DNA of 32,000 bases from Opitutales bacterium (GTDB lineage: Bacteria; Verrucomicrobiota; Verrucomicrobiia; Opitutales; PNEW01), in contig CBDCNV010000002.1 of the NCBI GenBank assembly GCA_965219535.1, positions 1,530,001 through 1,562,000 of the forward strand. Direction: 5' to 3'. The position numbers and the translations under genes were made by a program. The notes under the pieces are model-generated. The model did no database searches and had not been told where the DNA came from. It saw only the letters and a program-made list of their open reading frames with translations. Positions 1-32,000 of this stretch are shown here, piece by piece. Numbering within the stretch: the stretch's first letter is position 1; every line of letters starts with the position of its first letter.

Positions 1-583
1 CGCCATCGACAAGCGCTCTTACTTCCAGACCGCTGACAAGTCGCCCCCCAGCCGGGGTGCTCTCTTTCATTTTCAGCCCCCATTTATGACTTCCGGGAAC
101 AACTTTAAAACAACTGTTAGCGGTGTTCGCGTCGTCAAGTGCGATGCTCACGGTAACCAGTCTAGGTGGCTCCATCGGCCAATAGGCAGAATCCTGGTGG
201 AATTCGTGACCTGATCCATGAAATGCGGGTTTAAGCATCAAGGTGCTTCTAAAAAGAAGCAGATCGGGTCCGATCAAATTCTGCACGACTTCAATCAGTC
301 GCGGGTGCTTAGAAAGTCTGTTGAAAACGGAAGAATGCACACGAGTGTTTTCAATTTTTCTCAACAAGGGCGTTCCGTCATCACGATTTATATTTTCGGC
401 GTTCGGTTCGCGCTGAAAGTTAATCGATCTTGGATCGGCTTTCGCTTCAAATTCCGCGGCGAGGGTATGCAATCGTTGAATTTCTTCTTGGCACTCAATA
501 ATCTCCTCCGGGCTGATCAGGTTTTCCATGATGAGATATCCCTGGTCCTCGAAAAATGAAAGCTGTTCGGCCTGATTCATCAT
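1..583 (-). CDS. phytanoyl-CoA dioxygenase (PhyH) family Fe(II)/2-oxoglutarate oxygenase, partial (3' end beyond window)
   Basis: Not in ORF track because no stop lies inside the window. Reverse-strand reading from ATG at 583 gives MMNQAEQLSFFEDQGYLIMENLISPEEI...SGHEFHQDSAYWP...FKVVPGSHKWG, open to position 1. It has the HxD iron motif and PGSH motif of the PhyH family. The + ORF 218..559 is its antisense shadow. Confidence 0.8.
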   Translation of the reverse strand, partial: MMNQAEQLSFFEDQGYLIMENLISPEEIIECQEEIQRLHTLAAEFEAKADPRSINFQREPNAENINRDDGTPLLRKIENTRVHSSVFNRLSKHPRLIEVVQNLIGPDLLLFRSTLMLKPAFHGSGHEFHQDSAYWPMEPPRLVTVSIALDDANTANSCFKVVPGSHKWGLKMKESTPAGGRLVSGLEVRALVDG

Positions 584-595
584 ATGATCGCATAA

Positions 596-629
596 GTCAA
601 AAGGTCAAAAGGTCAAAAAGTCAAAAAGG
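596..629 (+). repeat. K array: 4 tandem GTCAAAAG/GTCAAAAA units; start-proximal to the minus-strand gene 1..583 (reads CTTTTGAC in that gene's sense)
   Basis: Direct reading: gtcaaaag gtcaaaag gtcaaaaa gtcaaaaa gg. Lies 12 nt from the ATG at 583. Confidence 0.95.
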
Positions 630-695
630 AAAATGCGTTTATGAGTGAAAGCGTAGATGCGGATATGCGATTAAATAAAATTACATTGATTTAAA

Positions 696-728
696 CTTTT
701 TGACATTTTGACCTTTTGATATTTTGAC
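696..728 (-). repeat. K' array: 4 units CTTTTGAC-type, start-proximal to 753..1673
   Basis: ctttttgac attttgac cttttgat attttgac. Inverted partner of 596-629, with a 66-nt spacer. Ends 24 nt before the ATG at 753. Confidence 0.95.
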
Positions 729-752
729 TTAAACCCGCGAAAGCTGATTTTT

Positions 753-1673
753 ATGCCACGGATTAATAAAAGCATCGACTTGATGGAGCGGGGGGAGACG
801 GTCTATGTAACCTTAAAAATACCGGAGCTTAGCTATGACGCGGGCCGGGACCAGGCGCAGACCTGGGCAGATTTGATCGCAATCGATCTTGAGCACCTCG
901 CCTACGATATCATAGGCCTGACACAATTCATGCGCGGCCTTAAAGATGGCGGGCCTACGGCGAGCGGGCACCTGACACCGACGGTGCTCGTATCTCCCCC
1001 TGCGAATTGCACGAGTATTGAGGAGGTCATTTATAACGCATGGCAAGTCAGACAGATCCTATCGACGGGTGTTCACGGTATCTACTACCCGCAAGCGCGC
1101 GATGCCGAATCAGTGAGGGCCTACGTAACGACCACCCGTTACACTTTTCAGACGATTGGACGCGACCTTGGCCTGTCCGAGGGATTACGCGGCCACGGCG
1201 GTGAGAATCAAGCGTCAGAGATCTGGGGGATCAGTCCCGCCGAGTACCTGATGAAAGCAGACCCTTGGCCTCTGAATCCCGAGGGGGAGCTTTTACTGGG
1301 GCTGAAGATCGAAGACCGGCAAGGTATAGCTAATGCCGATGCAATCGCGAGCACGCCAGGACTCGCATTTGTTGCCGTGGGCGTGGCAGATCTTTCGATG
1401 TCTCTCGGCTATCAGTCTTTTCCCGGCTGGCCGTACCCGCCTGATTTACTAAATGGGCGGTTAGCTGCAAAATCAGCCTGTGAGAAGGCAGGCATTGCCT
1501 ATTTTACGGGATGGCCTGATTCCTCATTACCCCATGACGAACAATTGAAACATCTTTTCGAGGAAGGAAGTGACAAAATGTTATTGGCGCAGAACAGGGA
1601 GTTTGCCGAAGCAGGGAGGAATTTGTCAAAAAGTCAAAAGGTCAAAAAGTCAAAAAGGAAAATGCGTTTATGA
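753..1673 (+). CDS. HpcH/HpaI aldolase/citrate-lyase family protein
   Basis: 306-aa ORF. D-L-E-H metal/substrate motif (AIDLEHLAYD), IED and GxxDLS blocks, family-typical length. The last ~14 aa (KSQKVKKSKRKMRL) are translated from the K array. Confidence 0.75.
   Translation: MPRINKSIDLMERGETVYVTLKIPELSYDAGRDQAQTWADLIAIDLEHLAYDIIGLTQFMRGLKDGGPTASGHLTPTVLVSPPANCTSIEEVIYNAWQVRQILSTGVHGIYYPQARDAESVRAYVTTTRYTFQTIGRDLGLSEGLRGHGGENQASEIWGISPAEYLMKADPWPLNPEGELLLGLKIEDRQGIANADAIASTPGLAFVAVGVADLSMSLGYQSFPGWPYPPDLLNGRLAAKSACEKAGIAYFTGWPDSSLPHDEQLKHLFEEGSDKMLLAQNREFAEAGRNLSKSQKVKKSKRKMRL
1625..1658 (+). repeat. K array: 4 units, overlapping the 3' end of CDS 753..1673
   Basis: gtcaaaaa gtcaaaag gtcaaaaa gtcaaaaa gg. 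Lies inside the reading frame; the stop follows at 1671-1673. Confidence 0.95.
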
Positions 1674-1724
1674 GTGAAAGCGTAGATGCGGAAATGCGAT
1701 TAAATAAAATTACATTGATTTAAA

Positions 1725-1741
1725 CATTTTGACATTTTGAC
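1725..1741 (-). repeat. K' array: 2 units, start-proximal to 1766..2680
   Basis: cattttgac attttgac. Ends 24 nt before the ATG at 1766. The intergenic core 1659-1724 is near-identical to 630-695. Confidence 0.9.
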
Positions 1742-1765
1742 TTAAATCCGCGGAAGCGGGTTTTT

Positions 1766-2680
1766 ATGCCACGGATTAATAAAAGCATTGAGTTGATGGA
1801 GCTGGGGGAGCCGGCCTATGTCACGATGGTGAGGAACGAGCTCACATATGATGCGGGCAGGGAATGGGCGAAGACATGGGCGGATATCATCTGGATAGAT
1901 TTCGAATATAATATCTATGACTTGGTCGGCCTGTCGAAATTCATGCGCGGGCTCAAAGAAGGCGGTCCCACGGCGAGCGGGCATGCCACACCGACGGTTG
2001 TTGTCTCTCCCCCCACGCACTGCAGAAATCCGGAGGAGGTTTACAATAACGGATGGCAGATAAGATCGCTTCTCATGACCGGCATTCACGGTTTTATTTA
2101 CCCGCAGGCACAGGAACCGGATGCGGTCAAAGCCTATGTAGCTACGACACGGTATGCATCTCAGACAATCGGACGAGACCAGGGTCTCCCCGAAGGATAT
2201 CGTGGTCATGGCGGTGAGAAAATGGCAGCCGAGATCTGGGGGATCAGTCCCCAGGATTACGTTGATAGAGCGGACCCCTGGCCTTTGAATCCTGATGGTG
2301 AACTGTTGTTGGGCCTTAAGATCGAGGACCAGCAAGGGTTGGCAAATGCCGATGCGATCGCGAACACGCCCGGAATAAACCTCGCAATCGCGGGGATGGG
2401 AGATATGGCAATGTCATTGGGCTATCAGAAAATCCCCCCCTGGCCCTTTCCACCAGACATGGTTAACGCCTGGAATACAGTTCAATCAGCCTGTGATAAA
2501 GCGGGCATTCCCCTTCATACCGGCTGGCCCGAACCGTCAATAACTGAAGGACAACAGCAAAAGACCGACGAGGAGATAATGAAATTCCTCATCGAGGAAA
2601 ATAGCGCGAAGATAATAAGAGTGTCCGAGGAGTTAACGGCTATAGGGCGGAAGCTTACCGGGAGGGTGATGAAGATTTAG
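1766..2680 (+). CDS. HpcH/HpaI aldolase family protein (tandem paralog of 753..1673)
   Basis: 304-aa ORF, collinear with the upstream paralog (MPRINKSIELMELGE..., IDFEY, KIEDQQG, GMGDMAMSLGY). Confidence 0.75.
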   Translation: MPRINKSIELMELGEPAYVTMVRNELTYDAGREWAKTWADIIWIDFEYNIYDLVGLSKFMRGLKEGGPTASGHATPTVVVSPPTHCRNPEEVYNNGWQIRSLLMTGIHGFIYPQAQEPDAVKAYVATTRYASQTIGRDQGLPEGYRGHGGEKMAAEIWGISPQDYVDRADPWPLNPDGELLLGLKIEDQQGLANADAIANTPGINLAIAGMGDMAMSLGYQKIPPWPFPPDMVNAWNTVQSACDKAGIPLHTGWPEPSITEGQQQKTDEEIMKFLIEENSAKIIRVSEELTAIGRKLTGRVMKI

Positions 2681-2681
2681 A

Positions 2682-2710
2682 GTCAAAGGTCGAAAGTCGA
2701 AGGTCGAAAG
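2682..2710 (+). repeat. K-variant array (GTCAAAG GTCGAAA GTCGAAG GTCGAAAG), stop-proximal to 1766..2680
   Basis: Starts 1 nt after the TAG at 2678-2680. A short inverted partner, gacttcgacctttg, lies at 2811-2824. Confidence 0.85.
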
Positions 2711-2876
2711 TGGGGAGTATAAAAGGGTTCGGGGTGGAAGATGTCGAGCTACGCTCTCGGTACAGGGTTCAGGAAAATTACAATTGCAGATTGTGGATAG
2801 GAAGATGTTAGACTTCGACCTTTGTACGGATTGCGGATTTATACTAACGAAATAAACTATCTTTATTCTGAAGACT

Positions 2877-2896
2877 GAACCCCGAACCCCGAACCC
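2877..2896 (+). repeat. (GAACCCC)x3 heptamer array next to the stop of minus-strand gene 2910..3983
   Basis: gaacccc gaacccc gaaccc. The inverted partner aaaagggttcggggtgg at 2721-2737 is interleaved with the 2682/2811 pair. Confidence 0.8.
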
Positions 2897-2909
2897 TTTT
2901 TACTAACAA

Positions 2910-3983
2910 TTATCGGGGATAACCGATGGCGGCGGGCCAGGTGTGGGTGATGTTTTCACCTTCATAGACAAACATGTCGCGATGGAGGGAACAGGTCATG
3001 CAGCAATGACTGGGGATGATGTGAACAAAGTCACCGATTTTAAGTTTGTGTCCGGGAAAGCGAACGCTGGTATGCTCTTCAGAACCGAAAGTGGGAATTT
3101 CTGCCTGGGGGTAATCGCGTAGTTTGGGTGGGCCCATTTCATGACCGATCGATTTGACACCGGCGTTTAAAACAAGGTTGTCTCCATTTACACTGATGAC
3201 GTTTGCGAGCACGGTAAGGGCAACATCAAATTGATCATCCACTCTCTCCTTGTAAGACCAATCCATCGTTACGTAGCTGCCGATCTGAAGTTCAGAGACG
3301 TCTTCGAGTGTACCGGTGGCGCGAAATGAACCGGTCCCCGCACCGGAAATTATTCGGCACGCGTGTCCGGCGACTTCAAGCTGACGTTTCGTATCAATCG
3401 CCTTATCCATTGAGCTTATTGCTACTGATTCCCTTTCACTCGTATCGAGAATGCCGACCGCGTGTCCTTCGTAGGCTTGAAGACCATCAAAACGTATTCC
3501 CTCAAATGAAGCGATCTGTTCAGCCAGTGTAACTGCGGCTTTCCCCGGTGCAACGCCGCAGCGACCCATACCGATATCGACCTCGATCAAAACACCGACG
3601 ATAGTACCGTGATTTTTTGCAGCCTCGGCAATTGCTTTTGCGTTGTCTGCATTGTCAATCGCCACGCGGATCTTGGCCCGTTCCGCCAATTTTATCAAAT
3701 GCTCGATACTTGTCGCACTGACGACTTGATTGGCGATCAGAACATCTTCAATCCCTCCATCGACTAAAGCGATCGCTTCAAATATCGTCGCCGCGGTCAT
3801 GCCGACGCAACCTCCCGCCGCCAACTGCTTTTGGGCCAGAGCGACGCGTTTATGGTTTTTAAAATGCGGTCTGAGCCGGACCTGCCTGTTTTCGACGAAG
3901 GCGGCGGCACGCTCAATATTGCGATTAGCGGTCGGCCAGTCGAGGACGAGCGCCGGTGTGAGGAGATCGTAAATATAAGTCAT
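2910..3983 (-). CDS. D-threonine aldolase / D-serine dehydratase-like PLP enzyme (alanine racemase N-terminal domain, DSD1/D-TA family)
   Basis: The ORF track extends to 3995 using a TTG that lies inside the TTGAC repeat. I prefer the ATG at 3983 (MTYIYDLLTPALVLD...). RPHFKNHK lysine motif, and a C-terminal HxxH-type region (HIIPSHCCMT) typical of the family. Confidence 0.75.
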   Translation of the reverse strand: MTYIYDLLTPALVLDWPTANRNIERAAAFVENRQVRLRPHFKNHKRVALAQKQLAAGGCVGMTAATIFEAIALVDGGIEDVLIANQVVSATSIEHLIKLAERAKIRVAIDNADNAKAIAEAAKNHGTIVGVLIEVDIGMGRCGVAPGKAAVTLAEQIASFEGIRFDGLQAYEGHAVGILDTSERESVAISSMDKAIDTKRQLEVAGHACRIISGAGTGSFRATGTLEDVSELQIGSYVTMDWSYKERVDDQFDVALTVLANVISVNGDNLVLNAGVKSIGHEMGPPKLRDYPQAEIPTFGSEEHTSVRFPGHKLKIGDFVHIIPSHCCMTCSLHRDMFVYEGENITHTWPAAIGYPR

Positions 3984-3990
3984 GGAATTA

Positions 3991-4006
3991 GTCAAAAAGT
4001 CAAAAG
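3991..4006 (+). repeat. K array: 2 units, start-proximal to minus-strand gene 2910..3983
   Basis: gtcaaaaa gtcaaaag, 7 nt from the ATG at 3983. Confidence 0.9.
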
Positions 4007-4013
4007 ATCTATC

Positions 4014-4048
4014 GATTGTGGATTGGCGATTGCCGATTGTGGATTGAT
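4014..4048 (+). repeat. (GATTGNN)x5 heptamer array, followed by (GCACAAAA)-type units at 4056-4081
   Basis: gattgtg gattggc gattgcc gattgtg gattgat, then gccacaaaag gcacaaaaa gcacaag. Confidence 0.85.
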
Positions 4049-4158
4049 AGAGATAGCCACAAAAGGCACAAAAAGCACAAGATTAAATTTTGAGAGAAAA
4101 GAAGAACTATAAGGTGGAACGCGCTGTCCCCAGCGCGTTTGTTTATATTATTAAAAAA

Positions 4159-4893
4159 GGGTCATGCCTAGAACAGAGGGTATCTTAAGCACATATTAAG
4201 GATGTTACGATGGAGGTTTTGATGACGATGGTTAAAGCGATATTCAGTTTCTTTGAGGTGCAGTTGGAAGGTCCTACGAGAAAGACCTTTGAACTTAGCC
4301 AATCGAAGTTTAGCAAAAGCCCAAAAAGATTCAATCCCGTTAATGTGGGAGTGTCCCTGGGCAAACTCGTTGTCGTTGTGATTGACACGGTAATGCTTCT
4401 TATAGCCCAGATCCACGAGGCCGTTGTAAGCACGCCACCCGTCAGAATAAAGCACACTGTCAAAAGTAACTCTCCCTTGGATCACCGCATGCAGAGCGGC
4501 TCTGGAGACGTTGCGTACAACCTGGGTATAGACTTTCCCATTACGCTTGAGCAACCCGAAGACGGGCACTTTCTTGAATGCACCCCGACCTCTTTGCCCT
4601 GGAATTCTTTTGCCTCCAAAGTAGGACTCATCCATTTCCACCGACCCCCTAAAAGGCGAGGCCTGCGCACATTGCTGCAACAAACGCTCCCGCAACAAGC
4701 GCAAATAACGGTTGACCGTGTTACGATTCAATCCTGTCAATTGGGTTATCTTCAACGCTTCCATATCCAAGCTAAAACACTTTACTAACTGCCGAAATTT
4801 GGCCTCAGAAATTTTTGAACGATGTACATACTTATTTCTCATTTGTCTAGAATAGCTTACACATCTGATATGTGTCTATTCTAGGCATGACCC
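4159..4893 (-). mobile_element. IS1595-family insertion sequence (about 735 bp)
   Basis: Perfect 15-bp terminal inverted repeats GGGTCATGCCTAGAA (4159-4173 and reverse complement 4879-4893; 18/19 when extended). Single DDE transposase ORF. Flanking 8-mers TTAAAAAA (4151-4158) and TTAAAAAT (4894-4901) look like an 8-bp target duplication, which is expected for this family. Confidence 0.8.
4168..4842 (-). CDS. IS1595-family (ISXO2-like DDE) transposase
   Basis: 224 aa. N-terminal HTH-like region (LTGLNRNTVNRYLRLLR), ESYFGGKR, SDGWRAYNGL and INGIESFWAFAK blocks characteristic of DDE_Tnp_IS1595. Confidence 0.85.
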   Translation of the reverse strand: MRNKYVHRSKISEAKFRQLVKCFSLDMEALKITQLTGLNRNTVNRYLRLLRERLLQQCAQASPFRGSVEMDESYFGGKRIPGQRGRGAFKKVPVFGLLKRNGKVYTQVVRNVSRAALHAVIQGRVTFDSVLYSDGWRAYNGLVDLGYKKHYRVNHNDNEFAQGHSHINGIESFWAFAKLRLAKFKGLSRRTFQLHLKETEYRFNHRHQNLHRNILNMCLRYPLF

Positions 4894-4957
4894 TTAAAAA
4901 TATATACAAACGCGCTAGGGACAGCCCGCTCCACCTACCACGCATTAGCGTCTTCAA

Positions 4958-4990
4958 CGTTTTGACTTTTTGACCTTTTGACCTTTTGAC
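4958..4990 (-). repeat. K' array: 4 units, start-proximal to 4999..8289
   Basis: cgttttgac tttttgac cttttgac cttttgac. Ends 8 nt before the GTG at 4999. Confidence 0.95.
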
Positions 4991-4998
4991 TAGCTTCA

Positions 4999-7900
4999 GT
5001 GAAACGTGCTTTCAAATATTGTGGGCTTTTTCTGATAGCGAGTTGTTTCTATTTGGGGTTTTTATATTTGTGGAGTGATATCTTAATGCCGGAATTGGAG
5101 GAAGAACCCATCCACTACAGTCAGGAGAAGCTCGATTACACGGAAAAATTAAGAGATGTCAGTTTTACGGAGGATGATGAATATAAAGTACAGCGGGATG
5201 TAGATTATAGTAAGGGTGAATCCGGCAGATGGTTTCCCAAGGGTGAATCACCGATACTGGCTGAATTGGTAGAGGAGGGTAAGCTGCCACCGGTGGCTGA
5301 GCGCGTGGGACCCGAGCCGGTAGTAATTGAGGGTGTAGACGGTATTGGCAACTACGGTGGCACCTGGTTTCGGGTATCAGGATCGCAGACCAATATTGAC
5401 CTCATGTATAATTTCACTTCCGGCTCGATGCTCGTTCGCTGGTCCCCTCTCGGTTACCCAATCGTGCCGCATGCGGCTAAAGGATGGGAGTCCAGCCCAG
5501 ACTTAAAGGAATGGACCGTTTATTTACGCAAAGGGATGAAATGGTCCGACGGTCATCCCTTCACCGCTGACGATATTCTCTACTGGTACTACCAGGAAGT
5601 ATTGCTTGATTATTATCAGGATGCTGCAGCGCGGGCAAACTGGATGATCGTGGGTGGCGAGTGGGGAGAAATGGTCAAAATAGATGATTACACGATAAAA
5701 TTTGTTTTTCCTAAACCCTACGGTGTGTTTCTCGAACACCTGGCTCGTGCCTGGTATTTTTGTTCGCCTCGTCATTACATGGAGAAGTATCACCCGGATC
5801 TCGGCGACGACGAACTAATCGAAAAAACGATGGCAGCAAGGAGGTTACCATCGCGCAAAAGTTTATACGTATTACTAGAGAAGTGGTTCAACCCTGAGCA
5901 CCCGCGGATCTGGCCCTGGGTCTACCGTAATTACAAAGCCAATCCTCCCCAGGTATTTGTGCGCAATCCCTACTACTGGGCGGTTGATGTTGCAGGTAAC
6001 CAGCTGCCCTATTTAGACAGAATACATTGGGATATCAAAAATCAAAGGTTTGTTCCCATTGCATCCGCTAGCGGAGCAGTCACCTTTACCATTCATGTCA
6101 TGGATTTGTATTACACCCTGCTCATGGCAGAACGAGAAGCAGGAGAATACGAAGTCTATCACTGGTTTCCCGCAACACGCTCGCGCTATCTGATTAATCC
6201 GAACTTTAACTACTATGTCGATCCCGATAAACCGGAGACGCAAATGAAGCACGATCTCATCAATGACAAGCGCTTCCGCCAGGCACTTTCCCTCGCCATC
6301 AATCGACGACAAATAATCAAAAATGTGTATAATGGGGTGGGAGAGCCCGCGCAGTTATCGCCGGGCAGGGAATCTTACTTTCACCATGAAAAACTTCATA
6401 AGAGCTATACAGAGTATGCGCCTGACAAAGCAAATGCCTTACTCGATGAGCTCGGTCTCACCCGGAGGGATTCCGAAGGATACCGCAGGTTCAAGGACGG
6501 CACGCGCATGGTTTGGTATTATACCATTCCCCAGGGAGAAGACGAGGGACCGACGGAACTTATCCTAGAGGACTGGGGCCACGTGGGTGTACGTTTTATT
6601 CGACGACAGCCCTCACTTGCCCTTTTTAATTTAGAACTGAGAGCACGTACCTTGGAATTCTCCGATTGGCCTGGAGAGAGTGAATATAGTCCCATCTTGG
6701 GAGCTGACCGATTTGCCGGATTAACGTCTCTCCAAGCTTACGGTTATTGGAATTGGTATATGAGAGGGGGGCTTTACGGAGACCGAAGAGCCACCGAGTT
6801 AGGCGGCATCGAACCACCGATGAATCACCCTCTACGGCGATCAATGGAACTGATTGATGAATCTTACGGCGCAACCAACCGCGAAGAGCAGCGGGTCATT
6901 TTTAATAAGTTATTCGATATCGCAGCTGAAAATCTCTGGTCAATTAATATTACCACCCCTCCACCGCATCCGGTCGTCGTAAAGAACGGGTTAAAAAACG
7001 TACCCCGCAATTCATTTTATGGCGCGCGTTTTTGTCCACCGGCTCCGACCGGTATGGAAACCTACTTTTTCGAAGCGCCCTATGATTCACCGGGTGCGAT
7101 TGCCCAGATTAAAAATGAGATGATCGAAATCACCCCCGCCCCTTACGGCACCGAGGAAGACGATCTTGAATCCACCAGTTATGACCGTTTAGCCTGGCTT
7201 ATAAAAAACTTATTTTTAGGTATCGCCGTTTGCGGTATAATTATGATCGGGATACGACATCCGTATATTGGAAGACGAATGCTGATTATGATTCCGACGC
7301 TTCTCATTGTCTCGGTGATATCTTTTACGATCATCCAGCTGCCACCGGGAAGTTATATCGAAACAAGAATACTTGAGCTGCAGTTAAGAGGCGGGCCATT
7401 AGCTATCGATGAAGCGAAAGAACTGCGCGAAATTTTTCATCTCGATAAGCCCTTCCCCGAACGTTATTCCCGCTGGCTCGGGCTTAACTGGTTTACTTCA
7501 TTTGATCGAAAAGACCAGGGTTTACTCCAGGGCTACATGGGATTGTCGATGGAAAACCAGAGCACGGTCAATGAAATGGTGGGCGATCGCATCCTTCTCA
7601 CATTTCTCATATCATTAGGGACCATTCTTTTTACCTGGATGATAGCGCTGCCTATTGGCATCTATTCCGCGGTACGCCAGTACACCCTGGGCGACTATTT
7701 ATTCACCCTGATAGGATTCATTGGGATGAGCGTTCCCAGTTTTCTCCTCGCCTTGATCCTGCTTTACTGGAGCCGCGAGTACCTGGGGATAAACATTTCG
7801 GGGCTGTTTTCACCTGATTATGCGGCCCAGCCTGAATGGACGCGAGGTAAGATTCTCGACATGCTGAAACATATCTGGGTGCCGATAGTTGTTCTGGGGG

Positions 7901-8289
7901 TCACGGGGACGGCAAGTATGATCCGCATCATGCGCGGGAACTTACTTGACGAGTTAAAAAAACCCTACGTCATTACGGCGATGGCAAAAGGGGTGCGCCC
8001 CTTTAAACTGTTGATAAAATATCCCGTGCGTTTGGCGATTAATCCCTTTATCTCGGCGATTGGCGTGATCTTTCCTCAATTGGTTTCAGGCGGAGCGATT
8101 GTCGCCATGGTTCTCAGCCTGCCCACTGTTGGGCCGTTATTATTAGATTCGCTATTGCTTGAAGATATGTACGTAGCGGGGTCGATGCTCATGGTGCTCA
8201 GCTTGCTCGGAATACTAGGCACTTTGGTCAGTGATCTGTTACTTATGTGGCTCGATCCGAGGATTAGGATGGAAGGCGGAGTTCGGTAA
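4999..8289 (+). CDS. fusion protein: family-5 (peptide/oligosaccharide/nickel type) ABC solute-binding domain + DppB/OppB-like ABC permease domain
   Basis: 1096-aa ORF with GTG start. It has an N-terminal membrane anchor and a ~700-aa SBP_bac_5-like region. An extra TM helix (LAWLIKNLFLGIAVCGIIMIGI, ~7189-7255) follows, then a typical permease start (RRMLIMIPTLLIVSVISFTIIQLPPG) and the EAA-loop region (ITAMAKGVRPFKLLIKY). Confidence 0.8.
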   Translation: MKRAFKYCGLFLIASCFYLGFLYLWSDILMPELEEEPIHYSQEKLDYTEKLRDVSFTEDDEYKVQRDVDYSKGESGRWFPKGESPILAELVEEGKLPPVAERVGPEPVVIEGVDGIGNYGGTWFRVSGSQTNIDLMYNFTSGSMLVRWSPLGYPIVPHAAKGWESSPDLKEWTVYLRKGMKWSDGHPFTADDILYWYYQEVLLDYYQDAAARANWMIVGGEWGEMVKIDDYTIKFVFPKPYGVFLEHLARAWYFCSPRHYMEKYHPDLGDDELIEKTMAARRLPSRKSLYVLLEKWFNPEHPRIWPWVYRNYKANPPQVFVRNPYYWAVDVAGNQLPYLDRIHWDIKNQRFVPIASASGAVTFTIHVMDLYYTLLMAEREAGEYEVYHWFPATRSRYLINPNFNYYVDPDKPETQMKHDLINDKRFRQALSLAINRRQIIKNVYNGVGEPAQLSPGRESYFHHEKLHKSYTEYAPDKANALLDELGLTRRDSEGYRRFKDGTRMVWYYTIPQGEDEGPTELILEDWGHVGVRFIRRQPSLALFNLELRARTLEFSDWPGESEYSPILGADRFAGLTSLQAYGYWNWYMRGGLYGDRRATELGGIEPPMNHPLRRSMELIDESYGATNREEQRVIFNKLFDIAAENLWSINITTPPPHPVVVKNGLKNVPRNSFYGARFCPPAPTGMETYFFEAPYDSPGAIAQIKNEMIEITPAPYGTEEDDLESTSYDRLAWLIKNLFLGIAVCGIIMIGIRHPYIGRRMLIMIPTLLIVSVISFTIIQLPPGSYIETRILELQLRGGPLAIDEAKELREIFHLDKPFPERYSRWLGLNWFTSFDRKDQGLLQGYMGLSMENQSTVNEMVGDRILLTFLISLGTILFTWMIALPIGIYSAVRQYTLGDYLFTLIGFIGMSVPSFLLALILLYWSREYLGINISGLFSPDYAAQPEWTRGKILDMLKHIWVPIVVLGVTGTASMIRIMRGNLLDELKKPYVITAMAKGVRPFKLLIKYPVRLAINPFISAIGVIFPQLVSGGAIVAMVLSLPTVGPLLLDSLLLEDMYVAGSMLMVLSLLGILGTLVSDLLLMWLDPRIRMEGGVR

Positions 8290-8306
8290 ACCGAACTCCA
8301 CCTTCC
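8271..8306 (+). other. hairpin with the TAA stop codon of 4999..8289 in its 4-nt loop
   Basis: ggaagg c ggagttcgg TAAA ccgaactcc a ccttcc: 15 bp of stem with one mismatch. The 5' arm encodes the last codons (EGGVR). The K array follows immediately. Confidence 0.7.
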
Positions 8307-8340
8307 GTCAAAAAGTCAAAAGGTCAAAAGGTCAAAAGGG
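8307..8340 (+). repeat. K array: 4 units, stop-proximal to 4999..8289
   Basis: gtcaaaaa gtcaaaag gtcaaaag gtcaaaag gg. Confidence 0.95.
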
Positions 8341-8409
8341 AAATGCGAATACGCGAACATGGGACTATGCGGAGAAGCGTATAAGCGGAGCATATTCATC
8401 CTATCCTTA

Positions 8410-8446
8410 TTGTCATTGCGAGGAGCAACGCGACGCGGCAATCCAG
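8410..8446 (+). repeat. half copy of the TTGTCATTGCGA...GGCAATCCAG element
   Basis: ttgtcattgcgaggagcaacgcgacgcggcaatccag. The same sequence occurs at 10569-10605, and an inverted pair at 25157-25257. Confidence 0.8.
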
Positions 8447-8493
8447 AAAGTTTTAATACTAAATCCGAGAACGGTGAATCCCGAACCATCAAC

Positions 8494-8521
8494 TTAACAC
8501 CTAAAACATAAAACCTAATAC
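8494..8521 (+). repeat. T array: 4 heptamers of YTAAMAC type
   Basis: ttaacac ctaaaac ataaaac ctaatac. Directly abuts the stop hairpin of 8542..9393. Confidence 0.8.
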
Positions 8522-8550
8522 ATCGCGTGAGGCGATTCGCCTCAAGCGAT
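8522..8550 (-). terminator. stem-loop overlapping the stop codon of 8542..9393; candidate intrinsic terminator
   Basis: atcgcgtgaggcg att cgcctcaagcgat: 13-bp stem with 1 mismatch. On the minus strand it contains ...ATC GCT TGA and is followed by a U-rich T-array transcript. Confidence 0.5.
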
Positions 8551-9393
8551 AACGGCTTCTTCGCCGAGGTGTTCGCGGATCCAGGATCGGAGGGGGACAT
8601 CTTCATCCTGTGGTGAAGTATAGCCAAAATTACCGGTGGGGGACGCACCAAATAATTGCTTACGAATGGGGTCGAGTTGATCCCAGTATTTATCGACCGT
8701 AATATCATCGCGGGGACGAATCCAGCGATAGCCATACCCATAGAATAAGGTTCTTCTCGGTTGGTTCCAATAATTGGCGCTCGAAGAGTGCCAGAGACGC
8801 CGATCAAAAAAGACAGCTGATCCAGCGGAAACTAAAACGGGTACGCCTTCCTCTAAATCAGTGCTTCGATCGTCATTCGGGAGGTTGATGTTTTTCCTGA
8901 GATGACTGCCCGGAATTACATATAAATTCCCGCGGTTGGGTTCACTGCAATCGGTGAGAAAGTAACCGATCTTGAAGGAGATGCGTGGTGGGGGGTCGGA
9001 TTCGATCTCTTTATTTATACGATCGCTGTCCTGATGCCACCCAAACTTTTTATCCCCCTTGTTTTCAGCCGTTTCGCACGGTGTCATAACGAAATGGTTA
9101 TGGTATAACTGAATATTCCAGCCCAGGATTCCCCAGACTTTTGGGAAGGTGCGGTACCAGTCGACAAGTTCGATATAAGCTTTATCTTTACCGATGAAAT
9201 CCATGAACAAAGACCTGTCGCCAGGCGCTGTACCTTTTTTTACACGGTGCGCGCTATCGAGACGATCGGTGAGCTCAATTAATTTCTCGATTTGGTCGGT
9301 ATCGATTACATTCTCGACAATGAAATACCCATCCTGTTCAAAAGCCAGGCGCTCAGCTTCAGTCAAACAGTAGTCTAAGCATTTGGTATCCAT
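8542..9393 (-). CDS. phytanoyl-CoA dioxygenase family protein (tandem copy 1 of 3)
   Basis: 283 aa. EQDGYFIVENV, WHQDSD (HxD), IPGSH, FFDRRLWHSSSAN motifs. Confidence 0.85.
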   Translation of the reverse strand: MDTKCLDYCLTEAERLAFEQDGYFIVENVIDTDQIEKLIELTDRLDSAHRVKKGTAPGDRSLFMDFIGKDKAYIELVDWYRTFPKVWGILGWNIQLYHNHFVMTPCETAENKGDKKFGWHQDSDRINKEIESDPPPRISFKIGYFLTDCSEPNRGNLYVIPGSHLRKNINLPNDDRSTDLEEGVPVLVSAGSAVFFDRRLWHSSSANYWNQPRRTLFYGYGYRWIRPRDDITVDKYWDQLDPIRKQLFGASPTGNFGYTSPQDEDVPLRSWIREHLGEEAVIA

Positions 9394-9405
9394 CTGCGAT
9401 GGATA

Positions 9406-9435
9406 GTCAAAATGTCAAAAGGTCAAAAAGTCAAG
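9406..9435 (+). repeat. K array: ~4 units, start-proximal to minus-strand gene 8542..9393
   Basis: gtcaaaat gtcaaaag gtcaaaaa gtcaag, 12 nt from the ATG at 9393. Confidence 0.95.
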
Positions 9436-9546
9436 AGCGCTAAAGCGCGTATACGCGAATATGCGATAATGCGGGTATGCGTAAATGCGGAGCATGTTCT
9501 GGAGTAAAGCGCTGGCGCGCGTTTTAGGTATTAGGTGACTTTTTAC

Positions 9547-9574
9547 TTAACACTTAACACCTAAAACTTAACAC
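9547..9574 (+). repeat. T array: 4 heptamers
   Basis: ttaacac ttaacac ctaaaac ttaacac. An inverted partial partner, gttttaggtattaggtg, lies at 9521-9537. Confidence 0.85.
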
Positions 9575-9603
9575 ATCGCTTGAGGCAATTTACCTCAAGC
9601 GAT
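9575..9603 (-). terminator. stem-loop overlapping the stop codon of 9595..10446
   Basis: atcgcttgagg caattta cctcaagcgat: perfect 11-bp stem. The TGA (minus strand) lies in the 5' arm. Confidence 0.5.
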
Positions 9604-10446
9604 AACCGCTTCTTCGCCGAGGTGTTCGCGGATCCAGGAGCGGAGGGGGACATCTTCATCTTTGGGGCTGGAATAGCCTCCACCTTCTGTTGCAGAACCG
9701 AATAACTGCTGACGAATCGGGTCCATTTCGGTGAAATCAACGGTCATATTATCGCGTGGTCGTATCCACCGGTAGCTATAGCCAAAAAATAAAACTTTTC
9801 GAGCATGTTCCCAGTAGTTCGCACTTGCCGAATGCCAAATGCGCCGATCGAAATAAACGGCTGAACCCGGAGGGACCAGAACAGGAATACTTCCTTCGAT
9901 TTCAATTTTTCGATCGTCATTGGGGAATTCGATATCTTTCTTCAGATGACTGCCGGGGATGAGATGAAAATTACCACGGCCCGGTTCGCTGCAATCGCTG
10001 AGAAAATAGCCGACCTTTAGAGAAAAACGGGGTTGTGGAAAAACGTTATCTATCTCTATGCACATACGTCCGCTATCTTGATGCCAGCCTAAAACCTTGA
10101 CTTGATTATCTTGTGATTCACGTGGGTAGGTGACATTGAGATGGGAATGATATAACTGGATATTCCAACCGAGTATTCCGAAGACTTTTGGAAAGGTGCG
10201 ATACCAGTCAACGAGGTCAATAAAGACTTTATCTTTACCGACAAAGTCACGAATAAAGAGGTTATTTCCATCGTTTATTAAATACCCTTCTTTTCCATGA
10301 TATTTGGCATCGATGCGATCGGTGGCTTCAATTAATTTTTCGACATGGTCTGGATCGAGCGCATTTTCGACAATAAAATACCCGTCTTGTTCAAAGGCTT
10401 TGCGCTCAGCCTCGGTTAAGCAGTGATCTAAGCTTTTTTTATCCAT
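9595..10446 (-). CDS. phytanoyl-CoA dioxygenase family protein (tandem copy 2 of 3)
   Basis: 283 aa, collinear with copies 1 and 3. WHQDSG, IPGSH, YFDRRIWHSASAN. Confidence 0.85.
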   Translation of the reverse strand: MDKKSLDHCLTEAERKAFEQDGYFIVENALDPDHVEKLIEATDRIDAKYHGKEGYLINDGNNLFIRDFVGKDKVFIDLVDWYRTFPKVFGILGWNIQLYHSHLNVTYPRESQDNQVKVLGWHQDSGRMCIEIDNVFPQPRFSLKVGYFLSDCSEPGRGNFHLIPGSHLKKDIEFPNDDRKIEIEGSIPVLVPPGSAVYFDRRIWHSASANYWEHARKVLFFGYSYRWIRPRDNMTVDFTEMDPIRQQLFGSATEGGGYSSPKDEDVPLRSWIREHLGEEAVIA

Positions 10447-10455
10447 CGATGGATA

Positions 10456-10488
10456 GTCAAAAGGTCAAAATGTCAAAAGGTCAAAAGG
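10456..10488 (+). repeat. K array: 4 units, start-proximal to minus-strand gene 9595..10446
   Basis: gtcaaaag gtcaaaat gtcaaaag gtcaaaag g, 9 nt from the ATG at 10446. Confidence 0.95.
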
Positions 10489-10568
10489 AAAGAGCGCTGG
10501 CGCGCGTATACGCGAATAAGCGATAATGCGGATACGCGTAAATGTGGAGCATATTCATCCCATTCTTA

Positions 10569-10605
10569 TTGTCATTGCGAGGAGCAACGCGACGCGGCAA
10601 TCCAG
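10569..10605 (+). repeat. half copy of the TTGTCATTGCGA...GGCAATCCAG element
   Basis: Identical to 8410-8446. Embedded in a ~114-nt block (10546-10659) that is ~96% identical to 8387-8500. Confidence 0.8.
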
Positions 10606-10652
10606 AAAGTTTTAATACTAAATCCGCGAACGGTGAACCCCGAACCATCAAC

Positions 10653-10680
10653 CTAACACCTAACACTTAAAACTTAACAC
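10653..10680 (+). repeat. T array: 4 heptamers
   Basis: ctaacac ctaacac ttaaaac ttaacac. Confidence 0.85.
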
Positions 10681-10709
10681 ATCGCTTGAGGCAATTTGCC
10701 TCAAGCGAT
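10681..10709 (-). terminator. stem-loop overlapping the stop codon of 10701..11555
   Basis: atcgcttgaggcaa t ttgcctcaagcgat: near-perfect 29-nt palindrome. The TGA (minus strand) lies in the 5' arm. Confidence 0.5.
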
Positions 10710-11555
10710 AATCGCTTCTTCACCGATGTGTTCACGGATCCAGGTGCGGAGGGGAACATCTTCATCTTTTGGGCTGGTATAGCCGCGTCCGCCGGTTACC
10801 GAAGCACCATACAACTGCTGGCGGATCGGGTCCATGCCGGTAAAATCAACGGTCATATTATCCCGCGGTCGTATCCACCGATAGCTATAACCATAAAATA
10901 AAACTTTGCGTGAATGTTCCCAGTAGTTCGCGCTTGCCGAATGCCAGATACGCCGGTCGAAATAAACGGCTGACCCCGGGGGTACCAGAACAGGAATACC
11001 TTCTTCAATTTCAATGCTTCGATCGTCATTGGGAAACTCAATATTTTTTTTCAAATGGCTGCCGGGGATAAGGTGGAAATTACCACGGCCCGGTTCGCTG
11101 CAATCACTCAAAAAGTACCCGACCTTAAGAGAAAAACGGGGTTGTGGAAAAACGTTATCTATCTCTTTACACATGCGATCGCTGTCCTGGTGCCAGCCTA
11201 AAAATTTGTCCTCTTTGTCTTGGGACTCACGCGTGTAGGTGACATTGAGATGGGAGTGATATAACTGAATGTTCCAACCGAGTATGCCGAATACTTTGGG
11301 AAAGGTGCGGTACCAGTCAACGAGGTCTATGTAGACTTTATCTTTACCGACAAAGTCATCAACAAAGAGGAACCCCCGCTCGGTTCTTACATAGCCTTCT
11401 TTTTTACTGTATTCGGCGTCGACGCGGTCTGTTGCTTCAATTAATTTTTCGACATGATCTGGATCGAGCGCGTTTTCGACAATAAAATATCCATCTTGCT
11501 CGAAGGCCTGACGCTCGGCCTCGGTTAAGCAGTGATCTAGGCTTTTAATATCCAT
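10701..11555 (-). CDS. phytanoyl-CoA dioxygenase family protein (tandem copy 3 of 3)
   Basis: 284 aa. The same motifs as copies 1 and 2. Confidence 0.85.
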   Translation of the reverse strand: MDIKSLDHCLTEAERQAFEQDGYFIVENALDPDHVEKLIEATDRVDAEYSKKEGYVRTERGFLFVDDFVGKDKVYIDLVDWYRTFPKVFGILGWNIQLYHSHLNVTYTRESQDKEDKFLGWHQDSDRMCKEIDNVFPQPRFSLKVGYFLSDCSEPGRGNFHLIPGSHLKKNIEFPNDDRSIEIEEGIPVLVPPGSAVYFDRRIWHSASANYWEHSRKVLFYGYSYRWIRPRDNMTVDFTGMDPIRQQLYGASVTGGRGYTSPKDEDVPLRTWIREHIGEEAIIA

Positions 11556-11567
11556 CGAAGATGGATA

Positions 11568-11597
11568 GTCAAAAAGTCAAAAGGTCAAAAAGTCAAT
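11568..11597 (+). repeat. K array: ~4 units, start-proximal to minus-strand gene 10701..11555
   Basis: gtcaaaaa gtcaaaag gtcaaaaa gtcaat, 12 nt from the ATG at 11555. Confidence 0.95.
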
Positions 11598-11600
11598 AGC

Positions 11601-11736
11601 GCTGGCGCGCGTATACGCGAATAAGCGGAAATGCGGAAATGCGGAAATGCGGAAATGTGGAAATGCGTGTATGCGGAAATGCGTGTATGCGGAAATGCGG
11701 TTAAGCGTAAATGCGCTGACGCGCGGATGTGCATTT
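11601..11736 (+). repeat. M array: 17 consecutive phased 8-mers of GCGNNNNN type (core GCGGAAAT)
   Basis: gctggcgc gcgtatac gcgaataa gcggaaat x4 gtggaaat gcgtgtat gcggaaat gcgtgtat gcggaaat gcggttaa gcgtaaat gcgctgac gcgcggat gtgcattt. Confidence 0.9.
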
Positions 11737-11764
11737 CAATAGGTCAATATGGATTATCGCGGAA

Positions 11765-11797
11765 CATTTTGACATTATGATATTTTGACCTTTTGAC
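11765..11797 (-). repeat. K' array: 4 units (one degenerate), start-proximal to 11807..12562
   Basis: cattttgac attatgat attttgac cttttgac. Ends 9 nt before the ATG at 11807. Confidence 0.9.
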
Positions 11798-11806
11798 TAA
11801 AGTCCA

Positions 11807-12562
11807 ATGAAAGTTATTGATTACAGAAGCAGTTTTACGATCAATACATCGGCCGACGAGGGTGGTGAGAATAACACCTGCCGAACTCAAGTTCTGGCGA
11901 AGTGTGCACTGAGAAATGATGACAGCGGTCAGTCGGGGGAATACTTCCTGGGGAAGGATTGTATAGGTGAATACATGTATAAGGAGAGAGGCATTGCACA
12001 GGAGCCGACAGCAAATGTAGGTGTAATATTTGGTGAAAAGGAATCCTCGTTATTTAAAAAATTTGCCAACCATGAAAGTGATGTCATTCAGACGGGTGCA
12101 CAGGGCGTTCGCAAAAAAACCTTTGCGGGAACCTTAGGCTACTCAAAAGAATTAAATTTCAAACTCAGCGAGGTGGAAGCGCGCCCATTAAAGTCAAGTG
12201 AAGAGATAATTCGCGCGACCCTGGATTGTGAACCGATGGTCGGGCGAACGATGTTAAACGATGAGGAGCGGAATTTGCATGCGGTCCTTGAATATCCACT
12301 CTACTACATGAACGTTCATCCACCCGAGGGACGTTTCCAAGTGGATGTCGGCCCGATACTCTATCCTGATTTTGACGTAAAGGGTGAGTCCCCGATCGAG
12401 TGTCTTAAGTTGGCTTATGTAATGTATAATCAATTGAATGCCGTCGAGTTTGCGATTCGCGTACCTACACTTGTCGTGGAAGGGCAATCCGCAGAAACGC
12501 TGCACTATTCAAAGGTCATCAAGGTAGCGGCGCAGTGCGAGTTGTTCAGTTTGGCTGTTTGA
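11807..12562 (+). CDS. hypothetical protein (no family recognised)
   Basis: 251-aa ORF. Bracketed by a K' array upstream and a K array downstream, like the recognisable genes. I cannot place it in a family. Confidence 0.6.
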   Translation: MKVIDYRSSFTINTSADEGGENNTCRTQVLAKCALRNDDSGQSGEYFLGKDCIGEYMYKERGIAQEPTANVGVIFGEKESSLFKKFANHESDVIQTGAQGVRKKTFAGTLGYSKELNFKLSEVEARPLKSSEEIIRATLDCEPMVGRTMLNDEERNLHAVLEYPLYYMNVHPPEGRFQVDVGPILYPDFDVKGESPIECLKLAYVMYNQLNAVEFAIRVPTLVVEGQSAETLHYSKVIKVAAQCELFSLAV

Positions 12563-12567
12563 GAGGA

Positions 12568-12591
12568 GTCAAAAGGTCAAAAGGTCAAAAA
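12568..12591 (+). repeat. K array: 3 units, stop-proximal to 11807..12562
   Basis: gtcaaaag gtcaaaag gtcaaaaa. Starts 5 nt after the TGA. Confidence 0.95.
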
Positions 12592-12673
12592 GGGGGGAGG
12601 AGGCTGGTAGACTGCTATTAATACTTGTTTACATTTTTTAGGTAGCACCGCTTGTACGCAAAAAACGCATATC

Positions 12674-12705
12674 CTTTTGACATTTTGACCTTTTGACATT
12701 TTGAC
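12674..12705 (-). repeat. K' array: 4 units, start-proximal to 12713..13189
   Basis: cttttgac attttgac cttttgac attttgac. Ends 7 nt before the ATG at 12713. Confidence 0.95.
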
Positions 12706-12712
12706 TGACCAC

Positions 12713-13189
12713 ATGAGTGGTCATAAACATTACTGGTTAATAAAATCGGACCCGGAGACGTTATCGTTTGATGAGGTCAAGGCGCGGCCGAATAGTATTA
12801 TTGACTGGAACGGGGTTCGCAATTACCAAGCGCGTAATTTTATGCGTGACGAGTTGAAAAAGGGAGACCGGGTTCTCTTCTATCACTCGCAGTGTAAAGA
12901 TACGGGAGTTGTCGGTTTGGCTGAAGTGGTGCGCGAATCTTATCCCGATCATACGGCCTGGGATAAGAAACATCGCTATTACGACCCGAAAACCGACAAG
13001 GATAATCCAATCTGGTACATGGTTGATTTAAAATGGAAGAAAGCCTTTAAGCAGACCGTGACATTGGCCGAGATGAAAGCGACGACCGCGCTGAAATCTA
13101 TGCGCGTCGTACAACGAGGTCAGCGATTGTCGGTACAGCCCGTGACAAAGAAAGATTTTGATCGGGTGTGTAAGATGGGGGGAGTTTAG
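12713..13189 (+). CDS. EVE domain (PUA-like, DUF55/THYN1-like) protein
   Basis: The track starts at a TTG (12701) inside the repeat. I prefer the in-frame ATG at 12713 (MSGHKHYWLIKSDPE...). WNGVRNYQARNFMRDELKKGDRVLFYHS and MVDLKW blocks are typical of EVE domains. Confidence 0.8.
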   Translation: MSGHKHYWLIKSDPETLSFDEVKARPNSIIDWNGVRNYQARNFMRDELKKGDRVLFYHSQCKDTGVVGLAEVVRESYPDHTAWDKKHRYYDPKTDKDNPIWYMVDLKWKKAFKQTVTLAEMKATTALKSMRVVQRGQRLSVQPVTKKDFDRVCKMGGV

Positions 13190-13220
13190 TCAAAAGGTCA
13201 AAAGGTCAAAAAGTCAAAAG
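13189..13220 (+). repeat. K array: 4 units, overlapping the last base of the TAG stop of 12713..13189
   Basis: gtcaaaag gtcaaaag gtcaaaaa gtcaaaag. Confidence 0.95.
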
Positions 13221-13242
13221 GTGTGGATTGAAGAAGCCTAAT

Positions 13243-13263
13243 GTCGAAGGTCGAAGGTCGAAT
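13243..13263 (+). repeat. (GTCGAAG)x3 heptamer array
   Basis: gtcgaag gtcgaag gtcgaat. Followed by phased 8-mers: gcgaaaat gcgtgaat gtggtgat gggggaat. Confidence 0.85.
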
Positions 13264-13304
13264 GCGAAAATGCGTGAATGTGGTGATGGGGGAATGCAGT
13301 AGCA

Positions 13305-13339
13305 GTGTTATGTTTTAGGTGTTAAGTTTTAGGTTTCGG
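13305..13339 (-). repeat. T' array (reverse complement of the T heptamers), 5 units
   Basis: gtgttat gttttag gtgttaa gttttag gtttcgg. Confidence 0.8.
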
Positions 13340-13371
13340 ATAATGGTGGATGAACTGAGGGGAGAGTAACT

Positions 13372-14487
13372 ATGAGAAAATTAGTGGGCTATCTTGAAGG
13401 GGTGTTGATTGCGGCGATGGGTGTGTTGTCGGGGAACTTTGGGCATGCATCGGCGATGACACAATCGACGCCGGTATTTGAAATGCAGGAGTTGTACGAA
13501 GGGATTCGGGGACCGAACATCGTGGTCGCTGCGGACGGATCAGTCCTGGCTTTTGCAAGATGGGGAGAGTTATTGCGTCGCAGTGAGGATAAAGGAAAAA
13601 CATGGAGTGCTGTTAAAGAGGTCGGAGTAGACTCGAGGGGCAGCGCAATCGTTGACGATAATCGTGGTCATGTCATGGTTGTTGATGGCAGAGGGGGCCA
13701 CTTGTGGAGAAGTCTCGATCATGGAAAAACGTGGAAAAGAGAAGAGGTCGAGTTCAAGCCCAACGGGAACGGTCACGGGATTCCCGGTAAGGTTCCAGTA
13801 GATACTGGCGCATCGGAGTCGGGGATCACGTTGCAATATGGAAAGCATAAAGGAAGACTGTTAATGCCCGGTAGGATTCAACCGCCCCATGGCACAAATG
13901 ATCAGGAGTGGTGGATGTACAATTACAACACCGCGATCTACAGCGACGATGGAGGCAAAACCTGGCAGACGGGAAGTCCGGTCCAGAGTGGAACGGGCGA
14001 GGGCACATTGGCTGAACTGTCGAACGGCAATATCTATTACAATTCCCGCTCTCATATGTCAGTCGATCACCGACGGCAGATTGCCTGGAGCTATGATGGG
14101 GGGCATATGTGGACGGACTGGCGTGTATCCACTCAACTTTTTGAGATCGGCCAACCGCACTATTTCAAGTATGGGAAAAAACCAAGTTACGGGTGCGCAG
14201 CGGGTCTGGTGCGCATGCCTTTGGAAATGACCGGTGGCAAGGACGTGCTATTGTACAGTGCGCCCGACGACCCGGGTGGTTCCCGTGTGCGCATGACAGT
14301 GTGGGCGAGTTTCGATCAGGGTGAAACATGGCCGGTAAAACGCCTCGTTTACGAAGGGCATAGTGCCTACTCTTCACTGTCAGCAGGTAGAGACGGTAAT
14401 GTTTACCTGCTATTCGAGTGGGGAAAGGATAAACTCTACGAAAGTATATACGTGGCAAAATTCAATCTCGACTGGCTTAAAGAGTGA
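13372..14487 (+). CDS. BNR-repeat exo-alpha-sialidase-like (GH33-like) secreted protein, tandem copy 1 of 3
   Basis: 371 aa. It has a signal-peptide-like N-terminus and Asp-boxes RSEDKGKTWS, RSLDHGKTWK, YSDDGGKTWQ, SYDGGHMWTD and SFDQGETWP. There are Arg/Glu/Tyr positions consistent with a sialidase fold (IRGPN, EGTLAEL..YYNSRS, AYSSL). SD-like gaggggagag lies upstream. Confidence 0.75.
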   Translation: MRKLVGYLEGVLIAAMGVLSGNFGHASAMTQSTPVFEMQELYEGIRGPNIVVAADGSVLAFARWGELLRRSEDKGKTWSAVKEVGVDSRGSAIVDDNRGHVMVVDGRGGHLWRSLDHGKTWKREEVEFKPNGNGHGIPGKVPVDTGASESGITLQYGKHKGRLLMPGRIQPPHGTNDQEWWMYNYNTAIYSDDGGKTWQTGSPVQSGTGEGTLAELSNGNIYYNSRSHMSVDHRRQIAWSYDGGHMWTDWRVSTQLFEIGQPHYFKYGKKPSYGCAAGLVRMPLEMTGGKDVLLYSAPDDPGGSRVRMTVWASFDQGETWPVKRLVYEGHSAYSSLSAGRDGNVYLLFEWGKDKLYESIYVAKFNLDWLKE

Positions 14488-14617
14488 ACGAGTGATTAAT
14501 GGAAGATTTAAAAACAGTGTTAATTTTTAGGTTTTACATTTGTTGAAGATCAAGAATGTGATTAAGAGGATAAAGGTGAATAGGTATAGGCGTGAAAACG
14601 ATATTAGGAAAAGGATC

Positions 14618-15751
14618 ATGATAAAAGCAGAAGTTATTTTCAGACGGGTAATTATTGCAGCAGTTTTGGTATGGATAGGAAATTCTAGTTATGCCGCGGC
14701 TAATAAACAATCATCGGCCGAGTTTGAGATGCAGGAGCTATTTAAATTGATGCGCGGACCAAACATCGTGGTAGCTGTCGATGGATCAGTTCTGGCTTTC
14801 GGAGATTGGGGCCAGATGCTACGTCGCAGTGAAGACGGGGGAAAAACCTGGAGCAAAGCACAAAGAATCCTGGAGGAGGTGGTAGATGATACCCGGGTCA
14901 GTGCGATTGTCGACGAAAACAATGGCCATGTCATGGTCGTTGATGGTATTAGTGGTAACTTGTGGAGAAGTCTCGATCACGGGAAAAGCTGGGAGAGAGA
15001 GAAAATCATATTCAGGTCCAATGCCCTTGGTCACGGAATTCCCGGTAAGATTTCGACAGAAACGGGCGGCTCTGAGTCGGGAATTACGCTGCGTTATGGA
15101 AAGCATAAAGGCAGACTGGTGATGCCTGTACGGGTCAATCCTCCCAGCAATAGCAACGACCAGGAGTCGTGGATGTACTTTTACAATACGGCTATCTACA
15201 GTGACAATGGTGGCAGATCCTGGAAGACGGCAGGACCGGTGCAGAATGGGACCGGTGAGGGTACTTTAGCTGAAATGTCGGATGGCGCCATTTACTACAA
15301 TTCACGTTCCCATATGGCAATCGATCACCGGAGGCAGATCGCCTGGAGCTATGATGGTGGACACATGTGGACAGACTGGAAGTCATCTAAAGATCTCTTG
15401 GAAGTCGGCGAACCACACTTCTTCCGGTATGGGAAAAAACCGAGCTACGGATGTGCAGCGGGTCTGGTACGCCTGCCATTAGAATTGACCGATGGCAAGG
15501 ATGTGCTCCTATATAGCGCTCCCGACAATCCAGGTGGGATACGCAAACGCATGACAGTATGGGCGAGCTTTGACCGGGGCGAGACCTGGCCGGTGAAGCG
15601 ACTGGTTTACGAAGGGCTCAGTTCCTATTCTTCGCTCACGGCAGACAGTGATGGTAATATATATCTGCTCTTCGAGTGGGGAAAGGATTATCTATACGAA
15701 AGTATATATATGGCTAAATTTAACCTCGAATGGGTGATGGAGAATCAGTGA
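14618..15751 (+). CDS. BNR-repeat sialidase-like protein, tandem copy 2 of 3
   Basis: The track ORF starts at 14540. I prefer the ATG at 14618 (MIKAEVIFRRVIIAAVLV..., aligns with the copy 1 signal peptide, aggaaaagga upstream). Confidence 0.75.
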   Translation: MIKAEVIFRRVIIAAVLVWIGNSSYAAANKQSSAEFEMQELFKLMRGPNIVVAVDGSVLAFGDWGQMLRRSEDGGKTWSKAQRILEEVVDDTRVSAIVDENNGHVMVVDGISGNLWRSLDHGKSWEREKIIFRSNALGHGIPGKISTETGGSESGITLRYGKHKGRLVMPVRVNPPSNSNDQESWMYFYNTAIYSDNGGRSWKTAGPVQNGTGEGTLAEMSDGAIYYNSRSHMAIDHRRQIAWSYDGGHMWTDWKSSKDLLEVGEPHFFRYGKKPSYGCAAGLVRLPLELTDGKDVLLYSAPDNPGGIRKRMTVWASFDRGETWPVKRLVYEGLSSYSSLTADSDGNIYLLFEWGKDYLYESIYMAKFNLEWVMENQ

Positions 15752-15864
15752 ACGGTGATAAGTGAACCGTGTCAGGCGTTAAGTATTAGGTTTTAGTTTT
15801 GTTGAAGGTGAGGAATGTGAGTATCAAAATAAGGATGGACGGGTATTGGCGTGTAAACGATAGT

Positions 15865-17013
15865 ATGAAAATGATCATGACAAGAGCAGAAGTTTTATTA
15901 ATACGGGTAATGATTGTAGCCACTTATTTGGTGGTAGGTAACTTTTGTATGGCAGCAGCCGAGACAAATTCGGTACCAGTCTTCGAAATGCAGGAACTGT
16001 TTAAGGGGACACGCATTTTGAACGTTGTGGTGGCCACCGATGAATCTGTTTTGGCTTTTACTAATGACGGCCGGTTATTGCGTCGCAGTGAAGACGCGGG
16101 CAAATCCTGGAGTCCAATTCAAGAGGTGGGGCATGACGCGGGAGGAAGCGCGGTCGTCGACGAATACAGCGGTCATATCATGGTTGTTAGAAGTGGGAAT
16201 GGTTACCTTTGGAGAAGCAGCGATCACGGGATAACTTGGCAGAGAGAGGAGATTGACGTCATACCCAATGCCTTCGGCCACGGGGTTCCCGGCGGTGTAA
16301 GCGCGTCTACGCACGGATCGGAATCAGGAATAACATTGAATTACGGAAAGCACGAGGGAAGATTGATCATGCCGGCGCGGATCACTGGGCCCAAGGGTTC
16401 GAATGAACAGGAGTGGTGGCCCTACCATTACAATATTGCTATTTACAGTGACAATGGCGGAAAGGTCTGGCGGGTGAGTAGACCGATGCAAAGTGGAACG
16501 GGTGAGGGAACCCTGGCTGAACTATCAAATGGTAGCATCTATTATAATTCCCGTTCGCACCTGGCAGTAGACCATCGAAGACAGATTGCCTGGAGCTATG
16601 ACGGCGGAGAAATGTGGACAGACTGGAGTTCATCCGATGAACTTTTCGAGGTCGGTGAACCCTTTTATTTCAAGTACGGGACTAAACCCAGTTACGGTTG
16701 CAGCGCGGGCCTAGTGCGTTTGCCCTTGAATGTGACTAAAGGGAAGGATGTGCTGATATACAGTTCACCCGATAATCCGGGAAAAGATCGTTATCGTATG
16801 ACTGTGTGGGCAAGCTTCGATGGGGGCAAAACCTGGCCGGTGAAACGTTTGGTCTACGCAGGACCGAGTGCCTATTCCTCGCTTGCCGCAGACATAAAAG
16901 GAAATATCTATCTCCTGTTTGAGTGGGGTAAGGATAAACTTTACGAAAGTGTCTACGTGGCGAAATTTAATCTCGACTGGCTGGCTGAGGGATCAGTAAT
17001 CAGTGAACAGTGA
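15865..17013 (+). CDS. BNR-repeat sialidase-like protein, tandem copy 3 of 3
   Basis: The track ORF starts at 15799. In-frame ATGs at 15865, 15871 and 15877 are all possible; 15877 is homologous to the start of copy 2. Confidence 0.7.
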   Translation: MKMIMTRAEVLLIRVMIVATYLVVGNFCMAAAETNSVPVFEMQELFKGTRILNVVVATDESVLAFTNDGRLLRRSEDAGKSWSPIQEVGHDAGGSAVVDEYSGHIMVVRSGNGYLWRSSDHGITWQREEIDVIPNAFGHGVPGGVSASTHGSESGITLNYGKHEGRLIMPARITGPKGSNEQEWWPYHYNIAIYSDNGGKVWRVSRPMQSGTGEGTLAELSNGSIYYNSRSHLAVDHRRQIAWSYDGGEMWTDWSSSDELFEVGEPFYFKYGTKPSYGCSAGLVRLPLNVTKGKDVLIYSSPDNPGKDRYRMTVWASFDGGKTWPVKRLVYAGPSAYSSLAADIKGNIYLLFEWGKDKLYESVYVAKFNLDWLAEGSVISEQ

Positions 17014-17140
17014 ACAGTGAAAAATACCGGAAAGTCAGAAAACCAGAAAGCCAGACAATCGAAAACCGAAGTACCTAAAATCTGAATATTAAATTGAGAA
17101 TAAAAATGTCAAAATCCGCATTGCCGCTTTATCGCATTTC

Positions 17141-17158
17141 CCTTTTTGATATTTTGAC
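17141..17158 (-). repeat. K' array: 2 units, start-proximal to 17177..18244, preceded by reverse-oriented M units
   Basis: cctttttgat attttgac. Upstream, tccgcattgccgctttatcgcatttcc is the reverse complement of M-type units. Confidence 0.85.
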
Positions 17159-17176
17159 TAAAAACAGGTTTTTAAA

Positions 17177-18244
17177 ATGGCTAATACTGACAAAGTAAGT
17201 AATACCATTTCCTGGTATCGAATACCGCTGAAGGGGGAATCTTTGAGGGGGCTGAGTCAGCGCAGTGATTGGAAAGGATTACTCCAGGCGTGCGGTCATT
17301 TAGGATTGCTTGTCTTAACTGGCGCAGCAGCCTTTTATGCAAATGGTCGGTTTCCGCTACCCATGCTGTTGTTAATAATATTTCTGCATGGGACCTTTTA
17401 CAAATTTATCCTGAATGGCTTTCACGAACTCTGCCACAGCTCAGTATTTAAGACCAAAGCTCTGAATAATTTCTTTCTGCATGTATTCAGTTTTCTCGGG
17501 TGGTATAGTCCCGTTATGTTTTGGACGAGTCACAGTGAGCATCACAAATATACCTTACATCAACCGGACGATCTCGAAGTGGTGATGCCGATCAAGTATA
17601 CACTCATGGCTTTTCTTAAATCCGCGTTTGTAAACCCGATACAGTTTTTTATCTCACTGGAAACGAACATCCGCTTCAGTTTCGGTAAAATAAGTAAGAA
17701 AGATATGCCAGGTGAATGGGAGGTGGATGATCTATTCCCTCCATCGGAGGTTGAAAATAGGAGACGCTTGTTTAATTGGGCTCGCACTCTACTCGTAGGT
17801 CATGGGCTCATCATCGGCATCTCTATTTATACCGGCCTCTGGTTATTGCCTGTCTTGATAACCTTTGGACGATTTTATGGCGGGTGGCTCCTGTTTTTCT
17901 GCAACAACTGTCAGCATGTTGGGTTGCAGGATAAAGTTCCTGATTTTCGTCTCTGCTGCTGGACGGTGATTCTAAACCCATTCGTACAGTTTCTCTACTG
18001 GCATATGAATTATCACATCGAACACCATATGTACGCCGCGGTTCCGTGTTACAATCTCGGTAGACTGCATAGGGCGATTGAGTATGACCTACCGGAAAGC
18101 CCAAATGGATTGTATGCCGTTTGGAATAAAATTGCGGAGACTCTGAAAAAACAAAAGGCAGACCCTGATTACCATTACGTCCCTGAATTACCGGAAATCC
18201 AGTTCCGAGTTCCGCAGTCGCGGAACGACATCTTCCAAGCCTGA
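17177..18244 (+). CDS. membrane fatty acid desaturase family protein
   Basis: 355 aa. Three histidine boxes (HELCH, HSEHHKY, HIEHHMY) and several hydrophobic segments. Confidence 0.8.
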   Translation: MANTDKVSNTISWYRIPLKGESLRGLSQRSDWKGLLQACGHLGLLVLTGAAAFYANGRFPLPMLLLIIFLHGTFYKFILNGFHELCHSSVFKTKALNNFFLHVFSFLGWYSPVMFWTSHSEHHKYTLHQPDDLEVVMPIKYTLMAFLKSAFVNPIQFFISLETNIRFSFGKISKKDMPGEWEVDDLFPPSEVENRRRLFNWARTLLVGHGLIIGISIYTGLWLLPVLITFGRFYGGWLLFFCNNCQHVGLQDKVPDFRLCCWTVILNPFVQFLYWHMNYHIEHHMYAAVPCYNLGRLHRAIEYDLPESPNGLYAVWNKIAETLKKQKADPDYHYVPELPEIQFRVPQSRNDIFQA

Positions 18245-18295
18245 CAATCGGAGAGCCGGAAAGCCGGATAGTGGTATATCCAGAAGACTAGACAA

Positions 18296-18844
18296 TTGAA
18301 AGGGGACCTCACAGGGATCAGTAAGTTTCTCAGCCTTGTGCTTCGGCACAAACCGGAAGCGATTGGTTTATCGCTCGACGAATTTGGCTGGGTGAAAATC
18401 GATGAGCTGTTGGCGTGTTCGGAACGGAATGGACGTGTTATTTCTCGAGAGCAACTGAATGAAGTAGTAATCAGTAACGATAAGCAGCGATTTGCAATTA
18501 GTGAGGACCTCACTCGTATCCGAGCAAGTCAGGGTCATTCGATCCCCGTCAATCTTGGGCTCAAACCCTTACAACCACCGGACGTTCTCTATCACGGCAC
18601 TACCCAACGTTTTCTCAGCTCCATTCTTGACAAAGGGCTTCTTAAACGAAAACGAGAATACGTTCACCTGTCGCCCGACTCTGCAACGGCAAGCAAGGTT
18701 GGGTCACGTCATGGCTCGCCGGTCATTCTCCGGATTCGGGCAGGTGATATGCACGAACAAGGTGCGGAGTTTTATCGCTCAGAAAACGGTGTATGGCTCA
18801 CGGAGATCGTACCCCATGGTTACATCGAGCACAATGGGGAATAA
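18296..18844 (+). CDS. kptA: RNA 2'-phosphotransferase (Tpt1/KptA family)
   Basis: 182 aa. ISKFLSLVLRHKPEAIGLSLDEFGWVKIDELL and YHGT...VHLS blocks match KptA. The TTG start is uncertain. Confidence 0.8.
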   Translation: MKGDLTGISKFLSLVLRHKPEAIGLSLDEFGWVKIDELLACSERNGRVISREQLNEVVISNDKQRFAISEDLTRIRASQGHSIPVNLGLKPLQPPDVLYHGTTQRFLSSILDKGLLKRKREYVHLSPDSATASKVGSRHGSPVILRIRAGDMHEQGAEFYRSENGVWLTEIVPHGYIEHNGE

Positions 18845-18868
18845 TATGTTAAGAGCGAGTAATGATCC

Positions 18869-19414
18869 ATGTCCCTGGTAACACAATACCAGTCCTCCTG
18901 GCCCAATGATTTTGTTAAGATTCGAAATTATCTCGAAACGGGAATCACTTACTATCATTCGATAGAACATACCGGGAGCACCTCGGTACCGGGTATGGTA
19001 GCTAAACCGATTATTGATATTATCATTGTCGTTCAACCTGGAAAGATGAGCGACATGATTGAAGAACTCTCACGATTAGGCTATAGTCATCAAGGGAACT
19101 TAGGAATTCCAGGAAGAGAGGCTTTCGATTATCTACCCGCTCATCTTCAACTTCCGACCCATCATCTCTATACCTGTTACCCCGATGCTAATCAATTATT
19201 AGGACACGTTGCGTTTCGCCTATTCATGCGGGAGAGTCTCGAATGGAGAGAAAAACTCTCAGCATTAAAACTTGAATGTGATAGGAAATTTGATTCCAAC
19301 CGTCAGCAATACATGGATGGGAAAAGAGAAATGGTTGAACATATTATCAAACTTGCTCGAGAAAAACATCCGAATCCCAAAATTCCGTCAAGACCGATTC
19401 AACATTCTGGATGA
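18869..19414 (+). CDS. GrpB family (UPF0157) protein
   Basis: 181 aa. IEHTGSTSVPGMVAKPIIDIIIVV block typical of GrpB. Lies 24 nt downstream of kptA. Confidence 0.75.
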   Translation: MSLVTQYQSSWPNDFVKIRNYLETGITYYHSIEHTGSTSVPGMVAKPIIDIIIVVQPGKMSDMIEELSRLGYSHQGNLGIPGREAFDYLPAHLQLPTHHLYTCYPDANQLLGHVAFRLFMRESLEWREKLSALKLECDRKFDSNRQQYMDGKREMVEHIIKLAREKHPNPKIPSRPIQHSG

Positions 19415-19569
19415 TTATAAACCGGGTTCACCTATATTATTTAACACTTAGATATTATGGAATCATGACTCGACTTTTTGCGGTGTTACAGAAAACTATA
19501 CCGTAAACATCTTTCGCGGTACACTATCAGATCTTCTGGCCCGCATCTCAGCTGAAATGTTGTAGAGAA

Positions 19570-20559
19570 ATGAATAAAATACTGCATATTACGAATGGGG
19601 GACACGCTAAGGAAAAGCTGGAGGGCTCCGGGTTTGATGGAGAATTTTTACCTTGGGATGATATCCTTCACGATGGTCCAGTCCCTGAAGGGCTCACGCT
19701 GAGGAAATTATCAAAAGCACGGGCCGAGTACATCTCCAGTCTTGGTTATGATTCTTTTTCCAAGATCCATGAAATTTTTCAAAAAAGAGATGGAATTATA
19801 GAATCTTTGTCAGATTACAGCGAGATTACATTATGGTTTGAACCAGACCTCTATGATCAATTACAGTTATTACAAATTTTGGATTCGATAGGAAACTTAT
19901 CGAGTAAACTGGACAATATATATTTGATCCATTTTTCATCCGTGACAGGTATCGATTACGATGACCTTAATCATCTTTATGAAAATCGACTTACGATAAG
20001 TGAGGAAACTGTCGCGTGCGCACAAAAAGGTTGGGACGCTTACAGATCTCCTTCGCCGGAATCGATGAGTGAATTATTAAATCTTAAGGTTTTACAATTT
20101 CCTTACCTGGGGAGAGCTTTCCAGCGTTTGTTTGAAGAATATCCCGATTACCGAAATGGTTTATCGAGGACGATGCATCAGTTTCTTCAGATCATAAAAG
20201 ATGATCAGAGTAGAGGGCCATTCGATATTTTTCTCGAGAATCAAAAACTCGAAGATTACGCATTCCTGGGAAATCATACCTTCTTTACACAAGTCGAGAG
20301 TATAGCCAATTGCCAAAGGGCTTTGGTTAAGCTAAAGGATGGATCAAAATTTAATCATTCCTTAACGGATATAAAGTACTCGGAGGAGTTTCTCAAAAAT
20401 AGATTCAAGATCACAGAAGATGGAGTAGATGTATTAAACTTTAATGCAGATTTCATAAAATTAAATGGGATCGATCGTCATATAGGGGGTGTCCATCTGA
20501 CAAGCGACAATGACTGGAGATGGGATGGAGATGATGAACAGTTCAGGAGGAAGAGTTAA
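19570..20559 (+). CDS. DUF1835 domain-containing protein
   Basis: 329 aa. N-terminal LHITNGGHA...LPWDDILHDGPVP pattern. Confidence 0.6.
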   Translation: MNKILHITNGGHAKEKLEGSGFDGEFLPWDDILHDGPVPEGLTLRKLSKARAEYISSLGYDSFSKIHEIFQKRDGIIESLSDYSEITLWFEPDLYDQLQLLQILDSIGNLSSKLDNIYLIHFSSVTGIDYDDLNHLYENRLTISEETVACAQKGWDAYRSPSPESMSELLNLKVLQFPYLGRAFQRLFEEYPDYRNGLSRTMHQFLQIIKDDQSRGPFDIFLENQKLEDYAFLGNHTFFTQVESIANCQRALVKLKDGSKFNHSLTDIKYSEEFLKNRFKITEDGVDVLNFNADFIKLNGIDRHIGGVHLTSDNDWRWDGDDEQFRRKS

Positions 20560-20732
20560 TAAAGTTATGCGTAAATGTGATAAAGCGTAGATGCGTGGAT
20601 GTGATAAGGCGATTAAGAATTAGGTTAAAGGTTGAAGGAAATATAATTGTTGTTCTGCACGATCACATGGATCGTAGAGATGGACTGACTAAAATTATAT
20701 AGGCGCGATAAGCGCTGAGATAGGAATAGAAG

Positions 20733-22190
20733 ATGAAAAATACAAAATTAGAGAGAACACAGATATCTATAATCCAATCGCTTCGGGTACGTCTTTTATT
20801 ACTCGTAATTATGTTTGTCCTGACAGCGACGATTCTATTGGAAATCTATACCTTACGTCAATTTGAGAAGGTAACGACTATTGCCATCGAGCATGAGGGC
20901 AATTTGTTGTCTGATTTACTTGAAGCGAGTATTTCTCCCTATCTCGAGACGCGGGACATTGAAGGGATGCAGGCGAATCTTGATCGCATTGCTGCGACTC
21001 GTGAAAAGAACGACATTGAAATGAATATAATGTTGTTAGAAGGTGACGGTTCGGCGACGGTTGCGAGTAATGTTCCCAGTAACATTGAAGGAGCAGATCC
21101 TGAAGAACACGAAGAGCTATTAAAATCATTGGCATTCAATCAGCCCGTAGTTTTTATCGAAAGTCCTGAAACAGGTGAAGATCCGGATGAAGAATTTATC
21201 GACGAATCCCATCCTGATTTTTATATTTCGAGCGAGAAACGAATAATAAGTATAACGACTCCATTAGCCATTAATGAGCGCCAGTAAGGGAGCATCAATG
21301 TCGCATCCTCATTGGGCGCACTAGATGATGTTTTGGAACATTCCCGTTCTATAATCCTGGTCGCAGCTTCGATGGAGGTATTGATCGTCATGATTGGCCT
21401 GGGTTTTATATTTAATTACACGATATTTAAACCGCTGCGACAATTGACGAGTAATATGCATCATGTTGCTGCAGGTGATCTGAGCAGAGAGTTGGAATCA
21501 TCCAGCCGGGATGATGAGATTGGACTTATGTCCAGGGCATTCAATAGTATGGCCCAACAGCTTCTCCGCGCTCGCAATCAACTCCATCAGTATCTTAACC
21601 CCATGGCGATTGAAGAAGCTTATCGACGCGCCGGTACAGAAAGCACTGAATCGCTAGCGGAAGAAAGGGAAATTTCTGTATTATTTGTTGATATCGTTTC
21701 CTTTACGACGACATCTAAACGTCTCGGACCAACGCTTACCGTCGCCTATCTGAATCGGTTCTATGATCTGATATCTTCGGCGCTCATCGACTCAGGCGGG
21801 TATATAGATAAATTCGTGGCTGATGAAGCGGTTTGTATTTTTGATGGTGTCAGTCACGCTGAGAATGCTGTGACCGCAGCGCGAAATATTCTCCGCCGCT
21901 TGAATGAAGACTCACAGAGCGACCCTGTTCAGGTCCGTATTGGGATTAATACGGGAAAATGTATCATCGCTGATATCGGTAGTCAGGAGATTGGAAGATT
22001 AGACCGAACAATCATCGGGGACACGGTAAATGTGGCGCAACGCCTGATGAGCGCGACTCAACCCAACACCGCGCTCTTATCTGAATTTTCATTCGCCTCT
22101 TACCCTCAGCACGAATCAGATATTTCTCCTTTCGGAGAGCAGCAATTAAAGGGGAAGACGAGTGCCGTGATGACTTATCGGCTTCAGTAA
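20733..22190 (+). pseudogene. membrane sensor-HAMP-class III adenylate/guanylate cyclase interrupted by one in-frame TAA (21285-21287)
   Basis: Track ORFs 20733..21287 and 21312..22190 are in the same frame. Reading through gives ...PLAINERQ*GSINVASSLGALDDVLE..., then TM2, HAMP (AAGDLSRELE...SRAFNSMAQQL) and the cyclase domain (VLFVDIVSFTT..., GINTGKCIIADIGS, IGDTVNVAQRL). Confidence 0.75.
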
Positions 22191-22194
22191 TTTG

Positions 22195-22218
22195 GTCAAA
22201 AGGTCAAAAAGTCAAAAG
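22195..22218 (+). repeat. K array: 3 units, stop-proximal to 20733..22190
   Basis: gtcaaaag gtcaaaaa gtcaaaag. Starts 4 nt after the TAA. Confidence 0.95.
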
Positions 22219-22311
22219 GAGGGAGGATTGTGGATTGCTTAATGGGGAGATGCCATTCGTTGCACGGAGCAATGGACGACCATCCTTCGCTTACATTAAA
22301 TAACGCATTTA

Positions 22312-22344
22312 CTTTTTGACCTTTTGACCTTTTGACTTTTTGAC
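22312..22344 (-). repeat. K' array: 4 units, start-proximal to 22355..23101
   Basis: ctttttgac cttttgac cttttgac tttttgac. Ends 10 nt before the ATG at 22355. Confidence 0.95.
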
Positions 22345-22354
22345 TTATTCCTGG

Positions 22355-23101
22355 ATGAGCAAAGTAATTATTGTAACAGGTAGTAGTCGCGGCATTGGTG
22401 CGGCGACAGCGCGTCTTGCAGGAGAAAAGGGCTATGCGGTATGCGTAAATTATTTTAAAAACCCAGAAGCTGCTGAGAAAGTTGTCAGTGCGATTAAAGA
22501 TAGCGACGGACAGGCGATTGCAGTAGCAGGTGACATGAGTTTAGAGAGCGATGTGGATCGTCTATTCACTACGGTGGATTAGGAGTTAGGAACGGTAAAC
22601 GCGCTGGTAAACAATGCGGGGATAATAGCTCTACAGTCGAGAGTCCAGGATCTGGACGTTACCAGAATGCAAAGAATATTCGCGGTGAATATTATGGGAT
22701 ATTTCCTCTGCGCGCGGGAGGCGATTAAACGGATGTCGACAAAAATGGGGGGTGTCGGAGGAGCGATTGTCAATGTATCGTCAGCGGCCGCCCGACTGGG
22801 ATCACCGGGTGAATTTGTCGACTATGCTGCATCGAAAGGCGCCATTGATACGATGACAATAGGACTGGCGAGAGAAATTGCCGATGAAGGCATACGTGTA
22901 AACGCCGTGCGGCCCGGTCTAATCGATACTGAGATGCACGCTGCTGCGGGAGATCCGGATCGGGCAGAGAAATTGAAAGATTTTGTTCCCATGAAAAGAG
23001 TGGGGACCGGTGAGGATATAGCTAAAGCGGTCTTATGGTTGCTTTCTGAAGGCGCATCCTATTCGTCCGGAACGATTATCGATGTATCGGGGGGGCGCTA
23101 A
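22355..23101 (+). pseudogene. SDR family oxidoreductase interrupted by one in-frame TAG (22580-22582)
   Basis: Track ORFs 22340..22582 and 22667..23101 share a frame. Read-through gives TGSSRGIG...LFTTVD*ELGTVNALVNNAGII...SSAAARLG...YAASKGAIDT. The NNAG motif lies in the gap between the two track ORFs. The true start is probably the ATG at 22355 (MSKVIIVTG). Confidence 0.8.
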
Positions 23102-23103
23102 GA

Positions 23104-23127
23104 GTCAAAAAGTCAAAAGGTCAAAAA
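23104..23127 (+). repeat. K array: 3 units, stop-proximal to 22355..23101
   Basis: gtcaaaaa gtcaaaag gtcaaaaa. Starts 2 nt after the TAA. Confidence 0.95.
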
Positions 23128-23154
23128 GGGGGGAAACTAACGTAGATCTGCATT

Positions 23155-23187
23155 CTTTTTGACTTTTTGACCTTTTGACATTTTGAC
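23155..23187 (-). repeat. K' array: 4 units, start-proximal to 23214..24314
   Basis: ctttttgac tttttgac cttttgac attttgac. Only 27 nt separate it from the K array at 23104-23127, so the two form a compact ~24-bp-stem hairpin. Confidence 0.95.
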
Positions 23188-23213
23188 TAAAAACCTGCCT
23201 AGCAGGTTTTTAT

Positions 23214-24314
23214 ATGGAAGAGCTAGTAAAAGTTGGAATAATTGGGTGTGGTAAGATCAGTGATACTTATCTGAAGACGTTCAAAATATTTCCCAATATA
23301 GAGATCGTTGCCTGCGCTGACATCGCGCCAGAGGTGGCGAATAAGAAGGCGGAGGAATATGGAATCGAAGCCCTGTCGGTGGATGATTTACTGAAAGAGA
23401 GTGCTATTGAAATCGTTCTTAACCTCACCATCCCAAAAGCTCACGCCGAAGTGAATCTTCAGGCACTCCACGCGGGTAAGCATGTCCACTGTGAAAAGCC
23501 GTTCGCGCTTACGCGAAAAGAGGGGATGCCTGTTATCACCCTGGCGCAAGAGAAAGGGCTAATGGTGGGTTGCGCGCCAGACACCTTCCTGGGTGGCGGT
23601 CATCAAACCTGCCGCAAGATGATAGACGATGGCTGCATAGGAAAAGCAGTCTCGGGAACGGCTTTCATGTTGAGCCATGGTCCTGAACATTGGCATCCGA
23701 ATGTGGGCTTCTATTATGAGAAAGGAGGAGGACCGTTATTCGATATGGGTCCTTACTATATTACGGCACTCGTTAACCTCCTGGGTCCTGTCAATCGTGT
23801 GTGCTCATTTTCAGGTAAAGCATTTGAAGATCGAATCGCCACTTCTAAGGAACTAATGGGCAAGGTGATTCCCGTTGAGACGCCAACCCATGTTGCAGGA
23901 ACACTTGAATTTTCAAGTGGTGCCCTGGTTACGATAATAATGAGTTTTGATGTTTGGTATCACAGTACCCCACCTATTGAAATTCATGGAGAGAAATGCA
24001 GCCTGAAAGTTCCCGATCCGAATGGATTCAAAGGTCCGGTTTTCATCAATAAGGAAGGGGAAAGAGAATGGGAGTCGGTTCCCCTCTCTCATGGTTACAT
24101 CGACCCAATGCGTGTCATTGGTGTTGCAGATATGGCCAAAGCGATAAGAGGAAACAGGAAAAACCGCTGTAGCGGTGAACTGGCTTATCATGTCCTCGAT
24201 GTAATGGAGTCACTCCTTGAATCCGCTGAAAAAGGGAAATTCATTGAACTTGAAAGCACAACTGAGCGACCAGATCCACTGCCTCTCGGACTTAAAGAGG
24301 GTGAACTGGATTGA
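23214..24314 (+). CDS. Gfo/Idh/MocA family oxidoreductase
   Basis: 366 aa. N-terminal Rossmann VGIIGCGKIS and the EKP motif (HVHCEKPFA). Confidence 0.85.
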   Translation: MEELVKVGIIGCGKISDTYLKTFKIFPNIEIVACADIAPEVANKKAEEYGIEALSVDDLLKESAIEIVLNLTIPKAHAEVNLQALHAGKHVHCEKPFALTRKEGMPVITLAQEKGLMVGCAPDTFLGGGHQTCRKMIDDGCIGKAVSGTAFMLSHGPEHWHPNVGFYYEKGGGPLFDMGPYYITALVNLLGPVNRVCSFSGKAFEDRIATSKELMGKVIPVETPTHVAGTLEFSSGALVTIIMSFDVWYHSTPPIEIHGEKCSLKVPDPNGFKGPVFINKEGEREWESVPLSHGYIDPMRVIGVADMAKAIRGNRKNRCSGELAYHVLDVMESLLESAEKGKFIELESTTERPDPLPLGLKEGELD

Positions 24315-24348
24315 ACAATAAAATTAAAAATGGAGTGAGAGGAATAAA

Positions 24349-25005
24349 ATGTCGAAGAAAGCTTTAATATCCTGGGGTGGTTGGGAAGGTCATGAACCGA
24401 AAGAAAATGCTGAGCTGTTTGAGCCCTTATTAAAAACAGATGGCTATGAGGTCGAAGTGACCAACTCACTGGATACTTACAAAGATGTTGAGAAAATGAA
24501 ATCATTCGATCTAGTGGTTCCGATATGGACGATGAGTGATATGACCGCGGAGCAGGAAAAGGGATTATTGGAGGCAGTCCACTCTGGGGTAGGCATTGCC
24601 GGATGGCATGGCGGCATGGGTGATTCAATGCGCAATAATCCTCATTTCCAATGGATGGTTGGTGGCCAGTTTGTTGCTCATCCCGGTGGTATTTTCGACT
24701 ACGAGGTAAATATAGTGAAGCATGAGGATCCTATTGTCGCAGGTTTAAAGGATTTCAATATGCATTCAGAACAGTATTACCTGCATGTTGACCCAGGGAA
24801 TGAAGTGCTGGCGACGACGATTATCCCCGGTGATCCCGGTGATGCTCCTTGGGTGAAGGGCACGCTAATGCCGGTGGTGTGGAAACGAATGTACGGCAAG
24901 GGCAAAGTGTTTTATTCCTCACTCGGTCATGTGACGAGCGATTTTGATGTCCCTGAAGTCAGGGAATTAACACGTCGTGGATTGTTATGGGCGACGAGAG
25001 AATGA
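24349..25005 (+). CDS. ThuA domain-containing protein
   Basis: 218 aa. [26 protein letters not shown] blocks. SD-like gagaggaa upstream. Probably co-transcribed with 23214..24314. Confidence 0.8.
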
Positions 25006-25037
25006 GTCAAAAAGTCAAAAGGTCAAAAAGTCAAAAC
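25006..25037 (+). repeat. K array: 4 units, starting immediately after the TGA of 24349..25005
   Basis: gtcaaaaa gtcaaaag gtcaaaaa gtcaaaac. Confidence 0.95.
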
Positions 25038-25156
25038 GTTGTAATGTGGGAGACTCGTGAAAAGTGGGTGATGCGTAAAAGCGGTAGTATAGAAACTGTT
25101 AAGTATTTCTTGTAAACTATATCATGTATTTTGCATTCTGAATCATACATTCTCTC

Positions 25157-25257
25157 TTGTCATTGCGAAGGAGGCGTAGCCGACTACGGCAATCCAGGGG
25201 GTTGACATTACGTTTCCAACATTCCCCTGGATTGCCGCGCTACGCTCGCAATGACAA
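25157..25257. repeat. 101-bp palindromic element made of two inverted TTGTCATTGCGA...GGCAATCCAGGGG copies
   Basis: The left arm, 25157-25200, is ttgtcattgcgaaggaggcgtagccgactacggcaatccagggg. The right arm, 25224-25257, is its reverse complement minus about 10 internal nt. The loop is ttgacattacgtttccaacatt. ORF 25157..25348 is an artefact of this element. Confidence 0.85.
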
Positions 25258-25331
25258 TGGTGATCAAAATACGCGACCCCCAATGTATGCTCCGCTTATA
25301 CTCATAATCGCATTAACGCGTAAACGCATTT

Positions 25332-25365
25332 CCTTTTTGACTTTTTGACCTTTTGACATTTTGAC
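25332..25365 (-). repeat. K' array: 4 units, start-proximal to 25373..25591
   Basis: cctttttgac tttttgac cttttgac attttgac. Ends 7 nt before the ATG at 25373. Confidence 0.95.
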
Positions 25366-25372
25366 TAAAATA

Positions 25373-25591
25373 ATGCGCTACGTTGAATTTAAAGCGGCGA
25401 TTGATAACGAACTTCGGGGAAAACCTGGGGGGCTGACCTGGGCGGAACTCAGAGATCAATTGCACTTGCCCTATGAACGGCCCTGTCCGAATTGGACGCG
25501 GCGCTTGGAGCGGGAAATCGGGCTTTCGCGAGCAAAGGGATCAGGGCGCGCATTTGTATGGAAAGTTCGCAAGCGTTCAAGGGTCCATTAA
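25373..25591 (+). CDS. small hypothetical protein (72 aa), possibly winged-helix-like
   Basis: The track starts at a TTG (25361) inside the repeat. I prefer the in-frame ATG at 25373 (MRYVEFKAAIDNELRGKPGGLTWAELRDQL...). No family assigned. Confidence 0.5.
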   Translation: MRYVEFKAAIDNELRGKPGGLTWAELRDQLHLPYERPCPNWTRRLEREIGLSRAKGSGRAFVWKVRKRSRVH

Positions 25592-25684
25592 CCGTCAGTT
25601 GATTTTATTTTAGATTGATGTGGGCATGCACACCTGATCGAGTAAGCGCAGGTTTTTTCATTAATGAAGAGATGAGCAAGCATC

Positions 25685-26458
25685 ATGTTGAATGTAGAGA
25701 TACTTGATCCCGGTGAGGTTGAAAAAGCGGCAACCGTATTTCATCGCGACGGATTTGTTTGCGTTAAAAATCCTCTGAGCGAAGAACAGTTTGTGCTCAA
25801 TACAGCCGGCGCGGAGCGCGTGATGCAGGAACAGGAGAATGAGTGCGGCCGCGAAAACATGAATCGCGGTTATGCCCGTCACTCCTTTGGCAGCCAGGTT
25901 CATAATTGGGAGTGGTGTATCCTCATCGATTTACCGACGATCTTGCCTATTCTCGATGCGATCTGGAAAAGCGACGATTTCACCTGTTCTGGGAGTGGAG
26001 GAGATTATTCTCTACCGGAAGCAAAAATCCAGCATCTGCATTCAGACGGAAATAGGGATTATTTCAACGATCCCTGGAACAGGGTTAATCATCGGGACCC
26101 ACCCGCTCCCTTCATCGTAGTCAACTTTACGATGGTAGATTTTACGGTAGAGAATGGCGCCATTCGATTCATTCCAGGGACCCAGCGTTCCCACGCGCCG
26201 ATTCCTTCTCTCGAAGAGGAACCGGAATGGATGCGGACAAATCATCTCTGTGCGCCGGCAAATACCGCGATCATTCGCGATGTGCGTTGCTGGCACGGGG
26301 GGACGGCGAATAATTCCAATCAGAAAAGACCGATGACCAGTGTGGGTTATTACGCGCCCTGGTTTCGGCCGAGTAAAGAAAAACTACTGCCACGTAAACA
26401 TTATGATCGCCTTTCGCCGCGGGGGCAACAGCTGTGTCGGTATATTGTTGGGGATTAG
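25685..26458 (+). CDS. phytanoyl-CoA dioxygenase family protein (pair copy 1)
   Basis: 257 aa. FHRDGFVCVKNPL, HLHSDGN (HxD), IPGTQRSH, RCWHGGTAN. Confidence 0.8.
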   Translation: MLNVEILDPGEVEKAATVFHRDGFVCVKNPLSEEQFVLNTAGAERVMQEQENECGRENMNRGYARHSFGSQVHNWEWCILIDLPTILPILDAIWKSDDFTCSGSGGDYSLPEAKIQHLHSDGNRDYFNDPWNRVNHRDPPAPFIVVNFTMVDFTVENGAIRFIPGTQRSHAPIPSLEEEPEWMRTNHLCAPANTAIIRDVRCWHGGTANNSNQKRPMTSVGYYAPWFRPSKEKLLPRKHYDRLSPRGQQLCRYIVGD

Positions 26459-26702
26459 TGAAACGAATTGGAAATGCGTGGAAGCGTAAAAGGGATAAAG
26501 CGGAAAAGCTTGAATGCGAATTATAGACATAGCCACCGGTCGTCGCCCCGTGGTTTAGAACACGCCTATGTGTGTTAAGTTAATGAGCGTTCACCTGTCG
26601 CAAAATCTACTGTTGAATCGACTTAGATTGACGCTGTAACGCATACCTGTTCGAGTGAGTGCAGGAATTATTATTCATTGATGAATAGTTGAGCAAAACA
26701 TC

Positions 26703-27479
26703 ATGTTGAAAGTAGATATATTTGATCCGGGTGATGTTGAAAAAGCGGCTTCCGTCTTTCATCGCGATGGATTTGTGTGTGTTAAAAATCCACTGAGCGA
26801 GGAGCAGTTTGCGCTCAATAAAGCAGGCGCGGAGCGTGTAATGAAGGAGCAGGAAGAGGAATACGGTCGCGAAAAAATGACCCGCGGCTATGCTCGTCAA
26901 TCATTTGGGAATCAGCTCCATAATTGGGAGTGGTGTATCCTCATCGATTTACCAACAATCTTACCTATCCTCAATGAGATTTGGAATAATGACGACTATA
27001 CCTGTAGATTGGGAGGAGGAGATTTTTCCCTTCCCGGTGCGAAAATCCAACATCTGCATGCAGACTTTAATAAAGATTATTTTAATGATCCGTTGGGAAA
27101 GGTAACGGATAGAGATACACCGCCAGCTTTCATCAACGTCAATTATACAATGGTAGATTTTACGGTAGAGAATGGCGCCATTCGATTCATTCCAGGGACC
27201 CAGCGTTCCCACGCGCCGATTCCTTCTCTCGAAGAGGAACCGGAATGGATGCGGACAAATCATCTCTGTGCGCCGGCAAATACCGCGATCATTCGCGATG
27301 TGCGTTGCTGGCACGGGGGGACGGCGAATAATTCCAATCACAAGAGGCCCATGACCAGTGTTGGATACTTTGCACCCTGGTTCCGTCCCTATGACGAAAA
27401 AATACTGCCCCGTAAACACTATGAACGCTTATCACCGAGGGGGCAACAGCTGTGTCGATATATCGTAGAAGATGAGTGA
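26703..27479 (+). CDS. phytanoyl-CoA dioxygenase family protein (pair copy 2)
   Basis: 258 aa, collinear with 25685..26458, including ~85 nt of upstream leader. Confidence 0.8.
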   Translation: MLKVDIFDPGDVEKAASVFHRDGFVCVKNPLSEEQFALNKAGAERVMKEQEEEYGREKMTRGYARQSFGNQLHNWEWCILIDLPTILPILNEIWNNDDYTCRLGGGDFSLPGAKIQHLHADFNKDYFNDPLGKVTDRDTPPAFINVNYTMVDFTVENGAIRFIPGTQRSHAPIPSLEEEPEWMRTNHLCAPANTAIIRDVRCWHGGTANNSNHKRPMTSVGYFAPWFRPYDEKILPRKHYERLSPRGQQLCRYIVEDE

Positions 27480-27498
27480 ACAGTGAAATGCAGGAGCA

Positions 27499-27610
27499 GT
27501 GAACAGTGAACAGTGAACAGTGAACAGTGAACAGTGAACAGTGAACAGTGAACAGTGAACAGTGAACAGTGAACAGTGAACAGTGAACAGTGAACAGTGA
27601 ACAGTGAACA
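27499..27610 (+). repeat. perfect microsatellite (GTGAACA)x16
   Basis: 112 nt of uninterrupted 7-nt units. Degenerate units (gtgaaca gtgaaat) begin at the TGA stop of 26703..27479. Confidence 0.97.
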
Positions 27611-27658
27611 GTGGGTTCGTTTTGGTTTCATTACCACAGATATAACAAAGTGTGAAGG

Positions 27659-28594
27659 TTGAATACTGTGTCTGTACCTATTGATATCCCTGAGAGTTTA
27701 ACGCGAGCTGTGGGTTACAATGATGAGGGTGTGGCATGGCTGAAACGACTGCCTGAATTGCTTGAAGTGTGTGCCAGGCGTTGGGAGCTTTCGGTAGACG
27801 TGCCGATGGCTGAAGATTACGCGGTGATGTCCTACAACTATATTACTCCGGCGACGCGAGGGGACGGTAGCGATGTAATAATCAAGATAGCCTCTTCTAA
27901 AAAAGATTTTTCAACGGAGCGTGAATCGCTTCATTTCTATGGAGGTAAAGGAGCGGTCAAATTGTTGGATAGCGACGAGGAGTTGAATACACTTTTATTG
28001 GAGCGTTTAATTCCGGGTGTTCCTCTTTCTGAGAATAGTGATGACGAAGAAAATACGCGAATCGCAGCAAGAGTGATGCGTCGGTTGTGGCAAAAGGCGC
28101 CCCAAAAGCACGGGAACAGGTCGGTTGAAGACGAAGTTACAAAGCTCAGTGAGGTGCGTATCCGATTTGATGGCAGCACCGGTCCGCTACCCACCAAGTT
28201 TGTGGAAAAAGCGGAGGCGCAGTTTGCCGAGTTAATAGCAACGAGCGCAGAATCCGTGGTACTACACAGCGACCTCCACCACTGGAATATATTGAGCGCT
28301 GAACGCGAACCGTGGTTGGCAATTGATTCCAAGGGTTTGGTCGGTGACCCCGCTTTTGAAGTCGCTACGTATATGCACAACCGACCGCCAATTTCTTGTA
28401 AGGGTAAAGATCTTCGAAAACTTATCGCGAGAAGGGTAGATATTTTTGCCGAGGAACTGGGTTTCACGCGTGAGCGGATCCTGGCATGGAGCTGGACTCA
28501 TTGTCTGCTCTGCGCCTGGTGGGGAGTGGAAGTCGATGACGATAGCTGTCAGGGAAGTATTGAACTCGCAGAATTAATTGAGAGTTTGCGGTAG
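27659..28594 (+). CDS. aminoglycoside phosphotransferase family protein (APH(6)/StrB-like kinase fold)
   Basis: 311 aa. HSDLHHWNIL catalytic loop and IDSKGLVGDPAFE. The start is ambiguous: TTG 27659, or GTG 27668, which has gaagg 8 nt upstream. Confidence 0.75.
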   Translation: MNTVSVPIDIPESLTRAVGYNDEGVAWLKRLPELLEVCARRWELSVDVPMAEDYAVMSYNYITPATRGDGSDVIIKIASSKKDFSTERESLHFYGGKGAVKLLDSDEELNTLLLERLIPGVPLSENSDDEENTRIAARVMRRLWQKAPQKHGNRSVEDEVTKLSEVRIRFDGSTGPLPTKFVEKAEAQFAELIATSAESVVLHSDLHHWNILSAEREPWLAIDSKGLVGDPAFEVATYMHNRPPISCKGKDLRKLIARRVDIFAEELGFTRERILAWSWTHCLLCAWWGVEVDDDSCQGSIELAELIESLR

Positions 28595-28739
28595 GGGATT
28601 GGGATGCGGTAATGCGTGGATGCGATAAAGCGAAAATGTGGAAATGCGTGAATGCGGATGAAGGTTAATGCAATTTGTCATTTATCGAATGCATTATCTT
28701 TAAAGTTTCAATATCCTCACCATGATAATACATTGCATT

Positions 28740-28766
28740 CGACTATCGACCTTTGACTTTAGACTC
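28740..28766 (-). repeat. K'-variant units (CGACYWT/GACTTTA), start-proximal to 28776..29231
   Basis: cgactat cgaccttt gacttta gactcc. Homologous to 29357-29383. Confidence 0.75.
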
Positions 28767-28775
28767 CTTATATAA

Positions 28776-29231
28776 ATGAAAATCCGGCCTTTTGTGAGTA
28801 GAGATCAGGAAATATGTAAGGAATTGATCTTGGATGGTTTGTCTGATCATTTCGGTTCTGCTTTTGATACAATAAAATTCCCTAATCCTGATTTGGATGA
28901 TATTTCGACGGCTTATAAAAATGAGACTTTTCTCGTCGTGGAATCAGGAGGAGAGATTATTGGAACTGGAGCGCTTATTGAGGAAGACGAGAAAACGGGT
29001 ACGGGCAGAATTAAGAGGATGTATGTTAAACGTGAACTCCGAAGAAAGGATATTGGCACGAAGATCCTGGATGCATTATTCAATGCCGCGAAGGATCGCG
29101 GATACAATAATATAGTCGTTGAAACGACGTTGAATTGGAAATATGTCATTGATTTTTATCTCCGATACGGTTTTGAGATTACCGGATACAGGATAGAAGA
29201 TAACGAAGTAGATATGCGGATAGGCATTTAG
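28776..29231 (+). CDS. GNAT family N-acetyltransferase
   Basis: 151 aa. The acetyl-CoA binding motif region is RMYVKRELRRKDIGTKILDALF. Confidence 0.8.
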   Translation: MKIRPFVSRDQEICKELILDGLSDHFGSAFDTIKFPNPDLDDISTAYKNETFLVVESGGEIIGTGALIEEDEKTGTGRIKRMYVKRELRRKDIGTKILDALFNAAKDRGYNNIVVETTLNWKYVIDFYLRYGFEITGYRIEDNEVDMRIGI

Positions 29232-29356
29232 TGAGTATGCGGTAATGCGTGGATGCGTGAATGCGTGTATGTGATAATGCGATAATGAGAAAATGAGTGG
29301 AAGCGGATGAAGAGATAGCGACAGAAAGCACAAAAGTGATTTTTATATCATCATTC

Positions 29357-29383
29357 AACTTTAGACCTTTGACATTCGACTCC
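29357..29383 (-). repeat. K'-variant units, start-proximal to 29392..29826
   Basis: caacttta gaccttt gacattc gactcc. It shares ~37/44 nt, including ATGAAAA, with the leader of 28776..29231. Confidence 0.75.
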
Positions 29384-29391
29384 TTATCTTA

Positions 29392-29826
29392 ATGAAAAAA
29401 GCGGCGGCAATAATCTCAATATTACTATCGGGTTTGGTTTTTATTGTCTACACTATAATGGCGATCGGGTATTGGCGACGGCCGGACCAAGTAAAAAATA
29501 TTGGTGATTGGATCACACTACTCACACCGGTAGCTGCTCCCCTGGTAGGGATTATTCTTGGAGTTGCCGTCTTATGCTGCAAATTTCGGAATCCGTTGAC
29601 AAAGAGATGTGTCGTTGGTGCATTTTATGGCGCAACGCTCTACATGTTTGTTCCCGCTATACTGATATTGAAACAATACAGTCTCATTGCACAGGATGGA
29701 ACAGCGTATTGGGGCATTCTAATGTTGCCCGTGCTGTTTCTTGGATTACCACTATTAATCATCGGTGCCGTTATCGGATTAGTTATAGGTATACTAAACG
29801 CCAGGAAACTGGGCGTGCAGCGATAA
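29392..29826 (+). CDS. hypothetical integral membrane protein
   Basis: 144 aa with four hydrophobic segments. No family recognised. Confidence 0.6.
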   Translation: MKKAAAIISILLSGLVFIVYTIMAIGYWRRPDQVKNIGDWITLLTPVAAPLVGIILGVAVLCCKFRNPLTKRCVVGAFYGATLYMFVPAILILKQYSLIAQDGTAYWGILMLPVLFLGLPLLIIGAVIGLVIGILNARKLGVQR

Positions 29827-29876
29827 TATATAATACATTATTGTGAAATTGAATTTAAATAGAGAAAGGAAACATT

Positions 29877-30236
29877 ATGCCATTTATAAAAATTGACGAC
29901 TACGAACCCATCGAGCTGGCACCGGACGCTAAGGCGCGCACGCCGTACGGTGAAAACATCATGCTGTCGTACCTGGAACTGGAAGCAGGTTCGATCATTC
30001 CCCTCCATAAGCATCCGCATGAACAGGCGGGTATGCTGTTAAAAGGGAGAATGGAACTGACGATTGGCGATGAATCAAATTTATGTGAAGCTGGGGAGAT
30101 GTTCATTATCCCGGCCAATACACCGCACACCGCAAAACCAGTGGATGGACCAGCTGTCGTCCTGGACGTTTTCAGCCCGGTGCGTGAAGATTATGCCGCG
30201 CTCTTCAATAAGTATGTCCGTGAAGAACCGGTTTAG
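29877..30236 (+). CDS. cupin domain-containing protein
   Basis: 119 aa. Cupin motifs HKHPHEQAGMLLKG and IIPANTPH. SD-like agaaaggaa upstream. Confidence 0.8.
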   Translation: MPFIKIDDYEPIELAPDAKARTPYGENIMLSYLELEAGSIIPLHKHPHEQAGMLLKGRMELTIGDESNLCEAGEMFIIPANTPHTAKPVDGPAVVLDVFSPVREDYAALFNKYVREEPV

Positions 30237-30413
30237 TTTTATAGATTTAATAATGGAGGGACGCACTCCGTTGCGTCCGCAAAATAATTAAAAATTGTTA
30301 TCCAGTCTATTTTCTTACCTAACGGCCACGATCAGCCGTCGTCCCGTCCCGCGGTCGGGCAGGACTATGGCCGACAGGCTACACTTGGCCCTCCAACAAT
30401 TAATTATATCAAG

Positions 30414-31046
30414 GTGAATTGTCCACTCTGTCATACAAGCGGTGGTATAGATTATTATGAAGATGCTAAGCGCAAATACAGGCAGTGTGAAATCTGTGAC
30501 CTGGTCTACGTACCTAAAGAATATTATTTATCGAGGGATAAGGAAAAGGCGGTCTATGATCAGCATCAGAACTCTCCGGACGATTCCGAATACCGACAGT
30601 TTTTAAGTCGCCTTTTCAATCCCCTAGTGGACCGGATTAAACCCAAAAGCAGGGGTCTTGATTTTGGGTCGGGACCGGGGCCGACCCTATCCGTGATGTT
30701 TGAAGAAGCTGATCATGAAATGGCAATTTATGATTCGTTTTACTCGAGGGATGAAACTGTGTGGGATGTGAATTATGATTTTATAACGGTCACTGAAGTG
30801 GTGGAACACCTGCATCACCCGGGAAAAGTACTGGATCGATTGTGGTCTTGTTTAGGACCTGGAGGGTTGTTTGGGGTGATGACGAAATTAGTGATTAACC
30901 GGGAGGCATTTGCGGACTGGCATTATAAATTGGATCCGACGCACGTTAGTTTTTTTTCAGTGAATACATTTACCTGGCTGGGAAAACATTGGCATACCAA
31001 AGCAGAGTTTGTTGATAGTGATGTAATCCTGCTAAGGAAAAATTGA
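30414..31046 (+). CDS. class I SAM-dependent methyltransferase with N-terminal Cys4 zinc-ribbon
   Basis: 210 aa with GTG start. CPLC...CEIC, motif I LDFGSGPGP. Confidence 0.75.
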   Translation: MNCPLCHTSGGIDYYEDAKRKYRQCEICDLVYVPKEYYLSRDKEKAVYDQHQNSPDDSEYRQFLSRLFNPLVDRIKPKSRGLDFGSGPGPTLSVMFEEADHEMAIYDSFYSRDETVWDVNYDFITVTEVVEHLHHPGKVLDRLWSCLGPGGLFGVMTKLVINREAFADWHYKLDPTHVSFFSVNTFTWLGKHWHTKAEFVDSDVILLRKN

Positions 31047-31173
31047 TTGGGATAGGAAGTACTATTGGTGGCAAAATTTATAAAACAATAATAATTAAAA
31101 CAGTGGATACAACGGAATGCGTCCCACCATTTTTCATTCACCATTACATTTAAAATGATTGTACCATTATGCA

Positions 31174-31206
31174 GACGAAGACGAAGACGAGGACAAAGAC
31201 GAAGAG
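31174..31206 (+). repeat. (GACGAA)-type hexamer array, ~5.5 units
   Basis: gacgaa gacgaa gacgag gacaaa gacgaa gag. A second, shorter copy lies at 31389-31403. ORF 31159..31362 (DEDEDKDEE) is probably an artefact. Confidence 0.85.
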
Positions 31207-31470
31207 ATATTTAACAGGCTACGCTCCGTTGTGGCCATAAGGCAAAATGAATTTTTAGCAGTGAAAAGTAATAATTATTACTGCGGACGCAATCAGCCGA
31301 CGCCCCCCTGGGCTATGGCCGACAGGCATCCGTGCGTCCCTCCATTTTTCTGTCACTATTAATCAATAGTTGAAAGCACCCTATCTTGGACGAAGACGAA
31401 GAGGCAGGTGCTGACGAAGATTTAGTTGCACATTACTCAGTTTTAATAATATAAATTTGTTAAAATTATA

Positions 31471-32000
31471 ATGAAATTATCCCCCGAGGAAATTAACTTT
31501 TTTAAAGAAGAAGGTTATCTCATCAAACGAAAGGTCATGGATGAAGCTCTCATGGCTAAAGCTCGGGATAGATTGTGGGACAACAAGCCGGTTGAATTGG
31601 ATCGCAATAAGCCCGAGACCTGGGTGGGGCCGATTAAAGCGTATAAGGGAAAGATTGATGTCAAGAGTGATAAAAGTAAAGATTCCATTGGCAAGGGTAA
31701 TGACGGTAAAAATTTTAGTTGGCAGTTTCGCAGTATTGGTGACGAAGATTGGATAGTACGAATGCTGGCGACAGATCCCTCGATTTGGGATATGGCTGAA
31801 CAGGTTTTAGGGGTGGGAAAAGTTCAAATCCCTGACCAGATACGGGGTATTTATTGCACCCTCCCAGAAGGAGATATTCCTCTTCAACCCCACAGATGCC
31901 ATACGGATGCGCACGCGTTCCATCTTGGGGTAGTCGGTTACATCGATGATGTGCAACCCAATGGCGGCGGATTTATAATCTGGCCCAAAAGCCACCGGAC
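31471..32000 (+). CDS. phytanoyl-CoA dioxygenase family protein, partial (3' end beyond window)
   Basis: Not in the ORF track. Reading from the ATG at 31471 gives MKLSPEEINFFKEEGYLIKRKVMDE...PHRCHTDAHAF...GGGFIIWPKSHR, open to the window end. It has the HxD motif and the PhyH N-terminal pattern. Confidence 0.75.
   Translation, partial: MKLSPEEINFFKEEGYLIKRKVMDEALMAKARDRLWDNKPVELDRNKPETWVGPIKAYKGKIDVKSDKSKDSIGKGNDGKNFSWQFRSIGDEDWIVRMLATDPSIWDMAEQVLGVGKVQIPDQIRGIYCTLPEGDIPLQPHRCHTDAHAFHLGVVGYIDDVQPNGGGFIIWPKSHR

Follow-up and report, generated by a model that had tools for sequence, protein, structure and literature searches.

Short tandemly repeated repetitive sequences (STRR), which Mazel and colleagues reportedly described in 1990 from heterocystous cyanobacteria, resemble the octamer arrays analyzed here in comprising several very short (7-nt) tandem families that are spacer-confined, lineage-specific, abundant and of unresolved function. 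Compared with STRR, the octamer arrays have a dominant unit of 8 nt in blocks limited to 4 units, lie flush with the ends of coding sequences (CDS), are strictly polar at starts and stops, often form inverted pairs, and are hosted by Verrucomicrobiota and Planctomycetota instead of cyanobacteria. The REP/BIME elements of enterobacteria and pseudomonads are likewise extragenic repeats present in many copies, frequently as inverted pairs able to fold in mRNA; they combine into mosaics with further short motifs and function in the stability of mRNA and in termination. However, REP is a single imperfect palindrome of 20–40 nt with a GTAG/CGTC head that is mobilized by RAYT transposases, whereas the octamer unit is not self-complementary, is arranged in tandem and is also placed just ahead of start codons; RAYT genes were not seen. 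Integron attC sites share with the arrays imperfect inverted repeats around a highly variable center, a location that fills the gap from one ORF's stop to the next start and a frequent overlap with the stop, but the core order of the arrays is the reverse of RYYYAAC...GTTRRRY, their arms are tandem repeats, their genes are carried on both strands, solo arms are frequent and no integrase is present. MITE, REP and attC do not fit as the identity of the arrays. Invertible promoters (invertons), which Jiang and colleagues are said to have found in Bacteroides and other gut bacteria in 2019, also place a common inverted repeat around short intergenic segments genome-wide, and one array-flanked segment occurs in both orientations among related genomes; in contrast to invertons, the arrays are mostly unpaired and have no invertase nearby. 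DNA uptake sequences (Neisseria DUS, Haemophilus USS), which form inverted pairs in terminators, are over-represented short oligomers often found in inverted pairs just past genes, but they are single 9–12-mers, linked to competence, and are not found upstream of start codons. Start-side arrays are comparable to ribosome standby sites and to the U-/AU-rich translational enhancers that bind S1 (Boni 1991; Komarova 2005; de Smit & van Duin 2003; summarized in PMC5397173), in which an unstructured pyrimidine-rich stretch lies 5´ of an initiation region with a weak or absent Shine-Dalgarno motif. The known S1 enhancers are single, non-repetitive and gene-specific, and none is known as a conserved 8-nt unit in 2–4 copies across hundreds of genes or with a complementary copy past stop codons.

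The window, the whole stretch of 32,000 nucleotides that was analyzed, comes from the genome of an Opitutales bacterium (Verrucomicrobiota) in a sponge metagenome and is 92–97% identical to the MAG OY829953.1. Chaining of units at period 8 revealed 21 canonical arrays with 73 units (chance expectation ~0), besides variant arrays; the 22 arrays and ~75–80 units of the initial annotation included the array at 2682, which is a 7-nt variant. The dimer GTCAAAAGGTCAAAAG has 51 matches in the window with up to 2 mismatches, compared with 0.03 expected from shuffles, and only 5 exact GTCAAAA 7-mers lie outside arrays. All arrays in the window are intergenic or at the extreme 3´ end of an ORF. The unit is composed of an invariant 7-nt core and a free 8th base; 8th bases in the order A-G-A are found at more than one locus, and the outer flank (T)A-GTCAAAA is identical at starts and stops. 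To tabulate the polarity, 80 arrays in 222 kb of at least 5 related genomes were used. The 5´ end of GTCAAAAR is no more than 30 nt away from a CDS boundary in 65/80 arrays and the opposite end in 0/80, and GTCAAAAG arrays at both starts and stops read outward from the gene. The orientation rule proposed for the window is borne out by every array, and the count across the 222 kb is 65:0. Solo arrays, which lack an inverted partner, are equally polar (39:0); the polarity is therefore not accounted for by hairpin symmetry. The blocks of the 8-base unit GTCAAAAG are a real gene-boundary signal, which is apparently undescribed so far. Arrays have 2–4 units in the window and related genomes, with 4 units in 47 of the 80. 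Start-side arrays end at −8 from the ATG or GTG; the gap is never shorter than 7 nt and has its mode at 7–9 nt (22/43), and about half of the gaps are 9–38 nt. Stop-side arrays typically begin 0–5 nt past the stop, and the measured distances in the window agree with the range of −1 to +17 nt given initially.

At the left edge of the window, a 4-unit array at 596–627 (+) is located on the start side of a minus-strand gene that starts at 583 or 593. The annotated distance of 7–26 nt to the start holds for all start-side arrays in the window except this one, which is ambiguous (2 or 12 nt). It forms the left arm of a pair whose right arm, a 4-unit array at 697–728 (−), leads an HpcH-aldolase gene (753–1673) across a 24-nt gap that contains a small GNRA-type hairpin and then a T-run; relative to the window, the 69-nt interior (628–696) is inverted in OY829953 (L021/L131) as well as in L117. 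The stop-side 4-unit array of ORF 753–1673 (1625–1656, +) lies within its last codons, where the two copies of a tandemly duplicated gene meet. The second HpcH gene (1766–2680) is led by 2 units at 1726–1741 (−), where OY829953 has 3, and is followed immediately past its stop (2680) by the variant 7-nt array (AGTCGAA/AGTCAAAG)n at 2681–2711 (+), where OY829953 has 4 canonical units. Two units at 3991–4006 (+) lie 7 nt from the ATG of a minus-strand Ala_racemase_N/D-ser_dehydrat gene. The SBP_bac_5/BPD_transp_1 fusion gene (4999–8289) is led by 4 units at 4959–4990 (−), 8 nt from GTG 4999; this array is kept in L047, L117 and L121, and the start site bears GTG or ATG. On its stop side, 4 units at 8307–8338 (+) lie 17 nt past the stop behind a hairpin; OY829953 has 3 units here together with an inverted partner, which is replaced in the window. 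Minus-strand PhyH genes at 8542–9393, 9595–10446 and 10701–11555 are led by 4-unit arrays at 9406–9437, 10456–10487 and 11568–11599 (all +), the last unit of the first and third being degenerate; (GCGGAAAT)x11 follows the third. The 251-aa gene at 11807–12562 has 2 exact and 2 degenerate units on its start side (11764–11797, −; 4 exact units in the L131 orthologue) and 3 units on its stop side (12568–12591, +), followed by GGGGGGAGGAGG. The EVE-domain gene is led by 4 units at 12674–12705 (−), 7 nt from ATG 12713, and its TAG stop is overlapped by 4 units at 13189–13220 (+). The latter array lies within a ~111-nt segment that is missing from L117, is flanked by the 8-nt direct repeat GATGGGGG (13174 and 13285) and rewrites the last two EVE codons. 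Two units at 17143–17158 (−) precede a fatty-acid desaturase gene at 17177, with 4 units at the orthologous L117 site. Further downstream, 3 units at 22195–22218 (+) follow the gene at 21312–22190, and the SDR gene is bounded by 4 units at 22313–22344 (−; ATG 22355) and 3 units at 23104–23127 (+; stop 23101). Four units at 23156–23187 (−) lead a GFO/IDH/MocA gene at 23214 across a 26-nt gap with a hairpin and then a T-run, 4 units at 25006–25037 (+) begin at the first base after the ThuA stop (25005), and 4 units at 25334–25365 (−) lie 7 nt from the ATG (25373) of a 72-aa ORF.

The start-side arrays persist at orthologous genes despite otherwise unalignable intergenic DNA. Perfect 7-nt cores are found at the orthologous ABC, PhyH, HpcH and desaturase starts of L117 (88–93% amino acid identity) and at the ABC and PhyH homologues of L121, in which the order of the PhyH genes is inverted and their arrays remained with them. 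The unit number is polymorphic between strains (2–4 units at orthologous arrays), whole spacers are replaced between strains that are 93–97% identical, and at orthologous stops octamer arrays are exchanged for other 7–8-nt repeat families. Arrays are absent from the fully syntenic L132 and from L134, L120, L123 and Coraliomargarita algicola, in which the same gene families are present. In the outgroup L132, HpcH and SDR are preceded by single TTTTGAC units (5/9 of the units in L132 are intergenic). The identical octamer unit with the same polarity (20:0) is found in Phycisphaerae and other Planctomycetes, and array length in other phyla reaches 13–14 units. The initial annotation had overlooked both this all-or-none presence among close relatives and the recurrence in other PVC phyla.

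The predicted pairing of neighboring arrays was confirmed as stems of 24–33 bp with interiors of 28–296 nt and folding z-scores of −5 to −9. An inverted partner is present for ~45% of arrays and absent for ~55%. Processing or insulator hairpins, as had been suggested, are physically possible for the paired arrays but leave the equally polar solo arrays unexplained. Inspection of the array patterns gave no sign of 8th-base matching between paired arms. The bracketing of genes by inverted arrays is present, but it would result anyway from two boundary rules that operate independently at high density; 14 of 18 stop arrays belong to a co-directional run headed by a start array, against a background of 42% of all genes. 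At some stops, for example L056 4824, a canonical terminator precedes the stop-side array; it is not supported as the identity of the arrays themselves.

The arrays are best read as a gene-linked polar cis-element, not a mobile hairpin, and most likely act in the untranslated ends of mRNA. We tentatively favor, with a probability of about 0.3, a U-rich transcribed leader in place of the Shine-Dalgarno motif, combined with a complementary 3´ trailer able to pair with it. Position, polarity, spacing, conservation, pairing potential and phyletic pattern are observed, and transcription of the arrays, binding of ribosomes or S1 and an influence on expression are inferred. On the start side, the sense reading would be (N-UUUUGAC)2–4, UA, 5–7 nt, and AUG or GUG, which would form the transcribed leader of genes without a Shine-Dalgarno motif. 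This U/pyrimidine-rich block of 16–32 nt is unable to self-pair and would therefore stay single-stranded; it would end at −8, the usual place of the Shine-Dalgarno helix, and its CUUUUGAC units may recruit 30S subunits via S1-type contacts. It would also put UGA in all three frames just ahead of the start: as initially stated, the CTTTTGAC reading has TGA in all three frames and the GTCAAAAG reading has no stops. On the stop side, the complementary (GUCAAAAR)n would lie in the 3´ trailer as one of many G>C tandem-repeat caps after stops in this lineage. Where both arrays share an intergenic region, read-through RNA would fold into the 24–33 bp stem, which would either mask the leader of the next gene or act as a site of termination or of cleavage of the RNase III type; in both cases neighboring genes would be insulated. 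The arrays may have arisen from single TTTTGAC motifs amplified in a lineage prone to 7–8-nt tandem repeats.

Among the four initial proposals, a U-rich, Shine-Dalgarno-independent leader best fits the start-side arrays, given the −8 end, the 7-nt minimum, the near-exclusive use of this family at starts and the conservation. Its strict form, a standby for a closed RBS, is unsupported because the start regions of array-led genes are not more structured than those of other genes. The sequence-specific binding factor, another of the four, is compatible with the invariant 7-nt core and its free 8th base. Spacers beside arrays do nearly all lack Shine-Dalgarno motifs as noted (1/26 array-led genes has one), but such motifs are also rare elsewhere (15/93), which makes their absence weak evidence. 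In the phyla that share the unit and polarity, low Shine-Dalgarno usage and S1/leaderless-type signals have been reported (PMC5397173). GTG and ATG alternate at one array-adjacent start site among 4 genomes, and the start codon beside the array is genuine; the repeated GTG use argues against a leaderless mRNA, which suggests that the array would fall in the 5´ UTR. Several observations count against the leader and trailer. The same gene families do without arrays in L132 and others, which suggests that the arrays are dispensable; only ~42% of genes have start arrays, the one housekeeping stretch sampled (L121 1–9800) is free of them, and the unit number varies. Neither the start-region structure nor the 8th bases of paired arms show the expected signature, the trailer may be untranscribed at stops where it lies beyond a canonical terminator, and the polarity of solo stop-side arrays is given no reason.

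A strong rival, which we rate only a little lower, is a function-free satellite-like repeat analogous to the cyanobacterial STRR, in which lineage-specific slippage or gene conversion fills spacers with 7–8-nt repeats and keeps them homogeneous, and selection sets only the allowed sites (flush with, not inside, coding or initiation regions) and the tolerated orientation. The co-occurrence of many repeat families, the all-or-none presence, the replaced spacers, the swapped stop arrays, the polymorphic unit number, the ~111-nt segment with its direct repeats, the recurrently inverted interior and the lack of arrays in the only housekeeping stretch sampled (L121 1–9800) are all consistent with it. 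However, we know of no neutral process that yields a polarity of 65:0 at starts and stops, and this polarity includes solo arrays. The hard 4-unit ceiling with its pile-up at 4 is unlike slippage, and the recurrent A-G-A order, the perfect start-side cores amid unalignable DNA and the near-exclusive use of one family at starts also argue against it. The ceiling would suit a DNA-level binding array, which we consider unlikely, in which a putative protein reads the 7-nt core with one protomer per 8 bp, up to four (32 bp, about 3 helical turns), and marks or insulates gene boundaries or co-regulates array-bearing accessory genes. The invariant core with a free 8th base, the common outer flank, a polarity set by the gene body and not by transcription direction, and gain or loss of a trans factor as the source of the all-or-none distribution would agree with such binding; the 8-bp period is out of helical phase, which is unusual for cooperative duplex binders, arrays in other phyla reach 13–14 units, and the genes of the window yielded no candidate protein.

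It is quite improbable that the arrays are promoters for short-leader or leaderless mRNAs with TTGACN units as −35 boxes. TTGAC is the universal −35 core. In a 4-unit array that ends 7 nt before the start codon, TTGACN of the first unit lies at −36 to −31 and TTGACT of the last at −12 to −7, a computed geometry that fits the 18-nt spacing of sigma-70 promoters and the 6 nt between −10 box and +1; operator-like palindromes also cover several start codons. Nevertheless, the A that is almost invariant at −11 of a −10 element is missing from TTGACT, a promoter scan against shuffles showed no enrichment, the gaps of 9–38 nt and the GTG starts do not fit, and stop-side arrays would drive antisense RNA. 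Even less probable are invertons, in which paired arrays would be the inverted repeats of invertible promoter segments switching two flanking genes. The interior at 628–696 requires at least 2 inversion events, and an inverted repeat common genome-wide recalls Bacteroides, where global invertases act on such a repeat; but only one of ~3 comparable loci is flipped, the partnerless arrays and the lack of a nearby recombinase gene oppose switching, and short inverted repeats can flip spontaneously in the course of evolution, as in chloroplast hairpin loops. We give the least credence to a MITE or foldback mobile element with terminal inverted repeats of tandem 8-mers. Its inverted arms and variable centers, as in Drosophila foldback elements, the common A...T arm extension and one insertion-like polymorphism between 8-nt direct repeats would suit it, whereas the interiors of the copies are unrelated, target duplication is not consistent, strain comparisons showed no empty site without both arms, most arrays are solo and arrays remain with genes as interiors are replaced. 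The MITE-like element proposed initially is not supported.

The octamer arrays dominate a broader group of polar 7–8-nt tandem repeats, a fact that the initial annotation had overlooked, and many further short tandem families co-occur with them. In the 222 kb, start-side repeats comprise 40 octamer-family arrays and 5 repeats of other families, and stop-side repeats comprise 25 and 34, respectively, with 32 of the 34 being G>C in gene sense. Two variant start-side arrays of the form NTTNGAC, omitted initially, are also present: ATTCGAC TATCGAC CTTTGAC TTTAGAC at 28741–28766 (−), upstream of a GNAT gene at 28776, and CTTTAGAC CTTTGAC ATTCGAC at 29357–29382 (−), upstream of the gene at 29392.

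The window contains 51 occurrences of the dimer GTCAAAAGGTCAAAAG (≤2 mismatches), compared with 0.03 expected from dinucleotide shuffles. Chaining of these matches at an 8-nt period yields 21 canonical arrays with 73 units, which confirms the octamer arrays described in the initial annotation; just five exact GTCAAAA 7-mers lie outside them. The array reported at 2682 is present, but it is built from a 7-nt variant, (AGTCGAA/AGTCAAAG)n, and not from the canonical 8-mer. Two further degenerate start-side arrays lie 5´ of the genes at 28776 and 29392. All the arrays in the window are intergenic or located at the extreme end of an ORF. The outer end, which is the 5´ end of the GTCAAAAR reading, always falls between −5 and +26 nt of a CDS end, and the inner end faces a spacer of 50–330 nt.

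An inverted pair is identical on both strands, so paired arrays automatically obey the proposed rule that orientation follows the adjoining gene. Polarity was counted in 222 kb of non-redundant sequence, which comprises the window, the related Opitutales MAG OY829953 and three more array-bearing genomes found via homologues of the ABC protein. Arrays with no inverted partner within 450 nt were classed as solo, and ends within 30 nt of a CDS end as abutting. The outer end abuts a CDS end in 65 of the 80 arrays and the inner end in none (p=5e-20); most of the other 15 can be put down to crude ORF calling. For about 45% of the arrays the spacer also contains a complementary partner; about 55% are unpaired. 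The 48 solo arrays alone give 39 outer against 0 inner contacts (p=4e-12), which upholds the orientation rule and rejects polarity as a by-product of hairpin symmetry. The rule is thus a property of each single array relative to its own gene. Genes bracketed by inverted arrays, as annotated initially, are indeed seen; as evidence of 5´–3´ pairing, however, the bracketing shows no excess over the 42% start-array density. To our knowledge, no molecular reader is known for such strict polarity at both gene ends, whatever the gene direction, and explaining it would uncover either a hitherto undescribed cis-regulatory grammar or an equally new, orientation-selective mechanism of repeat genesis.

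Unit number is narrowly distributed, with two units in 17, three in 16 and four in 47 of the 80 arrays and none above four in that set; a single five-unit array was found in L131, a locus of OY829953.1. The 7-nt core is invariant and the eighth base is free (A/G, with T mainly at starts), although the order A-G-A is recurrent between loci. The sense strand on the start side reads ...TTTTGAC-TA-N5-7-ATG/GTG. The gap between array and start codon is never shorter than 7 nt, a length reached in 11 cases, and 22 of 43 gaps measure 7–9 nt; longer gaps contain small hairpins. On the stop side, 19 of 28 arrays begin between −1 and +5 nt relative to the stop codon, and their TA-G junction often supplies the TAG stop. 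The inner flanks carry ATGCG-type 8-mers at start arrays and GGGGGGAG/GGAGGAG(CGCT) or GTTG at stop arrays. Avoidance of AUG at stop-side arrays is only suggestive (T as the eighth base in 4/57 versus 19/103, p=0.06). Paired arrays are predicted to form stems of 24–33 bp (z −5 to −9) around loops of 28–296 nt. Inspection of the array patterns revealed no evident compensatory matching of the eighth base between paired arms or across a gene; about half of these bases match, as base frequencies predict.

The spacers contain many further 7–8-nt tandem repeats detected by TRF, namely AGTCGAA, CAGTGAA, GTTAAGT/GTTAGGT, GGGTTCA, ATGCGNNN and CCGGAAAG. Of these other families, 39 repeats come within 30 nt of a CDS end, 34 of them at stops, where G exceeds C in the gene sense in 32 of 34 (p=7e-8). 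Stop caps look generic. Starts are capped by 40 GTCAAAAR arrays versus 5 repeats of other families, which singles out the start-side arrays as the sequence-specific element. From 12000 to 32000, all the genes lie on the plus strand, GC skew is strongly positive (0.1–0.3) and AT skew is positive; the G>C polarity of the stop-side repeats continues this coding-strand skew, whereas the start-side arrays oppose it. Two long repeats in the window are (AGTGAAC)x19.6 (27475–27613), which begins at the stop of the PhyH gene 26703–27479, and (GCGGAAAT)x11.4 (11625–11715), just inside the start array at 11568.

The window genes encode accessory metabolism, including HpcH aldolases, PhyH dioxygenases, a peptide-ABC fusion, BNR sialidase-like proteins, EVE, a desaturase, SDR, GFO/ThuA and one IS1595 copy. 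The window shares 92–97% identity with OY829953.1 (‘Opitutales bacterium’, Verrucomicrobiota) over two 8-kb blocks, and the sponge-metagenome contig ERZ25067264 ctg827606 (ENA, 106 kb) carries the same genes and is equal base for base in the shared stretch, save for one 358-nt insertion polymorphism. In the same-sample contig L115 (18062–18317), the 358 nt inserted relative to window ~20774 include an HTH_29 ORF fragment and a duplicated start of gene 20733. Orthologous arrays of the window and OY829953 differ in unit number (4 vs 3 and 2 vs 3), the polymorphism for which a comparison of orthologous loci had been suggested, and one right arm and entire spacers are replaced. The IS1595-family copy (ISXO2-like DDE; 4159–4893; TIR GGGTCATGCC..., 8-bp target duplication TTAAAAAA/TTAAAAAT) has inserted into the A+T-rich loop of a palindromic element in a spacer; the orthologous site of OY829953 lacks it.

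In the related locus L117 (88–93% amino acid identity), start arrays with perfect cores are kept at the ABC, PhyH, HpcH and desaturase genes, and the remaining spacer is unalignable; the stop arrays of the ABC, 251-aa and EVE genes are swapped for GTTAAGT or AGTCGAA arrays or are missing. The EVE stop array lies within a ~111-nt segment that is missing from L117 and is flanked by the direct repeat GATGGGGG, and the last two EVE codons are rewritten; this is the one case of an 8-nt direct repeat flanking a solo-array segment. The ABC homologue in the related locus L121 (62% amino acid identity) has four units, an 8-nt gap and again a GTG start, and the L121 PhyH genes keep their arrays despite inversion of the block. 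GTG and ATG alternate at one position next to the array across genomes, which confirms the start codon and, as do GTG starts at array-led genes, argues indirectly against leaderless mRNAs.

The fully syntenic locus L132 (82–88% amino acid identity, GC 40%) contains neither arrays nor comparable short tandem repeats; it has single TTTTGAC units only, 5 of 9 intergenic, including those 5´ of HpcH and SDR. Arrays were also absent from L134, L120, L123 and the Coraliomargarita algicola loci, whereas the window lineage, OY829953 and the genomes behind L117, L118 and L121 are array-positive. Presence is thus all-or-none per genome, and these genes can do without arrays. In a scan with one genome per species, three or more tandem units were detected in many MAGs of Phycisphaerae, other Planctomycetes and Bacteroidales. 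With GC3-filtered ORFs, the outer versus inner end abuts a CDS end in 12 versus 0 cases in Phycisphaerae, 8 versus 0 in other Planctomycetes and 11 versus 4 in Bacteroidota. Up to 13 units of GTCAAAAC/GTCGAAAC lie directly 3´ of stops in Phycisphaerae, and TTTTGAC arrays lie 10–45 nt 5´ of starts in Bacteroidales sediment MAGs. In several unrelated loci of these sediment MAGs, the conserved motif CACACAGGAGGATGATTATTG is located just 5´ of TTTTGAC/TTTCGAC arrays (L093 ~960, L022 ~3200, L080 ~3050, L079 ~3180). Published comparative work places Planctomycetes and Bacteroidetes among the phyla in which few genes have a Shine-Dalgarno sequence and U-rich or S1/leaderless-type signals occur (PMC5397173).

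The element has no Rfam match at E≤1 over the whole window, which answers the suggested Rfam check for a known class in the negative, and the literature searched, including that on octa- or heptanucleotide intergenic repeats in PVC and on STRRs, does not describe the element; the sole match to the dimer is a synthetic Nur77 response element. The nearest elements in kind are cyanobacterial STRRs and REP/BIME mosaics. STRRs are heptanucleotide tandem repeats in the spacers of heterocystous cyanobacteria, whereas the period here is 8 (7 in sister families) and the host is an Opitutales bacterium, so the likeness is in kind only. A REP/BIME unit is an imperfect palindrome that folds alone and has a GTAG or CGTC head and a RAYT (Y1 transposase) gene. 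In contrast, GTCAAAAR lacks self-complementarity and pairs only between two opposite arrays. The unit has no such head, and the Pfam tables of the window and fetched loci contain no Y1 transposase. The arrays further differ from both by strict two-sided gene-boundary polarity, fixed spacing to start codons, a four-unit ceiling and recurrence across PVC phyla, which possibly takes them beyond a variant of known elements.

The MITE-like reading first proposed fails, because the interiors of 16 paired elements (28 to 296 nt) are unrelated, with no conserved internal sequence, and the outer flanks vary (TA, GA, TG, CC...) without left and right matching, so that no constant target duplication exists. 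The flanks are likewise inconsistent with a TA target duplication of the IS630/mariner type. The 8-bp target duplications of IS1595 were set aside as a source of the 8-mers, since the IS target is TTAAAAAN and polarity would be left unexplained. Integron attC sites are dismissed by the reversed core order (GTCAAAAG...CTTTTGAC, versus RYYYAAC 5´ and GTTRRRY 3´ on the ORF strand) and by genes on both strands, whereas cassettes are co-oriented; the Pfam tables of the window and loci list no integrase domain. Intrinsic terminators have a short G+C-rich stem, a 3–8-nt loop and a U-run, in contrast to arms of 62% A+T, 24–33 bp and loops of 28–296 nt; a terminator scan did not call the arrays. ECF-sigma or sigma-54 promoters, boxA mimicry, Rho rut sites and TRAP/HutP-type attenuators were dropped on sequence or geometry. 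The window contains no tRNA or tmRNA.

We tentatively favor, at a probability of about 0.3, a reading in which the start array is a transcribed, unstructured, U-rich leader for Shine-Dalgarno-independent (S1-type) initiation and the stop array is its complement. S1-type leaders are unstructured U- or pyrimidine-rich stretches 5´ of starts that lack a Shine-Dalgarno motif; here (NUUUUGAC)n ends 7–9 nt before ATG/GTG, the unit cannot self-pair and a Shine-Dalgarno motif accompanies 1 of 26 array-led genes. The array would end where a Shine-Dalgarno helix would sit and would putatively serve S1-type initiation. The stop array, as the leader complement among generic 3´ caps, could sequester the next gene's leader in read-through RNA. 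The probability stays this low because transcription of the arrays is inferred rather than seen, relatives manage without arrays, starts led by an array show no added structure and the reading does not account for the polarity of solo stop arrays. Folding around the start is no more stable in array-led genes than in other genes (p=0.41), which leaves a structured start with a standby site unsupported. RNase III processing would take a stem of at least ~20 bp dsRNA within one transcript; 24–33 bp are predicted for paired arrays, and ~55% of arrays are unpaired. A function-free satellite that evolves in concert is an alternative nearly as probable; it accounts for turnover, the large number of families and a patchy distribution, but leaves the 65:0 polarity, the four-unit ceiling and the conservation at starts unexplained.

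We regard as rather speculative a dedicated gene-boundary code, in which a trans factor (protein or RNA) would bind the 7-nt core on single-stranded nucleic acid with up to four protomers per array. This factor, shared among PVC and gained or lost with the arrays, would set initiation on Shine-Dalgarno-less leaders, and the trailers would couple or insulate neighbors in cis or act globally via 3´-UTR-derived anti-leader RNAs in trans; if true, it would be a genome-wide post-transcriptional system without a described counterpart. Arrays that bind a factor as DNA are improbable. Sigma-70 promoter arrays have a striking geometry, as four units with a 7-nt gap place TTGACN at −36 to −31 and TTGACT at −12 to −7, but we consider them very unlikely: the essential A at −11 is missing from TTGACT, half of the gaps exceed what this geometry allows, and neither sigma-70 promoters nor terminators are enriched over shuffles in scans. 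Invertons, in which both orientations of a segment exist, are a still weaker candidate; the 69-nt interior 5´ of HpcH (628–696) has opposite orientations between genomes, which requires at least two inversion events, and is the one such locus. Foldback-like transposons come last, with a slim chance.

A conserved 8-nt unit that ends exactly at −8 in ~40% of one lineage's genes would be a directly testable candidate signal for start-codon choice in largely Shine-Dalgarno-less bacteria (Bacteroidota, Planctomycetota, Verrucomicrobiota and cyanobacteria). In unannotated PVC metagenome bins, the arrays flag genuine start codons and the ends of transcription units, and gene callers should mask or model them. 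They also appear to favor small inversions and the amplification of genes in tandem. Among related genomes, tandem paralogues (window 753–2680, 8542–11555 and 13372–17013 versus L117, L131 and L132) range in copy number from 1 to 2 for HpcH, 2 to 4 for PhyH and 2 to 3 for BNR, which is consistent with unequal recombination between flanking repeats.

Several start codons next to arrays lie inside short perfect palindromes (window 9394–9405, 10447–10455, 11556–11567 and 12706–12723; L095 2337; L121 21006), which could be operators or start-codon hairpins. The three PhyH genes carry the palindrome TATCCATCG(n)ATGGATA with variable loops, and the EVE gene carries TGACCAC-ATGA-GTGGTCA. Small G+C hairpins with GNRA-type loops and flanking A- and T-runs occur between array and ATG in the HpcH, GFO and desaturase genes (729–752, 1742–1765, 23188–23213 and 17159–17176); they are shaped like bidirectional terminators and show one compensatory pair among five homologues. 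A metagenome scan with a 21-nt part of the invertible interior (676–696, TAAAATTACATTGATTTAAAC) hit nothing but the 5´ ends of unrelated, phage-type ssb genes, on seven contigs with no relation to the window (L124–L130), and the match was judged to be chance. A separate dispersed palindromic repeat, TGTCATTGCGAGGAG...GCGGCAATCCAG, is located at 8411–8447, 10570–10606 and 25158–25256, the last a full inverted pair, and in L117 spacers. Terminator-like hairpin repeats of the GGTGGAGCGGGCTGTCCCTAGCGCG and GGAGGGACGCGCTCCGTCGCGTCC types occupy many spacers of array-bearing genomes (window 4113–4137, 4911–4935 and 30255–30278; L056, L104, L112 and L117), and the module GAGCGCTGAYGCGCG recurs next to arrays in many of them. 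The SDR gene (22355–23101) is split by a stop near 22580 into ORFs 22340–22582 and 22667–23101, and is either a pseudogene or an error of the 5x-coverage assembly.

Follow-up and report, generated by a model that had tools for sequence, protein, structure and literature searches.

Phased octamer arrays are a conserved gene-boundary signal in marine Opitutales

We found that arrays of phased octamers in a 32,000-nucleotide stretch of an Opitutales genome (the window) are a real, conserved gene-boundary signal in marine Opitutales (Verrucomicrobiota). The signal is made up of K′, an array of the octamer TTTTGACN, and K, an array of its exact complement NGTCAAAA; the two are inverted partners. 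In both, the 7-nt core of the unit is invariant and the eighth base is free. When K and K′ are present in one spacer, they therefore close it with AU-rich inverted arms of about 30 bp. K′ flanks the start codons of roughly half of the window's genes. Here, we describe the anatomy, polarity, spacing, conservation, turnover and inversion of the arrays and weigh the explanations for them. The explanation that we favour, at just short of an even chance, is a lineage-specific system of cis-elements at gene boundaries, in which a K′ leader replaces the Shine-Dalgarno sequence, K is the complement of that leader and the filler between them comes from slippage.

Intergenic periodicity and authenticity of the sequence

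Autocorrelation of intergenic DNA at lag 8 was 0.374 as compared to 0.267 in shuffled sequence (z=21), and lags 7 (z=15.5) and 16 (z=11.8) were also raised, while coding DNA showed period 3 alone. Of the 23 intergenic regions that are 80 nt or longer, 19 had 7 or 8 as the best lag. The initial annotation had expected a period of 7–8 nt to separate intergenic DNA from coding DNA and shuffled controls, and the intergenic peaks at lags 8 and 7, with none such in coding DNA, agree with this. It had also described the spacers as built almost wholly from short tandem units. This description fits some spacers, such as 11556–11806, but not all of them, because tandem arrays (Tandem Repeats Finder, period 7, 8, 14 or 16) cover 25% of intergenic bases; they cover 0.3% of coding bases.

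The arrays are not an assembly artefact, a concern that had been raised in the initial annotation. The ENA contig ctg827606 is identical to the window (100%) over 701–20774 and the Logan contig ERR13605531_1858464 is identical (100%) over 11567–12596. K arrays are also present in the Opitutales chromosome OY829953.1 and in the JGI metagenome contigs Ga0315339, Ga0115002 and Ga0209089. An assembly or scaffolding artefact, or chance low-complexity sequence, has a next to negligible probability in our estimate. It could draw on the ENA contig being labelled 5x, which is low coverage; however, this contig and the Logan contig carry the same sequence, the arrays in OY829953 and the three JGI contigs, which come from other projects, are at orthologous positions, and the arrays respect gene boundaries. 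In addition, a three-unit K pattern (at most one mismatch) has 31 matches in the window and none in 100 shuffles. The artefact explanation is effectively refuted by the independent assemblies.

Anatomy of the focal spacer and of other modules

The focal spacer (11556–11806) lies between a PhyH gene and the gene 11807–12562. From 11567 to 11734, it is 21 consecutive octamers in a single unbroken phase, four K units followed by 17 GCG-type M units. In 8-nt frames, the K part (11567–11598) reads AGTCAAAA AGTCAAAA GGTCAAAA AGTCAATA. The M part (11599–11734) reads GCGCTGGC GCGCGTAT ACGCGAAT AAGCGGAA ATGCGGAA (three times) ATGTGGAA for units 1–8 and ATGCGTGT ATGCGGAA ATGCGTGT ATGCGGAA ATGCGGTT AAGCGTAA ATGCGCTG ACGCGCGG ATGTGCAT for units 9–17; it contains four identical successive GCGGAAAT units and one duplicated 16-mer. 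On the minus strand, the four TTTTGACN units of this K array stop 12 nt short of the ATG of the PhyH gene 10701–11555, which is encoded on that strand. The 4 + 17 consecutive 8-mers and the K′ array behind them had been noticed in the initial annotation and are both present as described, at 11567–11734 and 11764–11797. The 1-nt phase slip that it reported is absent when the units are framed from 11567 and 11599; the slip appeared because the units had been framed as GCGNNNNN.

Features found elsewhere in the window are listed in Table 1. The module sites named in the initial annotation are all present where it had placed them, but there is no K at 20566, 26470, 28598 or 29233, where M directly follows the stop codon. 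The ORF 753–1673 reads through the K array of the second module in the table. The two-unit K array at 3990–4005 is the left arm of a module that is split by an IS1595-family element, the sole transposase of the window, which has GGCATGACCC ends. On the 3′ side of the K array at 13189–13222 are three GTCGAAG units (13243–13262), M units (13264–13300) and GTTAAGT-type heptamers (13305–13334). The module at 23103–23188 is followed by a small A5-stem-T5 hairpin (23189–23211) and then by an ATG at 23214. M′ units are in phase with K′ on a shared lattice, and unrelated genes have in common an upstream module of about 100 bp made up of M′ and K′.

Table 1. Repeat arrays and modules of the window (positions are those of the window)
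Feature	Coordinates	Strand	Context
K4-centre-K′4 module	594–728	.	between stop 559 and start 753; 71-bp centre
K4-centre-K′2 module	1625–1741	.	paralogue of the 594–728 module
GTCRAAG units (2681–2711), inverted partner CTTCGACC, GAACCCC x3 (2877–2896)	2681–2909	.	convergent spacer
K array, 2 units	3990–4005	+	start-proximal for minus-strand gene 2910–3995
K′4 array	4960–4990	-	ends exactly 8 nt before GTG of SBP-permease gene 4999–8289
K4 array	8307–8339	+	17 nt past stop 8289; adjoins stop-spanning hairpin 8271–8306
YTAAMAC heptamer array	8491–8523	+	more copies at 9545–9574 and 10651–10680
K4 array, unpaired	9405–9436	+	TTTTGAC toward start of minus-strand PhyH gene 8542–9393; M units 9436–9492 next
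K4 array, unpaired	10456–10488	+	TTTTGAC toward start of minus-strand PhyH gene 9595–10446; M units 10489–10550 next
K array, 4 octamers (NGTCAAAA)	11567–11598	+	minus strand is TTTTGACN x4
M array, 17 degenerate octamers (nnGCGnnn, ATGCGGAA type)	11599–11734	+	same phase as K
K′ array (TTTTGACN x4, one degenerate unit)	11764–11797	-	9 nt before ATG of gene 11807–12562
K3-centre (84 nt)-K′4 module	12568–12705	.	from stop 12562 to next gene start; predicted stem dG -47 kcal/mol (z=-5.2)
K4 array	13189–13222	+	overlaps stop codon (TAG-TCAAAA)
M′ units and K′ (2 units), then TAAAAACAGGTTTTTAAA	17118–17158	-	before ATG at 17177
K3-centre (96 nt)-K′4 module	22194–22346	.	right edge of 4.1-kb segment missing in relative L109
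K3-centre (30 nt)-K′4 module	23103–23188	.	predicted dG -35.6 kcal/mol (z=-7.6)
K4-centre (298 nt)-K′4 module	25005–25366	.	M adjoins K, M′ adjoins K′
AGTGAAC heptamer array, 19.6 copies	27475–27613	+	begins inside stop codon of gene 26703–27479
M array without K	28598–28662	+	straight after stop codon; similar at 20566–20615, 26470–26535 and 29233–29310

K and K′ have fixed polarity and spacing relative to codons

When we counted units per array, we found 12 arrays of two units, 21 of three and 41 of four, and none of the 74 had more than four, in a census that is biased in that every Opitutales tile other than the window was retrieved for containing a K array. K is dispersed and no longer than 32 nt, without the open-ended behaviour of an STRR-like microsatellite. 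The arrays are strongly polar: 27 run from a stop codon into GTCAAAA and 26 run as TTTTGAC towards a start codon (53 together), as compared to 1 and 4 (5 together) in the reverse sense. Partnerless arrays have the correct polarity in 29 cases and the reverse in 4. Where there are two arms (24–32 bp), the order is 5′-K…K′-3′ in 17 cases and the opposite in 1.

The distance from the end of K′ to the start codon is 7–12 nt in 28 of 38 cases, and a second class at 24–26 nt comes with a small hairpin. K begins between –1 and +7 nt of the stop codon in 16 of 29 cases. Array position relative to start and stop codons is kept down to approximately 73% nucleotide identity; over the same range, five SBP-permease orthologues and paralogues keep a K′-to-start gap of exactly 8 nt while the sequence of the gap varies. 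K-K′ modules are also present between convergent genes, where there is no downstream start codon. After the array, TA is found mostly on the side of the start codon, and the stop-side flanks vary (GA, TG, CC, TT). The genes led by K′ are a functional mix of enzymes and transporters.

In a genome scan, the three-unit K pattern was also present in Planctomycetota, Bacteroidota, Poribacteria and others. The arrays in those phyla are open-ended, with up to 17 copies in the Planctomycetota and Bacteroidota matches, and have little or no gene polarity. On these grounds we rejected a system shared across phyla; these arrays probably represent ordinary tandem repeats whose unit happens to be similar. 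Viral contigs were also rejected as carriers, as their ten matches are in unrelated contexts and have the opposite polarity.

Ribosome-binding sites, promoters and RNA structure

Among the window's genes that are led by at least two K′ units (13–15 genes counted), we found no Shine-Dalgarno-like motif. Four other genes of the window match the purine-rich test pattern and three of these are convincing (13372, 24349 and 29877). We take K′ not to be complementary to the canonical anti-Shine-Dalgarno sequence in the 3′ tail of 16S rRNA. Predicted structure around the start codon did not differ between K′-led and other genes. Gene callers set the HpcH starts 10 codons downstream.

We considered K′ as a sigma-70 promoter, with TTGAC as its –35 box, and rejected it: there is no –10 element at 16–18 bp, any TA-rich hexamer that follows would be 7, 15 or 23 bp from a TTGAC box of K′, and sigma-70-like sites are not enriched (25 and 30 as compared to 21.9 and 29.5 expected from shuffles). 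A leaderless mRNA is inconsistent with the arrangement because a TA-rich hexamer after K′ would be 1–7 nt from the ATG. We also rejected K-K′ as a canonical intrinsic terminator, since the stems are AU-rich, the loops are 30–298 nt and the terminator scan made no calls at K modules.

The K array is a direct repeat without self-complementarity, and stems form only between K and K′; the predicted dG of these stems lies between –33 and –54 kcal/mol (z between –5 and –9). The eighth bases of K and K′ showed no covariation, agreeing in 13 of 40 cases within a spacer (36% expected) and in 14 of 44 across a gene (35% expected), and there is therefore no visible selection for register-specific K-K′ pairing. 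No Rfam match in the whole window reached its gathering score, and between 11400 and 13450 matches at E≤1 were at chance level only.

Spacer centres turn over and invert among relatives

In orthologous spacers, we found that the K arms and their spacing are kept, while the centres are replaced and the M copy number is changed. The initial annotation had asked whether unit counts vary between relatives, and for M units they do: the focal spacer has 17 in the window, approximately 6 in relative L109 and approximately 2–3 in L110/L111. Between genomes with 92% identity, entire spacers differ, and the spacer of OY829953 that is orthologous to 2681–2909 is a clean K4…K′3 module. When the centre of the 594–728 module was compared with its orthologue in OY829953, 68 of 71 positions were identical to the reverse complement and 37 of 71 in the direct orientation. 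This inversion is one case among approximately six comparable modules and was seen between two genomes; an exact-protein look-up turned up the inverted module in no other assembly. Apart from short M stretches, centres at non-paralogous loci show no sequence relationship. The polarity of the centres is consistent too: a G-run marks one end and a CGCATTTCC unit the other, and both orientations are found. Tandem paralogues are numerous in the window, and relatives differ in how many copies they carry.

A possible role for the arrays at the RNA level

From spacing and polarity only, we infer that the arrays act at the level of RNA. In the mRNA leader, K′ may offer the ribosome, or an oligomeric RNA-binding protein, a site for landing or regulation that works independently of a Shine-Dalgarno sequence. 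Candidate binders are TRAP- or HutP-like ring proteins and S1 through its OB-fold domains. Its counterpart at the 3′ end would be K, a trailer that could either hide K′ when transcription reads through or seal the message at its 3′ end. On the same 7–8-nt lattice are the M units (nnnnnCGC on the upstream side of starts), the heptamers and similar units, and the filler between the arms would grow, shrink and swap fast through slippage and through recombination between shared arms. Counting against this reading are the K-K′ modules between convergent genes, the eighth bases that do not covary and the start-region structure that is alike in K′-led and other genes.

A bolder version, which we regard as unlikely, is that the arrays are a form of gene punctuation. 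Complementary 32-nt arrays would bracket transcription units, with a (UUUUGACN)4 leader replacing the Shine-Dalgarno sequence 7–12 nt before AUG and a (NGUCAAAA)4 trailer running from the stop codon, pairing between them would control ribosome loading, and the arms would serve as portable homology. Pairing of leader and trailer across a spacer could give insulation or translational coupling, and pairing across a gene could give a base-paired closed-loop mRNA with stop beside start. Shared arms could invert, swap and duplicate intergenic regulatory segments and gene cassettes.

The initial annotation had offered repeat generation or selection for periodic sites as alternatives. We find that both have a place, in different modules: the M arrays and heptamers fit active repeat generation, and K and K′ fit selection, or homogenisation, of periodic sites. 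The annotation missed the main organising principle, however, and did not mention the inverted K/K′ pairing, the fixed polarity and distance, the missing Shine-Dalgarno sequence or the inversion and replacement of centres.

If K′ truly substitutes for the Shine-Dalgarno sequence, it would be a defined, portable and sequence-simple signal for studying ribosome recruitment without one, which is a problem of long standing in Bacteroidota, cyanobacteria and many uncultured phyla. The inverted K/K′ arms offer a concrete model of how abundant intergenic repeats can drive spacer turnover, inversion and tandem gene copy-number change in free-living marine bacteria. For annotation, the arrays mark true start codons and transcription-unit boundaries in Opitutales MAGs.

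Alternative explanations

It is possible, if somewhat improbable, that the arrays are selfish or neutral repeat DNA in which K…K′ are MITE- or REP-like arms that spread through ancestral spacers of very short length. Ectopic gene conversion or ongoing mobilisation would have homogenised these arms, the M, T (YTAAMAC) and other heptamer units would be STRR-like slippage minisatellites, and polarity and spacing would show only where insertions were tolerated. The 5′-K…K′-3′ order (17 to 1) is that of terminal inverted repeats, arm length is fixed at 32 bp, and the in-place inversion of one centre is expected from arm-arm recombination. Also consistent with such DNA are the wholly different spacers of 92%-identical genomes, the M′+K′ flank that is partly common to unrelated loci, the variable bases of the arms without covariation, the unstable M copy number and the many tandem paralogues that differ in number between relatives. 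However, the centres of different modules are unrelated in sequence, and there is therefore no element family with a conserved interior. K/K′ provide the terminal inverted repeats of a MITE, and in the approximately 250 kb examined we found no target-site duplication, homologous interior or autonomous relative; no autonomous element with K arms was seen, and the ends of the IS1595 element differ. There is no symmetric target-site duplication because TA is mainly on the start-codon side, and we rejected a MITE with TA target-site duplication as TA is one-sided. The exact 8-nt start gap, which is kept over approximately 27% nucleotide divergence as its sequence changes, the K′-led genes without a Shine-Dalgarno sequence and the unpaired arrays polarised correctly (29 to 4) also argue against repeat DNA that is merely tolerated. 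Tight codon distances could still partly reflect insertion into ancestrally tiny spacers, and the uniform cores could come from gene conversion instead of selection.

We are decidedly doubtful that the arrays are bound as double-stranded DNA, by a protein that reads an asymmetric 7-bp GTCAAAA in four-unit blocks with 8 bp from site to site. Such a protein could be an omega- or MetJ-like ribbon-helix-helix repressor, a nucleoid protein or a recombinase, and the inverted blocks at spacer edges would be an operator, an insulator or the inverted repeats of an inverton-like segment. A single factor of this kind would explain both the exact complementarity and a conserved 7-mer with a free, non-covarying eighth base. 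The block of 4 x 8 bp is 32 bp, about three helical turns, and tandem boxes of 7–8 bp in 2–10 copies are the operator format of MetJ and omega (pSM19035), which favours such binding. One centre is inverted between relatives and centre polarity (G-run and CGCATTTCC) is found in both orientations, as an inverton-like segment might show, but this inversion is the only one among the comparable modules and the window has no recombinase or ribbon-helix-helix gene. Array spacing is tied to start and stop codons and not to any recognisable promoter; sigma-70-like sites show no enrichment and the TTGAC of K′ is without a –10 partner at 16–18 bp.

Comparison with known repeat systems

We found the K/K′ gene-boundary signal described nowhere in the literature, and a search for intergenic octamers of Opitutales or Verrucomicrobia returned nothing, sequence-string searching being swamped by primers. 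Several known systems share parts of it. Short tandemly repeated repetitive (STRR) heptamers were reportedly described in cyanobacteria by Mazel et al. in 1990. As in the window, there are many intergenic 7-nt arrays of variable copy number in several families (here AGTGAAC x19.6, GTCGAAG, GAACCCC and YTAAMAC), and M units and heptamers have the open-ended, variable copy number of STRR. In contrast, the dominant unit here is 8 nt, and we know of no description of STRR arrays with a set block size, with inverted pairing or with placement by start and stop codons.

REP/BIME elements of Enterobacteria are abundant and extragenic, are often found after stop codons, and have inverted pairs that form mRNA stems, rearrangement-prone arrangements and uniform cores; the REP unit is an imperfect palindrome of approximately 35 bp with a GTAG head. 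K/K′ share the abundance, post-stop position, stem-capable inverted pairs, rearrangements and uniform cores. Unlike REP, the K array is four tandem octamers and is not self-complementary, K′ is fixed relative to start codons, and we saw no RAYT-like gene in the window. Invertons are said to be invertible promoters flanked by inverted repeats (Jiang et al. in 2019). The likeness is a segment between inverted repeats of approximately 30 bp, and one such segment is in opposite orientation in two related genomes; the arms here, however, are one genome-wide sequence of tandem octamers, the window has no invertase and the centres have no recognisable promoter.

MetJ 8-bp metboxes, omega heptads and the triplet repeats of TRAP and HutP serve single regulons through a known oligomeric protein. 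Like these, K/K′ repeat a conserved core (2–11 times among such systems) at a fixed 5–8-nt period with free spacer bases, but K/K′ arrays flank about half of the window's genes and the factor here is putative.

The closest precedent is the TAACTGA direct repeats known from marine Beggiatoaceae and from some cyanobacteria and Bacteroidetes (MacGregor 2015, PMC4679880). These are present as 2–6 tandem copies, are nearly all intergenic, point at start codons and end a few nt upstream; the genes that they lead are mostly without a ribosome-binding site and have no evident functional pattern, and S1, Csp or CsrA have been proposed as binders (PMC4679880). With STRR heptamers and TAACTGA repeats (PMC4679880) as forerunners, the view in the initial annotation that bacterial intergenic DNA of short tandem units is highly unusual was too strong. 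K arrays are similar in having 2–4 copies, being intergenic and start-directed, and ending 7–12 nt before the start in the majority of cases noted above, and K′-led genes of the window (at least two units) are likewise without a Shine-Dalgarno-like motif and functionally mixed. If the leader role holds, K′ would be a second independent case beside TAACTGA. The two differ in that the K′ unit is the octamer TTTTGACN with a free eighth base and not a heptamer, in that K copies are capped at four, and in that the preferred start distance is 7–12 nt for K′ and 1 nt for TAACTGA. Here, a complementary array also comes right after stop codons, so that spacers are closed by inverted repeats, the lineage is Verrucomicrobiota, and M units extend the lattice upstream.

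Period-7/8 arrays in the intergenic DNA

The initial annotation had described intergenic regions built from phased 7-8 nt units, and we found that a 7-8 nt periodicity restricted to intergenic DNA is present in the window. In intergenic DNA (5.1 kb), autocorrelation peaks at lag 8 (0.374 vs 0.267 in shuffles, z=21), with further peaks at lag 7 (z=15.5) and lag 16 (z=11.8), while coding DNA displays period 3 only. Of the 23 spacers that are 80 nt or longer, 19 autocorrelate most strongly at lag 7 or 8, and arrays of period 7, 8, 14 or 16 make up 25% of intergenic as compared to 0.3% of coding bases. Three consecutive units of K, the GTCAAAA-type octamer array, occur 31 times in the window and 0 times in shuffles when at most 1 mismatch is allowed.

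In the spacer at 11567-11797, between a minus-strand PhyH gene and a gene for a 251-aa protein, the run of consecutive octamers reported from the sequence is present as 4 K units and 17 GCG-centred units (M), followed by K', the reverse complement of K. The 1-nt phase slip said to interrupt this run is absent with the frames set at 11567 and 11599. The M array contains four identical units ATGCGGAA/GCGGAAAT and one duplicated 16-mer. All other modules that had been listed were found, although the order K then M is wrong at 20566, 26470, 28598 and 29233, where M adjoins the stop codon directly, without K.

Features located in the window and in related sequences
Feature	Positions	Strand	Details
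K, 4 octamers	11567-11598		NGTCAAAA
M, 17 GCG-centred octamers	11599-11734		same 8-nt phase as K
K' array	11764-11797		TTTTGACN units
A5-stem-loop-T5 hairpin	23189-23211, 1747-1760, 17159-17176		also in L015, L109, L110
PhyH start palindromes	9387-9405, 10440-10455, 11549-11567
Palindromic elements CATTGCGAGGAGCAACGCGACGCGGCAATC / GGAGGGACGCACTCCGTTGCGTCC	8414-8443, 10573-10602, 25161-25194; 30255-30278
Tandem paralogue families	753-2680, 8542-11555, 13372-17013, 25685-27479
IS1595 transposase gene	4168-4842	minus	Pfam PF12762, E=7e-29
Insertion-sequence ends	4157-4168 and 4884-4895		GGCATGACCCTT

An ENA metagenome contig (ERZ25067264 ctg827606) matches the window at 100% identity over 701-20774, and a Logan contig does so over 11567-12596. 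When one genome per species was scanned for the pattern, many K arrays were present in OY829953.1, an Opitutales MAG with a 4.49-Mb chromosome, and likewise in CBDANS01, a second MAG of this order. Gene order in OY829953 is syntenic with that of the window, at 91-97% identity, and orthologues on three JGI metagenome contigs have ~88% amino-acid identity. Because the same arrays recur across the ENA, Logan, OY829953, CBDANS01 and JGI assemblies, they are real sequence, and the assembly artefact considered in the initial annotation is excluded. At window position 20775, just inside gene 20733-21287, the otherwise identical ENA contig has ~358 bp extra (L107 18969-19325), made up of a 58-aa HTH_29 ORF fragment and a duplicated 104 bp; it reflects either a haplotype or a difference between assemblies.

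K and K' arrays are placed relative to stop and start codons

We counted K and K' arrays in the window and 21 OY829953 tiles (200 kb), a biased sample in that each tile was chosen for holding a K array, and found arrays of 2 units (n=12), 3 units (n=21) and 4 units (n=41) and none larger than 4. The same K unit reaches 17 units in Planctomycetota matches and 14 in Bacteroidota matches. The 7-nt core is near-invariant; the 8th base varies freely and in the TTTTGACN reading is usually T or C. Where a spacer holds both arrays, K comes first (K...K') in 17 cases and K' comes first in 1. We counted 26 arrays in which TTTTGAC points to a start codon and 27 in which GTCAAAA comes after a stop codon, with 1 and 4 cases of the reverse polarities, and arrays without a partner in their spacer are polarized likewise (29 vs 4). 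Degenerate K'-like lattices precede two start codons (28735-28775 and 29350-29391; for example ATTCGACT ATCGACC TTTGACT TTAGACT CCTTATATAA-ATG), which suggests that conservation may apply to GAC recurring every 8 nt, not to the full TTTTGAC unit.

The last K' unit ends 7-12 nt ahead of the start codon in 28/38 cases, and there is a second distance class of 24-26 nt with a small A5-stem-T5 hairpin. Relative to the stop codon, the first K unit begins at -1 to +7 nt in 16/29 cases and sometimes overlaps it, sharing TAG or TGA. In five orthologues or paralogues of an SBP-permease gene (window 4999, L031, L109, L104 and L084, the last only ~73% identical), four K' units are followed by exactly 8 nt of variable sequence and then the start codon. 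K' leads 13-15 of the 30 genes in the window; a Shine-Dalgarno motif was found at 0 of these, and four genes not led by K' match the test pattern.

The A5/T5 hairpin between K' and ATG (e.g. AAAAACCTGCCTAGCAGGTTTTT) is shaped like a bidirectional terminator, yet 2-3 nt separate its end from the start codon; its stem varies by locus and the genes behind it are unrelated (HpcH aldolase, Gfo/Idh/MocA oxidoreductase, fatty-acid desaturase). In three tandem PhyH paralogues, the start codon is within a palindrome, TATCCATC-n0-3-GATGGATA, directly adjoining the K' array; folded into a small hairpin, this palindrome would sequester the AUG. A perfect hairpin with a 16-bp stem covers the SBP-permease stop codon (8271-8306, GGAAGGCGGAGTTCGG-TAAA-CCGAACTCCACCTTCC) with a four-unit K immediately after it, and K arrays in L031 and L101 are flanked by similar GGAAG...CGAACTCC sequences. 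ORF 753-1673 (1591-1676) has no stop ahead of its K array and reads through, adding ~16 residues (…SKSQKVKKSKRKMRL); the matching array in OY829953 has shrunk to GGTCAAAAGGTAAAGAAGG. Downstream of K' 22311-22346, a short-chain dehydrogenase gene (22355-23101) is present as two ORFs (to 22582; 22667-23101) and may be a pseudogene or contain a sequencing error.

Spacer interiors and their turnover among relatives

Upstream of K' (nnnnGACn), reverse-oriented M units (M', nnnnnCGC) share its 8-nt lattice for 6-10 blocks. The sense strand past stop codons is purine-rich (mean purine excess 0.25 over 50 nt) and consists of K, M, AGTGAAC, GTCGAAG or CAGAAAAC units. Centres of the K-centre-K' modules are 30-298 nt long and unrelated in sequence from module to module. 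A ~100-bp block (hairpin element, M' and K') recurs upstream of unrelated genes; in the JGI contig L109, the sequences ahead of the PhyH and fatty-acid-desaturase genes align over 97 bp with 79% identity. Dispersed palindromic elements of two types, CATTGCGAGGAGCAACGCGACGCGGCAATC and GGAGGGACGCACTCCGTTGCGTCC, also lie within spacers, and GGAGGGACGCACTCCGTTGCGTCC adjoins M' arrays in OY829953, L109 and L110.

When we compared the window to OY829953, we found that whole spacers differ despite flanking genes that are 91-97% identical. Spacer 2681-2909, built from GTCRAAG and GAACCCC units, is a clean K4...K'3 module in OY829953, and the counterpart of spacer 8290-8541 has a different centre plus a K' arm. 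In module 594-728, the centre is inverted in place in OY829953 and the arms are unmoved (68/71 to the reverse complement vs 37/71 in direct orientation); we found no other inversion among comparable modules. Unit counts vary between orthologous spacers, with 17 M units in the 11567-11797 spacer, ~6 in L109 and ~2-3 in L110 and L111. The centre of this spacer is otherwise unrelated in the relatives; K beside the PhyH start is kept in 3/3 JGI relatives, and the four-unit K' beside the start of the 251-aa gene is kept in L110 and L111 and is a single unit in L109.

Four tandem paralogue families are present in the 32 kb (HpcH x2, PhyH x3, BNR-sialidase-like x3 and PhyH-like x2), and each copy has its own repeat-built spacer. 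Copy numbers differ between the window and L109 (PhyH, 3 vs 2; BNR-sialidase, 3 vs 1), and a 4.1-kb segment with an end at module 22194-22346 is missing from L109. An IS1595/ISXO2-family insertion sequence (4157-4895) occupies the AT-rich loop of a palindrome, GGTGGAACGCGCTGTCCC...GGGACAGCCCGCTCCACC, inside a K...K' spacer; at the orthologous OY829953 site (L031 803-1090), the palindrome is present and the insertion sequence is absent.

Possible role of the arrays and relation to known repeats

Taken together, constraints set from start and stop codons and not from promoters, a strand polarity that outlives loss of the partner array, and arrays in place of a Shine-Dalgarno sequence suggest that K and K' are putative cis-acting elements of gene expression, for which action in the mRNA is the simplest reading. 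K' may be a leader on which ribosomes or a protein load independently of Shine-Dalgarno, and K the complementary trailer, which could mask K' or close the 3' end. Slippage on the same lattice would produce M and the heptamers as fast-evolving filler, and the shared K/K' arms are stretches of homology through which inversion, spacer replacement and unequal crossing-over can take place. There are two serious alternatives: the arrays may belong to a selfish inverted-repeat element that gene conversion keeps uniform, or they may be bound by a double-stranded-DNA-binding protein.

The published case nearest to these putative expression elements is the TAACTGA heptamer of Beggiatoaceae, which is repeated in 2-6 copies oriented toward start codons that mostly have no ribosome-binding site, and for which S1, Csp or CsrA were proposed as candidate binders (PMC4679880). 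STRR heptamers, REP/BIME elements, invertons and short-box operator arrays are each partly alike. The K/K' system differs in its octamer unit, its four-unit cap, the complementary array after stop codons, the inverted-repeat architecture of the two arrays and its Verrucomicrobiota lineage. Our literature search found no account of an octamer K/K' system.

Readings set aside and similar arrays in other phyla

K' as a sigma-70 promoter was rejected by a promoter scan, and K-K' as a canonical terminator by a terminator scan; no Rfam family matched. K-K' modules are predicted to fold into long stems (dG -33 to -54 kcal/mol, z -5 to -9). At variable arm bases, 13/40 agree within a spacer (36% expected) and 14/44 across a gene (35% expected), and this lack of covariation indicates that fixed-register pairing is not visibly selected. 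A MITE is not supported either, as in the roughly 250 kb covered the modules are without symmetric target-site duplication, conserved interior or autonomous partner. Matches in other phyla and in viruses have little or no gene polarity and no four-unit cap, with the opposite polarity in viruses, and neither was taken as the same system.

In unrelated phyla, GTCAAAAN arrays are mixed with GTCGAAAN, GGTGAAT and similar units and have open-ended copy number, up to 17. They are found in Bacteroidales/Prevotella (L006, L009, L069, L072), Alcanivoracaceae (L060) and, even in ~65% GC genomes, Planctomycetota (L012, L033, L036, L041, L076; 63-66% GC), where they show a weak preference for positions after stop codons (13 vs 5).
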